A DNA stretch of 64,000 bases from a virus, in IMG/VR virus record IMGVR_UViG_3300035210_000189, positions 64,001 through 128,000 of that record. One strand, written 5' to 3'. This document shows positions 1-64,000 of this stretch, in pieces. How positions within the stretch are numbered: position 1 is the first letter of the stretch; each line of letters starts with the position of its first letter. The position numbers and the translations under genes were made by a program. The notes under the pieces are model-generated. The model searched no databases. It saw nothing but the letters and a program-made list of their open reading frames with translations, and was not told the DNA's origin.

Positions 1-138
1 TCATTAGCTAAAATGATGATTATTTAAAGGATATTATTTTCTTGAAATATGATAATTTGGATTTCTTAAAAAATAGGTTGCTTTAAAATCCTCATTTTGG
101 TATACTAGCTCAATTGAAAAAAACGGAGATACACGAAC

Positions 139-1293
139 ATGAACCTTTTTCCAAAAATCGAACACATCAACGATATTTTGCCAGCTTTGGCAGGTAAAAC
201 CTATATCGGTGTGAACAAGCAATCTAACGGTGCAACCGTTCTTTGCTACAACATCAGCAACGGTGAATCTTTTGCTACGCCTTTTGAAAAAGAATGCCGT
301 GGTATCACCTTTGACCGTGATGGTAAAATTGTAAACCGTCCTTTGCACAAGTTTTTCAACTTGGCAGAGCGTGAAGAAGTATTGCCACACAACATTAACT
401 GGGATGATGTGGTTGCTGTCTTCGATAAGATGGATGGTTCTATGATTACTGCTGGTGTGTTTCATGGCGACGTATTTGTAAAATCCAAAAAGTCTTTTGA
501 ATCAGATGTGGCTGTGTCGGCTTTGGCTTATGTTAAAGCAAACCATAAATACGAAGATTTCATTAAGCATTGTGCATCCTTGGATTTGACACCAATCTTT
601 GAATACACTTCGCCAAACAACCGTATCGTGTTGCGTTACGATGAAGAAAAAATGACGTTGTTGCATGTGCGTCATACTATCAATGGTAATTATTTCATGC
701 CAGATGAAGTGGCTGCATTGGCTAAGTCGTTTGATATTCCAGTGAACGCTCCATTGTTTGGTAAAGGTTTTGACTTGAAAGCATTGTTGCATTCATTGGA
801 CACTGTTGAAGGGATTGAAGGTTACGTTATTCAGTTCTCAAATGGTAACATGGTTAAGGTAAAAACAACTTGGTATGTTAACTTACACCACGCAGTAACA
901 TTCGTGCGTATTCGTGACATTGCTCGCTTGGTTTTATCCGAGAAAATTGACGACTACATTGCATTTGTTGCATTACATGCAAAAGACGCTGATTTGACTC
1001 AAATCCATTACATCAATGACACGATTAAAGCAGAAATTGAAGGAATCAAGAAAGACGTTGCTGATATTTTGGCTCAACATGAAGGTGTTGATTTCAAAAC
1101 CTTGGCAACCACCTACTTGGGTCATCCATATTTCTCTTTCATCATGACTACCGCTCGCGGTAAAGAAGTTGATTACTTGGATTACTACGAACGTAATCGT
1201 TTGAAAGAAGTCTGGTCTTTGGAGCAAGTTGACTTGGGCAACTTCACAGGGACTGATGATTCTGATGATGAAGTTCCAGTAGATGAAGATTAA
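139..1293 (+). CDS. RNA ligase, T4 Rnl1-like
   Basis: Nucleotidyltransferase motif I KMDGS; ECRGITF and LHKFFN N-terminal Rnl1 motifs; FEYTSPNNRIV; EGYVI; VKVKT; GGAG RBS. Confidence 0.9.
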   Translation: MNLFPKIEHINDILPALAGKTYIGVNKQSNGATVLCYNISNGESFATPFEKECRGITFDRDGKIVNRPLHKFFNLAEREEVLPHNINWDDVVAVFDKMDGSMITAGVFHGDVFVKSKKSFESDVAVSALAYVKANHKYEDFIKHCASLDLTPIFEYTSPNNRIVLRYDEEKMTLLHVRHTINGNYFMPDEVAALAKSFDIPVNAPLFGKGFDLKALLHSLDTVEGIEGYVIQFSNGNMVKVKTTWYVNLHHAVTFVRIRDIARLVLSEKIDDYIAFVALHAKDADLTQIHYINDTIKAEIEGIKKDVADILAQHEGVDFKTLATTYLGHPYFSFIMTTARGKEVDYLDYYERNRLKEVWSLEQVDLGNFTGTDDSDDEVPVDED

Positions 1294-1309
1294 TCACTAT
1301 CCTCTGATA

Positions 1310-1334
1310 AGACGTTCTCACGAACGTCTTTTTT
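1310..1334 (+). terminator. Intrinsic terminator
   Basis: agacgttc-tcac-gaacgtct followed by T-run. Confidence 0.75.
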
Positions 1335-1368
1335 AATCAATTTGTTTATATGATTGGAGATACACATT

Positions 1369-1890
1369 ATGGAAAAAGTTAATGATAGTTTTAGTTCTAT
1401 TATGTTATCATGCACAAAAAATGTATTGTTAACCATCGCAGGTATTTGCTTGGTTTATTTTTCGTTCGTTTTGGTGACTAATAATTGGACTTCGATAACT
1501 AACAACATCATGTCTTTTTTGATTATTTTCAACCCTATTAAAACGTTCCTATTTGAACACTTGGGTAAAATATTTATAGGATGGCTCATTCTTTCAGTTT
1601 GGAGTGGTTGTATTTTTTACAAAATCGAGACATCCGATTTTATAATTCAGACTCCGACTGCTTTAAATGCTCTATTATTTATGCTCATACCGACTGGCAG
1701 CTTAATCTTTTTCTTGTTAGCTAATGTTTTTGAGGTATGGCTTGTCAGTGCAATATGTGTCATTATTGCTCTCATAATGCTATTTACATTTCTGTGTATA
1801 ACTTGTTGCATTTTGTTTCCGGGGACAGTAATACACCCAGTAGATAGTAATCAAGAACAGTTAGATTTATTCAATAACACGCCACAATAG
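1369..1890 (+). CDS. Multi-pass membrane protein, paralog family A (1/3)
   Basis: Several hydrophobic segments; LGK(I/F)F.GW motif shared with 1927 and 2609; start moved to ATG after GGAG. Confidence 0.75.
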   Translation: MEKVNDSFSSIMLSCTKNVLLTIAGICLVYFSFVLVTNNWTSITNNIMSFLIIFNPIKTFLFEHLGKIFIGWLILSVWSGCIFYKIETSDFIIQTPTALNALLFMLIPTGSLIFFLLANVFEVWLVSAICVIIALIMLFTFLCITCCILFPGTVIHPVDSNQEQLDLFNNTPQ

Positions 1891-1926
1891 TTCTTAATTC
1901 ATTATTATACATTGGAGATCTACATT

Positions 1927-2448
1927 ATGAAAAAAGTTAATGATAAGGTTAATTCTGCTGTTATGTCATCGACAAAGAATGTATTGCTAGCCGTTGTAGG
2001 TATTTACTTACTTTATTTATTAGGTTCTTTTATTTCAAACAACGGATTTTCATTTGAAACTGTATTTCCACAAATTAAAGAATTTGCCTTTGAAAATTTG
2101 GGTAAGTTTTTTGTAGGATGGCTAATCATCTTCGCTTGGACTATTTGTACTATGGTTAAATTAGATAAAACCAATACTGGTATACCAAAAGTGTTTTCTA
2201 TTCTATTTTTTGCTACAACACTTATTGGAAGTATTATTTTATTCATGGTAACTAGTGCTTCAACACATGAAGGTATCACAATATTTTCTTTTGTTTTGGG
2301 CTGTTTACTTCTTATTGTATGTTTTGGTCTTTGTATTGTTCACTCTATGCCGGATACATTTGGTGAATATGTGCCACCACCTAACCCGTTTTTTGAACAA
2401 AAACGTGAAGTCTCATATAGAGTTAGATTTAGAATCACTATAAAATAA
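1927..2448 (+). CDS. Multi-pass membrane protein, paralog family A (2/3)
   Basis: Same N-terminus and LGKFFVGW motif; near-identical RBS region. Confidence 0.75.
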   Translation: MKKVNDKVNSAVMSSTKNVLLAVVGIYLLYLLGSFISNNGFSFETVFPQIKEFAFENLGKFFVGWLIIFAWTICTMVKLDKTNTGIPKVFSILFFATTLIGSIILFMVTSASTHEGITIFSFVLGCLLLIVCFGLCIVHSMPDTFGEYVPPPNPFFEQKREVSYRVRFRITIK

Positions 2449-2608
2449 ATCTATACGTGTATGTTTACTTGATAATCAGTTACAATAATTTATATAGGGC
2501 GTTCTTCGGAACGTCTTTTTTATTGTTAAAATAAATATTAGTTTTCAACTTGTTGACTTTTTTTTAATAAATAATATTATATATTCAACTTATTGGAGTA
2601 GTAATGTT

Positions 2609-3142
2609 ATGGATAAAGTTAAAAAAAGTTTAGTTTCTATTATGTTCTCATGTACACGCAATATAGTACTTGCTGTCGCAGGTCTTTATTTACTGTTTTT
2701 ATTATTATGCGTTGTTCAGGACAATTGGGCATCTATTAATGCCAGTATAATTTCTTTTATTAACAGTTTTAAACCACTTAAAGATTTCTTGTTTGCACAT
2801 CTTGGAAAAATATTTATTGGTTGGGTAATTATATCTCTTTGGTTAGTTTGTGTTTTCATAAAAATGGAAGAAAATGAAATCAAAGATTCAACTTTACTTA
2901 ATTTTATAAGTTTCTTATTATTTCCTATTGGCTCAATTATGTTCTTCATGGTTCCTTTTCAGCTTGGGATGGAATGGCTTCCTATTAATATTATATCTTG
3001 TTTGGTTTCATTTGCCTTATTCGTATTTTCCATTGGGTTGGTTGCTGTTTTTTTTAGTGAAGATATTGTTAAAAAATTAGAAATTGAAACTCCATTAGAT
3101 ATTGAAGCTCCAGAACAATTAGAATTATTTGAGAAAAAATAA
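2609..3142 (+). CDS. Multi-pass membrane protein, paralog family A (3/3)
   Basis: HLGKIFIGW; C-terminal EQLELF matches EQLDLF of 1369. Confidence 0.75.
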   Translation: MDKVKKSLVSIMFSCTRNIVLAVAGLYLLFLLLCVVQDNWASINASIISFINSFKPLKDFLFAHLGKIFIGWVIISLWLVCVFIKMEENEIKDSTLLNFISFLLFPIGSIMFFMVPFQLGMEWLPINIISCLVSFALFVFSIGLVAVFFSEDIVKKLEIETPLDIEAPEQLELFEKK

Positions 3143-3233
3143 ATCAATAGTCCCATAAAAAGACGTTTTCACAGCGTCTTTTTTTTGCTTTATTGATTTT
3201 AACATGCTATTATAGCGACAATCAAAAAATATT

Positions 3234-3863
3234 ATGAGGTCTTCAATAGTGATTAATTTAGTTACCGACAAACAAACCATTAAAACCATTAAATCAGGTT
3301 TAAGTTTAGATGATATTCAACATCCTGCTATTCGAATTGACCACTGGGTGTATAACGCTCAGATATTCAGAGATTTGCAGATGGATAATAATGGGTTCAA
3401 ACCCCCTGCTGACATTCTTAACTATCTTTATTGTGCGTCTTACAATGACTTTTTAAAAGCCTATAACATTACCAAGAGTAGTTTTGTGTTTGACACCTTC
3501 AGACGTTACAAGCATTACGCCTTGAAATACCAAAAAGGAGCAGACACCTATTACTTTACCGTTAGTTATAATTCTGAGCGTGGTATGGATATTATCTTTT
3601 ATCCGCACATGATACCTTCTGGTTTTGATGCTAGGGCTTGGAACGAGTTTGAGGGCGAATTGTATTTGGAATATGCCAACCTTATGTATGAGTTCTTGAC
3701 AGAGTTTTATGCCTCCATTTTGAATCATTTGTTTGATACTTATGATGTTAATTCAATTATTGATAACTTCTCAAAATCATACCGCAATTCAGCCGGTGCT
3801 GTTGCTATTTTAACTGAATATGAACAAACTCGTGACATTACATTGATTATGCCAGCACTGTAA
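3234..3863 (+). CDS. Hypothetical protein
   Basis: Long ORF after a terminator and promoter; true start may be GTG at 3249. Confidence 0.6.
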   Translation: MRSSIVINLVTDKQTIKTIKSGLSLDDIQHPAIRIDHWVYNAQIFRDLQMDNNGFKPPADILNYLYCASYNDFLKAYNITKSSFVFDTFRRYKHYALKYQKGADTYYFTVSYNSERGMDIIFYPHMIPSGFDARAWNEFEGELYLEYANLMYEFLTEFYASILNHLFDTYDVNSIIDNFSKSYRNSAGAVAILTEYEQTRDITLIMPAL

Positions 3864-3967
3864 TGTATCTGTAGACAGATTTTTTCAAATATGTTACTAT
3901 TGTAGTTCAGTTGCCTTCTTTTTAGCATTGTGGTATAATCAGCCATCATTTTACAGAGATTATCCAT

Positions 3968-4345
3968 ATGCAACCAAAAGCAGGCTGGACGGAATCGCAA
4001 GTGAATGCGAACATTGCCCTTCGTAGCAGACTATATGTCTCAGGCTTTCTGTTGTCTGGTGTGCTTAAGGATATTCGAGCAGGCATCTTGGAAGCACGGG
4101 TTAACCTTCATTATGAAGATGATATTCCAGTTGGTGTGGTTGTTCTTATCACTGATGGCGTTCCTACTAACTATTTGTCCTCTTATTATGATTTGATGAT
4201 ATTTGTCCGCACCAGTTATCGTAATCGTGGCATAGGTAAAAAACTCATTGATGAGATGAAAGTATCCACTAGCTTGAAAGTGGGTCGTGGATCTCGTTAT
4301 AGCTGTAATTTCTGGCACTCGCAGGGATTTTATCCATATGAATAA
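3968..4345 (+). CDS. GNAT-family acetyltransferase
   Basis: FVRTSYRNRGIGKKL acetyl-CoA-binding motif A; C-terminal FW..QGF. Confidence 0.8.
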   Translation: MQPKAGWTESQVNANIALRSRLYVSGFLLSGVLKDIRAGILEARVNLHYEDDIPVGVVVLITDGVPTNYLSSYYDLMIFVRTSYRNRGIGKKLIDEMKVSTSLKVGRGSRYSCNFWHSQGFYPYE

Positions 4346-4886
4346 CACCAATCAGATTATCAATATTATTATTAGCAGTTTTGTGACTTCTTTTAAGAAT
4401 AATCGACTCAATGGTTTAGAATTTAACTTTGATTTTGAACCCATGAAAGAAGTGTGTGCCTATTTTGACGCCAAACCTGTTGGTGCTTATGGCTGCTTTA
4501 CTTTTGAACTCGATGGAAAGACTATTTTCGTTTACAGCACCTACGGCGATTCTGATGCTGCAGAACACGATGAGGAAGAAAACGAAGATGGCATGGTCTT
4601 TGGCATTATCAGTATGGGTTTTTGTTTTTACCTCGATAAGTTCATTTATTGTTTCGATTTAGACGAATGTGGCACTATTATTCGTTTTTTCAAAACAGTT
4701 CAACCATTCAATGGCACTCCTGATATGTTTAGCGGTAAACGTCCATTCTATCATTATCGGGATAAACAGTCTTTGTCTATGCAGGGGTTTGATAAGGATC
4801 TTAATCTTGATGAGCATGAAGAAGCCCGTAAGTGGACAAGTGGCCCAAGAACTCAATTTAATCTTGAAGAATTTTCCATTTTGTGA
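4338..4886 (+). CDS. Hypothetical protein
   Basis: ORF overlapping the end of the GNAT gene. Confidence 0.6.
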   Translation: MNNTNQIINIIISSFVTSFKNNRLNGLEFNFDFEPMKEVCAYFDAKPVGAYGCFTFELDGKTIFVYSTYGDSDAAEHDEEENEDGMVFGIISMGFCFYLDKFIYCFDLDECGTIIRFFKTVQPFNGTPDMFSGKRPFYHYRDKQSLSMQGFDKDLNLDEHEEARKWTSGPRTQFNLEEFSIL

Positions 4887-4917
4887 TATTATTAGTTAAA
4901 TAATTTGAGGACACCAA

Positions 4918-5223
4918 ATGAAAACTCATTATCTTTCTATTTTTAACCGTGACACCACTACACTTAATCGCACTTGTGTGACTGACCCTACAACCAGCCT
5001 GCTTAAAGTCAGTGGCGAATTGTCTGATGTCGTCTATGCCGCAGCTAAATTCATTGTAACGGATGGTGTGTTGGTGAAAATCAATGAGGGCGGTCGCTAT
5101 CCTAAGTGCAACATCAACGAAGCACTGTCACCAGAACAGCTTGAAATCATGGAATCTAACTACTCAAAGACAACCACTAAGCATTTGGATACGTCAGATA
5201 AAATTGAGGCTATTTTGGCATGA
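4918..5223 (+). CDS. Hypothetical protein
   Basis: GAGG RBS. Confidence 0.65.
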   Translation: MKTHYLSIFNRDTTTLNRTCVTDPTTSLLKVSGELSDVVYAAAKFIVTDGVLVKINEGGRYPKCNINEALSPEQLEIMESNYSKTTTKHLDTSDKIEAILA

Positions 5224-5651
5224 ATACCAAGCTCAAAAAAGAAGAAGTGCAACTCTACAAACCGAAGTTTCGGAATAGAACCCATGCACGAATGGAATTT
5301 TCTGATTGGCAGAAAGAACTCAATCGAAAAATTAGACAACAAATGCCGCCTGAACTTTGTTTTCGTGTGGCTATTCGTGATCACTTTCTTGATCGCTTGA
5401 TGGATCGAGAAGCAGATCCTCGGCATATCAAAAAACTCATTGAAGACACCATTCAGAAAAAAATGTGTGAAATTCTTTTTTTTGGTGCTTTGAATAAAGA
5501 TTTTCCACGCATGGTTTTTACAGATACAATTCACCATGTGATGACAACATGGTCAGATCATGACCGAACTATTATTTTACGTTCTTATGTTCTTAATAAT
5601 GAAAGGCATATGGGGCTTAATCCAGAGTTTACTTTGAACCCCCATATTTAA
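5220..5651 (+). CDS. Hypothetical protein (HFLDRL..R motif)
   Basis: ATGA overlap with upstream gene. Confidence 0.65.
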   Translation: MNTKLKKEEVQLYKPKFRNRTHARMEFSDWQKELNRKIRQQMPPELCFRVAIRDHFLDRLMDREADPRHIKKLIEDTIQKKMCEILFFGALNKDFPRMVFTDTIHHVMTTWSDHDRTIILRSYVLNNERHMGLNPEFTLNPHI

Positions 5652-5718
5652 AGATTTTTATTGCATAAACCATTTTTTACTGGTATACTCTTGCAATCAT
5701 ACTATTGGAGATTTAACA

Positions 5719-6111
5719 ATGTTTAAAGAAATGTCTCAACAAACTCAAGATCTTATTGTGGAATCACTTAACAGTGTTGTCACTAAACTCACTTGTTTCA
5801 ATGGTGAAATTGCTGTTCTGATGCAAGACCGTGCTGAACCCTACCAAAATATCAATGATGCTGTGACTGACAAACTTGAAAGCGTTGTTGAATTGTTTAC
5901 CGAAGACGGCCATGTGATTGATGAAGTCGATGCCTATGCCAAAATGGTTGTTCTGAAAGCCCTTAATGACCGTATCAAAGAACTCGAAACCTCGATGACT
6001 TACTTTGCTCAGTTTGGTGAAGTCTTGCCAGTTGAAGAAGTTATTTATGTTTATGAAGGCAAAATCAAAGCTCTTTTTGGTGCTCAGATGGAGTTTTTGA
6101 CTGCGACCTAA
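5719..6111 (+). CDS. Hypothetical protein
   Basis: Promoter, GGAG RBS and downstream terminator. Confidence 0.7.
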   Translation: MFKEMSQQTQDLIVESLNSVVTKLTCFNGEIAVLMQDRAEPYQNINDAVTDKLESVVELFTEDGHVIDEVDAYAKMVVLKALNDRIKELETSMTYFAQFGEVLPVEEVIYVYEGKIKALFGAQMEFLTAT

Positions 6112-6223
6112 TAGAAAGCGATCCTTTTTACCAAAAAGACCATCTTCGGATGGTTTTTTTATTGTTATTTTTCATGAAACGTATTATAATACAAGCCTAA
6201 ATCACAACCATGAGTAAACTGAC

Positions 6224-6655
6224 ATGCCTAATTTCAATTTAAATGACGTTGTTGCTGATCTGACTAATATGCATCAGTGGCGGAATCCTGAGCAGTTTAA
6301 ATCCGAGTTGTTTGTATACGATTTTAACAAGCGTGTTTTCATGACCAATGAAAATAGTTTTATCATCAAGTCTTCTCATCAAAATCAAAATTCTGATCTC
6401 TTTATGTCTGATAGTGCTATTTTTTCGAATGTCAGTGGTTTGAGTGAAGATAATTCCCGTGTCTTGTTTAACCTAACACCGCACCTTCATGGCATTGGAA
6501 TTATTTTGAAAGAACAATTGAAAGAGCAAGAGCTGGTAAATCTTCGGGCCAGTATTGCTGATGGAGCTGAGGATGATATGGTTCAATACATCACAGCATT
6601 GAAAGATGCCTTCTTGACCTATTTTGATCGACTACATGAAGAAATTGCAGCATAG
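6224..6655 (+). CDS. Hypothetical protein, paralog pair B (1/2)
   Basis: Clearly homologous to 6708 (VLFNLTPH..GIG.ILK; ALKDAFLTYFDRL.EEIAA). Confidence 0.8.
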   Translation: MPNFNLNDVVADLTNMHQWRNPEQFKSELFVYDFNKRVFMTNENSFIIKSSHQNQNSDLFMSDSAIFSNVSGLSEDNSRVLFNLTPHLHGIGIILKEQLKEQELVNLRASIADGAEDDMVQYITALKDAFLTYFDRLHEEIAA

Positions 6656-6707
6656 TTTATCGAAAATTCTACTTATTATTCTTAATTCCGTTGAATGAGG
6701 TAAATCT

Positions 6708-7136
6708 ATGAAAAATTTTAATGTGAATGATGTTGTTGCTGATATTACCAATATCCATGAGTGGCGAGACACTACAAAATTCAAGTCAGAAGTCTTTATT
6801 CATGAATTCTTCAAGCGTGTATTGGTGACGGATGAAAAGCATTTTCTTATTAAATCTGTCCACAATGTCCCTGATTGGAATATGTTCATGCCTGACGATG
6901 TTATTTTCTCTCAGTCTACGGGTTTGGATGAGTCAAAAACTCGAGTGTTGTTTAATCTCACTCCACATATGGCTGGGATTGGTTTGATCCTTAAAGCTAG
7001 TTTGAAGGAAAAAGGCATTACCCCTATTCGCTCTGAACTCGCTGACAACGTTCCATATGTTATTCGATATGACAGGGCATTGAAAGACGCCTTCTTGACC
7101 TACTTTGACCGTTTGTATGAAGAAATTGCTGCATAA
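6708..7136 (+). CDS. Hypothetical protein, paralog pair B (2/2)
   Basis: Tandem paralog of 6224. Confidence 0.8.
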   Translation: MKNFNVNDVVADITNIHEWRDTTKFKSEVFIHEFFKRVLVTDEKHFLIKSVHNVPDWNMFMPDDVIFSQSTGLDESKTRVLFNLTPHMAGIGLILKASLKEKGITPIRSELADNVPYVIRYDRALKDAFLTYFDRLYEEIAA

Positions 7137-7206
7137 TTTTGTTGACTACTATTGTTAAATTTGATAATATTGACACGTAAACAACCAATCAATAAAGGTG
7201 AATAAA

Positions 7207-7344
7207 ATGCAAGGTTCATTTGGTGATGCAACAGAACGTTTTCGGGGTGGTAAGAAAAAAGACACCGAGAAGGCTAAACATAATCGTCAAGATCAAAGCT
7301 TTCGCAACAAACGCCGTAAACGCCACGCTTCGCTTGAGGATTAA
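7207..7344 (+). CDS. Small basic protein, 45 aa (not in ORF track)
   Basis: AAGGTG RBS; MQGSFGDATERFRGGKKKD...RNKRRKRHASLED; fills the gap between promoter and 7348. Confidence 0.6.
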   Translation: MQGSFGDATERFRGGKKKDTEKAKHNRQDQSFRNKRRKRHASLED

Positions 7345-7347
7345 ACA

Positions 7348-7620
7348 ATGACTAACCGTGTAATTACTATTAAAAAAGTTGGCAATGCCAATAATGTCAT
7401 GTATCGGGATGTCCTTGTTGGGTGTTTTGAAGATGGTGACACAGAATCTCTGGCTGCCATTATTGATCGGGCGATTGATGTTTATATTGAACGAAGCACT
7501 CCAAAGACTGCTGACATTCGTGATGCCTGTATTAAACTGGCTGAACTTAGTTATGATCTTGGTCGTAAAGGTGGTTCTAAAAGTTCATTAACTTCCCTTA
7601 TTAATATTGCTTGTCGATAA
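7348..7620 (+). CDS. Hypothetical protein (related to 7648)
   Basis: V.Y.D...G..EDGD shared with next ORF. Confidence 0.7.
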   Translation: MTNRVITIKKVGNANNVMYRDVLVGCFEDGDTESLAAIIDRAIDVYIERSTPKTADIRDACIKLAELSYDLGRKGGSKSSLTSLINIACR

Positions 7621-7647
7621 CTATTTATTTCTTCATCGAGGCTAACC

Positions 7648-7911
7648 ATGAACCTTATCAAAATCACACATTTGCCTATGCAACACGTCAGCAGTGTTTA
7701 TTACAAAGATTCGTTTATTGGTATTGCCGAAGATGGTGATTCTACTGCCATGCAGCGACTAATGAATCAAGCATTGGAACTTCATGATAAAAAAGAGAAA
7801 GAAAAAGAAACGGATGCTCTTTTAAAAGTAGCTCGTGCTGTTTATCGTCTTGATCAAGATGAAGTATCCGAGGCCAAAATGCTTGAAATCGTCAAGGAAT
7901 CTTTTGCATGA
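7648..7911 (+). CDS. Hypothetical protein (related to 7348)
   Basis: VYYKDSFIGIAEDGD. Confidence 0.7.
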   Translation: MNLIKITHLPMQHVSSVYYKDSFIGIAEDGDSTAMQRLMNQALELHDKKEKEKETDALLKVARAVYRLDQDEVSEAKMLEIVKESFA

Positions 7912-8381
7912 AGTATATTTCTCTGTCTAACAATGCACCAGCCGTGGCTAGTGCATTGGGCATTCAAAGTTATAAAATCAAAGACACCATTCTTGACGTT
8001 TTCAAAACGATGGAAATAAAATACCCTAATTTTGACGACTGGTTTGGTAAAATCTTCGTTGAAGTTTTAATGGAAGACGTTCGTCGTGACATTATTCTGG
8101 CAATGGATGGAACTAAGATTGCTGGTATCCTGATTTTGAAAGATATGGATGGCGAAAAGAAAATTTGTAACATTGTTGTGCTGCCTGCATATCGTAAACA
8201 AGGGGTGGCTACTGAATTGTTTGAGTTGGCTTTTGAATACCTTGGCACTCGAAAACCGATGATTTCGATGTCCCAAGATCTTGTTCCAAGTTTTGCAGCA
8301 TTGATTCGAAAATACAAGTTTAAATTGACCAACATTGATTATACTTACAATAAAAATAAGATAGAATTTTACTACAATTAA
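7908..8381 (+). CDS. GNAT-family acetyltransferase
   Basis: KICNIVVLPAYRKQGVATEL motif A. Confidence 0.85.
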   Translation: MKYISLSNNAPAVASALGIQSYKIKDTILDVFKTMEIKYPNFDDWFGKIFVEVLMEDVRRDIILAMDGTKIAGILILKDMDGEKKICNIVVLPAYRKQGVATELFELAFEYLGTRKPMISMSQDLVPSFAALIRKYKFKLTNIDYTYNKNKIEFYYN

Positions 8382-8391
8382 AATAAAATAG

Positions 8392-8420
8392 TTGACTTTG
8401 TGTTGGTATTACACTATAAT
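8392..8420 (+). promoter_or_regulatory. sigma70-like promoter of tRNA-Leu
   Basis: TTGACT-17 nt-TATAAT. Confidence 0.8.
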
Positions 8421-8429
8421 TATCAAATC

Positions 8430-8513
8430 GCGGAAATGGTGGAATGGTAGACACGCTGGTCTTAGAAGCCAGTGCCGAGAGGCGTGTGGGTTCGAGTCCC
8501 ACTTTCCGCACCA
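8430..8513 (+). tRNA. tRNA-Leu (anticodon TAG)
   Basis: gcggaaa/tttccgc acceptor, anticodon loop ct-TAG-aa, long variable arm, GGTTCGAGTCC T arm, encoded CCA. Confidence 0.95.
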
Positions 8514-8591
8514 GTTTATATAAGGCTCACAGTTGTGGGTCTTTTTTTTAACTATTTGTTGATGTATTCAATACTTTAAGAGGTTGTTATT

Positions 8592-8801
8592 GTGCCTAAA
8601 ACCATTCCACTGCCCAGAAAGAAATCCAATCAATTACTTTTTGTAACTGTTTTTTCTTTTGTTGGCATTTTTATTGGTATGATGATTTTTGGTATTAGTA
8701 TTCATCATTTTAATGGTCAAAAATCAAGGTATAATAACGATTCTGTTAAATCGCAGGACTTAATTAAATCTTTCTTTTCACAAAAAGGCAGTGGTAAATG
8801 A
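8592..8801 (+). CDS. Small membrane protein
   Basis: GAGG RBS, GTG start, one TM segment. Confidence 0.55.
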   Translation: MPKTIPLPRKKSNQLLFVTVFSFVGIFIGMMIFGISIHHFNGQKSRYNNDSVKSQDLIKSFFSQKGSGK

Positions 8802-9301
8802 ATCTTCCTATCTATCATGATTTTGTCGAAAAATACACACCTGAAAAACCATTTGAAAGAGATACCTATGGTGCCAGTGCTTGGATGACTGAAAATAGCT
8901 ATTATGCTATTCATAAAAAATCACGTTTCATTGATATTCATGAAATGTTAAACAGTTTATATGAAGATAAATTAGTCAGTTATGTCAGAACGAATACTCG
9001 CTTAATGTCTGTTGAACAATTTGAGGATCGATTTTCTATTTTTGATTCCATTGCTAATGTCTGTTTCAAGGACAGAGCGACTATGCAATTGTTAATGAAA
9101 ATGGATGTTAACTTAATGAAGCCTGATTGCTGGGTTGAAAATTTAAATGCCCCTCATTATGCATTAACTCCGGTTGCCTGTCCTAATGATATAATCATGG
9201 ATATGTATTTTAATACCAGTAGACGATCTTATGAGGCAGTCCGTAAGAATATTTACCTCGATATTTGTAAAGCCTACATCCATCTCTTCATCCCCGATTG
9301 A
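8798..9301 (+). CDS. Hypothetical protein
   Basis: ATGA overlap. Confidence 0.65.
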   Translation: MNLPIYHDFVEKYTPEKPFERDTYGASAWMTENSYYAIHKKSRFIDIHEMLNSLYEDKLVSYVRTNTRLMSVEQFEDRFSIFDSIANVCFKDRATMQLLMKMDVNLMKPDCWVENLNAPHYALTPVACPNDIIMDMYFNTSRRSYEAVRKNIYLDICKAYIHLFIPD

Positions 9302-9350
9302 GTCTTTTCTTCGTTTGTGTTATAATCAACGAAATCTTAGAGGAACTACC

Positions 9351-9929
9351 ATGACCAGTCTTGATCTCATTTTGAAAAATATGATCCTTTCTGCACCCTA
9401 TCTTTATCCAACGACTTGGCAGTGTTATGCCTCTATTTTTCTTGATGTGAACTCCGGTTTTACTTTTACTAATTCCGAAATTCAATGCCCCTTTGAAGTC
9501 AAAGAAAATCCTGTTATCAATGAGCGATATCTTGAACTCTACAAAACATTGGCTGTCACTGAAATAGGTGAGCTGGATTATGGCATGAAGTTGTTTATGA
9601 ATGATTTCATCAAAGAAAATATTGATGTGATTGTGAGCACAAAATGTGTTTATGTTGAATACCTTAAACCTTCGATTGATGACTTAGCTTTATGCGTGGA
9701 TGACTCACCTGTCTGGTTGATTGATGATTCTTATCCCAATGATGTCTTTAAAGCGGCTATTGATGTCTTGGAGAAGGTGAAACATTTGCTTTGGTATCAT
9801 TATGGCCTACATCATTGCCTTACACGGCCTATTGAGTGTGCTTCGTGGCAAGAAGTGTGTTATCATACGGCCTATGTTAAAGTCTCTGAACGACTTGAAA
9901 CCCTTAAACCACAAAGGATTCCAGCCTAA
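9351..9929 (+). CDS. Hypothetical protein, family C (type 1)
   Basis: K.MILS.P motif shared with 28776; start after GAGG. Confidence 0.7.
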   Translation: MTSLDLILKNMILSAPYLYPTTWQCYASIFLDVNSGFTFTNSEIQCPFEVKENPVINERYLELYKTLAVTEIGELDYGMKLFMNDFIKENIDVIVSTKCVYVEYLKPSIDDLALCVDDSPVWLIDDSYPNDVFKAAIDVLEKVKHLLWYHYGLHHCLTRPIECASWQEVCYHTAYVKVSERLETLKPQRIPA

Positions 9930-10513
9930 TGAAAGCTATTACTGTCATTAACTCTATCATTGCTAAATACAACTTGTCCTTTTCCACTCGTTGGAGAGTG
10001 TTGGAACACCTTTTTCTGGTCAATGGCAATGGCTGTTATTGGACAACTTATGGGTGTTTGGATGGTAATCCTGAACATTATCAAGAAAGTGAACTTGGTG
10101 AAAATAGCACTATTCAGTCATTGCTTCAAACGTTGGAACTTCTAAAAGATTATGATATGCCAAAGATGACAGATGCCTATCATTTGCAAATTAAGTTTGA
10201 AGAAGGTCTTGATAAATTCAAGCAAGCCAACATGAAAAAAATTGCGGCTAATCAATTCTTTTTCTTTGACAGTCAGATACCTACATTCCAAGATCTGTCC
10301 CGTGCTTCGTTTAACCATCTGTTTTATGAAGTCCCTGATAACGTTCAACCTGACTGGAAAGCACTGATTGTTGAAACGGCTTGTATTGTCCAGAAAGGTA
10401 TTAAGAGCAGTTACTTTGTATCTGGCCCTTTGACTGCACCAGAATCGTGGAGCAACCCAGAAGCATTTGCCGTTTACATGGCCGCAGAAAACCAGCTAAA
10501 ATCTCTAAAATGA
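9929..10513 (+). CDS. Hypothetical protein, family C (type 2)
   Basis: YN..F.TRW.VL.H.F...G.G..W shared with 29366. Confidence 0.75.
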   Translation: MKAITVINSIIAKYNLSFSTRWRVLEHLFLVNGNGCYWTTYGCLDGNPEHYQESELGENSTIQSLLQTLELLKDYDMPKMTDAYHLQIKFEEGLDKFKQANMKKIAANQFFFFDSQIPTFQDLSRASFNHLFYEVPDNVQPDWKALIVETACIVQKGIKSSYFVSGPLTAPESWSNPEAFAVYMAAENQLKSLK

Positions 10514-10582
10514 CTTCTTAGTCTATTGATTTTTCGTCCTACTGTGTTATAATGGCCTTCTTAATTAGGGAGGTCATTTATC

Positions 10583-11074
10583 ATGTCAAACAATCATGAA
10601 ATCGAAAATCTTGAAGATAAAATTTTCACGACCTTACGCCGTCACGGGAACTATTCGATCCCTAAAAATGCGGTAAACATTTATGCACCTATCCTTACTT
10701 TGCTGACTAAAATGAGTGAAGATGGCTTGGTTGTGCAAAGTGAAAACCCTAATAAGATCATTTTCACTACTACCGAAAAAATGGCACAGACTGTCATTAT
10801 TCGTGGGGTGACTGCAGATAAAGTCCGCACAGGATTTCACCTTTGTCGTCAAAAGAATGATGAAGTTGTCGCACAGGTTAATGCTCGTAACCGTGAAGTT
10901 TATATCAAGGATATTGACTTTCTTGGTGTTGTTCAATCTGTGGAAACAAAAGAAGTGCCTGCTAATATTTGGGAAAAGCTGACTTTTAGAAAAAACAGCT
11001 TGAAAACAGTGATTAAATTCAAATACAAAACACTGGTGGTGTCTCCTGAAACTGAATTGATGAAAGTTCGTTAA
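10583..11074 (+). CDS. Hypothetical protein
   Basis: Promoter and GGAGG RBS. Confidence 0.7.
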   Translation: MSNNHEIENLEDKIFTTLRRHGNYSIPKNAVNIYAPILTLLTKMSEDGLVVQSENPNKIIFTTTEKMAQTVIIRGVTADKVRTGFHLCRQKNDEVVAQVNARNREVYIKDIDFLGVVQSVETKEVPANIWEKLTFRKNSLKTVIKFKYKTLVVSPETELMKVR

Positions 11075-11207
11075 TTCTTATGATATCGTCATAATATCAC
11101 CACAATTAAAATATGAAAATTTGATGGCAATTCATCTAGAACAAGCATTTCGGTGCTTGTTTTTTTTTAAATGAATAGTTATACTATTTTAATTATGGAG
11201 ATTTACA

Positions 11208-11528
11208 TTGTTTAAAATTATTAGTTTATTTGGCGTTATAGCCTTCTTATCTGGGTGTGGTGGTGATACTGTCATCAGTGAAGCCCCTCGTGAGTTTATT
11301 GTTTTGGAATACGATGAGCCTTATGGTTTTAGTGTAACCCTTGAAGACTTGATTACGCATGAAATTTATAAAGATGTTTCAGTTTCCAGAACCTGTGATG
11401 ATTACGCAAAGCTAAAAATTGATTCTATTTGGTCATTCCCTGTGACTACTTATGTCGATAATTCTGGTAAATCCTATTCGGTGGTTGACGCTACTGATTT
11501 ATGTGACAGACTCGAGAAAATGCTGTAA
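11208..11528 (+). CDS. Putative lipoprotein
   Basis: Signal peptide with lipobox LSGC; TTG start after GGAG. Confidence 0.7.
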   Translation: MFKIISLFGVIAFLSGCGGDTVISEAPREFIVLEYDEPYGFSVTLEDLITHEIYKDVSVSRTCDDYAKLKIDSIWSFPVTTYVDNSGKSYSVVDATDLCDRLEKML

Positions 11529-11582
11529 AACTTTTTATATTTATGATATAATTATGCATTCTTTATAATATAGGATGCCGTT

Positions 11583-12260
11583 ATGAACGCAGCTACCCAA
11601 CATTTCAGTGGTGTTTTTACTAAAATTAAGACACTCATCAGCCAATATAAACTTTCAGAGTTTATTAATTCTTCTTTGCTGTTTTCTTCGCTCTGTTCGT
11701 TGGCTATGCTGTATGCCTTCTCTTATGGATTGCAGACAGAAAGCCGTGAATTGATTGTCTTTACCCCGCTTAATGCTATTAGTTCATTCCTTTTATTTTG
11801 TTTTGGCTTATGGATGACAAAAAGCTCTAAATTACCAGATCGCTATTATAGCTGGTCCTCGGCCATTAACTATCTCGGGGTGCTGTTACTTATTCCTTAC
11901 CTTGTCTTTATTGACAATCGGTCAATGGTAGCATTGGCAATGTCGTTTTTCTTTATCAATATTTTTAACTTGTGTATCCTGTTACACCTATTAAATTTCC
12001 GTTCTAATTACCACCATGACTGGAATGCCTTGCGTAAACTGACATCATTGAAATCTGGTTTCAATTTCAAACTGTCGATGGGAGTAAAATTACATGTGTT
12101 GATGCCTGTGGGTTTAGTGACAATCTATTTTGATAAAATTTGTGTGAATGGTGTTGATTATGATTTGTATGATCTAACCAAATACTTTGAAACCCATGAT
12201 TTAGATTTAAATACCGCCACTGATGATGATTTTAAACTGTTTGAAATGATCAGATATTAA
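11583..12260 (+). CDS. Membrane protein, family D (1/3)
   Basis: About 4 TM segments plus soluble C-terminal domain; ends LFEMIRY. Confidence 0.75.
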   Translation: MNAATQHFSGVFTKIKTLISQYKLSEFINSSLLFSSLCSLAMLYAFSYGLQTESRELIVFTPLNAISSFLLFCFGLWMTKSSKLPDRYYSWSSAINYLGVLLLIPYLVFIDNRSMVALAMSFFFINIFNLCILLHLLNFRSNYHHDWNALRKLTSLKSGFNFKLSMGVKLHVLMPVGLVTIYFDKICVNGVDYDLYDLTKYFETHDLDLNTATDDDFKLFEMIRY

Positions 12261-12283
12261 TTACGTTAGATAAGGATTGATTT

Positions 12284-12946
12284 ATGAATAAAATTATATT
12301 TTTTTGTCAACGTTTGTTTGTCTCCTATTCTGTGTCTTTGATGGCTATTATTTTTTCTGTTTTTTTTGGAATAGCTAACTCAGGTATTGTGGAATCAGAT
12401 ATTATTGGCATTGTAGTAACAGGTTGTTTAGCCTTGGTTATGCTTGTTATGTGTGCGGATGGCCGTGCAGAAATTAAAAATATTACTTACTATTCAAAAG
12501 TGGCAAGTTTAAACTATCTATTCAGCTTTTTATTGATTGTTTATACTATTTTAATGAAAGGATTTGATATACATTTCATGTTGGCACCTGCTCTATTGTT
12601 AAGTCTTTTTAATATATATCTGTGTTTTAAAATGCAATCAAATCTTTCTAATCTGGTCGTGGTTCCTGAACTTCAAAAACTTCGTAAATTGCTACCTGAT
12701 GTCAAACACTTCAAGATTGATTATGATTACACTTTTTTGAAACCTACTGATGCTCCGAGGTATGAGCCAAGATCTTACAAAATTATCACGACACTTGGAA
12801 ATCTATCTTTTGATGGAAGATTCTTTTATCTTAATGGACATACTTATGAGATAGCTAACTTTATTTCGGGTTATAGATCGTGTAATATTAACATTGACAC
12901 ATCAACACCAGAAGATGCTACCGTTATGCAAATGTTTTGTATATAA
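12284..12946 (+). CDS. Membrane protein, family D (2/3)
   Basis: YYS..A..NYL, FN, LRKL motifs; ends VMQMFCI. Confidence 0.75.
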   Translation: MNKIIFFCQRLFVSYSVSLMAIIFSVFFGIANSGIVESDIIGIVVTGCLALVMLVMCADGRAEIKNITYYSKVASLNYLFSFLLIVYTILMKGFDIHFMLAPALLLSLFNIYLCFKMQSNLSNLVVVPELQKLRKLLPDVKHFKIDYDYTFLKPTDAPRYEPRSYKIITTLGNLSFDGRFFYLNGHTYEIANFISGYRSCNINIDTSTPEDATVMQMFCI

Positions 12947-13035
12947 AAGCAATGGTATAAGCCATTCTGATCTATCATGTTTACTCGGAATAGTGTATAA
13001 TCAGCTTCTAATTTAAATAATGCCATGAGGTATTT

Positions 13036-13698
13036 ATGAAATCATTAAACATGTTACGTCAGTTAAATTTAGCATCCTTCATCATGTTGGCGTGTGCTAT
13101 TTATTGTGCTGTTGCTTCATTTCATTACGTGACAGTAAATGGAAATAAGTTTTTCTTTGCTGTCGGTGGTGTTACTTCGGTGATGTTGGGTTTTGCGGTT
13201 GTCTTGAATGTATTGAATATTTTCATGATGCCGCGAGATAAATTCTATTCCAATGGGGCATGGACATTCCATTTACTCAGTGTACTGCTGTTGGTTACAT
13301 CGTTTACAGCCCCCGAAGAATATTTGATCAACTTTATCAGTATCGCTGTGCTTTCCATTTTCAATATTGTTGTTTTTTTAAGCACGATGTCATTTCGTTC
13401 TCGTGAATCGACGTTGATCAATCAACTTCGAAAACTATTTCCTGATGAAAAGTTCTTTAATTTCGATATTGATTTCAAATTTAAGAAAGACTTCATTGAA
13501 GACGCTGTTGATACTTACATTTCTGGCATTCGTCTCTTGACGCCCTTTGGCAAAGTAGTGTTTGTCGGTGATGGTTTTTATTTCGATGATCGTTTTCATG
13601 AAGCTAAACGCTTTGTGACTAGCCTAAAAGATTGTGGTTTTAAGTTTAATAAAGCAACACCTGACGAAATGAAAGTTGTTGAAATGCACGTTTATTAA
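13036..13698 (+). CDS. Membrane protein, family D (3/3)
   Basis: LRKLFPD, TPFG; ends VVEMHVY. Confidence 0.75.
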   Translation: MKSLNMLRQLNLASFIMLACAIYCAVASFHYVTVNGNKFFFAVGGVTSVMLGFAVVLNVLNIFMMPRDKFYSNGAWTFHLLSVLLLVTSFTAPEEYLINFISIAVLSIFNIVVFLSTMSFRSRESTLINQLRKLFPDEKFFNFDIDFKFKKDFIEDAVDTYISGIRLLTPFGKVVFVGDGFYFDDRFHEAKRFVTSLKDCGFKFNKATPDEMKVVEMHVY

Positions 13699-13732
13699 AT
13701 TTTTTAATAATTATTTAACATTAGGAGTTCGT

Positions 13733-13921
13733 ATGACCACTATTACACAACGTTCAAAAGATGATTTGCTACACGACATTATTTGTTTCTGTCGGGATGA
13801 CTACGATGAGCTAGCCAGCATTATCAGAAATGGTATGAAAGGCATGAACGACATGGATGAAGCGGAGTTGCTGGCTTTGTTTAAAGAATATGGCGTTGAG
13901 CCTGCTTTTGAGGTGGAATAA
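13733..13921 (+). CDS. Small acidic hypothetical protein
   Basis: AGGAG RBS. Confidence 0.6.
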   Translation: MTTITQRSKDDLLHDIICFCRDDYDELASIIRNGMKGMNDMDEAELLALFKEYGVEPAFEVE

Positions 13922-14193
13922 TGGCTAAGTTGAGTTCGTTACTCAGTTGGATTAAAAAGCCTCGGGATAACCTGAATGAGCTTCGTAGTGAGGCTCAATC
14001 ACTTATTAGTCAGATTGAATCTCGCTTGTATGCACAAGAAACTCGGGAAGGTTATCTTAACTCCATGAGGACGCTAAGATCGAGTCGAGAACTCTTACAA
14101 ATGCTAGAAGGAACCAGTGAGGCTAATCAAATTATATTCTTGAAAAAAATGATTAAGCGATTAAAGCCTATTAGCAAAATGAAATATTGTTAA
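13921..14193 (+). CDS. Hypothetical protein
   Basis: GAGGT RBS, translationally coupled. Confidence 0.6.
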   Translation: MAKLSSLLSWIKKPRDNLNELRSEAQSLISQIESRLYAQETREGYLNSMRTLRSSRELLQMLEGTSEANQIIFLKKMIKRLKPISKMKYC

Positions 14194-14276
14194 ATAATCA
14201 TAGAATATTGTTGTTATATAGTACCCGTTATGTTATTATTAACATCTTGCTTTCAAATATTAGTCAGGAGCCGTTC

Positions 14277-14807
14277 ATGAAATCTAAAGAACTAACAAAA
14301 TTAAATATTCTCGTTGCTGTCCTTAAAAACAACTACAGTGATTATTATGAAAAGCATATTGGACATGACTTTCTTGATGATCTTGATGTCCACAAAAACT
14401 CAGATAGCATTTCTTATTTGATGGAACATGTTCGTAAGCTGAAACCAACTGACAAAGAATATCCTGACTATTTGAAGCATTGTTATGCTATCTTCCTTGA
14501 ATTGCAACACCTTGTTAAAGTAGAACTTGAAGAAGCTGAACAAAACCACATTCATCTCATTAAACGCAGTTTTACTACAAAGTCCGTTGATCGTTTAATG
14601 TTGCTTGACTTGGCTGTGAACGACCCGTTTTCAATGGATAAATTTTGTGAAGATGTCAAAAAAGATAAAAAAGAGTTTTTATCCAGCGTAATTATCAATT
14701 TGGTAGAAAGCTATAAGTTATTCAAGAAAGAAAAAACTCGAAAATTAGATAGAATCAACTATTTCACTAATTATTTTGCAAAATGTTTTAATGATTTAAC
14801 GAATTGA
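14277..14807 (+). CDS. Hypothetical protein
   Basis: AGGAG RBS. Confidence 0.65.
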   Translation: MKSKELTKLNILVAVLKNNYSDYYEKHIGHDFLDDLDVHKNSDSISYLMEHVRKLKPTDKEYPDYLKHCYAIFLELQHLVKVELEEAEQNHIHLIKRSFTTKSVDRLMLLDLAVNDPFSMDKFCEDVKKDKKEFLSSVIINLVESYKLFKKEKTRKLDRINYFTNYFAKCFNDLTN

Positions 14808-14810
14808 GCA

Positions 14811-14940
14811 ACTATGGCCCGTATCCCTGTATTGGTTAAGACCTAGTAGCAATAGTCCGGTGGATACCTCGCCAGTAATGGTAATTAGACGACTGAATGT
14901 GTGTCGGCAAATCCGGTGTAATGGTGGAAGTCCGTTAACA
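14811..14940 (+). ncRNA. Candidate structured RNA, family unknown
   Basis: GC-rich intergenic stretch: gtatcc/ggatac stem, gcca-GTAA-tggt tetraloop, gtcgg-caaat-ccggt and taatgg-tggaagt-ccgtta hairpins, then a terminator. Confidence 0.5.
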
Positions 14941-14943
14941 AAG

Positions 14944-14964
14944 AAGACCTTCGGGTCTTTTTTT
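14944..14964 (+). terminator. Intrinsic terminator
   Basis: aagacc-TTCG-ggtctt plus T-run. Confidence 0.85.
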
Positions 14965-15137
14965 GTTTATATTTTATTATTATTGAAATATCAAAACAAG
15001 AAGGATTGGTTAATGTTAAAAAACGAGATGATTATTGGAAGAGTATTACTGCCATTAAGAAATAATTAGTTTACATATTCTAAATTGATAAATATTTTAA
15101 TACAGGTATAATAATAAAAAATAATAAGAATAAAGAT

Positions 15138-15983
15138 ATGCACAACTATTTAAAAATGGCATTGGCTGTTTCAATGTCAGTTACCCCATTACTATCGCTT
15201 GCTGATTATAAAGTTAATTACTTTCTTGATAAAAATAATATATCCTTTAAAAATAAACCCCTTGCTCAATGGCTGGCGTCAACACCAACTTATAGTGAAT
15301 GGGCATATGTAGGTGATTATTTTAACTGTCAATCAGCTTTACCTACGGCTGATTCACAACCAGATGGTGTTTCTTTCACTCAAACATTATCAGAATGCAC
15401 TAAAATTCGTTCTCGTACAGTTCAAGAAAGAGAACAGAATAATCAGACACACGAATACCGAAATGTGGGTATCCCTGTAGAAGAAACTGAAAATGAAGAA
15501 CATTTAACATACACCAAACAATTAACTGGCACGAAAGTGTCATTCTCGTTTACTTTCTCGGCAGGTAAATCATCAGCAGTGGGTGGAGATACCATTGTTG
15601 GTCTTTATGCTAGAACAAATGCTGGCATTTCTCTTGGGTCAACCGTTTTAAATGAAAATGGTGCTCGTATATTGTTGTATTATTATTCACATGCATATTA
15701 CAATGCAATGACAGTCTGTTCCATAAGATTTGCAATGACCGCCAAAACGGGTTGGACTCCGGGGGGAGTAACACCTCCTACTGCTATGAACGACTTGAAG
15801 AAATATAATTATATTGATTTATATAAATCTAGCACCTTAGTTAAACGTTATTCTGTAGCCGCCGCCCCTGTATTAACTTCTGATGCGGGATACTTTAAAG
15901 AAATCTCAGTTCCTTGTAGTGAGATGTCTGCTTTTTATGCAAATACAACGTTGTTTAATAAAGTCGAATTAAATAAAGACTAA
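15138..15983 (+). CDS. Secreted protein, 'ADY' family (1/3), adhesin-like
   Basis: Sec signal ending SLA|DYK; W..W..C...FTQT..C...RTVQ module. Confidence 0.7.
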   Translation: MHNYLKMALAVSMSVTPLLSLADYKVNYFLDKNNISFKNKPLAQWLASTPTYSEWAYVGDYFNCQSALPTADSQPDGVSFTQTLSECTKIRSRTVQEREQNNQTHEYRNVGIPVEETENEEHLTYTKQLTGTKVSFSFTFSAGKSSAVGGDTIVGLYARTNAGISLGSTVLNENGARILLYYYSHAYYNAMTVCSIRFAMTAKTGWTPGGVTPPTAMNDLKKYNYIDLYKSSTLVKRYSVAAAPVLTSDAGYFKEISVPCSEMSAFYANTTLFNKVELNKD

Positions 15984-16036
15984 AATTAAATAATAAAAAA
16001 AGACCTTCGAAAAGGTCTTTTTTGTTTGTTAGTTAT

Positions 16037-16618
16037 TTACTGTTTTTGGAACTTAGCCCACTCTTCTTTGATGGTTTCTGAATCGACAAAGACAGCAATA
16101 TTTTCATAGACTACATCGTTAATCTTGATATCATGATCTCGACCGACTGACATACCAAGGATGGCTGATTTGTCTGCAGAGTAGACTGGCCCACCTGACA
16201 TGCCACCAATCGTTTTGGAATCACTAATGGCATAGCGACCATCTTTAAACTCAACTTCATCTCTGATGAACTTCCCACGTAGTTCAACCGATAAACCATT
16301 TGGCTTCGGGCCTACATGAATAACTTCTTCATCATCTTTTGGTGTTCTCCATTCAATGTTTGGATTGAATTTATCATTCGGTTTGTTTTTGAAGAACACA
16401 AGATCAACCGTTTCACTCACGTAATCAGGCGATTCTGGGTATTTGTTGTGCTTGGCTGTTACGGCATATTCTTCATTCCACTGAATAAAGCTGGCCGTCA
16501 CTACTTCGGGGTTTTTGTTTCCAATAATGGTATCATAATTACTATTGGGAGCATGACTTGAACAACCAACAACTGCAGCAGCCAGAACCAATGCACACAT
16601 CATTTTAACGATTTTCAA
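16037..16618 (-). CDS. Trypsin-like serine protease lipoprotein (intact triad)
   Basis: Lipobox VVGC; VTAKH, VDLVF, GMSGGP. Confidence 0.85.
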   Translation of the reverse strand: MKIVKMMCALVLAAAVVGCSSHAPNSNYDTIIGNKNPEVVTASFIQWNEEYAVTAKHNKYPESPDYVSETVDLVFFKNKPNDKFNPNIEWRTPKDDEEVIHVGPKPNGLSVELRGKFIRDEVEFKDGRYAISDSKTIGGMSGGPVYSADKSAILGMSVGRDHDIKINDVVYENIAVFVDSETIKEEWAKFQKQ

Positions 16619-16765
16619 TGTTAATACTCCTATTAAAGTTGCAACGATTATACGCTTAAATATTAATATTAGCAATTGTTTTTTTGTTCTTTATAACCTT
16701 TTTGGATTACTGTTTGACGAAAAACCAATTTGAGGTATACTTTTTCCATTGGTAGGAGATGTAAA

Positions 16766-17338
16766 ATGATTAAAAAATTAAAATATATGGCGTTATTGGG
16801 TTTATTCTCTGGCGTTTGCTTTGCTCAACAACCCAACAAGATTGAGCAGCAAGACATTAAAGCGATTGGTGATTTTCTACGAGGACAATCAGGATTACGA
16901 ATAGGATCGATTATTAATACCAGCACGTATGAACCGCTTAACAAGCTAGGTTATTTCACACTCAAACCAGCAAAAGAAATATATCCTTTTACTCGCTATG
17001 AAATAGGTGTTACACCAATTAGCCAACAGCTCTACACCTTTTATCTGGAAGGTCAATCGCCTAATTGCCAGAAAGACAACATAACCTTCAGAACCTTTAT
17101 TGATAAACGTTTTGGTCACCCTGTTCAAACGCATTTCAATCCAGCCGATGAATCAAATATGGTTTTTATGTTGCAAGAACCCACAGCCGGTACCAATAAT
17201 TTACTCATGTATTCCTGTGATACAGTGACTAATAAGACGTTCATCTATTATTATCGAGAACACTTAACCAATGTATTTAACAATGAAGTCACTGCTTGGT
17301 ATGCTAAGCAATTGGATGACACAACAGCTTCTAAATAA
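16766..17338 (+). CDS. Secreted hypothetical protein
   Basis: Signal peptide ending CFA|QQ; AGGAG RBS. Confidence 0.7.
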   Translation: MIKKLKYMALLGLFSGVCFAQQPNKIEQQDIKAIGDFLRGQSGLRIGSIINTSTYEPLNKLGYFTLKPAKEIYPFTRYEIGVTPISQQLYTFYLEGQSPNCQKDNITFRTFIDKRFGHPVQTHFNPADESNMVFMLQEPTAGTNNLLMYSCDTVTNKTFIYYYREHLTNVFNNEVTAWYAKQLDDTTASK

Positions 17339-17341
17339 TTG

Positions 17342-17370
17342 TTGACTTTCAATGGCTCTTTTGTTAATAT
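17342..17370 (+). promoter_or_regulatory. sigma70-like promoter of tRNA-like RNA
   Basis: TTGACT-17 nt-TAATAT. Confidence 0.7.
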
Positions 17371-17375
17371 GGAAC

Positions 17376-17471
17376 CACTAGGTAGAGATGACGATGCAAT
17401 CGCCTCACAGCAAGGTTAGATCATCTTTAGGTTCAGCGGCGATTGGCGGGGTTCGAAGCCCCGATCTAGTG
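17376..17471 (+). ncRNA. Stand-alone tRNA-like RNA (acceptor stem and T arm, no canonical D/anticodon arms)
   Basis: cactaggt/atctagtg terminal stem, caatcgcc/ggcgattg stem, cgggg-TTCGAAG-ccccg T arm; own promoter and terminator. Confidence 0.75.
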
Positions 17472-17473
17472 TG

Positions 17474-17503
17474 AGGCTTACGATTATGTAAGCCTTTTTT
17501 TTT
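17474..17503 (+). terminator. Intrinsic terminator
   Basis: aggcttac-gattat-gtaagcct plus T-run. Confidence 0.8.
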
Positions 17504-17513
17504 GGAGAAAATT

Positions 17514-18140
17514 ATGGAACAAGCGAACACTCATTATTTTAAAGCGATGATTATCGTTCTATTGCTTGCTCTTATTTCTTTTTGTATCAATGCGGCTGTT
17601 ATCAATCCTTTTGAAACATTGCCTTTCTTCTTTTTAATCCTTTTGGCTGTTGCTGCTGGATTGTCTGTTCTGGTGTTGTTTAAGTCCCGTCAATATTTAA
17701 TCATTACTGATGGTGTTAGCCTTCTTAAAATGGGTGTTTCATTAGTTCTAGCCATCGTATTCTTCTCTTCTATCATGTCTATCTTTAATCCACAGATTAA
17801 AAGTTTGCTTGTGGCTAAAAAATATGATGACTATTATGTTCAGATTGCTGAACAAGACCGTTATCAGCCTGCTTACTATTACTTTGCCGTTGGACGACAA
17901 AAGAATAATGAAAAATACTTAGTCAATTTTGAAAAAAATAATGTGATGCGGAACTTTACCTACCTTTCGGATGAAGCATTGGCCCAATTAACAACCTATA
18001 TTAAAACATCCAGAGATAAGAACCTTATCAAACTGTATGAAGATCTGAATAAAGATAATCGCCTTAACTTGATGGAAGTTGCTCAAATCATGGATTTTAT
18101 TAATAAATTTGGAGTTCATAATGAAAAACCGCCTTTCTAA
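17514..18140 (+). CDS. Membrane protein (3 N-terminal TM segments)
   Basis: Hydrophobic N-terminal half; GGAG RBS. Confidence 0.7.
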   Translation: MEQANTHYFKAMIIVLLLALISFCINAAVINPFETLPFFFLILLAVAAGLSVLVLFKSRQYLIITDGVSLLKMGVSLVLAIVFFSSIMSIFNPQIKSLLVAKKYDDYYVQIAEQDRYQPAYYYFAVGRQKNNEKYLVNFEKNNVMRNFTYLSDEALAQLTTYIKTSRDKNLIKLYEDLNKDNRLNLMEVAQIMDFINKFGVHNEKPPF

Positions 18141-18396
18141 ACGTATCAAGACGCTTTATAAAAAAATTGAACATGTCTTTCCAACTGATGAAGAAAAAGA
18201 GCCTTGTCCACAATGTGGTGGCTGTATGAGACATCGTATCAGTCAAGACAGTGGCATGTCAGCCGAAGCTAAATTTGGTTGCATTAAATGTCATTACACT
18301 GAATTTCGTGGGGGGACTGGCAGTGAAATCTGGTTGGAAAAGATTTATCACGCTCGACAAAAAAGTCCTTTTTTAAGAAGATTGTATTTCAGTTAA
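18121..18396 (+). CDS. Zinc-ribbon protein
   Basis: CPQCGG...CIKC. Confidence 0.65.
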   Translation: MKNRLSKRIKTLYKKIEHVFPTDEEKEPCPQCGGCMRHRISQDSGMSAEAKFGCIKCHYTEFRGGTGSEIWLEKIYHARQKSPFLRRLYFS

Positions 18397-18448
18397 CAAA
18401 AAAATAGCGTATACTACAACTCACACCTTACATTCATGGAGATTTACT

Positions 18449-18793
18449 ATGGGAAATAAAAATAAACCACAACGTTTTGAAGGCTTCTGGTGGTCCGAGC
18501 GTGAACCACACTTTCCAAAACCAGTCAGTTCCGATGTCGCTTTTGAAGGTAAAGAAGCTGTAATCGTGGCTCTTGAAAAACTTGAAAAAGATATTTACCT
18601 GCATAAAGACCGGGCAGGTACTTGTGTCTACTTTAAAGGATTTTCTATTTGCCGCTGCTGTGGTGCTGAAAACGGAGATATGGAGTTTTCCTACAAGAAC
18701 TGGAAGTGGCCGGTTGGTTTGTCTCACTATGTTAAAGTCCACAACATCAAGCCATCTGATGACTTCTTGAAAGATGTTCTTCACATTGGTTAA
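18449..18793 (+). CDS. Hypothetical protein with CxxC and HY...H
   Basis: GFSICRCCG...WKWP.GL.HYV..H. Confidence 0.7.
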   Translation: MGNKNKPQRFEGFWWSEREPHFPKPVSSDVAFEGKEAVIVALEKLEKDIYLHKDRAGTCVYFKGFSICRCCGAENGDMEFSYKNWKWPVGLSHYVKVHNIKPSDDFLKDVLHIG

Positions 18794-18882
18794 ACTTTGA
18801 CCAGATTTAGACTTTAACTTAAAAAAACTTGAATTGCTGTCCTCAGAATGGTATAATAACTTATCATTTTGAGGGCAAACAC

Positions 18883-19686
18883 ATGACCACTAAAACTTAT
18901 GAAATTGTTGTACAAACCAACCAAGACCTTAGTGAAATTTATGAGGCTATCGGTGGTTACATTACGGGTCATGCTAAACGAAAAGAGTCTTGTGAAGGCG
19001 ATTATCCGTATGGCACAGATGATGTGATGGCAAACTATGCGGCTAAAACAAAAGATACAAACATCTATTACAATTGGTGGTGTAAAAATGCTTGCTTTAA
19101 AGGTGCATACAACGACACACCTTTTGATCTGATTACGGGTGTTCAGGCATTCCATGACAGTAATTTTCCACGTATCATTTTTTCTGATCATGAATCCGAT
19201 TCAGAAGTTCGAGCTAAAATCAAGGATCAATTTTTCAAAAAATTTAATGTGATTGTTGATACAATCGACAATTCCACTTTGATTGATGAAGTAAAAGTTC
19301 GTATTGATTCTGATGCCTTTACTGAACAATATTCTCGCAAATATTGCTATGAATTGTTGAAAGAATATGAAATGCATGAAAAGATGTTCTCAGGTTATGT
19401 TATCAACAAGGTTAATGTAGATACCAATGTAGGCGTGAAGAGTGCAATTACTTTCTATGTAAATTCAGCCCCCAAGAATACAGAAGAATTCCTTGATAAT
19501 TTAATGAGTCGTATTGAGGATTTGGTTAAAGACTATAACCAAATGATGGTTTTGTCAGAAATGGAGAAATACTGTTTCTATACAGAGACAATTGAAGACG
19601 TTCTTGAATTCCCTAAGAACTTTCAAATTGTGGGTGTTGATTTGATTGAACATGTTACCGAGTCGAGAACCATTCAACTGACTTAA
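18883..19686 (+). CDS. Hypothetical protein
   Basis: Extended -10 promoter, GAGG RBS. Confidence 0.7.
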   Translation: MTTKTYEIVVQTNQDLSEIYEAIGGYITGHAKRKESCEGDYPYGTDDVMANYAAKTKDTNIYYNWWCKNACFKGAYNDTPFDLITGVQAFHDSNFPRIIFSDHESDSEVRAKIKDQFFKKFNVIVDTIDNSTLIDEVKVRIDSDAFTEQYSRKYCYELLKEYEMHEKMFSGYVINKVNVDTNVGVKSAITFYVNSAPKNTEEFLDNLMSRIEDLVKDYNQMMVLSEMEKYCFYTETIEDVLEFPKNFQIVGVDLIEHVTESRTIQLT

Positions 19687-19781
19687 ATTTATTGTAATAA
19701 AAGAAACCCAACCAAGTGTTGGGTTTTTTATTGAACATTCATTTGTACGATGGTATACTGGATGACATTTTGGAGAATTAC

Positions 19782-20480
19782 ATGTATTACATTAATGAAT
19801 ATTTTGGACCTACCTTTGTTGTAAAGCAATTGCCAACACGTATGAAAATTACGGTGACTGAAAAAGTTCATGAAACTTGTGGCAATAAATTGTGTACAGC
19901 TTATGGTGATAGAGGCTTCTTTGATTCATTTTGTCCGCATTGTGGTTCTCGTTGCAGCACCTTTAACATTGAGAAAAAGCGTAATGTATTTGTGAGTGAT
20001 GTTAGTAAAGAAATGGATGATATTCTTATTTACCCTTTTAATGATATTCCAGAAGGGGATTTAATTTTTATTCCAAAGTTTTCGAATGAAGGCTGGTTGA
20101 CACCGCTCACTAAACAACATATTATTTTCAAGTATCTTGTTAGAAAATGTCAGAATCAAGATTGTAATAATTTAGATTATGATATTAACTTCGACCATGT
20201 TTACTGTTCTGGGTGTGGTGTTAAGGCTGAATGTCAGGTAGATGAAAAATACGATTCGAATTTTACTAAAGACACTGCCAAACTATTAAACACATACTCA
20301 GATAAGCATGCATTTAAATCATTTGAACGTCCATTTGATGTTAATAAGGAAGTAGATGAAAATTTGACAGCCTTTAAACAGTTAAAAGAAGCCCAAGAGA
20401 TTGTTGAGCTGCTTGACTCTATTTATGGTGACGGTGCAACAAGTATTCAGAATAGACAAGTTAACTTTTTTGACAATTAA
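19782..20480 (+). CDS. Double zinc-ribbon protein
   Basis: CGNKLC/CPHCG and CQNQDC/CSGCG. Confidence 0.7.
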   Translation: MYYINEYFGPTFVVKQLPTRMKITVTEKVHETCGNKLCTAYGDRGFFDSFCPHCGSRCSTFNIEKKRNVFVSDVSKEMDDILIYPFNDIPEGDLIFIPKFSNEGWLTPLTKQHIIFKYLVRKCQNQDCNNLDYDINFDHVYCSGCGVKAECQVDEKYDSNFTKDTAKLLNTYSDKHAFKSFERPFDVNKEVDENLTAFKQLKEAQEIVELLDSIYGDGATSIQNRQVNFFDN

Positions 20481-20497
20481 ACCAATAGGCACACACA

Positions 20498-27206: not shown

Positions 27207-27473
27207 ATGATCAGTGAACGAGTTTCGGTTGATAACTATGTAGTTCGTTTCTACACCAAAGTAGAAGATGCCCGTGATGCTGCAAAATACGAACACATGC
27301 AAGTATGCCAGTATGGTCATGATAACCGTTTTGTTATCACTCCTGACAAAGATGCTGAACATCCAGAATTGATTGATACCACGGGCGTCATTTTCAGCCA
27401 GCGTTCGCAAGAAAATGATGGTCAGGTAAAGCTTTGGATGACTGAGTTTGTTGCTGAACTCACCGTTGTCTAA
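27207..27473 (+). CDS. Hypothetical protein
   Basis: Extended -10 promoter, AAGGT RBS. Confidence 0.65.
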   Translation: MISERVSVDNYVVRFYTKVEDARDAAKYEHMQVCQYGHDNRFVITPDKDAEHPELIDTTGVIFSQRSQENDGQVKLWMTEFVAELTVV

Positions 27474-27631
27474 GTAGGAACTGCTGGGGAGCAGGTAAGA
27501 CCATTAGGAGCCGTTGTAAAAACCTCGCACATGTGAATGTCCGGGGTTTTTTGTTGTCTATAAATAAGTAATGACATTTAAAAACACCTTTGGTATACTG
27601 CACCCATACTAATTAATTCGGAGTAACGACA

Positions 27632-27853
27632 ATGACCAGTAAACTTAACAAAAAAATTGATGAAGAAATGGCAACCTTTATGGCTAAGATGGAAGCTGGA
27701 TTTACACCTGACGCTGCTTTTAAAGCTGTTCTTCGACGTATCCTTAAAGAACAAGACCGCGATACTCGCCATGCGTGTGCAGAGGCTGTTATGCAGACTT
27801 ATAGCACGGGTGAAGCTCATGATGCTTGTATAAATTGCAATACGTTTGATTGA
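27632..27853 (+). CDS. Hypothetical protein (QDRDTRHACAE motif)
   Basis: GGAG RBS. Confidence 0.65.
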   Translation: MTSKLNKKIDEEMATFMAKMEAGFTPDAAFKAVLRRILKEQDRDTRHACAEAVMQTYSTGEAHDACINCNTFD

Positions 27854-27970
27854 TATAAGCACACAAGATAATGTCTATATTAAAAGAGCCGACGAAAGGC
27901 TCTTTTTTTCGTTTAGCCCTTTTATTTGTTAGTATTTGATATATAATAGTTGCAAACTAAGGAGTGTATT

Positions 27971-28654
27971 ATGTTTAAATTAATGGCGGTTCTTTTCTCG
28001 GGATTATTCCTTACTGGTTGTGCCGTTCATGACATCGGTAAAACATTGGACAGAAAGAAAGATAATTATTCCATTCTTGAAACTGTTCATGAGCCACAAA
28101 ACAATTTGAACTATGTCCGGTTTGAAAGTCGTAAAACAGATGGAGCAGACACTTACTTTACTGTTTCCAGTGGTGTTCAATGGAACGATGACTATGTGGT
28201 CGCTTTAAAAACCACTGAAAGTGAGAATGATAAGTTTGCCTGTCTTGATGCATGTGGGGTTGTCTTTATCAAGAAACATAAAACAGCACCCGTGCCTGAA
28301 TGGCGTCACCGTGTCAGTAACGAGCCTGTTATTTTGTTAGGGGCTTCTGATGAAGTTGACGAAACGTTTGTTTTTAAATCAATGGACATTGATGTTTCTG
28401 CTATCAGTGCTGACATTACACCTTATCCAGTTTATGCAGTTCCTACAACGATTGTTGAGAATAATGCAGAAGGTGGCCCTGTTTATGGGAATGACGGTAA
28501 AGTGATTGGTATCATTTCTGGCTTCGTCAACACAGTGGATGATACAGGTGAACGATTAACCTATCTGGATGGTTTTGATTCTGGTTATTTTGCTTTGTAT
28601 ATTCCATACAGTGAATTGATTAGAGCATGGGATTTAGTCAAACCTGTTAAATGA
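27971..28654 (+). CDS. Trypsin-fold lipoprotein, predicted inactive
   Basis: Lipobox LTGC; QWNDDYVV and GGPVY shared with 16037; catalytic His and Ser replaced (VALKT, NAEGGP). Confidence 0.75.
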   Translation: MFKLMAVLFSGLFLTGCAVHDIGKTLDRKKDNYSILETVHEPQNNLNYVRFESRKTDGADTYFTVSSGVQWNDDYVVALKTTESENDKFACLDACGVVFIKKHKTAPVPEWRHRVSNEPVILLGASDEVDETFVFKSMDIDVSAISADITPYPVYAVPTTIVENNAEGGPVYGNDGKVIGIISGFVNTVDDTGERLTYLDGFDSGYFALYIPYSELIRAWDLVKPVK

Positions 28655-28775
28655 TTAGTGGATATTTAGAAAAGGACTGCAGAGTCCTTTTTTATTGCTT
28701 AAATTTTGGTTTTTATTTACTTATAGCGTGCTTTATGTTATGATAAGCCATCTAAATCAATAGGTAATCGAGCAA

Positions 28776-29360
28776 ATGAACCCAATTCCATCCGATATCT
28801 ACAAATCCATGATTCTTAGCAATCCTTCCATTCATAAGTGGCGTATGGATTGTTTGTTTACTATTTTCTTTGATGCGAAATCACACTTTTCGTTTTCGAC
28901 AGATGGTCATATCGTGCCCGCTTTTGATTTAAAACCGAATCAATCAATGAACCACGATCCTAAGCCTTATGCGAAAACCTTGAAAGGATCTAAGCTTTCT
29001 AAAAAAGAGATTGCATTTCGTAAAGAATATGAACAAAAACTTTATCTTTTTATTGAAGCCAACATTGATGAGATTTCCAAATCTCCGGCTCATTTCAATG
29101 AACGTCATCGAAGCTATGATAACAACTATCCAGCAAGCGTTATTACAAAAGAATCACTGTTTTTCAATTTGCCTAAAAAGGTTGCTCCGGTTTGGATTGA
29201 AGAACTAAAATTCATTGCCCAAAATGGATCTTCGGCTTTGTGGAGAGAGTTTTGTGGTGAATATGGTTCGACTGATGATAACACGATTTGGAAAAGTCAA
29301 GAAGCTCATGAGCTGCACCGGAAAATTTGGTCAATTGTTAAACAACTTGAGAAGGCATAA
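28776..29360 (+). CDS. Hypothetical protein, family C (type 1)
   Basis: Similar to 9351. Confidence 0.7.
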   Translation: MNPIPSDIYKSMILSNPSIHKWRMDCLFTIFFDAKSHFSFSTDGHIVPAFDLKPNQSMNHDPKPYAKTLKGSKLSKKEIAFRKEYEQKLYLFIEANIDEISKSPAHFNERHRSYDNNYPASVITKESLFFNLPKKVAPVWIEELKFIAQNGSSALWREFCGEYGSTDDNTIWKSQEAHELHRKIWSIVKQLEKA

Positions 29361-29365
29361 TTAAT

Positions 29366-30004
29366 ATGACAACTGTACATGATTGTGTTAAAGATGCTAT
29401 GATTAACTATAATTCAATTTTTGCCACTCGTTGGCATGTGCTTAAGCATGTATTCTTTTGCAAGGGGACAGGCTATCAATGGTCTGGCGACAGTATTTAT
29501 TGCACAGCTCAAAGCTCTGATCGACGTTGGAAGGTAAGTCGCAAAGCACCACTTTCTGTTCGTGATTTCATGGTTTTTTTTGATGAACAAGAAAGTAAAC
29601 GGAAAAATAATACAAATTATCCATTTCAAAAAGATGATGCTGTGGTTGCTTTGAATCGTAAATTTCTGGCGTTCCATGCTAGTTTCTTGGTTGAACATAT
29701 AGATGAATTGGTTGATAGCCAGATTGCTATTACTGATGATGATTTGCCTAAAAAAATTCACATTGATGGTGGCAATAGTTTGTTTTGGCATCCACCAGAA
29801 CAAATGGCAAAAGATTGGCGAGACGCTTTGGTCGAGGTCGGTACCATTATGTTGGAACTTATCAAAAATCATTATGCTAATGGTGATGACAGTGATACGG
29901 CTATTTGGTCTTGCAACGTGACCAAGAAAACTTACTTTCAAATGAAAGAACACGTTGAGTTGGTCAAAACAAAACAATATAAAGCCAAAAAGAAAAAAGC
30001 TTAA
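29366..30004 (+). CDS. Hypothetical protein, family C (type 2)
   Basis: Similar to 9929. Confidence 0.75.
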   Translation: MTTVHDCVKDAMINYNSIFATRWHVLKHVFFCKGTGYQWSGDSIYCTAQSSDRRWKVSRKAPLSVRDFMVFFDEQESKRKNNTNYPFQKDDAVVALNRKFLAFHASFLVEHIDELVDSQIAITDDDLPKKIHIDGGNSLFWHPPEQMAKDWRDALVEVGTIMLELIKNHYANGDDSDTAIWSCNVTKKTYFQMKEHVELVKTKQYKAKKKKA

Positions 30005-30101
30005 TCATTAACTATTAAAGGACTGAATAGTCCTTTTTTGTTGCTTATCTTTTAGTTTTTTGATATAATAACGACCTCATAAACCAACATAGAGAGTAAT
30101 C

Positions 30102-30827
30102 ATGTTCAGACATATCGTTATTGCTACGATTACCAGCTTGATTGTTGGTTGTTCGTTTAATCCCTTCAATTCAGAAGCTGAACGAGCAAAACAGCCCATT
30201 GATGGACTTAAAAACTATAATGTTGTGCAAGACGCCAGTGTTAATATGGGCGGTAGAGAACTGAGCTTTATCACTTTTGAGAAAACTGTTGAAGTTGTGG
30301 TTAATCAAAATGGAAAGATGATTAAAGACTCTCAATCACAATATGCCAGTGGTGTTCAATGGAATGAAGATTATGTGGTGACGACCAAAAATGTCGATTT
30401 TGCAGACGGGTCTGTTCAGCCATGTATCAAAGATTGTGAGATTCAATTTATCAAACGAAAAGCAACCGCTCCGGTTCCTGATTGGCGTTCTCATGTTGTT
30501 AATGAGCGAATCACCTTTGTAGGGATTGAAAGTGAAGCTCGTTTTCGTGCTGAATTTGGCATGGATTTGAACGTTAAAACCTATACTGAAACCAATACCG
30601 GCACGTTGCTCAATGTAGCCGATAATCAAATTGTTAACGGCATGTCAGGTGGTCCAGCTTATGGTCTGGATGGTAAAGTCGTTGGTATTTTGACGGGTTC
30701 GACTGAAACGATAAATCTTCGTAATTCAACCAATCGTAATTTGAGTGGACGTGGTGAACACTTGTCAGTCTATCTTTCTTATGAAGATGTTCAGAAAGAA
30801 TGGGAAAAATTTCAACAATCACATTAA
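30102..30827 (+). CDS. Trypsin-fold lipoprotein, catalytic His absent
   Basis: Lipobox IVGC; VTTKN in place of VTAKH; GMSGGP retained. Confidence 0.8.
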   Translation: MFRHIVIATITSLIVGCSFNPFNSEAERAKQPIDGLKNYNVVQDASVNMGGRELSFITFEKTVEVVVNQNGKMIKDSQSQYASGVQWNEDYVVTTKNVDFADGSVQPCIKDCEIQFIKRKATAPVPDWRSHVVNERITFVGIESEARFRAEFGMDLNVKTYTETNTGTLLNVADNQIVNGMSGGPAYGLDGKVVGILTGSTETINLRNSTNRNLSGRGEHLSVYLSYEDVQKEWEKFQQSH

Positions 30828-30851
30828 TTATTTTAATATTAGGAGAATACA

Positions 30852-31061
30852 ATGGAAGCTAAACTTAAAGAATATCAAGCGATGACTGAACGTTTTCGTG
30901 TGTTGGAAACCGAAATCCTGACATCCATTCAAGCCGTGGGAAAAGCCAAAGGCTTTAATTGGTCGATTCACTCTATTTCTAATTTGTTTGTTGGTGCTGA
31001 CTACGTTTCTTTTAAAGTCAATGGTCTGCCCAAACGTCTTGAAATGCATGAGGTTGTTTAA
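30852..31061 (+). CDS. Small hypothetical protein
   Basis: AGGAG RBS. Confidence 0.65.
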   Translation: MEAKLKEYQAMTERFRVLETEILTSIQAVGKAKGFNWSIHSISNLFVGADYVSFKVNGLPKRLEMHEVV

Positions 31062-31091
31062 TATCCATCATTTTAATTAAAGGTTTTCTCC

Positions 31092-31874
31092 ATGAAAAAT
31101 ATTATCAAAAACCATTTAAAAAAATTATTTGAAGAGACTTTTAAACTTCCAGTTCATAAGATCCTTTTCTCTAAAAATAAGTATAATTCTCAAATTTTTG
31201 CCGGTAATGTTTATTATGGCGACAATAAAAAATTAAAATATAAATTTACGACAACTCCTATCAATGAAGACTCATTTACAACTAAGTTAGTTATTCCAAC
31301 TGATGATGATTTGTATCAATCTGATTATTTTTCTGGTTTGATTGAAAATCATGTCATTTATCAAAAAGTCAGAAGTTGTTATAATTTAAACCATAAGTAC
31401 AAACAGTTTCGCCTTGATGAATATGAATCTCCTATTGTCATCAAGCAGACTGTCAAAAACAACAAAGTCGAAGTTACTCATGATTTTCAATTACATATTT
31501 TCTCTGTGAATGGTTTGAATTCAAAGTCTGTTTTAGAAGGTCAGTTGGACACTAATATTTTTCTTGAATGGACAGATAATAACCTCATTAATGTTCGTGA
31601 TCCTTATTTGAAACAAAATATTCATTATCCTAACAAGCGACGTATCATTGCTTTTCAGGGGCATGGTGATCAAAATATGGAGCAAAATGAAGATACTTAC
31701 AATTTTATTTTAGATATTATCCATCAAAACTTTATTCACTTTATCGCTTATCATCAACGTGGCACTGTACCTATTGATGAAATGACAATTGAAGAAGTTT
31801 ACAAGACAAATCATACGGAATTAAATTATAGATTCATTTCTGAAAATCTTGTTCGGGATATGGTTTTGATTTAA
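31092..31874 (+). CDS. Hypothetical protein ending VRDMVLI
   Basis: Long ORF; shared C-terminal motif. Confidence 0.7.
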   Translation: MKNIIKNHLKKLFEETFKLPVHKILFSKNKYNSQIFAGNVYYGDNKKLKYKFTTTPINEDSFTTKLVIPTDDDLYQSDYFSGLIENHVIYQKVRSCYNLNHKYKQFRLDEYESPIVIKQTVKNNKVEVTHDFQLHIFSVNGLNSKSVLEGQLDTNIFLEWTDNNLINVRDPYLKQNIHYPNKRRIIAFQGHGDQNMEQNEDTYNFILDIIHQNFIHFIAYHQRGTVPIDEMTIEEVYKTNHTELNYRFISENLVRDMVLI

Positions 31875-31947
31875 TACTGTATTTCGTTGCTTAAATCCAA
31901 AAAATACGGTATAATCAGGCTATTAAATTAACTAAGGTCATCATATC

Positions 31948-32484
31948 ATGAAAACTAGTCTTCGCCTTCTTCTCTCTGTTTTGGCTATTACATCGACAAT
32001 GGCTTTTGCAGATACTCCTGTTGAAAAAGGGTTAAGCCTTGAAAAGTTTAGCTATCAGGGCATTGGTTTTAAAGACAGCAAGACTGACCTCGTTGCTAAA
32101 CGTTTTGAATGCAATGCAATGTCGTGCAAACGTAAAGAAAAAGATACCAACATTGATGTTGTGTTTACGGATGATAGAATTCAAATTATTGATGCAAGAA
32201 CTCGCTATAACAATCACATTGATTGCTCAGTTAATCAGCGTGAAATTAAAAAGTTTTTGACGGACACCTATAATTTTGAATATCTGAATCAAGACAGCAC
32301 ATTCTTGGGAATGCACATGAGCAGTAATGATGTAGGTGGTAACATCCCTACCACTAATGGATCAATTTTTGTTAACGTTTCTTGCATGAACGACCCTAAA
32401 ATCAACATGGGTTATGTGAATACTCGGTTTAATCTCAAAGACATTTCAGCTCAGAGCTTCAAGGATTCTTTCAAATATGAATAA
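31948..32484 (+). CDS. Secreted hypothetical protein
   Basis: Signal peptide ending AFA|DT. Confidence 0.7.
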   Translation: MKTSLRLLLSVLAITSTMAFADTPVEKGLSLEKFSYQGIGFKDSKTDLVAKRFECNAMSCKRKEKDTNIDVVFTDDRIQIIDARTRYNNHIDCSVNQREIKKFLTDTYNFEYLNQDSTFLGMHMSSNDVGGNIPTTNGSIFVNVSCMNDPKINMGYVNTRFNLKDISAQSFKDSFKYE

Positions 32485-33016
32485 AATAAGCAGCAATGGT
32501 TCTGTGCATCATCTTATTGATTTGAAATCAAGGGAGGCTATGCACCTTTATTACGGTTTAAAGAACAGGTTTGAATATACTGTTGAGAACCGTGAAGAAG
32601 TCGTCAAAACCATTGCTGATGACATTCGTGATTTTGTATTGCAATATGATTTTGTGGTATACCCAGAAAGCAGTGCTTCGTTTATCAGTGATGTGTTGAG
32701 TCAGATTGATATTTCAACGTATCAAGTGGTGAAAAACTCTATTGAGAACGTCAGAGTGTTTTCAAACACACTTAACCTGCAGAAGAAAGAACGCGAAAGC
32801 CATGAAGAACGATTTGCCTTGATGGGGCCAAAGTTCAAAATCAACCAGATGAAGTCAACTCAACGTGTTAAATATGAAGAGGTTATTTTTGACAAGCTTG
32901 ACTTACCAGAAGGTCGAGGGCTTATTGTAGATGATAGCCACTTCTCAGGCACTACATACCGAGCGTTGGTAACTGTGACTGGCATTGAAGATTTCTTGGC
33001 AATCTTTTCAAAGTGA
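32477..33016 (+). CDS. Phosphoribosyltransferase-like protein
   Basis: LIVDDSHFSGTT resembles the PRPP-binding loop; VYPESS. Confidence 0.65.
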   Translation: MNKISSNGSVHHLIDLKSREAMHLYYGLKNRFEYTVENREEVVKTIADDIRDFVLQYDFVVYPESSASFISDVLSQIDISTYQVVKNSIENVRVFSNTLNLQKKERESHEERFALMGPKFKINQMKSTQRVKYEEVIFDKLDLPEGRGLIVDDSHFSGTTYRALVTVTGIEDFLAIFSK

Positions 33017-33035
33017 CGACAAAACAAAAAGGAGC

Positions 33036-33914
33036 CTAAGCTCCTTTTATTATTTGATGACGACACAATTGTTTCGAAATTGAATCATAATTCATAACCA
33101 TTATTCCAATCACCAACATTGGAACACATAATAGTTGACCTGTTGTTAACCAACCAAAAGCAATATAGCCTAGATTGGCATCGGGTTCTCTAACAAATTC
33201 GACTGAAAATCTGAATATCGCATACATGATCATGAACAATCCACAAATAGATCCTTTTGTTCTTTCTTTCATCGAATACGCTTTCAATATGAAAAATAAA
33301 ACAACACCTTCTAATATGGCTTCATAAATTTGTGATGGATGTCTTGGTAATGATCCTGCATTTTGAAATACTATTCCAAATGGCCCATCTGTTACCTTCC
33401 CCCATAGTTCTCCATTGATAAAGTTGCCTAATCGACCTTCTGCTAAACCTATGGGAGCTGTTAATGCTATAATGTCCATACATTTCAAAAACTGTATTTT
33501 ATATTTTCTAGCATAGATCCAGACGCCAATGACTAATCCTATTAATCCACCATGAAAAGAGACGCCTCCTTTCCATAAGGCAATAATGTCGATAGGATGA
33601 CTGAAATAATGTTCCAGTGGATAGCCTTGGTATATGATGAGATACAAAAGCCTTGCACCAATGATCATACCAAATACGGCATATAGAATAAGCATGTAAG
33701 CATCGTCTTCTTTTAATTTATTGTCTATTTTTGATATATCTTTGACCATTTTTATTCTAGCAATCACGATGGTTGTTAGGAACAAAAGCCCATACCACTT
33801 GATACTAACGATTTTAAGATCAATAGCCACTGGATTAATTGGATAGTTTTTTATAATCAATGTTAAAAATATTCCGAATAGAAATAATATTGCTATATTT
33901 GTTTTTGTTATCAT
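33036..33914 (-). CDS. lgt: Prolipoprotein diacylglyceryl transferase
   Basis: WYGL, GARL.Y, GGVSFHGG, GRLGNFINGELWG, HPSQIYE, FRF.VEF.REPD. Confidence 0.95.
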   Translation of the reverse strand: MITKTNIAILFLFGIFLTLIIKNYPINPVAIDLKIVSIKWYGLLFLTTIVIARIKMVKDISKIDNKLKEDDAYMLILYAVFGMIIGARLLYLIIYQGYPLEHYFSHPIDIIALWKGGVSFHGGLIGLVIGVWIYARKYKIQFLKCMDIIALTAPIGLAEGRLGNFINGELWGKVTDGPFGIVFQNAGSLPRHPSQIYEAILEGVVLFFILKAYSMKERTKGSICGLFMIMYAIFRFSVEFVREPDANLGYIAFGWLTTGQLLCVPMLVIGIMVMNYDSISKQLCRHQIIKGA

Positions 33915-34078
33915 TAAAGAATCCTTTTAAGGCTTATAGATTAACATCTTCTAGAACAATATCAAATTAAACAATATTGACATTAACAAAACAATAAACA
34001 TTTTACTAGATAACCTCTATTTGACAGCATTTTTAAGTGGTGGTAGCATGATATTAATATAACATTAGAAGTATAACT

Positions 34079-34672
34079 ATGAACAAGTTATTATGTATAC
34101 CAGCTTTGATTGTTTTAATGACAGCGGCACCTGTAAACGCAGATTACAGAATGGTGGTTGGTTTAGAGCAAAACTCTGGTGGTGGACTGGCTAATGATTC
34201 TATTGTGTTCAAAACAGCTTCTACACCACCTGTTGAAGCACCAACAGATGATTATTCTATCTTTGGCATTTATGAGTCAGTTGCAAGAGCGATTGTTAAC
34301 AATAAAAATCCTGTCACAGTAATGACATATGAAAATGTCAAAGATGTCTTTACTGCTGGGTATAACCTCAATGAATATAAACGTCTTCAAGATTTTGGAT
34401 ATGGATACGGCCTTATGGGGGCTTATGCTTTCAATACTGACCTTAGTTTGAGCAATCTGATTAATTTACATGAGGAAGGTTATAATTTGATTAGATTAGG
34501 TGAAGCAGCTTATTATATTCAAAATGTGTATGACATGCCTTTTAAACAAGGACTTACTAAAATTATAACTTCTTATAAGGCAAGTTGTTGGAATACATTA
34601 GATGAAGCATTTACACAAATGGATATTTCTGCGTGGGATAATTATGCAGCTCAGCGAAATTGTTTAAAATAA
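34079..34672 (+). CDS. Secreted protein, 'ADY' family (2/3)
   Basis: Signal ending VNA|DYR; SIVF followed by a Pro-rich linker. Confidence 0.7.
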   Translation: MNKLLCIPALIVLMTAAPVNADYRMVVGLEQNSGGGLANDSIVFKTASTPPVEAPTDDYSIFGIYESVARAIVNNKNPVTVMTYENVKDVFTAGYNLNEYKRLQDFGYGYGLMGAYAFNTDLSLSNLINLHEEGYNLIRLGEAAYYIQNVYDMPFKQGLTKIITSYKASCWNTLDEAFTQMDISAWDNYAAQRNCLK

Positions 34673-34738
34673 TTTGAAACCATTCGTACTTTTGTGATAT
34701 AATAAGGCCACACATAAAGGACAAAGAGGATAAATATC

Positions 34739-34885
34739 ATGTTGAAATGTCTGTTTGGTTTGAACTGTAACTTTGTTTATTTTAAAGATACCATTGTAGG
34801 TGGTGGTCTTGATGGAAGTGTTGTCATGTCAGTTTATAAATGCACAGTGTGTAATCGTGAGAAGAACCAAGAATATTCTCGTTAA
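34739..34885 (+). CDS. Small Cys-rich protein, 48 aa (not in ORF track)
   Basis: GAGG RBS; MLKCLFGLNC...YKCTVC. Confidence 0.55.
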   Translation: MLKCLFGLNCNFVYFKDTIVGGGLDGSVVMSVYKCTVCNREKNQEYSR

Positions 34886-34924
34886 CATTAAAAAAGGTAG
34901 CCTAGGCTACCTTCTTTGTTTGAC

Positions 34925-35227
34925 TTATTCTTTCTTCAAGTCTTCGACATTATCTCTGAGATATGTCTCTTTTCTGCTGGCTTTTAATTCATCCCATTTT
35001 TTATTCTGGTCTGCATTTAACACGCCTTGTATGTCTTTGTCTTCTGCGAGACGATGTTTTTCATGTATGTCTCTAAGCTGAGTTTTTTGACTTTCTGTCA
35101 ATTTTAAATCTTGATAATACTTACCAAAGAATCCTTCAAACCAGTTGTCACTTGTGCTTGGCCCAGCGAAAGCGACTGATGATGTAAGTAGTGCTGCTCC
35201 CATAATAGCGATGAGTGATTTATTCAT
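34925..35227 (-). CDS. Spy/CpxP-like (LTXXQ) periplasmic protein
   Basis: Signal peptide; LKLTESQK and VLNADQ LTxxQ-type motifs; GGAGG RBS. Confidence 0.65.
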   Translation of the reverse strand: MNKSLIAIMGAALLTSSVAFAGPSTSDNWFEGFFGKYYQDLKLTESQKTQLRDIHEKHRLAEDKDIQGVLNADQNKKWDELKASRKETYLRDNVEDLKKE

Positions 35228-35396
35228 AAACGTCCTCCTAATTATTGGTCTTACTAATATTAGCATAGAAAAAACAAAAGTCAATAGCAATCATTCGCAT
35301 TTATGTTGCTCTATTTCCTATGTTAGAGGCAAAAACATTGAACTTTTCCTTATTTTTTGGTATAATACAAACACTCAACAAATTGGAGATAATACT

Positions 35397-35720
35397 ATGG
35401 TCAGCTTCTTGAAATACGCCTTCACCATCAAACCTGAATTCGTTTCCGAACTGACCGATTCATTTAAAGAATTTGACTGGCTACAAGAATTTATTTCGGT
35501 AGAACCTTGTGGTAAAGTCACTCTTTTTGATATTCAAGATGGTCAAACTGAAGATGCGATTACTCAGGTGATGGGTTCGTTGTCGCCAGAAGGTGTTGCC
35601 AGCATCCATTGTGACATCATTGCATGTGAAATGAATGAAGTGGTTCGTTGCCGTGTTAAAGATGGTCAAGTTGTGAAACAGTATGCTTGCGATTTCGTTT
35701 GGAGTGCAACGCCAGCTTAA
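35397..35720 (+). CDS. Hypothetical protein
   Basis: Promoter and GGAG RBS. Confidence 0.7.
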   Translation: MVSFLKYAFTIKPEFVSELTDSFKEFDWLQEFISVEPCGKVTLFDIQDGQTEDAITQVMGSLSPEGVASIHCDIIACEMNEVVRCRVKDGQVVKQYACDFVWSATPA

Positions 35721-35781
35721 TCAATGTAATTATTGAAGACAAAAAGAAACCGCCATGAGGCGGTTTTTCTTTTCGTATCTC

Positions 35782-36314
35782 TTAAACTCCATGTTCCATG
35801 AAGTAATCAATCAATTGTTTAGCTGAAGTTATACTCGCTTCATCATATGAGTACACATTTTCGTATTCATACATCATCACTGAATATGTATCATCTTCGT
35901 TTCTTAGGATAAACCCGTCACGATATTCTATGCTGCCATTGGGTTCTAAGATTTCTTCTTCTTCGTTATTGAATTCTGCAGTAGACTGAGTTTCTTTGTG
36001 GGTAATTACTCTCTTTTTTTTCGTAAAGATGGTTTTAACACCTTCAATCTCAATGATAAATTCAGGTTCCATTAAACTTTTGTAAGCCTGTGCATAATCA
36101 GGATGATTTCTATACGGTTCATTGTTTGTCTCAATGTAATCAAAGGCTTCTTTCCGACTGGAAAACTCATCAGATATATAGGTCATTCTATCTGTGACAC
36201 CTTCAACAATTGTTCCGTAAAAAATTACGGTGTATGTTCCTTCGGCTTCTTCTACCGTTAAGTCATTAAACATGCCAGCTTTGATCGCTTTAATTAAATT
36301 TTTCAAATTATCAG
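35782..36314 (-). pseudogene. 3' part of the gene interrupted by the tnpB element
   Basis: Joins in frame with 37532-37625 if the element is removed. Confidence 0.7.
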
Positions 36315-37531
36315 ATGTTGTTGAAAGAATCCCCCTTCCTTCAGGTAGGGGATGAATTTCAACCATGCTCTTGACTTTTGTTATTTTCTCAATATAATCA
36401 ACCACATGATTAAAACATTCCAATATAAAATTAAAACTGGGAAGATTAATTCTTCCGATTGTCGCTGGCTTTCTCAAAAAGCCAGTTCCATTAACTATAT
36501 CTGGAATTATTGCAACGATGCCCAAAAGCATAAACTTAAATGGGACAGTCAAAAAAAGTGGTTAAGTGGTTTTGATCTTAGTTCCATGTGCGGTGGTGTA
36601 TCAAAAGAAATTGGCTTACATTCACAAACAGTCCAAGCTGTTTGTGAAGAGTATGCCAATAAACGCAAAGCAAAGAAAAAAGCCTATTTACGTTATCGTA
36701 GTTATAAAAAATCACTGGGTTGGATTCCTTTTAAAACAACGGGAATTAAGTTTGATCCTGATAATCAATCTTTTACCTATCAAAAACGTGAGTTTAAAGT
36801 GTGGTATAGGCGTGAGATTCCGGCTGATACCAAGATTAAAAGTGGTAGTTTCTGCCAAGATAATTTAGGCCATTGGTACATCAACATCGTTGTTGATATA
36901 CCCGAGGTTAAACGCACTCAAAAACCGACTGCAGAAGTGGGTATTGACCTTGGCTTAAAAGATTTAGCTGTTCTTTCGGATGGGAAAGTCATTCCTATCT
37001 TCAAATACTATCGAAAAAACGAGAAAAGACTTGGATTGGCTCAACGAGCCAATAAGAAAGGTCAAGTTAAAAAAATACACAAGAAAATTGCTAATTCACG
37101 AAAAGATTCAGCGTTTAAAATCGCTAATGATCTTGTGAAAAATTACGCTTTAATTGTGGTAGGAAACGTGAGTCCATCAAAACTTGGTAAAACCAAAATG
37201 GCTAAGTCAGTTTATGATGCAGGTTGGACACTTCTAAAAAAGCAGGTTGAGTATTTAGCGATTACGCACCAATCCGTATTTTTAGAAGTGAATGAAAGTT
37301 TTACAACCCAAGCTTGTTCGTCTTGTGGAAATAGGACGGGGCCGAAAGGCTTAAAAGATCTTGGAATAAGAGAATGGAAATGCCCAGTATGCAATACTGT
37401 TCATGACAGAGATGTAAACTCTGCGAAAAACATTCTCCGTATCGGACATGATACGCTAGAAGTAGGAATCCCCTTCCTTACCGCCTAACGGCGGCAAACA
37501 TTTTTAATGTTTGAGGTGGGGAGGATGTCAA
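36315..37531 (+). mobile_element. tnpB-only IS200/IS605-family element (IS1341-like)
   Basis: Matching subterminal hairpins GAATCCCC..TTCCTT..AGGT.GGG; right end finishes in TCAA; no tnpA; left junction uncertain (36315-36327). Confidence 0.85.
36406..37488 (+). CDS. tnpB: RNA-guided endonuclease TnpB
   Basis: GIDLGLK (RuvC-I), CSSC/CPVC zinc finger, HDRDVNSAKNI (RuvC-III); promoter TTGACT-16 nt-TATAAT just upstream. Confidence 0.93.
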   Translation: MIKTFQYKIKTGKINSSDCRWLSQKASSINYIWNYCNDAQKHKLKWDSQKKWLSGFDLSSMCGGVSKEIGLHSQTVQAVCEEYANKRKAKKKAYLRYRSYKKSLGWIPFKTTGIKFDPDNQSFTYQKREFKVWYRREIPADTKIKSGSFCQDNLGHWYINIVVDIPEVKRTQKPTAEVGIDLGLKDLAVLSDGKVIPIFKYYRKNEKRLGLAQRANKKGQVKKIHKKIANSRKDSAFKIANDLVKNYALIVVGNVSPSKLGKTKMAKSVYDAGWTLLKKQVEYLAITHQSVFLEVNESFTTQACSSCGNRTGPKGLKDLGIREWKCPVCNTVHDRDVNSAKNILRIGHDTLEVGIPFLTA

Positions 37532-37625
37532 AAGCTGTATTCATGTATTCTTCATTTTCAAAGATCTCATATTCAACAATTCGACCTTTATCATTCTTTA
37601 CAGGTTTAATTTTAAGAGTTCTCAT
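37532..37625 (-). pseudogene. 5' part of the interrupted gene (MRTLKIKPVK...)
   Basis: GGGAG RBS and ATG at 37625, reading into the element. Confidence 0.65.
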
Positions 37626-37626
37626 T

Positions 37627-38166
37627 TCACTGCTCCCATTTTTTATTATCAGAAATTTTTTCTTGAATTTCTTGAACTTCTTTGATTGTAAGATCTTTTG
37701 AGTTAATCTCAACCTTCAACATGGAGTGTAGTTTTAACAAAGACTCATTAACAGCTAAAAACAAAATGCTGTTACTGATAAGATCTTTGTCTACTTGTCC
37801 ACAAATGAAGGGATCATTCGTTTTAAATTGTTTAAACCATTTATTTTCAAAATAACTAAATGATATTGACAATTCTTTTGTGTCTTTATAGAGATGTTGG
37901 AGTTCGTCTTCAAAAAGACTGTAATCTAATTTAAAAACAGTATCATTCATTGAGCAAATAGGTAATTCAAGATTAGATACAAGCATTCTAGCCACTTCTT
38001 TTGCAAGCATTAAGCTGTTAGTACTTTTTGAATTAATGAAGTTCATCAAATGAGAAGATGCTTCGTTTTTTATTTCAATGGCATTTATTATTTCATGTAT
38101 TCCGCGAATATCAAAAAAGACAGCTCCAATTTGTTGAATCAAAAAGTTGTATGTTTTTTGTGTCAT
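37627..38166 (-). CDS. Hypothetical protein
   Basis: Promoter upstream; long ORF. Confidence 0.65.
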   Translation of the reverse strand: MTQKTYNFLIQQIGAVFFDIRGIHEIINAIEIKNEASSHLMNFINSKSTNSLMLAKEVARMLVSNLELPICSMNDTVFKLDYSLFEDELQHLYKDTKELSISFSYFENKWFKQFKTNDPFICGQVDKDLISNSILFLAVNESLLKLHSMLKVEINSKDLTIKEVQEIQEKISDNKKWEQ

Positions 38167-38358
38167 GGTTATTTCCATTGCGATGAAATGTATGGCTATT
38201 ATACAGTGTGTACACTCCTTTTGCACGAAAAATTCGTCAACATATTAATGAAAATTGTATAAAAGCTATTCGCCTATACTTTATACTTGTTTTTTCTTTC
38301 TGGTGGTTGAAAAACTTAATTTTTATGATAATTTATTCATTTCAAATGAGGATTTTTT

Positions 38359-38721
38359 ATGGCTTTGATTTTATACAGTAACGGTGAAGCTTCATTCATC
38401 AAAAAAAGTATTAACCCAGAATATTTTGAAGACGATGGCAGATTAAATCTTGTATTCCTTCAAGCGACTCTTGAAGCAGAAGACATTAACACAATCTTTA
38501 TAGATGACCCAGAAACTGTGTTGACTATTGGTGAAGGTGATATGGAGGGCCATTACACGATGTTTCTTTTTGATAATGAAGCTGACTTCAAATTCCTACC
38601 TGTTAATCAGTTCATGACCGATGTAGCCTTGCAAGTGGGTATGATTCCACCTGACACTGACATTAAAGGTACTGTTATCTGTTTAGAGATTGATGAACTG
38701 GGAATTCCACTACCTTTATAA
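38359..38721 (+). CDS. Acidic hypothetical protein, pair E (1/2)
   Basis: MAL.....G; DNEAD.K.L.VN shared with 38790. Confidence 0.75.
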   Translation: MALILYSNGEASFIKKSINPEYFEDDGRLNLVFLQATLEAEDINTIFIDDPETVLTIGEGDMEGHYTMFLFDNEADFKFLPVNQFMTDVALQVGMIPPDTDIKGTVICLEIDELGIPLPL

Positions 38722-38789
38722 TTTGACTAACATTTGTTGAATTTCCATTATGTTATGTTATTATTTAAGTAACAACATGGAGTTGAACA

Positions 38790-39134
38790 ATGGCTTTAGT
38801 CATTTTTGAAGACGGCACAGCGAATAGTGCCAATGCAGTAGAACAACCAGAATTTTATGATGAACTTGGTAGACCTAATCAAATGTTCATGCAAAGTATT
38901 TTAGAAACATCGAATATTGGTGCCTTATTTTTTGAAGACCCAGAAGCTGTTATTAATTATCAAGGTGAATCTTATTCATTACTTTTGATAGATAATGAAG
39001 CTGATGTTAAAGGCTTACGTGTCAATAAGTTTGCCACTGATATAGCTATTAGAGTTGGATTAATAGAAAAAGATGAGGTTATATTAGGTTCAGTTATGTT
39101 TGTAGCCGTTACAGAATTAGGTCCAATGGAGTAA
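38790..39134 (+). CDS. Acidic hypothetical protein, pair E (2/2)
   Basis: Tandem paralog of 38359. Confidence 0.75.
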   Translation: MALVIFEDGTANSANAVEQPEFYDELGRPNQMFMQSILETSNIGALFFEDPEAVINYQGESYSLLLIDNEADVKGLRVNKFATDIAIRVGLIEKDEVILGSVMFVAVTELGPME

Positions 39135-39155
39135 TTTTTTTTATAGGAGATGTAT

Positions 39156-39410
39156 ATGAGTGTGTTTAAAATTGAAGCAGATGGTAAGATGCATGTGTTT
39201 AATTTAGTAAAGTTTAATATGTATGACAATCGTGGTAATGGATATGTTTTACATACTGATAATTCAGATCAGTTGGCTGTCTTATCTGTTGGACAAAATA
39301 TTGATAAATTAGATATTCAAGAAGGAGCTGGACAAGTTGCCAGAAACCTTATGGTAAAAGAAATAAATGATAAGACATTGACACTTGTACACCACTACTT
39401 TGTAAAATAA
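39156..39410 (+). CDS. Hypothetical protein
   Basis: AGGAG RBS. Confidence 0.6.
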   Translation: MSVFKIEADGKMHVFNLVKFNMYDNRGNGYVLHTDNSDQLAVLSVGQNIDKLDIQEGAGQVARNLMVKEINDKTLTLVHHYFVK

Positions 39411-39529
39411 TAACAATAAAGATATATAAATAAAAAGGCCATCTGGTCTTTTTTCTTTTGTCATTAGCACTAATTGACATGCAATAGAAGTGTATTATAA
39501 TGTTATTACAACAACTACCGTAACCTATT

Positions 39530-40069
39530 ATGGACACTAAACAACTCTTTTTATTTGCTCTTATTGGCGTCTTACCTATATCATCTTTTGCTGATTATAG
39601 AATGAATGTTAAATTTTCCGATCCTAGCTCTATTTCGTTTGGAGCAGTGTCCAATCCCGGTGAAGGAACTCCTGAAGAGCCACCAACAGATCCAGAAGAC
39701 AGTTGCCCCACTAATTTTCCACAGCCAACAATGGCTAGTGGTTTTCCATCTATTGTAAAAAGTGGAGCAAACGTTTCATATAGTGTTCAAGTTACATCAG
39801 CCGGTGGATATTCAACGTATGCAGAAATAACAGGTGGAGAACGATTTGTTAAAATGTTAACAACATCTGTTAGTGGTGTTGATTATGGTAATGGTGCTCT
39901 TTATGCTGGCACAACGCAAGGTTGGTTAGTTAAGACAGGTCAAACTATTAATGTGGTTGTGACCCCAATAGCTTATGATATGCAAGAAGGGACGCCTTGT
40001 CCAATTACTGGAACACCTTTTACATTGATTAATAAGACACATGCCCAACTTTATTCAGAAGCACAATAA
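39530..40069 (+). CDS. Secreted protein, 'ADY' family (3/3)
   Basis: Signal ending SFA|DYR; SISF followed by a Pro-rich linker. Confidence 0.7.
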   Translation: MDTKQLFLFALIGVLPISSFADYRMNVKFSDPSSISFGAVSNPGEGTPEEPPTDPEDSCPTNFPQPTMASGFPSIVKSGANVSYSVQVTSAGGYSTYAEITGGERFVKMLTTSVSGVDYGNGALYAGTTQGWLVKTGQTINVVVTPIAYDMQEGTPCPITGTPFTLINKTHAQLYSEAQ

Positions 40070-40181
40070 TTCAAATGACTACAATTAAGAACCTTTCAAG
40101 GTTCTTTTTTGTTAAGTTGATAGCCTTTTATTTGTGTGTGTGTTATAATGCCATCACATAAACAGACAATGAGCACTTAAA

Positions 40182-40517
40182 ATGATGAACCTTACGCTTA
40201 GTTTCGACCAACAACGTAAACGCTTTGAACGTCACCACAAAAAAATCTCGCCTATTGCTTGCGATTATACTTGGGAAGATGATGGTTTTGCGGATGCCAA
40301 TATTAATACTGTTTTTCTTGGTTGGGCAATGGCAGTTACTGCTCATAATCAAGACGAAGTTGATTTGAGCTATGATCCTACTGATGGTTGGCGGATTGTT
40401 TCATCCATGAGTGGTTTTACTGTTCGCTCTCCACAATTCAAACCTTATACAACATTGGATCAGGCTGTGGAATGGGTGAAAGAACAAGGTCTGTTGATTG
40501 TCAATATTGATGACTAA
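40182..40517 (+). CDS. Hypothetical protein
   Basis: Promoter and terminator. Confidence 0.65.
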   Translation: MMNLTLSFDQQRKRFERHHKKISPIACDYTWEDDGFADANINTVFLGWAMAVTAHNQDEVDLSYDPTDGWRIVSSMSGFTVRSPQFKPYTTLDQAVEWVKEQGLLIVNIDD

Positions 40518-40572
40518 TTCAATCTTCTAATTGTAGACAATAAAAAACCCGGCTAATGCTGGGTTTTATTTT

Positions 40573-41082
40573 CTATTTAATATTCCATTTTTCTCTGCAA
40601 ACATGCCTTATTCTTTCAATCTCATCTAGGAACCATTGATAATCAGTAGCTAGGTAGATCTTGTATTTACCATTCTTCCCATACCAGTTAAAGTGAATAA
40701 ATGGTAATGTTGAGTGAACCAATAAGTTGAGAAGATCTTTGTTTTGTCTAAGTTTGCATCTTAAACCTTCCAAGATATCTTCAACTTCTTCAGCAGTCAA
40801 TCCTGTTGTTCTTGGATTCAACTTATCCAGTTCATCACCGCGTGTCTTAGCTTCATATCCATACAGCGAACGCAATTCATCATATTGCTGACCAGACCAA
40901 ACCCATGCCCAGTAGCCTTCCATTGATTCGAAATGACCATGTTTGGGATGATTGAATGGATGGTGTGAAAAATTGCTTAATGACTTCCCCAGTTTTGTCT
41001 TTCCTTTGGAAGCTGCATTGATGAATAGAATGCCATCATTATCTGGCGAAATATCTTCTTCGTTTAAAATAGTCAATGTCAT
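40573..41082 (-). CDS. NADAR/T4 gp30.3-like protein
   Basis: LSNF..HPF.....HFESMEGYW, G..AK..G and K.RQN..L..LL pattern. Confidence 0.55.
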   Translation of the reverse strand: MTLTILNEEDISPDNDGILFINAASKGKTKLGKSLSNFSHHPFNHPKHGHFESMEGYWAWVWSGQQYDELRSLYGYEAKTRGDELDKLNPRTTGLTAEEVEDILEGLRCKLRQNKDLLNLLVHSTLPFIHFNWYGKNGKYKIYLATDYQWFLDEIERIRHVCREKWNIK

Positions 41083-41158
41083 TGTTAATAACTCCTAATC
41101 GCTTTACTAACAATAACACAGATTTTATTCTTTTCAATTTTGAAAGGTGAGGTCAGAC

Positions 41159-41605
41159 TTATTTTTGTGTGGTGTCTTTTTGAGTTTTCGCTTCAAATTT
41201 TTTGAATTTATTGATGGCTACATTCATTTCATCTTCAAGCTTCTTACGTTTTTGTTCATCAATGATGTGTTGATCAAGTTTTAATTTTGGTCTTTCATTG
41301 AGATCTTGAATACAATCGGTAATCCAAGGGATGAATACACCATGTCTGACAGCCTTAATAGACTTCCAAATGAACACTAAGGTCATTACACCTGCACCAA
41401 CGCAACCCAATGTAAACAGCACCATAGATGCAAGGAAGTAGAGTGGAAAAAAGAAAGCAGACTCAGCCACAAAGCTGATACGGATAATGAATTGGAGCAT
41501 GAAGCCAATCACCATCATTGCCATTGACAGACAGAAGACAGTGCTTTTGACTGAATTGTCTACTAACATCCATTCCGGTATTTTTGATTTCAGGTCTATG
41601 CTCAT
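41159..41605 (-). CDS. Membrane protein (2 TM segments)
   Basis: GAGG RBS; hydrophobic segments. Confidence 0.65.
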   Translation of the reverse strand: MSIDLKSKIPEWMLVDNSVKSTVFCLSMAMMVIGFMLQFIIRISFVAESAFFFPLYFLASMVLFTLGCVGAGVMTLVFIWKSIKAVRHGVFIPWITDCIQDLNERPKLKLDQHIIDEQKRKKLEDEMNVAINKFKKFEAKTQKDTTQK

Positions 41606-41676
41606 TTTTCGATCCTCGTTAAATACTGCAATTGTATCAAATATAAACACTTATTGCAATAGATTATAACAATGTA

Positions 41677-42189
41677 TTATATCACTAACATGTTGGCTAG
41701 AGTTAACCTTTGATTGAAATCAACACTGTTGAAATCATACACACCAATAACATCTAGTTCTGGTAGCAGATCTCGAATGTCTTGTCCTTCTGGTTGTTTT
41801 GAACGCATATAAATATTTAACAAATTCTTATCAACACTTGGATAAAAATGACTGGTATATCCATTTCCGTCTCTTACATAATGATAAATGACCTTAGACA
41901 GTTCCAAATGATTTTCGTGCTTTACATCAGCATAAAAAATCCATAACACGTCACCATTTAACTTGTTGTAAAAAGAAAATCGTAAGCTTTTAAATTTTCC
42001 ATTATCAAAAAGAGCATCACAGTCCCTAGACATACCATCAAAAGACAGTTTTAATTTAATGGTATTAAAATTCATTGTTTCTTTTAAAGGCATACCATTA
42101 GCATCCTGTTCGCACAGGACTTCAAAATAACCGGGAAGTCCCCATTTATTTTTATCTTCAAAATCAGTGAGTGTAAATTTTTCGTACAT
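41677..42189 (-). CDS. Hypothetical protein, family F
   Basis: C-terminal LLPE....GVYDF.S..F.QR..LANM..I. Confidence 0.75.
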   Translation of the reverse strand: MYEKFTLTDFEDKNKWGLPGYFEVLCEQDANGMPLKETMNFNTIKLKLSFDGMSRDCDALFDNGKFKSLRFSFYNKLNGDVLWIFYADVKHENHLELSKVIYHYVRDGNGYTSHFYPSVDKNLLNIYMRSKQPEGQDIRDLLPELDVIGVYDFNSVDFNQRLTLANMLVI

Positions 42190-42710
42190 TAGATTAATAC
42201 CATATTAGCGAGGGACACTCGTTGTTTAAAAGATTCACTGGTAAAGTCATAGACTCCTGTGATGTGTATTTCTGGTAAAAGTTCTTCCATGACTTCTTTA
42301 TGGCCTGTATGTCTTGCCATTAGCACCTTAATGAGATCTTCTTCCAAAATAGCTCCTAGTCTATGTCTATCACCTTCATGATGACGCCTTCCTGTTTTAC
42401 TGTAAACAAAAGACGTTCTCACGAAGTTTAGATCTTGATCAAAGAGAATGCTGAGATTTTTTGTGAAGTTTTTATTATGAAAAGAAAAGTGAAGTCTTTT
42501 AAGTTCAAACTCATCAGAAAATGAAGCACTGCAGACTTCATTCAAACCATTAAAAGATAAACCTGTTTTAATATCAAGATTTTTTATTTCTTTATGTTTG
42601 GTATAAATATCAAATTTTTCTTTCGCCAATGACACAAGACGAATAACCAGTCCCGTTTTATTGACGGTCAGGAAATTTGAAATAACGGGAGCATTTACCA
42701 TAGATAACAC
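42189..42710 (-). CDS. Hypothetical protein, family F
   Basis: Same C-terminal block. Confidence 0.75.
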   Translation of the reverse strand: MLSMVNAPVISNFLTVNKTGLVIRLVSLAKEKFDIYTKHKEIKNLDIKTGLSFNGLNEVCSASFSDEFELKRLHFSFHNKNFTKNLSILFDQDLNFVRTSFVYSKTGRRHHEGDRHRLGAILEEDLIKVLMARHTGHKEVMEELLPEIHITGVYDFTSESFKQRVSLANMVLI

Positions 42711-42757
42711 CTTTTAATAGTAATCGTCAGTTTATCACAATTAAGCAAAGATAATCA

Positions 42758-42894
42758 AGCATTATCAATAGACCGTCAGTTGATTTCACCTATGATAAGA
42801 ATATCCGTGCAGTCTTCATTGAGCATTATCAATAGACCGTCGGTTGATTTCACCTATAATAAGAATATCCGTACAGTCTTCATTGAGCATTATC
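42758..42894. repeat. 64-bp tandem direct repeat (2 copies plus 9 bp)
   Basis: Units start at 42758, 42822 and 42886; three substitutions between the full copies. Confidence 0.95.
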
Positions 42895-42960
42895 TTTAAA
42901 TAAGTCTTGTGGTGGATTGATAAAAGCATTATAATGAGCCATCTTAAATTATGAAGGATA

Positions 42961-43515
42961 ATGAAAATGCCCCCTGTTATGAAGCTTAAAAAAGATGACC
43001 TATTCGTTGTGACCACTGACATTGCTGGTTCGGCTATCAAGGCTGGTCATATTGTATTTGTCCATAAAGGTGGTGCTAATCCGATTATGGCACGCTTCGA
43101 TGAGGTTACTAGTAAAACGGTTTCTTACAAGAAAGAAGCCACTGCACACTTCATGAAATACCTTCGTCCAGCGACAGCCGCTGACATCAAGGGCGATTTT
43201 GCTGATTGTGTCATTTTGAAGAATGATGAACATGAAACCCATCGTGGTGTTGCTTTCAATACCGTAGTAGGAATTAATAAAAAACCTGTCTTTGCTATTG
43301 CTAACACAGGTGTGGGCGGTATGACGACTGTTGAGCTTCATGATACAGACAAAGCCACAGAAATCATGGAAAAGTTTCGTCAACTGTTGAATGCACATTC
43401 GACGACTGGCAAAGATGACTTGGATGAATTCGTTTACGAAGGCTTTGTAAACTTCCTTATGCATGACAGCAAAATCATGAATGTCGAAACTTACGTCAAG
43501 TATCGTTACACCTGA
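42961..43515 (+). CDS. Hypothetical protein
   Basis: AAGGA RBS; terminator. Confidence 0.7.
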   Translation: MKMPPVMKLKKDDLFVVTTDIAGSAIKAGHIVFVHKGGANPIMARFDEVTSKTVSYKKEATAHFMKYLRPATAADIKGDFADCVILKNDEHETHRGVAFNTVVGINKKPVFAIANTGVGGMTTVELHDTDKATEIMEKFRQLLNAHSTTGKDDLDEFVYEGFVNFLMHDSKIMNVETYVKYRYT

Positions 43516-43684
43516 TAATCGGCTATTATTCTGCCAAAAAATAGGATGTCTACGGATGTCCTTTTTTTCATCAACCACATAAATCCGTTTTAGCCACATA
43601 CCATGATGTTATATTATCTTAACTTTTCGTTGATCTATATCAATAAATAGTGTATAATTCTAATATCATTAAGGTGCCTAAATT

Positions 43685-44683
43685 ATGCATAGCTTCCATT
43701 CTCATCACTCTCACGACGAACATGCCCACGACACGGTGAACGTGGCAAACCATGATCATTGTCCTAGTCTCCACATTCATGAAATCAATAAGCAAAAATC
43801 CAGTGGCCGCAAAAAGCTTGCCATTATTATGGGTATTACCTTTGCTTTTGCGATTGTTGAAATGATTGGTGGTTGGTTTTCTGGTTCATTGGCTTTGATT
43901 TCTGACGCATTCCATATGTTAACCGACTCATCTTCACTGATGTTGGCTTTAATTATGGCAATTCTTGCCCAAAAGCCCGCCGATGATAGATATTCCTATG
44001 GACATGGACGTTGGGAGATTATCGGGGCATTACTGAATGGTTTATTCATGATTGCAGTGATTGTCTTCTTGGTCTATGAAGGCATTGAACGTATTATTAA
44101 TCCAAGGCCCGTTGAATCGACTACCATTATTTGGATTGCTTCCATTGGATTGGCTATCAATATCTTTGCAGCATGGTTATTGCACTCACACAGCCACTCA
44201 TTAAACACCCGAGGTGCCTTTCTCCATGTGCTTGGTGATTTACTGGGTAGCGTTGCCGCTATTGCTGCAGGTGTAATTATTTATTTCACTGGCATGACCG
44301 TCTTTGACCCGATTATTTCTATTGTGGTTGCTCTTATTTTGGTTGTTCCTACTTACAACTTGTTGAAACAAACAGCCAGAATTATCTTAGAAGGCGTGCC
44401 AGAACATATTGATTATGTCGAAGTTGGTAAAAATTTGAATGAAATTCCTAATGTTATCTCTGTCCATGACCTCCATATTTGGTCTATGACTTCTGAACAT
44501 ATCTCATTGTCTGCACACGTTGAAATTTCTAGCATGAATGAATGGGAAACAGTATTAGCTGATATTCAATTGATGTTATCTGAGAAGTTTCAGATTAATC
44601 ACATAACCTTACAACCCGAAGTACATAAAGAAGATTTAGAAAACAATCATGATGAAGTTGACGAACATCATCACGCTCATTAA
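43685..44683 (+). CDS. CDF-family Zn/Co/Cd efflux transporter (ZitB/CzcD-like)
   Basis: SLALISDAFHMLTD, YSYG.GR.E, FLHVLGD, VHDLHIW, HITLQPE; His-rich termini. Confidence 0.95.
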   Translation: MHSFHSHHSHDEHAHDTVNVANHDHCPSLHIHEINKQKSSGRKKLAIIMGITFAFAIVEMIGGWFSGSLALISDAFHMLTDSSSLMLALIMAILAQKPADDRYSYGHGRWEIIGALLNGLFMIAVIVFLVYEGIERIINPRPVESTTIIWIASIGLAINIFAAWLLHSHSHSLNTRGAFLHVLGDLLGSVAAIAAGVIIYFTGMTVFDPIISIVVALILVVPTYNLLKQTARIILEGVPEHIDYVEVGKNLNEIPNVISVHDLHIWSMTSEHISLSAHVEISSMNEWETVLADIQLMLSEKFQINHITLQPEVHKEDLENNHDEVDEHHHAH

Positions 44684-44748
44684 ATAACGCTTTTAACTGT
44701 CCGTTTTTTGTGATATAATCGCTGTATTATCAATAACGGACTTTTAAC

Positions 44749-45027
44749 ATGAACCTTTTGAAATACTTGTTTGACTGGAACAACCACCCAATCCGCATTC
44801 TTTATGTTCTCATTCCCATTGTTATCCTTAAATTTGGCTATTTACTGGCCTATTCCATTGCACAGATTAATGTAAATAACGATTGGCTTCCACTGTCAGT
44901 GACCATACTTGGTTTTATTATTCTGACGGTTTGTGTATGGCCTCTATTTAAGATTATTCGTGATAAGGAAGCCGAAAACAAATTAAAAGAACAGCATAAA
45001 AAAGATGAAAATGATCAAAAAAATTGA
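44749..45027 (+). CDS. Small membrane protein (2 TM segments)
   Basis: Two hydrophobic segments, charged tail. Confidence 0.65.
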   Translation: MNLLKYLFDWNNHPIRILYVLIPIVILKFGYLLAYSIAQINVNNDWLPLSVTILGFIILTVCVWPLFKIIRDKEAENKLKEQHKKDENDQKN

Positions 45028-45120
45028 CCTTTTTATTTTTAATTGATATACTAACTACCTAAATTAAACAGATAGATCTGTTTAACAATTAACAGCCTGC
45101 AACATCTTGGAGTTTATTAA

Positions 45121-45453
45121 ATGACTAACGCTACTATTAAAATTGATAACAAAGAAATATCTACACTGGCGGCAGAATGGCTTGATGCTATTGAAACCAT
45201 TCCAAACGAAAGTATTTATTCAAAAATGAAAGTTCGTGAAGAGTCCATGAATTTGTGGAATATGTTCCGCAACAACTGTGATGTGCTGGTTAATGGCGAT
45301 GTTTCCATTGTTGTGACCGAAGTTGACATCATGCAAAAATCGAAGGCGTATGCGGTGTTTGTTCACTCTCTGCCAGAAAACATTCGAGAGTTGTTTAATA
45401 GCAAGTTTGAAAACTTTTGGGACGCTGTTTGCACCCATATGGTTCTAAAATAA
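45121..45453 (+). CDS. Hypothetical protein
   Basis: GGAG RBS. Confidence 0.7.
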   Translation: MTNATIKIDNKEISTLAAEWLDAIETIPNESIYSKMKVREESMNLWNMFRNNCDVLVNGDVSIVVTEVDIMQKSKAYAVFVHSLPENIRELFNSKFENFWDAVCTHMVLK

Positions 45454-45487
45454 AATAGAACTCGAAAAAAAAGCCTCTTCGGAGGCT

Positions 45488-46390
45488 TTATTTTTTGAAG
45501 ATTAAATCTAATTGACCTTCATAATCATTGATGTTAGGCAACCCATCACAATTGTAATCAGCATTGAAACTACTGCCAATGTTTGAGAAGTATCTTTTTT
45601 CCATTACACACTCATAATCTTTTGGTGATTTTGTTGTTCTTACAACGACTACATTAGGGACATTGAGTAAGGTAGTGGAATGCACACCGTCCATTCTAAA
45701 TTTCAAAGTTTGCGTTAAGCTTTCAATGATATAGTTTTCTGGATATACATCGTTTTCTTGATTTCTTGTTGAACCATTACCTTTATAGATGTCTCTTTGG
45801 GATTTATACACGTCATCACTGTAATCAAAATCAATAGAAATGTTCAAGTTACCTACTGAGCTTGCTAATTCTGTTGTGTTTGTTACCATTGTGATGTCTT
45901 TATTCTTATTCACACCTGTATATTCAACTGAATATCTTTTATGGTTTCCACTTTCTATCAGTGGTGGATTAGTTTTCAGTTCAAATGATATCACTGGTGC
46001 CGAGTATGCTGGTTTGTTTTCAACCATTTCATAGTTTTCATTAGGTAGTAACGACTTTAATGCTAAACTTGTTTTTGTTTTTTCCATGTCTGATATAATA
46101 ACTCTTCTCAGTGGTGGCGTAAAACTGTCATCAATAGTATAACGTCTACCTTGTAAAAGCTTCTGTTCCTTCTGTCTATACAACTCAGGATCAATTTTGT
46201 CGATAGCGGTACTTAGCACTTCATCTTCAATACCCACAAAAGAGTCTTTCTTTACTGTTTCAACGGTTTCAACTGGTTTTGCATGATTGATACCTTCAAT
46301 TTCAACTTCTTTCTCTTTGCTGATGCTGTAATATAAAACACCCGCTACAATTATTACTGGTACCCATATTAACACGTCCTTCTTTGCCAT
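45488..46390 (-). CDS. Membrane-anchored exported protein
   Basis: N-terminal TM anchor. Confidence 0.7.
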   Translation of the reverse strand: MAKKDVLIWVPVIIVAGVLYYSISKEKEVEIEGINHAKPVETVETVKKDSFVGIEDEVLSTAIDKIDPELYRQKEQKLLQGRRYTIDDSFTPPLRRVIISDMEKTKTSLALKSLLPNENYEMVENKPAYSAPVISFELKTNPPLIESGNHKRYSVEYTGVNKNKDITMVTNTTELASSVGNLNISIDFDYSDDVYKSQRDIYKGNGSTRNQENDVYPENYIIESLTQTLKFRMDGVHSTTLLNVPNVVVVRTTKSPKDYECVMEKRYFSNIGSSFNADYNCDGLPNINDYEGQLDLIFKK

Positions 46391-46693
46391 CTTAAATTCC
46401 TATATGTGCTCTTTAAATAAGACCATATATTCATTATAATGTCAATATATTCTTATTTATATAAAGTCATTTTTGAGCATTATATTAGTCATTAAATGGT
46501 ATGATTTGCAATAAAACTGTCATCTTATAAATTTAACTTTTCTTATTTAATTGAGGATTAACGATATAATTGCTTTTGATGGTTATTAAACGATTACTTA
46601 TTGAAAATATTTTTAAATTTATTTTTGTTTAATTGGCGATATATACCATTTATTAAATTTAAAGCAAAAAAAAGAGCCATCAGGCTCTTTGTT

Positions 46694-46951
46694 TTACTGT
46701 TTTGGTATATAGACTGGAACGGGTAATGTTTTACCATCGAAGCAACGATGTGGGCCAGCCAAATGCCAAACCTTTTCGTCATCTTGTGTTCCAATGTATT
46801 CACAATTTTCTATCTGGAATTTCTTATAGCTGAAACCATAACCTGTCGTCTGCAACTTATTATCACCGAAGCTGCTGTCATTGACGGCGTTAGCACAACC
46901 TGTTAACAAAATACTGCCTGCGATCAAAACTCCATACATTAACTTATTCAT
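46694..46951 (-). CDS. Small lipoprotein
   Basis: Lipobox LTGC; AGGAG RBS. Confidence 0.75.
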   Translation of the reverse strand: MNKLMYGVLIAGSILLTGCANAVNDSSFGDNKLQTTGYGFSYKKFQIENCEYIGTQDDEKVWHLAGPHRCFDGKTLPVPVYIPKQ

Positions 46952-47061
46952 TGAAACTCCTTTTAGTCGTTAACAACTTTATATTACAATTAAAGAATTA
47001 AGTCAACTACTAATCAAAGTTTTAATGAACATTTTCAATGATATATTGTTAATAACAGTCT

Positions 47062-47508
47062 TTAACTAACGACTTTTTGAGACTTGCGAAGTTCTTTCAG
47101 TTTATGCTCAATCTTGCCTTTTTCGAAATTACAATCCATGCACATCGTTTGTGTATTGGCGATATTGTCAGCCCCACCCAGAGAACGAGCTAAAATGTGA
47201 TCATGCGTCATTAATACTTGTTGTCCATTATCACGAACAGCCCACAAGTTAATATGATACTTTGCATCCATATGATGTCGTTCCATTGCAAAGAATGCAC
47301 CCTTAACACCACAATCAACACATTCGATACCATGTGTTGCAAATGTGCGAAGACGAAGTGAAGACAGTTTAATTGGTTCGCCATCAAAAGAAATACGTTT
47401 ATCACGCTCTTTGTATTCAATCCCAGTAGAACCGTCATTGTGTTCTCGGATAGCTTTGAGTGTTTTTTCAATGTCGCACTTTTTCAGTCGAACATAGTTA
47501 GTAGCCAT
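47062..47508 (-). CDS. HNH endonuclease
   Basis: CVDCG...THDHILARSLGG.D...N.Q.MC..CN..KG. Confidence 0.85.
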   Translation of the reverse strand: MATNYVRLKKCDIEKTLKAIREHNDGSTGIEYKERDKRISFDGEPIKLSSLRLRTFATHGIECVDCGVKGAFFAMERHHMDAKYHINLWAVRDNGQQVLMTHDHILARSLGGADNIANTQTMCMDCNFEKGKIEHKLKELRKSQKVVS

Positions 47509-47606
47509 GAATTGTGTTCCTTTAATTTGTTCAATTAAACAATTATAACAAAAAACTGGCCGTTAAGCCAGTGATTAATGAACAAAAAATCGCCATCAGG
47601 CGACTT

Positions 47607-47954
47607 TTAAGGTTTTGCTGGTTTCCATCTTGGATTTACATCTTCAAGCTTACTTTCAGTGATAGTTTTAGGCTTGTAAGATTCAGTTATGAATGCACCC
47701 ATTTCCTTGCCGTCAAGTTTGTAATTAGTTTTGTTCGCTACTTTTTCAGCGTCAACTTTGTATTCTTGTCCTCTGAATTCAACTCTTGCAGCAACTACTG
47801 GACTTTTTTCATCGTATTTCAAGCCATCAATTTTGACTTTTCCTACTTCAATAGCACCTGTTTGAAGATCAACCAAGCATTCTTTCTGGATGTTTTTACC
47901 ATCGGCTCTTGTTTCAACAAATGAAGCCTTCTTTTTAACGTCAGTCTCTTTCAT
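47607..47954 (-). CDS. Hypothetical protein with Lys/Pro tail
   Basis: ORF with promoter and terminator. Confidence 0.65.
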   Translation of the reverse strand: MKETDVKKKASFVETRADGKNIQKECLVDLQTGAIEVGKVKIDGLKYDEKSPVVAARVEFRGQEYKVDAEKVANKTNYKLDGKEMGAFITESYKPKTITESKLEDVNPRWKPAKP

Positions 47955-48070
47955 TTTTCAATCTCTTGTTTTTTATCATTATAGCATATTTAAAATATTC
48001 CTCAAATCACCTTGCCGATTTTTTACGTTTCTGTTATAATCCATTCATTAAATCACATGAGGCTTTACCC

Positions 48071-48559
48071 ATGAATACTGTACGTCTTGAAGTCGTTATT
48101 AATGCCTTTCAAAATATTCCTGATCTTGCTCCCAGTGACATTGAAAGCTTAGGAATTGTCTTGGATATGGTGGCCCGTAAGAATTTTGCGGGTGCATCCT
48201 ACAGCCTTAAAAATGTTGCGTCCGCTCGACACTTCTATCCAGAAGAATATCGTGTGCATATTGCTTTTTGTAAAGCGATTAAGCTTGAATTGATGGCTCT
48301 TGGCAAAGAACATTATCATCAAGAAATTGCTAAACGCATTGATTTTCTTTTTAATAGCACTTATTTCACGCCTGACATGCCGGTTTTGCTTCCAGCACTC
48401 AGCTATGACAGTAAAAAAGTGTTGAATGTTGAAAAACTTGAAGAAGCTGTTGCTTTTTATGATAACCGTAAAGAAGAATTTGATCCTGTTATTTCTCGTA
48501 TTCTTCAAGAAATTGATGTTAATCATAACTTGATGAAAAATTATTTGAAGGATGTCTAA
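48071..48559 (+). CDS. Hypothetical protein
   Basis: GAGG RBS. Confidence 0.7.
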   Translation: MNTVRLEVVINAFQNIPDLAPSDIESLGIVLDMVARKNFAGASYSLKNVASARHFYPEEYRVHIAFCKAIKLELMALGKEHYHQEIAKRIDFLFNSTYFTPDMPVLLPALSYDSKKVLNVEKLEEAVAFYDNRKEEFDPVISRILQEIDVNHNLMKNYLKDV

Positions 48560-49010
48560 TATGGATATCACCACACAAAAACTTAAGGCACAGCATCTTA
48601 AAAGTTTAAATGAAGCTCTTGTGATTGCTGAAACCATCGCAAAAGAACGAACGTCAAACATTTGTTTTTATGCAGGATCGAATCGGGTTGAAATGAATCG
48701 GATGATTGCTGCCAACAATGCAGAGTGTTCAAAGTTTAATGCCGTCTATGGCAAATTCTTTGACCATTTTGAAGCTCAATTTCTGGATGATGTTGATATT
48801 GAGCCGTTTACACAAGAAGACATTAAAAATATGGAGCAGTTGTTTCAAATTAAAATTGATTCCATGAATAAAGCCAAAGATGACTTAATGCGTTACAGCA
48901 CTGACAATATGGTGTCTTTCAGTGTTTCCACAGAAGTCAGTCGAATTACATTTGTGTTTAAAGATATTGTTGATATTATTAAAGAACATTACATGGCTAA
49001 ACATGAATAA
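48552..49010 (+). CDS. Hypothetical protein
   Basis: Coupled ORF. Confidence 0.7.
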   Translation: MSNMDITTQKLKAQHLKSLNEALVIAETIAKERTSNICFYAGSNRVEMNRMIAANNAECSKFNAVYGKFFDHFEAQFLDDVDIEPFTQEDIKNMEQLFQIKIDSMNKAKDDLMRYSTDNMVSFSVSTEVSRITFVFKDIVDIIKEHYMAKHE

Positions 49011-49551
49011 AAATATTGAAAAAATAAAAAGACAGATGAATAAACCCCTAGCAAGCAATGGTGTGTCCCTTGTTCGCTGGGGTGGGTTAACGATGGTTCG
49101 CCAGAAAGGGAACTATGGTCGATATACATTCCATGCGGCACCAGAACGCTATGGTTTTTATGCTTTCTTATTTCCATTTATTGATTTATTCCTTATCAGT
49201 TCCACTAAAAAAACTGAGTTTAATGCTGGTGTTCGTAAAGAATTTCATGCGATTGGTGGTGTTATCTGGACGCATATCAAGCCGGATGACGCTTCGATGA
49301 TTCTTGATGTTCATGGGGATTGGTTTAAAGTTGATGTCTCTAATTTGAACAAGATGGTTCAGAAGGCATTTGCGGTTGAAAGCTCTGTTGTTCAATCGGA
49401 TTACTTCTTTGAAAATCACGAAACAAGAACCCCTTGGAAATGCTATGAAGGCAAAGAATTAAAGGTTCAAAGGGTCAATGCTTATGGTGGTTATGGCCGT
49501 ATGACTGACAATTTGGAGGTTTTTGTTTGCCGTGATACCAAGATTTCTTAA
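49003..49551 (+). CDS. Hypothetical protein (VRWGGL, FH.AP...GFYAF)
   Basis: Coupled ORF. Confidence 0.65.
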   Translation: MNKNIEKIKRQMNKPLASNGVSLVRWGGLTMVRQKGNYGRYTFHAAPERYGFYAFLFPFIDLFLISSTKKTEFNAGVRKEFHAIGGVIWTHIKPDDASMILDVHGDWFKVDVSNLNKMVQKAFAVESSVVQSDYFFENHETRTPWKCYEGKELKVQRVNAYGGYGRMTDNLEVFVCRDTKIS

Positions 49552-49638
49552 TTTTTTCTATAAAAGTGATGAACGCTATTGTCTGTTTATAGATTTTTTG
49601 CTATAATACACTCAATCAAACAGAAAAGAGAGTTTACT

Positions 49639-49953
49639 ATGAACGGCTTCCATGTTTTTGATCTAACATCGGCACTCTTTGACACACCTACTCCACAACC
49701 AGACGTGTATCTTGAAGTGCGTCTTCAATTTAATAGCAACCAAGAAATCGAAACTGTTAACTTTCAAAGCTTGAATGTTTTCAACTTTGTTGCTGATTCT
49801 GTAACTGTTCTTCGTTGGAAACACATTTCCGAACTGGATGGTGAAAAAGACCTTTTGAGTGATGGCACCAGTTTGGACAGCATGAATAACTACTTTTCTG
49901 AACTTGAAGCTAATGCTCGGAAAGCTGAGAAAGCTGCAAAAAACAAACGCTAA
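49639..49953 (+). CDS. Hypothetical protein
   Basis: Promoter TGCTATAAT. Confidence 0.65.
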   Translation: MNGFHVFDLTSALFDTPTPQPDVYLEVRLQFNSNQEIETVNFQSLNVFNFVADSVTVLRWKHISELDGEKDLLSDGTSLDSMNNYFSELEANARKAEKAAKNKR

Positions 49954-49966
49954 GAAGGAATATATT

Positions 49967-50161
49967 ATGACGCCTGAACAACGTATCCTGCATGGTCAAC
50001 GTGAAAGCGACGATGATGGCTTTACTTATGTCGCTGGTAAGCACAAAGCTGGTCGTGTTAAACGCACTCGTAACCGCAACTCGACTGCTCGCAATATGCG
50101 GAATGACAAGCGTTCTGTTAAAGCCGCTGAAATGAAACGCATGTTGAAAGAATCTTTCTAA
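49967..50161 (+). CDS. Small basic protein
   Basis: AAGGA RBS; Arg/Lys-rich. Confidence 0.65.
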   Translation: MTPEQRILHGQRESDDDGFTYVAGKHKAGRVKRTRNRNSTARNMRNDKRSVKAAEMKRMLKESF

Positions 50162-50218
50162 ATACAAGGCTTTCGGGCCTTGTTCTTTTCCCATTATTAT
50201 TTTATTGAGGTTTTCTTT

Positions 50219-50743
50219 ATGGAACTTACAGCTTCTCAGGTTGAACAAAAAATCCCAAAACGTCAAAAACAGGTTTCTACCTTTGTAGATACAGTTATTA
50301 ATCCTTTAACTGCAGACGAACGTCAGCAATATGAATCTGTTGACATGCAAGCTTCTACAATGCCTTTGTTTTCAGTGACAGAAGGTGAACACAATTACAT
50401 TTATTCTTTCAATCGCCTTGTTTCACAGATTAATGCTGAGATTAAGTCACGAAAAGACTTTTTTGAAAAACAACTGACGATTTTTGTCTGCCCGATTTTG
50501 ATTGCTGTCTTTGTTAAGGTGCTAAATTATTTCAATCAAACTATTGAACCTACCAACACCTTCAATTTTATGCTTGGACTTCTTTTTGCTGTTGGTGTAT
50601 ACTGCACTGCACAAACGATTTATCGCCATCCATTCAAAGCCATTAAGAAACTGAAAGCTATCAAAAAAATGGTCTTTGATAGCAGCCCAGACTATCTTGC
50701 TGAACTTGAAGCAGCGGCGAAGAAACCAGTTATCAATATTTAA
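50219..50743 (+). CDS. 2-TM membrane protein, family G (1/3)
   Basis: PLFSV.EG..NYIYSF; ends KKPVINI. Confidence 0.75.
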   Translation: MELTASQVEQKIPKRQKQVSTFVDTVINPLTADERQQYESVDMQASTMPLFSVTEGEHNYIYSFNRLVSQINAEIKSRKDFFEKQLTIFVCPILIAVFVKVLNYFNQTIEPTNTFNFMLGLLFAVGVYCTAQTIYRHPFKAIKKLKAIKKMVFDSSPDYLAELEAAAKKPVINI

Positions 50744-50800
50744 TTTTAGACAAGGCTTTCGAGCCTTGTTTTAACTCATATTCTTCCGTAGAGGTTTATT

Positions 50801-51310
50801 ATGTCAAAAAACATCGCTGTTACTGAAATTCCGGTTGAATCAAAAGAAGTTAGATCCTTCATGCTGTCTGATATTAAAGTACTTTCAGACACTGACCGTG
50901 CTGGTATTGACCAATTGGCTGCTGTTAAAGTCAAAGAGCCTCTGTTTTCGGTTGTGGAAGGTGATAGAAATTATATTTACTCGTTTTCTAAGGTTTTTGC
51001 GGGAATTAAAAAAGAACATGCAAAATTGAAAGATCGAAAGTTTAATATGATTATGTGTTGTGTTATTAGTCTGATTGTTGCTAGTGGCTGTCTTTTGTTT
51101 TTAAAATTTAATGGCCCTTCTCCAAATTCTGATATCTTGGGCGTTGGTGCCTCTTTTATTTTCATTGTTTGCTTGTGGGATTTGATTACAACCCGTTATA
51201 CAAAAATGATTAACAATCTTAATGACAAGAAAACCTATGTGTTAACTGAAAGTCAGGACTATCTGCAACAACTCAAAAAAGAAGTTCAAAAACCAGTACT
51301 CATTATCTAA
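50801..51310 (+). CDS. 2-TM membrane protein, family G (2/3)
   Basis: Same motifs; ends QKPVLII. Confidence 0.75.
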   Translation: MSKNIAVTEIPVESKEVRSFMLSDIKVLSDTDRAGIDQLAAVKVKEPLFSVVEGDRNYIYSFSKVFAGIKKEHAKLKDRKFNMIMCCVISLIVASGCLLFLKFNGPSPNSDILGVGASFIFIVCLWDLITTRYTKMINNLNDKKTYVLTESQDYLQQLKKEVQKPVLII

Positions 51311-51371
51311 CCAATGTTTTAAAATAGCTTAAATATTTAGCACTCCACGAATCTTATTGAGGTTTATATCC

Positions 51372-51896
51372 ATGAAAGAAGTTACCGAACAGTCAATTGA
51401 ACAAGTTATTCCAGAACCAACGCCCGAAATCCACTCGTTTGTTGGGTATAACATTCAGTTGCTCAGTGAGCTAGATCGTGAACTTTATGCTGACTTAGAG
51501 AATTTGGATGATAAAGAACCTTTGCTTTCTGTTTCTAATGGTGAACGCAATTATATTTATTCTTTCACAAAGGCGGTGAAAGCAATTGAAAAAGAAATCC
51601 TGTCAATAGAAAACAGTTTTTGGGGAGCCGTGGGGGCTATTTTTTGTGCTTTACTGCTCTCTATTTTTGTTTTTTTATTGCTCTTTGGTGGAAAAGGTAG
51701 TGTTCATGAGTTAGCACCAGTTTTGGGAGTCTGTCTTGTTGCCGTAGTTATTTGTTCAATTGTTCATTTGGTTAAGTTTAAATACCTTAAAAAAATTAAA
51801 GAACTTAAACAGAAAAAAACCTTAGTTTTCACTTATGGTCAAGATTACATTAAAACTAAAAAAGAAGAATATAAAAAGCCAGTGGTTGTTGTTTGA
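51372..51896 (+). CDS. 2-TM membrane protein, family G (3/3)
   Basis: Same motifs; ends KKPVVVV. Confidence 0.75.
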   Translation: MKEVTEQSIEQVIPEPTPEIHSFVGYNIQLLSELDRELYADLENLDDKEPLLSVSNGERNYIYSFTKAVKAIEKEILSIENSFWGAVGAIFCALLLSIFVFLLLFGGKGSVHELAPVLGVCLVAVVICSIVHLVKFKYLKKIKELKQKKTLVFTYGQDYIKTKKEEYKKPVVVV

Positions 51897-52032
51897 TTTT
51901 ATTGCTTACTTTTCAAAGCCACTTCGGTGGCTTTTTTATTAACTAAATTTATTGAAAATTGATCCCTTATGCCTTTGTGGTTGATTTTTTTTATATTTTG
52001 TGTTAAACTCAAATACTATTTGGAGTTCCTTT

Positions 52033-53541
52033 ATGTCAAAAATCACCACAGAAGATTGCAAATCATTCCTTTTGGATCTATATAAAGACATAAAAGTCGT
52101 CAATTGGAAACGAATTCGTAAATTTAAAGACGAAAATGGTGATGTTTGTCGAGAATTTAAGCACTCTGATGGTATATCCGTTACTTTAATCGAAAAAAAT
52201 GGTCAATTATCCGTTTTAATCCCGCAGGATTATCAAGTATTACTGTCCAGCAAACCAATCAGCAAAACGACTGTAAACACCGAAAAACCTAAGAATGTTT
52301 CGATACTATCATTTGCGGATGAAAGTGATAAAGAACACTTAAAAAAAACAGTATTTACGCTATTTGATGATGCTCAACAAAAAGTAGCTAAACGATTAGT
52401 GAATGCTTTCGTAAAACCAAAAGAAGATCCAGTTGAGCCTGATTCGAGTGCAAAAGGCTTTCAAGCGATTCCCAATCTTATCTATTTCTCTTTCCTTGAA
52501 GATGCCAATCCAGATGAATCTGAATACTTGGAAGAAATTGCTGCAGGTATGAATTTTAAGGCTCCGATGAGAGATATTGCTGTCTTTTTTATGCCTAGCA
52601 CCGTTAAATCATTTTGTGACCATATTTCACCCTTGATAGAGGCGTTCCTAACACTTCCACTGTATGAAGTCGAAGAGATGTCTTTTAAAATTAATGATTG
52701 TGATACACCCCTTAGTGTGACTGATGTATTTGAAGAACTTTGCAAAGCAGGATTTGTGTATAACCCAGATGGTTGTGCTTTGAAAAACTTGTTTACTCAA
52801 TATCACATGGTGCCTACTGAACCTGTTATTGATTTAAATGATAAGACTGCAGAATACAAAAAAGGTTTTTTGTCTGCACTGAAAAAAGATGACGTTACTA
52901 AAATGAAAGCATTAATTGATTCAGGTATGCCACTTAATTTCAAAGTGGGTGGTCAATCGCTATTAGGTAAAACCATGCATGAGAACAAACTGGAATGTTT
53001 TAAGTATCTTTTAACACTCTATTCTAATACGGCTAATACTGGCAATGGTGCTGTTGAACAGGTGTGGGAGCATGTCTGGTGGCCGAGTGATTGTTCTCGA
53101 TACTTTATGGCTAATGCTTTCTATGACTTTACAGATTCCAATAAGAATGCACATCGTCATTTAGTGACGACATTGGTTCACCATACTGCCTATTTTGAAA
53201 AAATGAAAGAGATCGTTAATCCAGAGCTTTTCTCTGTTGCTTGTTTGGAAACTACATTAACCTATGATAGAGCTTATCCGGTTTTCAAGGATTCTGTTAA
53301 AAAAGCAATAGTTGAATATCCAGCAACTGTTTCATCCAGTAAAGAAATGGTTGAGCAACTTGAACATGGGTTTATTATTCCACCTATTTTAGAGCTTTTA
53401 GCGAGTAGTTCTTGCACCTTTGATAATAAGACTGTCTTTGAAGTTGTTCAGGCTAAAATAGACAAAATAGGACACGACCCAAAGGGCTATCGTGATAAAA
53501 TTGAAATCTATAAAGCATTCTTGAAGAAGTATTGTCGTTAA
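52033..53541 (+). CDS. Large hypothetical protein with ankyrin-like segment
   Basis: ALKKDDVTKMKALIDSGM.LN...GQSLL......KLECFKYLL. Confidence 0.6.
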   Translation: MSKITTEDCKSFLLDLYKDIKVVNWKRIRKFKDENGDVCREFKHSDGISVTLIEKNGQLSVLIPQDYQVLLSSKPISKTTVNTEKPKNVSILSFADESDKEHLKKTVFTLFDDAQQKVAKRLVNAFVKPKEDPVEPDSSAKGFQAIPNLIYFSFLEDANPDESEYLEEIAAGMNFKAPMRDIAVFFMPSTVKSFCDHISPLIEAFLTLPLYEVEEMSFKINDCDTPLSVTDVFEELCKAGFVYNPDGCALKNLFTQYHMVPTEPVIDLNDKTAEYKKGFLSALKKDDVTKMKALIDSGMPLNFKVGGQSLLGKTMHENKLECFKYLLTLYSNTANTGNGAVEQVWEHVWWPSDCSRYFMANAFYDFTDSNKNAHRHLVTTLVHHTAYFEKMKEIVNPELFSVACLETTLTYDRAYPVFKDSVKKAIVEYPATVSSSKEMVEQLEHGFIIPPILELLASSSCTFDNKTVFEVVQAKIDKIGHDPKGYRDKIEIYKAFLKKYCR

Positions 53542-53550
53542 TAGATTATT

Positions 53551-54120
53551 TCATCCAAAATAATCCTTGTATCTCTCATACCTATCAATTAAAGCTTTGG
53601 CTACACGATTATCAGTTTGTTGTGCAGCCAAGATCTTAGCTTGATCTAATTTGAAACTAAGCCATACACTGTGAGCTTGATCGGCTGTATCATAGATTCC
53701 TAAATACTTTTGACCATTTCCAAGCGTTCCACACCTTGATTGATATTGATTACCATGTTTAGAAACACCAACAGGAAGGTTTTGCCCAGCTTTTTCAGTA
53801 ATAAAAACATTAACAACACTACTCACAAATACGCAAGTTTCAGGTCCATATTCTTTGTTGTTAGGAAAGAGTAAATCTTTATCCAATTGCTTTCCATCCC
53901 AATCTTGTGTTTCCATCCACATCTTAAATTGTGTAAAATATTTCCAATCTTCAATTACATAACAGTTTGCGTAGGCTGGATGTCTAGCTATTTCATAATC
54001 ATTATAACACCGACATAGCATATCTTTCCATTTACGAAAGTATGGACAAGTCCATGCTGATGTTCTTGTTGTATAGTCAGCATCATTGACACCAACACCG
54101 TAAATCAATTTTTTGCCCAT
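53551..54120 (-). CDS. Phage HNH-like (homing-type) endonuclease with AP2-like C-terminus
   Basis: W..ML.RC, W..F..FK.W, QLDKD...YGPETCVFV; LP.GV...YLG.Y.TA..A. Confidence 0.7.
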   Translation of the reverse strand: MGKKLIYGVGVNDADYTTRTSAWTCPYFRKWKDMLCRCYNDYEIARHPAYANCYVIEDWKYFTQFKMWMETQDWDGKQLDKDLLFPNNKEYGPETCVFVSSVVNVFITEKAGQNLPVGVSKHGNQYQSRCGTLGNGQKYLGIYDTADQAHSVWLSFKLDQAKILAAQQTDNRVAKALIDRYERYKDYFG

Positions 54121-54262
54121 GATATCACCTTAATTTTTAACAATTCATAAGTTTCATTACATGTTAACTCACAAATATTGTATAGCAATTCTTTTTTTTT
54201 GTTTTTTTTATGATTAAAAAAAAGCCCCACTACTGTGAGGCTTTCTGTTTTAGGTGATTTGA

Positions 54263-54979
54263 TTACAGGAAGTGAGCAGCACTTTTTGGAGTCAGCTCAT
54301 AACCATAGGATTTCAAAAACTCCTTATCAAATGCAATGATTTGATCGCGGTTTTCAGTGAAATGTTCAGGCTCTTCAATTTTGTTGGCTGGGATGGCCGT
54401 TGCACTGAATATGTTGCCATACAGTTCAACCAGTGCCATTTGATTAGCATCAATGGTGCCAATCATGTGAATAGGCGTTGGATCGAGTTTTTGTTCCCAA
54501 CCAATAATATCAGTTTGACCATTAACCAGACCAGACATCGAATCAATGGCGGCGACCATCAAAGCAAAAGCATTTTCTGGCATAGAGCTTGTTTCGTCTG
54601 TCATATAGCCGAACAGAGATACCTTTTCACCTTCGTTGGGAACCAAAGTCACTTTCTTACGCGATTTTGCGACACTGCCATAACGATATTTGCGATAACC
54701 ATCAATCATGTTTTTGTAGGCATCTGCTGGCTTACCATCCATGTGACCTTGAAAAAGTTCCAGATAAGCCGGTAGGTTCTTCATCATCTTGTTGGTAACA
54801 CCCAAGCAGACATGATCAGAAGAGTGGTGATAGTTGGACACGATAATCTTATCAGTCAGGCTGTAGCTCTTAGGCACTCGCTCAGCAGCATGCAGACCAA
54901 GACGACGTTGTTCTTGAAACAAAGGGATATTATCACGATCAATGTCATGACGAATGGCGATTAGAACTTGATTACCCAT
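54263..54979 (-). CDS. Hypothetical protein
   Basis: GGAG RBS; terminator. Confidence 0.7.
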   Translation of the reverse strand: MGNQVLIAIRHDIDRDNIPLFQEQRRLGLHAAERVPKSYSLTDKIIVSNYHHSSDHVCLGVTNKMMKNLPAYLELFQGHMDGKPADAYKNMIDGYRKYRYGSVAKSRKKVTLVPNEGEKVSLFGYMTDETSSMPENAFALMVAAIDSMSGLVNGQTDIIGWEQKLDPTPIHMIGTIDANQMALVELYGNIFSATAIPANKIEEPEHFTENRDQIIAFDKEFLKSYGYELTPKSAAHFL

Positions 54980-55130
54980 TTTTGTATCTCCGTTGGTTTT
55001 GATGTGTCTATTTTACTTAAAATGAATAAGGATGTACAGTTTTTTATTCTTTTTGTATGGGCATTATTTATCTTTTATTTTTAGCCTTGATGTGATATAC
55101 TTGTAATCATTTTATCTTAGAGGCATAGCC

Positions 55131-55883
55131 ATGACCAACACATTCAGAGAAACTATTTCTTCTGTTCTTACACTTAGTGATAGTAGTCTTGTCTTGATGG
55201 ATGAGCTTTTTTCTTTACGTGAGGAATTAAAAAGAAAAATATGTAAAGGTATTTCTGATATTGAACAGGCATTGTCGGTGGATTTTAGCTATTCTGTGAT
55301 GGATTCTGTTGATTCAGTGACCATTACCGATCATTATAAAGAAAAACCAAGTAATTTCCAACATCAACCAAAATGGATGATACCTAATGATGATAAAGTC
55401 TATAATTACAAGATGACACGTTATCAACAACATGGACAAAAGGTATTTAAATTTGAAGGCGATAAAACGATAAAACTAAGAGCAAAATCATTTGCTTTTG
55501 ATTTGCCACAATCAAATTCTTCCATTTTTTATCTTACATTTGACGATTATTTTAATGTGGTGTCTGTTGTTTTTGTATCGTCTACAAAAGACATGGGTAA
55601 GTTTTCTATCAAAAAAATCAGTTTACAATTTAATCAGCAGTTGAAGTTGACGCATTATGAATATAAGCATGAAAGTCTTAGAGAGCGATTTGAGCGAACT
55701 ATTAAAAAAACTTCTGATAGATTAATGAGTCTTGATGATGAAATTATTTTATGGCAACTATTTTCAAATCGGTCAGATGACATTAAAGAGCTTATTCCTG
55801 AGTATTATATTCCATCTGCTTATAATTTTAAGACACAAGAATTTTCGGATCGTTTAAACGTACTTTCTATGTTAATTCTTTAA
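55131..55883 (+). CDS. Hypothetical protein, family F
   Basis: ELIPEYYIPSAYNF...EFSDRLNVLSMLIL. Confidence 0.75.
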   Translation: MTNTFRETISSVLTLSDSSLVLMDELFSLREELKRKICKGISDIEQALSVDFSYSVMDSVDSVTITDHYKEKPSNFQHQPKWMIPNDDKVYNYKMTRYQQHGQKVFKFEGDKTIKLRAKSFAFDLPQSNSSIFYLTFDDYFNVVSVVFVSSTKDMGKFSIKKISLQFNQQLKLTHYEYKHESLRERFERTIKKTSDRLMSLDDEIILWQLFSNRSDDIKELIPEYYIPSAYNFKTQEFSDRLNVLSMLIL

Positions 55884-55898
55884 AACAGGTGCATTAAT

Positions 55899-56603
55899 AT
55901 GTTAACTGTTACAAAAACTGACATCAAAGATCAAGAGCTTGTCAAAAAGTTCTTGATGCCACCCGACTATATATCTTATGATGACTTCATTGATCACTGC
56001 ATCAATCAGATTACTGTAAAAGTTCAATCTATCATGGATGACCTTAGTATTAAAATGAACGCTCGATTAAAATTTGGCTCACATTCATTTTTGGATGGAC
56101 TTGATGATTCGCTTATCATCGCTTTAATGAAAATCTGTTTTAAAAAAGAAGTTGTTGATGGACAGATTTTTTGTGTTGCCAATTTCAATGGGATTTTGTC
56201 ATTTGAATGTGGAACCTTTGATTTCAAATTTAATCAATCTTATTCTTATTTCCATGTCATAGTTAATGAAGAACTCGAATTAACTGCTTTCGAATATTCA
56301 TCTGTCGTTTATGATAGCCAAAATGTTAACAAACGAGTTAACTTAAAATTCGATCAGAATGCGAACCTTACTGAATATTTGTATAAAGTAGACTCTAGTT
56401 TTTTTGGATGGTCTGTTGAGCGTTTAAAAAGTAAAAAGATGTTGTGCCCTTATGCTGATGAATTGTTTCTACATAATTCAATTGCTCACCGAACACCCTT
56501 GATGAATGATCTGTTTCCTGAGCTTTCTATAATTGGTGTCTATGATTTTTCGTCACCTGAATTTAAACGTAAACTAACTTTATTTGAAATGTCATTAATT
56601 TGA
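55899..56603 (+). CDS. Hypothetical protein, family F
   Basis: LFPELSIIGVYDFSSPEFKRKLTLFEMSLI. Confidence 0.75.
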   Translation: MLTVTKTDIKDQELVKKFLMPPDYISYDDFIDHCINQITVKVQSIMDDLSIKMNARLKFGSHSFLDGLDDSLIIALMKICFKKEVVDGQIFCVANFNGILSFECGTFDFKFNQSYSYFHVIVNEELELTAFEYSSVVYDSQNVNKRVNLKFDQNANLTEYLYKVDSSFFGWSVERLKSKKMLCPYADELFLHNSIAHRTPLMNDLFPELSIIGVYDFSSPEFKRKLTLFEMSLI

Positions 56604-56617
56604 TTACGGAGACTATT

Positions 56618-57238
56618 ATGACTGAACTTGAACATTATATCCAATCCAAAAAGAATGATATTAAAGAAAAAATTTATAATTGTATTTTAAAGATAGATCA
56701 GCACTTCAATATTAAACTAGATTATGATTTAACAGACGTTGGTAATGATATTATTATTAAAGGTGTTGATGAGTATTCTTTTACTGTTTCAAAATGGTTT
56801 CAATCAAAGATCAATCCTTGTAATTTATTGAAATTTAATTGTGCTGGATTTCCTTTTGTCCTTCCTAATAGTCATAAGATGATTTTTTTCATTAGGTTTA
56901 ATGATGATTTTGATATTGAACAAGCTCAATTTAGAACTTCCTTTTTAACTAAGAAAGGTAATATCACTGGACTAAAGATTTTTTTTGACAAATCCCTTGA
57001 GTTGGGTCTTATCGAGAATAGTTATATTCCAAGTGGTGGTGGCAAAAGCAGTTATAGTTTAAAAACATCAGAATTGATGTGTCCATTTTTAGATGAGGTT
57101 ATTTTGTTTCGACTGTCTTACAACACAAATGAAGAGGTTAAAGAACTGTTGCCAGAATATTACATCCCGTCAGCTTATGATTTTAATTCTGTAGAATTTG
57201 CAGATCGTCTGAAAGTGTACAGCATGTTGACACTTTAA
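56618..57238 (+). CDS. Hypothetical protein, family F
   Basis: LLPEYYIPSAYDFNSVEFADRLKVYSMLTL; GGAG RBS. Confidence 0.75.
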   Translation: MTELEHYIQSKKNDIKEKIYNCILKIDQHFNIKLDYDLTDVGNDIIIKGVDEYSFTVSKWFQSKINPCNLLKFNCAGFPFVLPNSHKMIFFIRFNDDFDIEQAQFRTSFLTKKGNITGLKIFFDKSLELGLIENSYIPSGGGKSSYSLKTSELMCPFLDEVILFRLSYNTNEEVKELLPEYYIPSAYDFNSVEFADRLKVYSMLTL

Positions 57239-57298
57239 TATTGACTGTTTTTCTTAGGTGGTATACAATAACGAGCTACTTCAACTACGAGGTGATCT

Positions 57299-57856
57299 AT
57301 GTCGGAAGAATCCATTAAAATTTATTTCAGTGCTGATACATATAACTCAATCGAAGAATTTAAAAAAGATGTACTTGCTAATTTTACAACCATTTTGACA
57401 GAATTGTCAGCTATTTTTTATGTCGATAGACATATTGATGTAGACAATTTCAAACCTTTATTTAAAACTGAAACAGTTTATAAAGTCGCTCATCATATTT
57501 CAAGTAAAACCATTAATTATGTGCTTATTTTAAATCAACCACATTTCAAGTTGAAAGATAACATCTTTGTAGGTGATCTTCAGCTCAAAGATATTACATT
57601 GAATCAACACTTTGAACTCGATCATATTAATCTGCAATATTTCTTGTCTGATGTTTGTGTGAAACCCCATGTTTTTGAGTTAATCAAAATTAAGCATTCC
57701 GTAAAAGAACAAGATAATGATATTCGAGTGCAATATGGTATAGACAGTTCAAACAATGAACAACTTGTTATTAATGGCCCTTTGAAAGAAGCTGTCGATC
57801 AGGCTGTTATTTTATTTCAAAAAGTTAAAACTAATCTAATGGAGAAATCAGTGTGA
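57299..57856 (+). CDS. Hypothetical protein, pair H (1/2)
   Basis: AD......EFK, KP, IKIK and G...EAV shared with 57853. Confidence 0.7.
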   Translation: MSEESIKIYFSADTYNSIEEFKKDVLANFTTILTELSAIFYVDRHIDVDNFKPLFKTETVYKVAHHISSKTINYVLILNQPHFKLKDNIFVGDLQLKDITLNQHFELDHINLQYFLSDVCVKPHVFELIKIKHSVKEQDNDIRVQYGIDSSNNEQLVINGPLKEAVDQAVILFQKVKTNLMEKSV

Positions 57857-58389
57857 ATAGAGACTTAATTATATCAGTAGATGCCAATTTATTTCCAACT
57901 GCAGAAGACTTTAAAGCCCATATGTATGGTGTATTTGAAAAAGCCAAGCCTTCTATTTTTGATATTGTTGGTCAATCATTCGAGATGAATTTTGATGACC
58001 TAAAACCAGTTGTTAAACCGGTTGCTGTTAAAAAAGATTCCAATGTCCCAAAGATGACATGGACATACCAGATGACTTTTGATAATCCTGTACCATTTAA
58101 AGCTCAGTTAGATCTTGGAATGAAATCAAACTTTGAAGTAAGCATTGATGAATCATTTAAACCTTCCGGTGGTCTTACTTTATTCTCAACTCATGATGGT
58201 GTGAGCGTAGACTTTCAATCAATTAAAATTTACTTTTCTGCTGATAGTCCATTCAGGATAATCAAAATTAAGTATAAGAAATCAATCACTGATGATGTGG
58301 TTAGTCATGAGGAAGCTTTTGATGGCACAGTGCTTGAAGCAGTTAATCGAGCGAAAGAGTTCTTTGCCAGTGTTGATTACTCTTTTTGA
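57853..58389 (+). CDS. Hypothetical protein, pair H (2/2)
   Basis: GTG start after GGAG. Confidence 0.7.
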   Translation: MNRDLIISVDANLFPTAEDFKAHMYGVFEKAKPSIFDIVGQSFEMNFDDLKPVVKPVAVKKDSNVPKMTWTYQMTFDNPVPFKAQLDLGMKSNFEVSIDESFKPSGGLTLFSTHDGVSVDFQSIKIYFSADSPFRIIKIKYKKSITDDVVSHEEAFDGTVLEAVNRAKEFFASVDYSF

Positions 58390-58439
58390 AATAGCATTTT
58401 AATATGTTAAAATAGATTAAAATAACAAAGAGAACTATT

Positions 58440-59117
58440 ATGAACCACAAGCTAGTTACCATGAATAAATTTGTAGAAACTGCAACCGCATTAAAAAGTG
58501 ATTTATTGAATTTAAACAGAGATGTCAGCTTAGATGAATTTAAACAAACTTTTCATAAATTTGGGTTGGTTGTTGATGACGGTCAGTATGAGCTTTTCAA
58601 TATGTATCATAAAGCACACATGTTTCCTATGATGGCAGAAGGTATGGTTGTTAACACAGTAACTATAAGTGATGGTCATTATAATGATCTTAACACACCG
58701 CCAGAACTACTCAGCTTTCAACCTATCACTGATGGATCATCTTCTGCTGTATTGAAAGAAGACATCTTAAAAAGATTAGAAGTTTATCAAGCGGACTTTA
58801 AAGACATCAAAAAAATACCAAAAGAAAGTGTTATGGGTAAAATGAAAGACAATATGTTTGTAGAAGCTTACGAGGCTGTTCAAAAGGATCTTTCTAAGTT
58901 ATTCAATAAACATGGTGTAACCACTAACTATGAAGCTAACAAAGGAATAATTAAAGCTGCTAAACAGATTGACAAGTTTCCAATAGCTACTTCTGTTAGC
59001 GTTAATAACCTTGTGTCTCGCAGAATTCAAGAAGGTCTTTTACTTGAAGCACAAGTGTCTAAAAACAACATTAAACCAAGTGAACCTAGTAACAAAAAAG
59101 GAATATTCATTGCTTAA
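58440..59117 (+). CDS. Hypothetical protein
   Basis: Long ORF with terminator. Confidence 0.7.
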   Translation: MNHKLVTMNKFVETATALKSDLLNLNRDVSLDEFKQTFHKFGLVVDDGQYELFNMYHKAHMFPMMAEGMVVNTVTISDGHYNDLNTPPELLSFQPITDGSSSAVLKEDILKRLEVYQADFKDIKKIPKESVMGKMKDNMFVEAYEAVQKDLSKLFNKHGVTTNYEANKGIIKAAKQIDKFPIATSVSVNNLVSRRIQEGLLLEAQVSKNNIKPSEPSNKKGIFIA

Positions 59118-59212
59118 CAACAACGCCCATTTCGATGGGCTTTTTTGTATCCTTGAAATGTGAGTAAACTTATATTATAATGAGAACTACTTAACCAACC
59201 TCGGAAACAAAA

Positions 59213-59455
59213 ATGCACACTCGCAATACACTTCATTTGAATGACCAGCAACTTGACCTTATCGAAAACATTCTTTCTACTACACAGCTCGATATTACGG
59301 ATGATTTCGTTGTTGAACAACTTGTCAATGAAGGTATTATGCGTTATCCCGCCGAACAAGTTATACAATATCGATCATTCTATCTGAGCAATCAATGCTG
59401 TGATTCTCAAACACCTCTCCGTCATGGAAGAATAACATCGAATAAAGCCGCTTGA
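59213..59455 (+). CDS. Hypothetical protein
   Basis: Promoter upstream. Confidence 0.6.
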   Translation: MHTRNTLHLNDQQLDLIENILSTTQLDITDDFVVEQLVNEGIMRYPAEQVIQYRSFYLSNQCCDSQTPLRHGRITSNKAA

Positions 59456-59606
59456 TATTTTGTATTTCATTATCCTCATGTTTGTGAGGATTTTCTTTTT
59501 TCTAATGAATATTCTTTATAAATCCTTATTATTTCGAGGATTTCTTATTGAAAATATTATTTTTAGTGTTATCGTGAAAAGAAGCAAACGTAACTATTAT
59601 AATATT

Positions 59607-60188
59607 ATGGATCAATTAGCAGAGTTATTTACAAAGCAAACCTATCAAGAAGATGGCATTACACAAGGACAAGTAATTAGTCTTGCCAAGCATCACAAAA
59701 AAACACATTCACAAATCATACTAAGCCTTTCTAAAATTGAAGGCTTAAATTTGATTGAGTCTGTCGATTCTTTTGCAAAAAGAAAAATAAACACAAGAAA
59801 CCAAGAAGGATACCTTTTCAAAGACGGGTCTGTTCTGGTAAAATCCAATGGCACCTTCGTTGCTTTCACGATTGATGAAAGTTCTTTATGGTTAAGAGGA
59901 CTTGGCACACAGCCTTTCGATCTTGCTGCAGTTTATGCTGGTGCCGCATTTACCCTTCGATCTGGTGTGTCGTTTTCAGTCGTTGAAATTGATATTGCAA
60001 AAAATTTACCATTGACAATAAAGCTAGATAATGATCAGTCTATCATTGTATACAAAAATGATGGTAAATCAGACAATTATCAGTTCTCAGCTTATGATTT
60101 ACTGCTTGTCACTCAAACAGATAGTATCTTTCCTGCTGCTGGTGGGAACAAAAGAAACACGAATATTTTATCAATGCTGTTGAAATAA
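59607..60188 (+). CDS. Hypothetical protein
   Basis: ATG 5 nt after TATAAT (possibly leaderless). Confidence 0.6.
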   Translation: MDQLAELFTKQTYQEDGITQGQVISLAKHHKKTHSQIILSLSKIEGLNLIESVDSFAKRKINTRNQEGYLFKDGSVLVKSNGTFVAFTIDESSLWLRGLGTQPFDLAAVYAGAAFTLRSGVSFSVVEIDIAKNLPLTIKLDNDQSIIVYKNDGKSDNYQFSAYDLLLVTQTDSIFPAAGGNKRNTNILSMLLK

Positions 60189-60224
60189 GTAACACTTCAT
60201 GCTATAATTGAGAAAAATTCGGAG

Positions 60225-60587
60225 ATGATCATGTTAAAGACGCTAAGTAGACTGTTCAGCACAGAAAAACGTGTGCTCGCTGTTGTTTTCAATGATGGTA
60301 AAGTATTAATTTTCAATGAGAAGAACTTGGAACGCAATTCTCATCTATCCACTTATGTTACCGATGACCTCAAAATCGTTGGGAAAGAAGCGGAAGGTGT
60401 TCAGTCAGCAAAGATTGATTACTATGATGGTATGATTGCTATGCCAGAACAAACATTGTATTCAATTCCTTACGACCAAGAGAAACGTCCAGACACTTCG
60501 CCACTACTGCCAAAATCGGTGCGTAACGCGGTATGGAACTTTCTGGAAGGTGCAGAAGATAAAGTTCAAATAAAAATGGCGTCGTAA
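60225..60587 (+). CDS. Hypothetical protein
   Basis: GGAG RBS. Confidence 0.65.
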   Translation: MIMLKTLSRLFSTEKRVLAVVFNDGKVLIFNEKNLERNSHLSTYVTDDLKIVGKEAEGVQSAKIDYYDGMIAMPEQTLYSIPYDQEKRPDTSPLLPKSVRNAVWNFLEGAEDKVQIKMAS

Positions 60588-60659
60588 GGCGTCTTTTTTA
60601 TTGCCTAAATTTGGTAATTTTGTTATAATTCATCCACACAAACCACAGAGTTAATCAGC

Positions 60660-61079
60660 ATGATTATCTACCATTGGACAACGGTTAAACAAGCACTCAA
60701 AGCACTTCAAACAAATACACTCGTAAAACGCCGTTGGGGTCATTTCATTCCCGAGGTTGGTGCTATTGTGAAAGGTACTAGTTGGTCACAAGAACATTCT
60801 AAGTGGCAATGCGACCATCCAGTATGCTTCATGCTTGACGCTTCCAAAATCAGCAATGAAAAATATCATATCAATGGTAATCAAACCTATCTCAGAACCC
60901 AAGGCATGATCAATAAAGACTTTGATCCTAATGCTTGGCAGTATGAAAGCAACATTCCAGACGAATGCTTTGTGGTTGGCGATATTGTATCGCTCAAAAA
61001 GAGCCTAATCGGGATGTGTTTTGCGGATGGTGTTCCAATGTCTATCAAGAACGAAGTTCAGGCCGCATTTGGCATTTAA
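60660..61079 (+). CDS. Hypothetical protein, possible ADP-ribosyltransferase fold
   Basis: IYHWTT...TSWS...DECFV pattern. Confidence 0.45.
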   Translation: MIIYHWTTVKQALKALQTNTLVKRRWGHFIPEVGAIVKGTSWSQEHSKWQCDHPVCFMLDASKISNEKYHINGNQTYLRTQGMINKDFDPNAWQYESNIPDECFVVGDIVSLKKSLIGMCFADGVPMSIKNEVQAAFGI

Positions 61080-61144
61080 ACCTTGTTTACGTGGTCATTC
61101 TTTGGTATAATAACTTACTTTCAAAGAGCTTAGGAGCTTTTACA

Positions 61145-61672
61145 ATGCCAACTAAATACATTCGTCATCAAGATCGCTTTGTTGTGTTTCACGAAAAGAT
61201 TGTTCATAGTGACATGGCCCATCGTCTTTTCGGTCATGACAAGTTGATTCATGGTGCAGGATTTATTAAGCTTGTTCTTGAGGAAGACAAAATTCAAGCG
61301 AAGTGCGAGGGTAAGAGCGAATCATTGCGTGTAGGCACTCGACGTGATGACCACACTCATGTCTTGAATGCCATCGGTGTTGAGAACAATGATGAAGTTG
61401 AACATGCTAAATACGTCATCTGGCGTGGTAAGGCTGTTATCTTCTCTAACGAGTTGGAACACAAAGCTGTTGCAGAAGCCGCTTTCTTGGGCAGTTCGGA
61501 TTGTGAGAGTGCTGGTTTCATCAAGTTCATCTTTACAGCGGCTGGTAAAATCAAAGTCCACTGCTACGGTGAAAGCATGAGTCTTGGTGTTTCGGCTCAG
61601 AAAGGTGATGATAAAACGATTGCCGATCTGATGGGTATTCCACAAGCTAGCCTGCATGTAAGCCCACGGTGA
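61145..61672 (+). CDS. Hypothetical protein with internal tandem domain duplication
   Basis: KY......(V/I)F....H...A...AGFIK...C.G.S.SL.V occurs twice. Confidence 0.75.
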   Translation: MPTKYIRHQDRFVVFHEKIVHSDMAHRLFGHDKLIHGAGFIKLVLEEDKIQAKCEGKSESLRVGTRRDDHTHVLNAIGVENNDEVEHAKYVIWRGKAVIFSNELEHKAVAEAAFLGSSDCESAGFIKFIFTAAGKIKVHCYGESMSLGVSAQKGDDKTIADLMGIPQASLHVSPR

Positions 61673-61696
61673 TTTGTTAGTATTTAATACGGAGTT

Positions 61697-61921
61697 TTGA
61701 CGATGACGAAGCCACTGAATAAAAATGTGCAGTTTGTGAAGGTTAAATCTGGATGTGCTGTTGCAGCCGATATTCCTTATCGTGTAAAGACGTTTGGTGA
61801 TAAAGAATGTGTGGTTATCATTGATAAAAAAGCAAACACCATGAGTAATGATGTTTTGTATCAAGACATGGATTGCTACAAAGCTGATCAGCAAGTAAAG
61901 TTGATGCAAGCTCGACGGTAA
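61697..61921 (+). CDS. Small hypothetical protein
   Basis: GGAG RBS. Confidence 0.6.
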   Translation: MTMTKPLNKNVQFVKVKSGCAVAADIPYRVKTFGDKECVVIIDKKANTMSNDVLYQDMDCYKADQQVKLMQARR

Positions 61922-61972
61922 TTGCTGTTTATTGATAACAAGAAAGGTAGCCTGAGCTACCTTTTTTATTTT

Positions 61973-62581
61973 TTAATTCATTAAACCTTTAATTATATAC
62001 ACTGGAAATAGTATTATATATCCAACTATTATGAATGGAAAGGCGATTGTCATTCCAAGAGCACGACCTATTTTACTCATAGTTGAGGGTTTGCCACTAG
62101 ATTTATCAAAATTCTCTACTTTAATTTCATAGTTGTATATTTTTTGTTCTTTTTCTTCAATTGTAGATGTTTTATCAAGCATTCCTTTATTTAGCTGGCA
62201 TCCCGTCTTTGTTATTTTAAAATCCACTGTTTCAGTGTAAGACAAAGATTCACTGTTATAGATATCTTGTAGTTTTGATTCCTTTAATACTGTTTTAACA
62301 GTTCCTTTGTAATCAGTTTCAGCATTAGTTTTACAATCTTCCTGATTATAGAAAGCACTGACTTTCTTTATCATTACAATTTCATTTTTTGAGTTCTTTC
62401 TATATTCAAAGTTGTCACCATTTTTATTCACGTCAGTTAAGTTGACAACTTCTTCCTTTTTATCATTCATTTTTTTATCGTAAACTACGATTTGTGGTTT
62501 GCCAGCACAACCAACTATACTCATTATTGTTAATGCCACAGTAGTCATCTTAAATCCATTTTTTATGCTTTTAAAGTTCAT
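61973..62581 (-). CDS. Putative lipoprotein with C-terminal TM segment
   Basis: Lipobox IVGC; hydrophobic C-terminus. Confidence 0.65.
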   Translation of the reverse strand: MNFKSIKNGFKMTTVALTIMSIVGCAGKPQIVVYDKKMNDKKEEVVNLTDVNKNGDNFEYRKNSKNEIVMIKKVSAFYNQEDCKTNAETDYKGTVKTVLKESKLQDIYNSESLSYTETVDFKITKTGCQLNKGMLDKTSTIEEKEQKIYNYEIKVENFDKSSGKPSTMSKIGRALGMTIAFPFIIVGYIILFPVYIIKGLMN

Positions 62582-62695
62582 TAAAAACTCCAAGGTTATC
62601 TTATATATACTATTATATAGCATACAATAATACTTATAGCAAACCAACAAAAAAGCTAACACGAAGTTAGCTTTTTATTTGTTTCTTAATGATAA

Positions 62696-63358
62696 CTATA
62701 TGTTAGCAAGTAATATGAAGGGTGAAAGTAGTATTCCACCAACCACCATAGCAACGCCTATAAAATAATAAGGTAATGACGCTTTCCAAGATTCTATTTT
62801 GTATAAAAATTTATCAATATAGCTGGCTTCAGCCGTAATTTTATAACTGTACATATTTGGCATAGTTTTATAGCACTCATTTACAGTAATAAAAAAGCTA
62901 TCGTTTATATTATTTATTTGTTTTAATGTATCATCGTAATTATTTTTACACTCTTCTAGATTTTCATTTTCATAATGATATTTCAGTTTAACTATATTTC
63001 CAGCCAATGTTTCAGTTGTTATAGTTTTTGAGTTTTTATGATAGTTAGAAGAATTGAAACCAATGGAACTGTTGAATCTATTACCGCTACCTTCTCCAGC
63101 AGTAGTCCCAACATGGACAAAAAAATTAAAAGTTAACATCCATATTAATATTGCTATTTTTGTTTTTTTAAAGGATGAAAAGAAACTGTCTAAAAAAATT
63201 ACAAATGGTCTTAATGTAAATCGGTAAGTATTGTATATTATCTTTACACATATAAATTCAAATACATTATAAAATAAATCCCATAATCCCAACCTGTCTA
63301 ATGATTTACCAACATCAGCAGTTAAGATCTCTTTTATTTTATTTATTATTTTTTTCAT
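62696..63358 (-). CDS. Membrane protein
   Basis: Internal and C-terminal hydrophobic segments; weakly similar to 61973. Confidence 0.65.
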   Translation of the reverse strand: MKKIINKIKEILTADVGKSLDRLGLWDLFYNVFEFICVKIIYNTYRFTLRPFVIFLDSFFSSFKKTKIAILIWMLTFNFFVHVGTTAGEGSGNRFNSSIGFNSSNYHKNSKTITTETLAGNIVKLKYHYENENLEECKNNYDDTLKQINNINDSFFITVNECYKTMPNMYSYKITAEASYIDKFLYKIESWKASLPYYFIGVAMVVGGILLSPFILLANI

Positions 63359-63978
63359 GGTTTTAAACTCGTTTTAGGTTTAATTTTGTTTTCCAATGGT
63401 GGATCTACTTCAATAGCTACTTCTGGCGTTGGTTTACTATTTAACTTCTCTAACAACTTTACTGTGTAATAAGCATCATTCCCACTGTTGTGCAGTTCTT
63501 TCTTTGTATACTCTATTCCATATTCAGTTAAGAGTTCATGAAGGGGTTTTTGTTTACCGTGAAATGTTTGTGTATCCAAAATATTTAATTGACTGTAATC
63601 ATCAAGCCATATGCCATGAATGTTAAATAATTTGATGTCTTCTTGATGAGAGTGAAATAAAGCATAATCAGCAATGGATAATTGATTTTTAACAATATCT
63701 GTCATCTTGTCTAATGAGATAATTTCCGTTTCGCCATATCTAAATCTTTTTTGTAGGCTACTATCACTCTTGGTCTGGTAAGCCGTATCAATGAGATAAT
63801 GTTTGGATATCATGTTGTCGCCTTGCTTAACGGTCATCCCCATTTCAGTAATCAACGACTTCTTATGAGAAAACTCAAAATCAATGGAGACAATTCTTTT
63901 CTGTTCTATGTCTTCTGGCATTTCTCTGAGGTGTTTATCTTTTAACGCTAGTCTTGATTTTTTAAGTCTATCTAACAC
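63355..63978 (-). CDS. DEDDh 3'-5' exonuclease-like protein (may extend upstream)
   Basis: SIDFEF, ILDTQ, LHNSGNDAYYT. Confidence 0.75.
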   Translation of the reverse strand: MLDRLKKSRLALKDKHLREMPEDIEQKRIVSIDFEFSHKKSLITEMGMTVKQGDNMISKHYLIDTAYQTKSDSSLQKRFRYGETEIISLDKMTDIVKNQLSIADYALFHSHQEDIKLFNIHGIWLDDYSQLNILDTQTFHGKQKPLHELLTEYGIEYTKKELHNSGNDAYYTVKLLEKLNSKPTPEVAIEVDPPLENKIKPKTSLKP

Positions 63979-64000
63979 TCTAATACTGTTGCCATCTTTC

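Follow-up and report, generated by a model that had tools for sequence, protein, structure and literature searches.

Introduction

The closest described counterpart of the C-terminal tail reported here is the tail by which the DNA polymerase of T4-family phages binds its sliding clamp; the RB69 clamp-peptide structure is available as 1B8H. C-terminal degrons typically lie at a fixed distance from the free carboxylate and have a non-polar end, as exemplified by ssrA and ClpX and by FtsH, which prefers non-polar tails. Dot/Icm signals combine a hydrophobic residue at position −3/−4 with acidic residues. The clamp-binding tails of T4 are interchangeable modules (PMC2988020), and the gp45-binding epitope is portable and can be swapped between proteins (PMC2988020, PMC3012046).

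Here, we have analyzed a window of 64,000 nucleotides (positions 64,001 to 128,000 of IMG/VR record IMGVR_UViG_3300035210_000189) from a giant, almost unannotated, phage-like element. The element carries the T4-type genes RnlA, Rnl2 and RegB and encodes a type IV pilin-like protein and an S26 peptidase. An initial annotation of the window had described nine proteins with Met at the fourth position from the end (−4).

Results

All nine C-termini were found in the window exactly as they had been written; the coordinates given for them were the low end of each ORF, which for genes on the + strand is the start and not the tail. Family D accounts for three genes on the + strand: 11583..12260 (225 aa; tail 12216-12257, ATDDDFKLFEMIRY, ending LFEMIRY), which encodes a polytopic membrane protein whose small C-terminal domain lies in the cytoplasm, 12284..12946 (220 aa; tail 12902-12943, STPEDATVMQMFCI, ending VMQMFCI) and 13036..13698 (220 aa; tail 13654-13695, ATPDEMKVVEMHVY, ending VVEMHVY). 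Five genes belong to family F. Two short forms are located on the − strand at 41677..42189 (170 aa; tail 41680-41721, DFNQRLTLANMLVI, ending LANMLVI) and 42189..42710 (173 aa; tail 42192-42233, SFKQRVSLANMVLI, ending LANMVLI); the other three are located on the + strand at 55131..55883 (250 aa; tail 55839-55880, EFSDRLNVLSMLIL, ending VLSMLIL), 55899..56603 (234 aa; tail 56559-56600, EFKRKLTLFEMSLI, ending LFEMSLI) and 56600..57238 (212 aa counted from TTG; tail 57194-57235, EFADRLKVYSMLTL, ending VYSMLTL). The ATG at 56618, located behind a GGAG, is the likelier start of the last gene. The ninth carrier, 31092..31874 (+ strand, 260 aa; tail 31830-31871, RFISENLVRDMVLI, ending VRDMVLI), is a singleton with one orthologue, in G003, and without a match in Pfam, PHROG or Atlas. 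The caution that the nine represent only about three independent lineages was therefore right. Three near matches mentioned in addition, at 3234, 45121 and 59607, do exist, but judged by their orthologues they are probably not carriers: the first reads TLIMP[AK]L, with Pro at −3 and a one-residue slip in one relative, and the other two have K/R at the C-terminus.

Met was present at −4 in 43/244, 61/304, 56/264 and 64/287 ORFs of four related records and in 47/488 ORFs of a distant record. For the first of these, a record of 152 kb, about 6 ORFs were expected, and each of the other positions from −1 to −12 held Met in 1 to 11 of the same 244 ORFs. The enrichment, which was to be checked with paralogues collapsed, persisted after paralogues and orthologues of the four related records had been merged into 353 BLAST families: 36 families carried Met at −4 as compared to 8.7 expected (p = 1.5e-12). 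The full motif was found in 21 of the 353 families, with 1.1 expected from its internal frequency. The tagged class accounts for 16–20% of the ORFs in the element and its relatives and spans at least 20 families that are unrelated in sequence.

Within 24 carrier families, Met was located exactly at −4 in 186 of 193 members; the seven exceptions were three truncated copies, two M-to-I orthologues and two one-residue register slips. One of these slips belongs to the doubtful family 83. Each member of the class ends in an amphipathic helix of 12–14 residues with its register fixed to the free C-terminus. Its N-terminal side consists of a cap rich in S/T/D at −13 to −11, a hydrophobic residue at −9, L/V at −7 and I/L/V at −6, followed by D/E at −5, the invariant M at −4, I/L/V at −3, any residue at −2 and I/Y/C/L/V/F at −1. 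In a family-weighted logo of the 24 families, position −5 can be D, K, S, R or N besides E and is Glu in only a third of the families; position −1 is Ile in 71% of the families and aromatic in about 13%. No flexible low-complexity linker was found ahead of the tail.

Codon usage locates the signal in the protein and not in the DNA. Eight codons are used for the residue at −7 (six for Leu, GTT for Val and ATT for Ile) and ATT, ATC or ATA for Ile at −1; pairs having the same residue encoded by different codons numbered 695 at −7 and 500 at −1. A DNA-level motif was rejected because of this synonymous variation and since no sequence is conserved downstream of the stop codon. An embedded minigene of four codons with its own ribosome site was also discarded, as no Shine-Dalgarno-like signal precedes the Met codon. 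Furthermore, conservation is about twofold higher in the tail than in the body (identity 0.50 versus 0.24 in the 20–30% band), and all 17 carriers and all 37 non-carriers that were compared with the distant 290-kb relative G004 had the same tag status there, at 22–63% identity with most full-length carrier matches at 22–36%. Chance, an artefact of ORF calling, or a promoter, terminator or ribosome site overlapping the gene ends might be invoked instead, and in family 0 the Q-A codons (CAGGCN) lie 8–12 nt before the next start, where they may also serve as a weak ribosome-binding site. This explanation is exceedingly improbable and for practical purposes already refuted by the family-collapsed enrichment, the free variation of third codon positions and Leu codon families, the lack of conservation past the stop codon and the retention of the tails in five records. 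Hence, the earlier view of a free-C-terminus signal attached to diverse domains was borne out: it acts at the protein level, is anchored to the C-terminus and is joined to unrelated bodies.

The bodies of the carriers were compared by hhalign using family profiles from which the last 25 aa had been removed. Among 210 pairs, the median probability was 0.2%, a single pair exceeded 90%, and 208 pairs showed no profile similarity; families 0 and 1 were linked at 74%, and a relationship exists between families 14, 149 and perhaps 44. Predicted folds were compared for two families. The AlphaFold model of the family D protein 13036..13698 has four TM helices followed by a beta-hairpin domain, and closes with a helix at residues 209–219 that is predicted with high confidence; that of the family F protein 55131..55883 (pLDDT 84) contains a long helix, a sheet of about ten strands and then C-terminal helices. 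The tail is predicted to be helical in both. Families D and F thus do not appear to share one domain, as the predicted folds differ and the tail-trimmed profiles show no similarity; with two folds modelled, the soluble families may still have a deep common ancestor.

These comparisons bear on a second explanation, namely that the carriers belong to a single ancient superfamily that has diverged to an extreme degree, or have a small homologous module in common at the C-terminus, the helix packing on its own body or self-associating and being kept for folding and not for a shared reader. Consistent with this are the similar carrier sizes (median 254 aa), the residual links between families and the confident tail helix of the family D model, which could pack on its own domain and would then argue against a docking function. 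The family F tail, moreover, forms the last part of a conserved module of 32 residues that occurs in 137 clusters, and hence is not a bare appended peptide there. The DNA gives no sign of recent module transfer either: shuffling of tails between families was rejected as cross-family DNA matches span only 16–22 nt. We nevertheless consider a purely structural role rather unlikely. Almost all tail-trimmed pairs lack similarity, a four-TM protein and a soluble, beta-rich protein are predicted to bear the same tail, and folding would not require every family to keep an invariant Met at a set distance from the stop codon. Additionally, the family F tail is the least confident part of its model (pLDDT 62–73 versus >90 in the core).

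The carriers are fast-evolving orphans arranged in tandem arrays. None of 101 contained a Pfam domain at E ≤ 0.001, while non-carriers have many, and searches of the carriers with Pfam, PHROG and PADLOC gave no match. The family F fold found no convincing match in the PDB by Foldseek and VIA-align (best Z 6.2), ESM Atlas yielded nothing usable for two carriers, and the collection of cultured phages contained no DNA or protein match to the window or to family 0. Three of the carrier families consist of polytopic membrane proteins whose tail faces the cytoplasm; a bare signal peptide was present in no carrier, and the N-termini of 38 carriers showed no likeness across families.

A tail of this kind may also send its carriers into the virion, a compartment or a secretion machine, for example via a type IV coupling protein, which recognizes signals at the C-terminus. 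Such a role would fit a terminal tag that is shared by a diverse repertoire of fast-evolving, effector-like proteins in tandem arrays, functional analogues exist in the T4 internal-protein, encapsulin, microcompartment and Dot/Icm signals, and the pilin-like protein and S26 peptidase of the element count in its favor. Polytopic membrane proteins are, however, poor cargo for a capsid or compartment, and genes for a capsid, shell or secretion ATPase were not seen in the parts examined. The unrelated N-termini do not correspond to the T4 capsid targeting sequence (a shared N-terminal stretch of about 10 residues ending in L/I-x-E), and no cleavage site is conserved: a prohead-protease site with L-x-E before the Met was dismissed, since D, K, S, R or N is frequent at −5. 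We therefore judge export or packaging very unlikely; among the functions initially proposed, packaging into virions and sorting to the outside of the cell are the weakest, given the three polytopic families with a cytoplasmic tail and the lack of a bare signal peptide in any carrier.

A degradation signal read by a cytoplasmic AAA+ protease or adaptor of the ClpXP, ClpAP, FtsH or Lon type, encoded either by the host or by the element, appears unlikely as well, although less so. Such a degron would time the turnover of a large class of accessory proteins. The fixed distance to the carboxylate and the non-polar end fit C-degrons, a cytoplasmic tail on soluble and membrane proteins alike would suit FtsH, and the carriers are fast-evolving orphans. 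Known bacterial degrons differ in their Ala-Ala end; neither an ssrA-type Ala-Ala-COOH nor a related C-terminal motif occurs in the tails or the logo. An invariant Met within an amphipathic helix of 12 residues holds more information than known degrons need, and it is hard to see a reason for destabilizing one protein in six. A protease or adaptor was not found in the parts examined, and the trypsin-fold paralogues, which were also considered as readers of the tail, carry lipoprotein signal peptides and so are exported.

A search of G000–G005 (pieces of 150–290 kb) for a reader of the tail revealed no clamp (PF02916, PF00712; gp45, DnaN), no family B polymerase (PF00136) and no other candidate. 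The records searched are cut-outs, 50–96% "complete", of contigs up to 1.9 Mb. PF02916 gave one weak match below cut-off, located inside a carrier gene of a family with 14 paralogues; this family was rejected as a gp45 homologue, since the orthologues lack the match and a profile of 39 sequences found nothing among PDB sequences. A scan of genome contigs for a replisome gave an unrelated Pseudomonas RNA ligase as the sole match. Of the candidate targeting system, the protein-level tag thus stands; no reader was found in G000–G005, so that the system as such is what we infer.

The gp43 tails translated from six Straboviridae records were compared with the logo. The same register, L(−7)-hydrophobic-D-M-hydrophobic-x-hydrophobic-COOH, was present in RB69 (SLFDMFDF), Dhakavirus (TLFDMFDF), Jiaodavirus (SLLDMFDF) and an Acinetobacter phage (SLMDMFDF); in Aeromonas 65 (SLEDLFDF), Leu replaces the Met. 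Distant family F members lacking the Met have Ile or Leu instead. Accordingly, the tail of the element, first regarded as undescribed, has a known look-alike in the T4-family polymerase tail.

Discussion

The tail is best explained as a portable, cytoplasmic and non-degradative docking handle for a common partner, a reading that we hold to be evenly poised between right and wrong. Its hydrophobic stripe (−7, −4, −3, −1) and the terminal carboxylate would enter one groove of a single partner shared by all carriers, which would thereby tether many fast-evolving orphan proteins in the cytoplasm. That the tail is bound by something, and by what, we infer. The lack of a flexible linker ahead of the tail counts against such a handle.

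The best template for the partner would be a sliding clamp of the gp45/PCNA type, because the tail mirrors the T4-family polymerase tail residue class by residue class. A clamp-type hub as the partner of the docking handle, to which we assign about half of the likelihood of the docking reading, is nonetheless a tentative proposal. The T4-type genes of the element count in its favor, and the absence of a clamp or family B polymerase from the 150–290-kb pieces counts against it, as do the predominance of Ile at −1 instead of the Phe of gp43 tails and a number of clients far beyond any known clamp. At least 50 orphan proteins per 170 kb, polytopic membrane proteins included, is to our knowledge far above the client count of any such ring. 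Somewhat doubtful, too, is the wider proposition that a phage-like element has reused a polymerase clamp-binding tail as an address label on the scale of a proteome. Dozens to hundreds of unrelated orphans, membrane proteins among them, would then share one Met-x-x-Ile tail, the hub being a sliding clamp on DNA or a clamp-derived platform.

If one partner reads the tail, about a fifth of an otherwise unannotated giant element would have a shared cellular address, and the hub organizing its accessory proteome would be identified. If this partner is a sliding clamp, its client set would be by far the largest known, which would suggest that much of the dark matter of the element acts on or near replicating DNA. 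The address label, if real, would represent a new organizing principle for the accessory proteome of a virus. As soon as its reader is known, the tail would also be a ready, portable experimental tag of 14 residues. Short C-terminal tails that bind a hub are known, but we know of none at such a scale, nor on a repertoire consisting entirely of orphans.

Compared with described systems, the tail shares with the bacterial degrons of ssrA/ClpX and FtsH a free C-terminus, a non-polar end, a cytoplasmic location and an occurrence on soluble as well as membrane proteins, but differs in sequence and in its longer helical epitope with an invariant Met. With the T4 capsid targeting sequence and the encapsulin and microcompartment peptides it has in common a short terminal peptide or amphipathic helix on unrelated, fast-evolving proteins, which one structure reads or, for the tail, would read. 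The T4 signal, however, is N-terminal and cleaved after L-x-E, whereas the tag described here is C-terminal; encapsulin and microcompartment peptides have another consensus, in which no invariant Met is set at a constant distance from the terminus, and the membrane carriers and absent shell genes speak against encapsidation. PIP boxes (Q-x-x-[LIM]-x-x-[FY]-[FY]) and beta-clamp motifs (QL[SD]LF) are short linear motifs by which many clients dock on a single ring-shaped hub via a hydrophobic pocket, as the tail may do. They need not be C-terminal, while the tail is locked to the C-terminus, and its logo has neither a conserved Gln (≤0.07 at every position) nor an aromatic pair. The gp45-binding epitopes of gp43, gp55 and gp33 are closest: short, hydrophobic-acidic, at the extreme C-terminus and in the same register. 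The tail differs from them in having Ile at −1 and an aliphatic residue at −3 in place of Phe and an aromatic residue, in carriers that are all orphans without a DNA-related domain and in part membrane proteins, and in its number of about 40–60 tagged proteins per record as compared to 3–5 in the T4 family.

Enrichment of Met at the fourth position from the C-terminus

The nine C-terminal heptapeptides with Met fourth from the stop (position −4) listed in the initial annotation were all found in the window; the coordinates used there mark the lower boundary of each ORF, the minus strand carries two of the nine genes, and 56618 and 59607 are ATG starts within slightly longer TTG-initiated frames. 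The tails fall into three BLAST groups, namely three tandem paralogues at 11583–13698 (family D), five genes at 41677–42710 and 55131–57238 (family F), and a singleton at 31092, in agreement with the estimate that about three are independent. Three near matches at 3234, 45121, and 59607 also exist, but judging from the ends of their orthologues they probably do not belong to the set: Pro occupies −3 in the orthologues of 3234, with a one-residue slip in one relative, and the last residue in those of 45121 and 59607 is Lys or Arg.

Simple greedy calling gave 244 ORFs for the source record (152,440 bp, 34% G+C; the window comprises bases 64001–128000). Met was found at −4 in 43 of these ORFs with approximately 6 expected, and at each other position from −1 to −12 in 1 to 11 ORFs. 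Ile is the last residue of 44 ORFs, and 38 match [LIVMF]-x-x-M-x-x-[ILVYC]-COOH. Three close relatives (162–193 kb) have Met at −4 in 61/304, 56/264, and 64/287 ORFs and a distant relative, G004 (290 kb, 32% G+C), in 47/488. After 15 residues had been trimmed from each C-terminus, pooled ORFs of four records were clustered into 353 BLAST families. Met at −4 remained enriched (36 families vs 8.7 expected, binomial p = 1.5e-12), −4 being the sole position enriched for Met; the full motif occurred in 21 of the 353 families as compared to 1.1 expected from the motif's internal frequency. The enrichment thus persists after collapsing paralogues, and an artefact appears extremely improbable as its source.

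Structure of the tail and of the proteins carrying it

Family-weighted residue frequencies gave, from −13 to −8, T/L/F, K/E/D, D (0.41), F/D/Y, L/I/F, and K/L/T, followed by L/V at −7 (0.67), I/L/V at −6, E/D at −5 (0.63), M at −4 (1.0), I/L/V/A at −3, any residue at −2, and I (0.71), then Y, C, L, and V, at −1. The pattern is that of an amphipathic helix with an N-cap, some three turns long, which stops at the carboxylate. AlphaFold models likewise have a terminal helix of this kind, at residues 236–249 in family F (mean pLDDT 84) and at residues 209–219 in family D (mean pLDDT 64). In family F, pLDDT is lowest over the last 30 residues (62–73; core >90); the tail helix of family D is confident (pLDDT above 80).

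As far as profile comparison can tell, the carriers appear mostly unrelated apart from the tail. When 21 carrier families were compared profile versus profile with the last 25 residues cut, families 14 and 149 were clearly linked (97%) and families 0 and 1 were borderline (74%); the remaining 208 family pairs scored below 25%. In the model of family F, a soluble protein, a single long helix lies against a sheet of some ten strands, and a structure search returned no convincing PDB match; the family D model comprises four transmembrane helices and, after them, a small domain of beta-hairpin and helix. Since the folds differ, the bodies do not bear out the possibility that the motif is a structural part of one domain common to both families. 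A conserved module of 32 residues (L-P-E-x-x-I-P-S-A-Y-D-F-N-S-x-x-F-x-x-R-L-x-hydrophobic-x-x-M) closes the family F proteins, with the tail as its end; an exhaustive profile search located this module in 137 clusters at 50% identity, and in nearly all of them the alignment reaches the very last residue. When the family F sequences of both searches were combined, Met occupied −4 in 118 of 146, the rest having mostly Ile or Leu. An inherited helix serving structure or self-association is an unlikely explanation of the tail.

Conservation at the protein level

The tag is a signal in the protein, not in the DNA. Codons at −7 include TTA, TTG, CTT, CTA, CTG, and CTC (Leu), GTT (Val), and ATT (Ile) with varying third positions, and among 1,450 within-family pairs the same residue was encoded by a different codon in 695 pairs at −7 and in 500 at −1. 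Neither a conserved sequence 3′ of the stop nor a Shine-Dalgarno-like element upstream of the tail Met codon was found. In the band of 20–30% body identity, identity over the final nine residues reaches 50% as compared to 24% for the body, about a twofold difference. Met is located exactly at −4 in 186 of 193 members of 24 carrier families; the seven exceptions are three truncated copies, two Ile-for-Met orthologues, and two one-residue register slips, one of which belongs to the doubtful family 83. Furthermore, all 17 carriers of the source record with a homologue in G004 match a carrier and all 37 non-carriers match a non-carrier, at identities of 22–63% (most full-length carrier matches 22–36%). 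Codon variation, tail conservation, and the kept tag status together show that the tag is old, stable, and under purifying selection. No trace of recent tail transfer between families was seen in the DNA. We regard a degron as a rather improbable reading of the tail.

Proteins with and without the tag

Searches of 101 carriers from 26 BLAST groups returned no Pfam domain at E ≤ 0.001; the only matches, three to Pfam at E 0.004–0.01 and two to PADLOC, are at chance level. Proteins of the same records lacking the tag include RNA ligases 1 and 2, RegB, RRF, a class I tRNA synthetase, dCMP deaminase, NAD kinase, Sir2, S26 peptidase, GNATs, methyltransferases, nucleases, and TnpB. Carriers are 200–390 residues long and often lie in tandem arrays of paralogues merely 20–30% identical. 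In one such array, 14 carriers in a row at 134788–146556 of the record (pieces L005/L006), each stop and the next start are 1–2 nt apart or overlap, and the tail Q-A codons (CAGGCN) lie at the expected ribosome-binding site of the next gene; this placement of the codons may explain the fixed M-Q-A-I in the family of this array.

Twenty carrier families have no hydrophobic segments, three are polytopic membrane proteins, and none has a signal peptide only. For family D, basic residues beside the N-terminus and behind the fourth helix put the tail on the cytoplasmic side; therefore, its putative reader must be cytoplasmic. A cytoplasmic reader and membrane-bound carriers argue against encapsidation, compartment import, or export as the main purpose, so that sorting and packaging, two of the roles originally suggested, are disfavoured, and we consider an export or packaging signal quite improbable. 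The original proposal, a recognition tag that relies on the free C-terminus and is borne by diverse cargo, is supported in general terms; that it forms a targeting system is inferred. A common cytoplasmic docking handle has, in our estimate, about an even chance of being correct. No paper describing the tail was found.

Three paralogous trypsin-fold proteins with weak PF13365 matches are encoded at 16037–16675 (−), 27950–28654 (+), and 30102–30827 (+) of the window and conserved in the close relative G001 and in G004; two have the serine motif GMSGGP, the third NAEGGP. Their lipoprotein signal peptides, which indicate export, ruled them out as tail readers.

Features of the element

Labelled 'provirus' in IMG/VR, the records (150–290 kb) are cut-outs of far longer contigs. 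Window proteins have exact or close homologues on single contigs of 0.77, 0.83, 1.84, 1.86 (JGI 3300031134 Ga0308158_10000001), and 1.92 Mb, those of 1.84 and 1.92 Mb carrying family F members. Within these cut-outs the largest ORF is below 1,000 aa, and no capsid, terminase, or polymerase genes were detected. The best-conserved protein between the source record and G004 (31920–33080 (+) of the source record, L002:11920–13077; 68% identity over 385 aa) matched neither Pfam nor PHROG and is a candidate core function. A protein of 523 aa encoded at 33120–34691 (−) of the source record (L002:13123–14691) has a type IV prepilin N-methylation motif, matches Shufflon_N (PilV-like) weakly, and shares 41% identity with a protein of G004; such a prepilin-like protein was unexpected in a phage-like element. 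The window also encodes a T4 RnlA-type RNA ligase (139–1293 (+)), 64% identical in G004, with its best cultured-phage match in Ralstonia jumbo phage RsoM2USA (44% identity), an IS605/TnpB-type transposase (36352–37488 (+); phrog_506, E 6e-66) with a 41% identical copy in G004, and, amid orphan ORFs, tRNA-Leu(TAG) and tRNA-Cys(GCA) genes at 8430–8513 and 21602–21675.

Likeness to clamp-binding tails of the T4 family

Neither a clamp of the gp45 or DnaN type nor a family B polymerase was found in the six records searched, which are cut-outs of much longer contigs. Gene 43 ends were translated from six Straboviridae records covering five genera and compared in register with the tail. The C-termini are KKASLFDMFDF in RB69, TLFDMFDF in Dhakavirus, SLLDMFDF in Jiaodavirus, SLMDMFDF in an Acinetobacter phage, SLEDLFDF in Aeromonas phage 65, and SLDFLFG in the T4 species. 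Their common form (L at −7, hydrophobic at −6, D at −5, M at −4, hydrophobic at −3 and −1) matches the tag in register and residue classes. It is the RB69 gp43 tail peptide that was crystallised on the gp45 clamp of that phage.

In gp43, gp55, and gp33 the corresponding tail consists of a short, freely exchangeable hydrophobic-acidic module (PMC3012046; PMC2988020), and T4-type genes are also present in the element. Because of the likeness to the gp43 tail, this exchangeability, and these genes, a clamp-type hub is the leading candidate reader, and about half of the probability given to the docking handle would fall to it. The relation to the clamp-binding tails of gp43 is one of resemblance, not of membership.

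Follow-up and report, generated by a model that had tools for sequence, protein, structure and literature searches.

The tRNA regions of phage genomes have been known since the work on T4 and T5 to hold stable RNAs that lack an explanation. The locus at positions 17342-17503 of the window, the 64,000-nt stretch of viral DNA analyzed here, raises the question of what kind of RNA is encoded by a short transcription unit that gene finders overlook entirely. The original prediction described a complete unit of promoter, RNA and terminator, and all of its elements are indeed present, with promoter, RNA and terminator conserved in relatives. Neither ARAGORN nor Rfam called anything at the locus, even at E values up to 10, and the search against the tmRNA and YrlA models of Rfam, proposed with that prediction, gave no match. 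The features of the unit, as they stand after the comparative analysis described below, are as follows.

17342-17370, plus strand: σ70-type promoter with a -35 element (17342-17347), a 17-nt spacer and a TG-extended -10 element (17365-17370); hexamers kept and spacer divergent in seven close members and L286
17377-17383, plus strand: acceptor stem, 5' strand, positions 1-7; 6-nt gap from the -10 element in 7/7 close members; covariation
17384-17391, plus strand: 5' strand of the pseudoknot, located where a D stem or the 5' part of the tmRNA D loop would be; two-sided changes
17392-17397, plus strand: single-stranded linker, with T17395 and G17396 at the positions of tmRNA C18 and G19; Y-G in 11 of 12 lineages
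17398-17404, plus strand: 5' strand of the invariant 7-bp helix, which takes the position of tmRNA helix 2a or the anticodon stem; identical in 16/16
17405-17420, plus strand: conserved loop containing CAG-N-AA-GG, a motif that resembles a D loop or a T loop; 10 of 12 lineages
17421-17428, plus strand: pseudoknot, 3' strand, pairing with 17384-17391
17429-17437, plus strand: conserved linker GG-U-NN-AGC
17438-17444, plus strand: invariant 7-bp helix, 3' strand; identical in 16/16
17445-17446, plus strand: 2-nt connector at tmRNA G333-A334; GG in the window, GA in most lineages
17447-17463, plus strand: canonical T arm, 5 bp and a 7-nt loop; covariation, with the last two loop positions varying as in tRNA
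17464-17471, plus strand: 3' strand of the acceptor stem, followed by discriminator G73; U3-A70; CCA not encoded
17473-17503, plus strand: intrinsic terminator, 1 nt past the discriminator, with a hairpin (17473-17496) and a T run; compensating changes in close members

The seven close members that preserve the 6-nt gap also retain both promoter hexamers. The usual spacing of σ70 promoters puts the start at A17377, and thus transcription is predicted to begin at base 1 of the acceptor stem, with no leader. The RNA of the window copy is ∼95-96 nt in length, and the lack of an encoded CCA at its 3' end, remarked upon at the outset, is evident from the sequence. Taken alone, a match to the two hexamers is at chance level, with 24 sites versus 18.8 ± 4.6 in shuffled sequences, and the z-score of the fold is modest (-2.15 for the RNA and -3.13 with the terminator included). 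Given a promoter at chance level and a fold of only moderate stability, the case for an RNA gene rests on its homologs.

Nine related loci carry the RNA in the same place, upstream of a gene encoding a 208-aa membrane protein. Among the close members, identity amounts to 84-92% in the RNA as against 63-69% in the downstream gene. Pattern scans of IMG/VR, with patterns taken from different parts of the RNA, led to ten more lineages in unrelated phage records, the complete ones of which measure 150-460 kb. Five of these ten distant carriers have a terminase match, and the RNA lies mostly within tRNA clusters. The inner helix and the T loop were contained in one search pattern and the loops in another, and each half of the RNA was verified in those members to which the other pattern had led; a member that deviates in both would escape. 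A covariance model built from five of these lineages recovered the held-out members with 41-69 bits versus ≤29 bits for tRNAs, and with the final model there is one copy per record at 60-89 bits, anything else, including ordinary tRNAs, scoring ≤34 bits. It is thus nearly certain, on comparative grounds, that this is a real conserved RNA family. The family is uncatalogued in that no description of it exists in Rfam 15 or in the literature searched, the candidate list of Fremin et al. lying outside this comparison.

When the RNA was compared by BLAST with the phages and plasmids in GenBank, only chance matches or matches to tRNA T arms were returned; a metagenome scan with a pattern that was too short gave chance matches only, and GTDB genomes contained no match to a long exact pattern. 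With the family model nothing rose above the tRNA level in 14 bacterial genomes and 11 GenBank phage records, nothing was found in 151 sampled genomes of one order (27 candidates per genome scored, in a search that had no positive control), and the family is absent from eight other GenBank jumbo phages. Two further observations concern the assembled sequence at the locus itself. A public contig in run X12 has 1425 extra letters at window position 17330/17331, immediately before the promoter, which leave the RNA unit intact; in run X10 the RNA locus is present in two different versions.

These relatives bear upon two simple explanations. In the close clade the RNA always occupies the same place ahead of the 208-aa membrane-protein gene, which could indicate a cis-acting element or a processing signal for that gene, but the conserved terminator follows immediately, and in the 11 other lineages the neighbors are tRNAs or unrelated genes; such a role is very improbable. 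That the RNA is an ordinary tRNA in decay, which its T arm, its 7-bp acceptor stem and the imperfect stems of L362 and L347 might bring to mind, and which the original prediction named as the outcome that homologs could reveal, is refuted by the comparative data: the covariation is strong, the pseudoknot is rebuilt in every lineage, the core is invariant across unrelated phages, the RNA is more conserved than the adjacent gene, and its scores are clearly separated from those of tRNAs. Hardly any weight can be given to it.

The alignment also led to some redrawing of the fold. The terminal stem had been drawn with 8 bp (17376-17383/17464-17471). The stem is present, but its outermost pair, C17376-G17471, is broken in L318, L326 and L328 and lies upstream of the predicted start, which leaves a normal 7-bp acceptor stem followed by a discriminator G. 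A pair between positions -1 and 73 can form in 13/16 members versus 48/103 ordinary tRNAs, position -1 being probably untranscribed in the window copy. The inner stem had likewise been given 8 bp (17397-17404/17438-17445) closing a loop of 33 nt; it exists, but its outer pair, C17397-G17445, is not conserved, and the helix is therefore one of 7 bp. The T arm is as perfect as described. Across 16 sequences two-sided changes occur at all seven acceptor pairs and at four of the five T-stem pairs, in an alignment that was fitted to the covariance model, such that the count leans in favor of the model.

The proposed pseudoknot between the D-like segment and the loop is real, though shorter than the 9 bp suggested, for T17383 belongs to the acceptor stem; it contains at most 8 bp (17384-17391/17421-17428), with a core of six. 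In close relatives two of the six core pairs covary and all cells of the comparison pair, with two-sided changes from A-U to C-G, from A-U to G-C and from U-A to C-G. In 14/14 sequences the 5' segment forms a stronger duplex with its own loop than it does on average with the loops of other lineages, and in 12 lineages the pseudoknot re-forms from unrelated sequence. A nested hairpin placed by RNAfold inside the loop was rejected, as it is not conserved.

The inner helix behaves differently from these stems in that it is letter-for-letter identical in all 16 sequences. It is flanked by the two loop motifs and is extended by a U-C mismatch followed by a covarying Y-R pair. The CAG-N-AA-GG motif also appears in members found by patterns that did not contain it. 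In L347 (G056) a 5-bp hairpin with an AGAUA loop replaces the conserved loop, which hints that the CAG-N-AA-G motif forms a closed loop of five bases rather than a D loop. The pseudoknot helix begins where a D stem would begin, and the loop preceding its 3' strand reads, in the manner of a D loop, A14-G15...G18-G19...A21. The tRNA elbow may thus have been rebuilt with different wiring, a second GG, in the other linker, being an equal candidate.

That acceptor, T and pseudoknot stems preserve only their pairing and the acceptor identity is free to drift, whereas the helix and its two loops are conserved, raises the possibility that the tRNA top half is a stabilizing handle and that the invariant pseudoknotted core is catalytic or binds another specific partner, be it a small ligand or a protein of the phage or the host. 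No neighboring protein gene is shared between the lineages, however, and rRNA, RNase P RNA and tmRNA gave no match beyond that of shuffled sequences. HDV-like and theta ribozymes are characterized by a nested double pseudoknot, a 3-bp P3, a P1.1 and a catalytic C-N-A junction; the HDV-like pattern fails here because the junction reads C-G-G rather than C-N-A, and a ribozyme of this type was rejected, the possible P3 having 2 bp and being missing in two members, with no Rfam match. Nor would such a core explain the tmRNA-type junction bases and the alanine identity described below. An independent function for the core is best regarded as a doubtful, though by no means negligible, possibility. 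Mimicry of rRNA or RNase P RNA and antisense pairing were rejected as well, since the matches did not exceed those of shuffled sequences; a single 11/15 antisense match to RNase P RNA in 20 tests was taken to be due to chance.

As had been noted from the window alone, the layout of an acceptor stem, a D segment without a stem of its own, a helix and a T arm is that of the tRNA-like domain (TLD) of tmRNA, and this is confirmed by the alignment. The 7-bp acceptor stem is stacked on a canonical T arm, as in tmRNA. With positions mapped onto the E. coli tmRNA numbering, the segment connecting the acceptor stem to the inner helix has 12-15 nt (14 in the window copy) with a mode of 13, the length found in E. 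coli tmRNA. A Y-G dinucleotide occupies positions 18-19 in 11 of 12 lineages, corresponding to C18-G19, and the junction bases G333 and A334 are found in nine and ten of the 12, respectively; all four positions lie outside the patterns by which the distant members were found. The main contacts of tmRNA to SmpB are made by A334 and by G19, the latter stacked on C18, and the change G19C abolishes binding (PMC8363625). Four of the 12 lineages carry the alanine-type G3-U70 pair, compared with 6 of 115 neighboring tRNAs (p about 0.003), always together with G1-C72 and G2-C71, and in three of them with A73. The acceptor stems in G054 and G062, moreover, start in the same way as that of the tmRNA encoded by the phage itself.

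The departures from tmRNA, standard (RF00023) as well as permuted (RF04321), are equally clear. U17 occurs in none of the 12 lineages and A20 in two, G13-G14 is replaced by variable pairs of the pseudoknot that now ties up the D segment, and the most conserved part of the RNA, the helix with its two loops, has no counterpart in tmRNA. Whereas tmRNA has a tag frame and a ring of pseudoknots, the family has neither, and no conserved frame exists in its 30-41-nt loop. Against the Rfam tmRNA model the best member reaches 27.8 bits, far below the gathering score of 47 and no better than ordinary tRNAs, and in the window there is no match. The window copy has a G at position 334. With U3-A70 and G73 it lacks the alanine identity, in agreement with what had been read from its sequence, as had the absence of a tag frame. 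By the features tested (tag frame, G13-G14, U17 and A20) it is not a tmRNA. Inasmuch as distant members combine the alanine identity with tmRNA junction bases, the family would be a derived TLD, and descent from that domain is somewhat favored; the alternative is an origin from tRNA-Ala with convergent junction bases.

Tag-less RNAs consisting of a TLD alone are known, as in phage DS6A, and they bind SmpB and dampen trans-translation whether chargeable with alanine or not (PMC4131195, PMC11915505). The DS6A RNA (JN698994, about 28478-28560) is likewise a small phage RNA with a 7-bp acceptor stem, a stemless D segment, a helix, a short connector and a T arm, with no tag frame and no encoded CCA. 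It differs in keeping G3-U70 and A73 and an open D loop of the tmRNA type, and it has neither the pseudoknot nor the shared core; with the family model it scores 25 bits, which is the tRNA background, compared with 41-69 bits for held-out members. The designation of the window RNA as a new class holds to the extent that the family is new and absent from Rfam, but it is too strong given these TLD-only RNAs and the TLD-like distant members. By analogy, the family most plausibly works like the DS6A RNA.

The best single mechanism that can be put forward from these comparisons is that of an uncharged TLD decoy of the host SmpB, to which we assign a probability of roughly one in three. The acceptor/T helix, the single-stranded Y18-G19 linker and the G-A connector would form the SmpB-binding surface, which the pseudoknot and the invariant helix would keep rigid and resistant to nucleases. 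Bound to this surface, host SmpB would be less available, and fewer proteins from stalled ribosomes would be tagged and degraded. No SmpB gene was found in the 16 records searched, and any SmpB partner would thus be that of the host. The probability is kept low because part of the SmpB motif has been lost, most of it in the window copy, and because SmpB binding does not account for the invariant helix and its two loops. A tmRNA match of their own is found in 5 of 10 distant carriers versus 20 of 32 controls, which is not an enrichment, and in those five the carrier's tmRNA would compete for the same SmpB.

The 3' end of the RNA bears upon its charging state. All six tRNA or tRNA-like genes of the window record (G000) encode CCA, as do 5/5 of the neighboring tRNA genes in L292 and 15/16 in L337, whereas the family RNA in each of these does not. 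The alanine-type members, by comparison, reside in phages whose tRNA genes mostly lack CCA, one of which encodes an enzyme of the CCA-adding type, or the RNA itself encodes CCA, as in one of the four lineages. This suggests that chargeable and unchargeable states both exist, with the window copy among the latter, and alanine-type members may be charged. Since the window RNA is predicted to start with the stem, carries U3-A70 and G73, and leads into its terminator with no CCA in between, an uncharged decoy is its most likely form.

The absence of CCA even where neighboring tRNA genes encode it would also suit an uncleavable tRNA look-alike that soaks up enzymes of defense or stress, such as anticodon nucleases, tRNA-modifying toxins or sensors of uncharged tRNA. 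The RNA has no anticodon but a perfect T arm, it is located in tRNA clusters, and the element that houses it carries a T4-type RNA ligase. The anticodon nucleases known to date, however, read the anticodon loop, and because that loop is absent they would bind poorly; the invariant core and the bases at the G19 and A334 positions would also be left without a reason. A sponge of this kind is considered unlikely.

The extra domain is found exactly at the place of the anticodon arm or the body of SmpB. The pseudoknot might accordingly fill the space of SmpB and create an all-RNA, codon-independent tRNA in stalled or idle ribosomes, which when alanylated would allow release of the nascent protein untagged and otherwise would block the site. 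The alanine identity of four of 12 lineages, one with CCA, speaks for this, but most lineages, including the window, lack both alanine identity and CCA, and we know of no precedent for such an RNA; it would be a decidedly improbable solution. In a broader version, the RNA would represent a new class of anticodon-less tRNA in which the pseudoknot domain replaces the D and anticodon arms as well as the need for SmpB and the D-loop-like motif comes from elsewhere in the chain, with chargeable and unchargeable versions acting on ribosomes or on a conserved partner outside trans-translation. This, too, we regard as unlikely.

The SmpB decoy lends itself to a decisive experiment. The family offers a small RNA (95 nt) with a pseudoknot supported by covariation and with natural chargeable and unchargeable variants, and owing to these variants and the small, defined fold, a single experiment on binding and tagging would suffice to show whether RNA decoys are used by large phages to adjust ribosome rescue in their hosts. 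If SmpB is not bound, the invariant core points to a conserved RNA-recognition site. Either way, a tRNA-like shape is built without a D stem or an anticodon arm, which is a new design.

The family was compared with other known RNAs as well. An ordinary tRNA was rejected, as the D arm and the anticodon arm with its 7-nt loop are absent and the pseudoknot and a 33-nt loop are found instead. The T4 RNAs rnaC and rnaD (species 1/2) and the T5 RNAs I, III, IV, 1, 2 and 3 are also small stable RNAs of phage tRNA regions, some with a T arm; none of them matches the family model, and there is no shared core. YrlA (RF02553; PMC4201824) is a non-coding RNA that likewise mimics a tRNA and occurs in phages. 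It has a D arm, a T arm and an acceptor stem closed by a loop, and lies beside Ro60, whereas the acceptor stem of the family holds the ends of the RNA and there is no D arm. Ro60/TROVE was found in 2/15 carriers versus 10/32 controls and is thus not enriched.

Additional tRNA-like sequences were encountered. In L404:1612-1728 (G061), the family RNA is directly followed by two tRNA top halves that are interleaved and each have G3-U70 and A73, such that an inner junction resembling that of permuted tmRNA is enclosed by an outer TLD-like stem; the segment scores 40.8 bits against RF04321. Matches to permuted tmRNA above the Rfam threshold occur in 18/32 large phage records (the control set, G006-G050), including those of the cultured phages RsoM2USA and XacN1, among them W01 (MG752970 331728-331923) and W06 (AP018399 37231-37530, 356026-356325). 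Within the window, at 24620-24705 and 24840-24912, lie tRNA-like genes with a T arm and CCA that ARAGORN did not call, the second scoring 34 bits against RF00005. Elsewhere in the record are a tRNA-like gene with a CUA anticodon and CCA (G000:C1:23314-23403) and, at about 12728, an isolated hairpin resembling a T arm.

The record that contains the window is 152 kb in length with a GC content of 34%, comes from peat, and is classified in IMG/VR as a provirus. Besides short genes, most of them unknown, it contains scattered tRNAs, Lgt, a TnpB-like gene and a T4-type RNA ligase. Proteins closely homologous to its own are encoded on contigs measuring 1.54, 1.84 and 1.92 Mb (the G000 relatives L131 and L316), which are densely filled with unknown genes, Terminase_6N had no match in the record or in five relatives including a 437-kb record, and Lgt is about 49% identical to gammaproteobacterial proteins. 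Taken together, these features point to a phage-like island or a megabase element, possibly an extrachromosomal one, the host of which is probably gammaproteobacterial.

Several of its genes deserve mention. The RNA ligase at window 139-1293 is of the T4 Rnl1 type, and G000:C1:48915-50000 is probably a second type of ligase; in L131, a gene of equal length (361 aa) matches PF09414. Three adjacent membrane-type proteins of ∼220 aa, each with a similar Met-x-x-hydrophobic tail, are encoded at window 11583-13698. The TnpB/Cas12f-like gene is located at window 36352-37488, that for prolipoprotein diacylglyceryl transferase at 33036-33914, and a cation-efflux transporter gene at 43685-44683.
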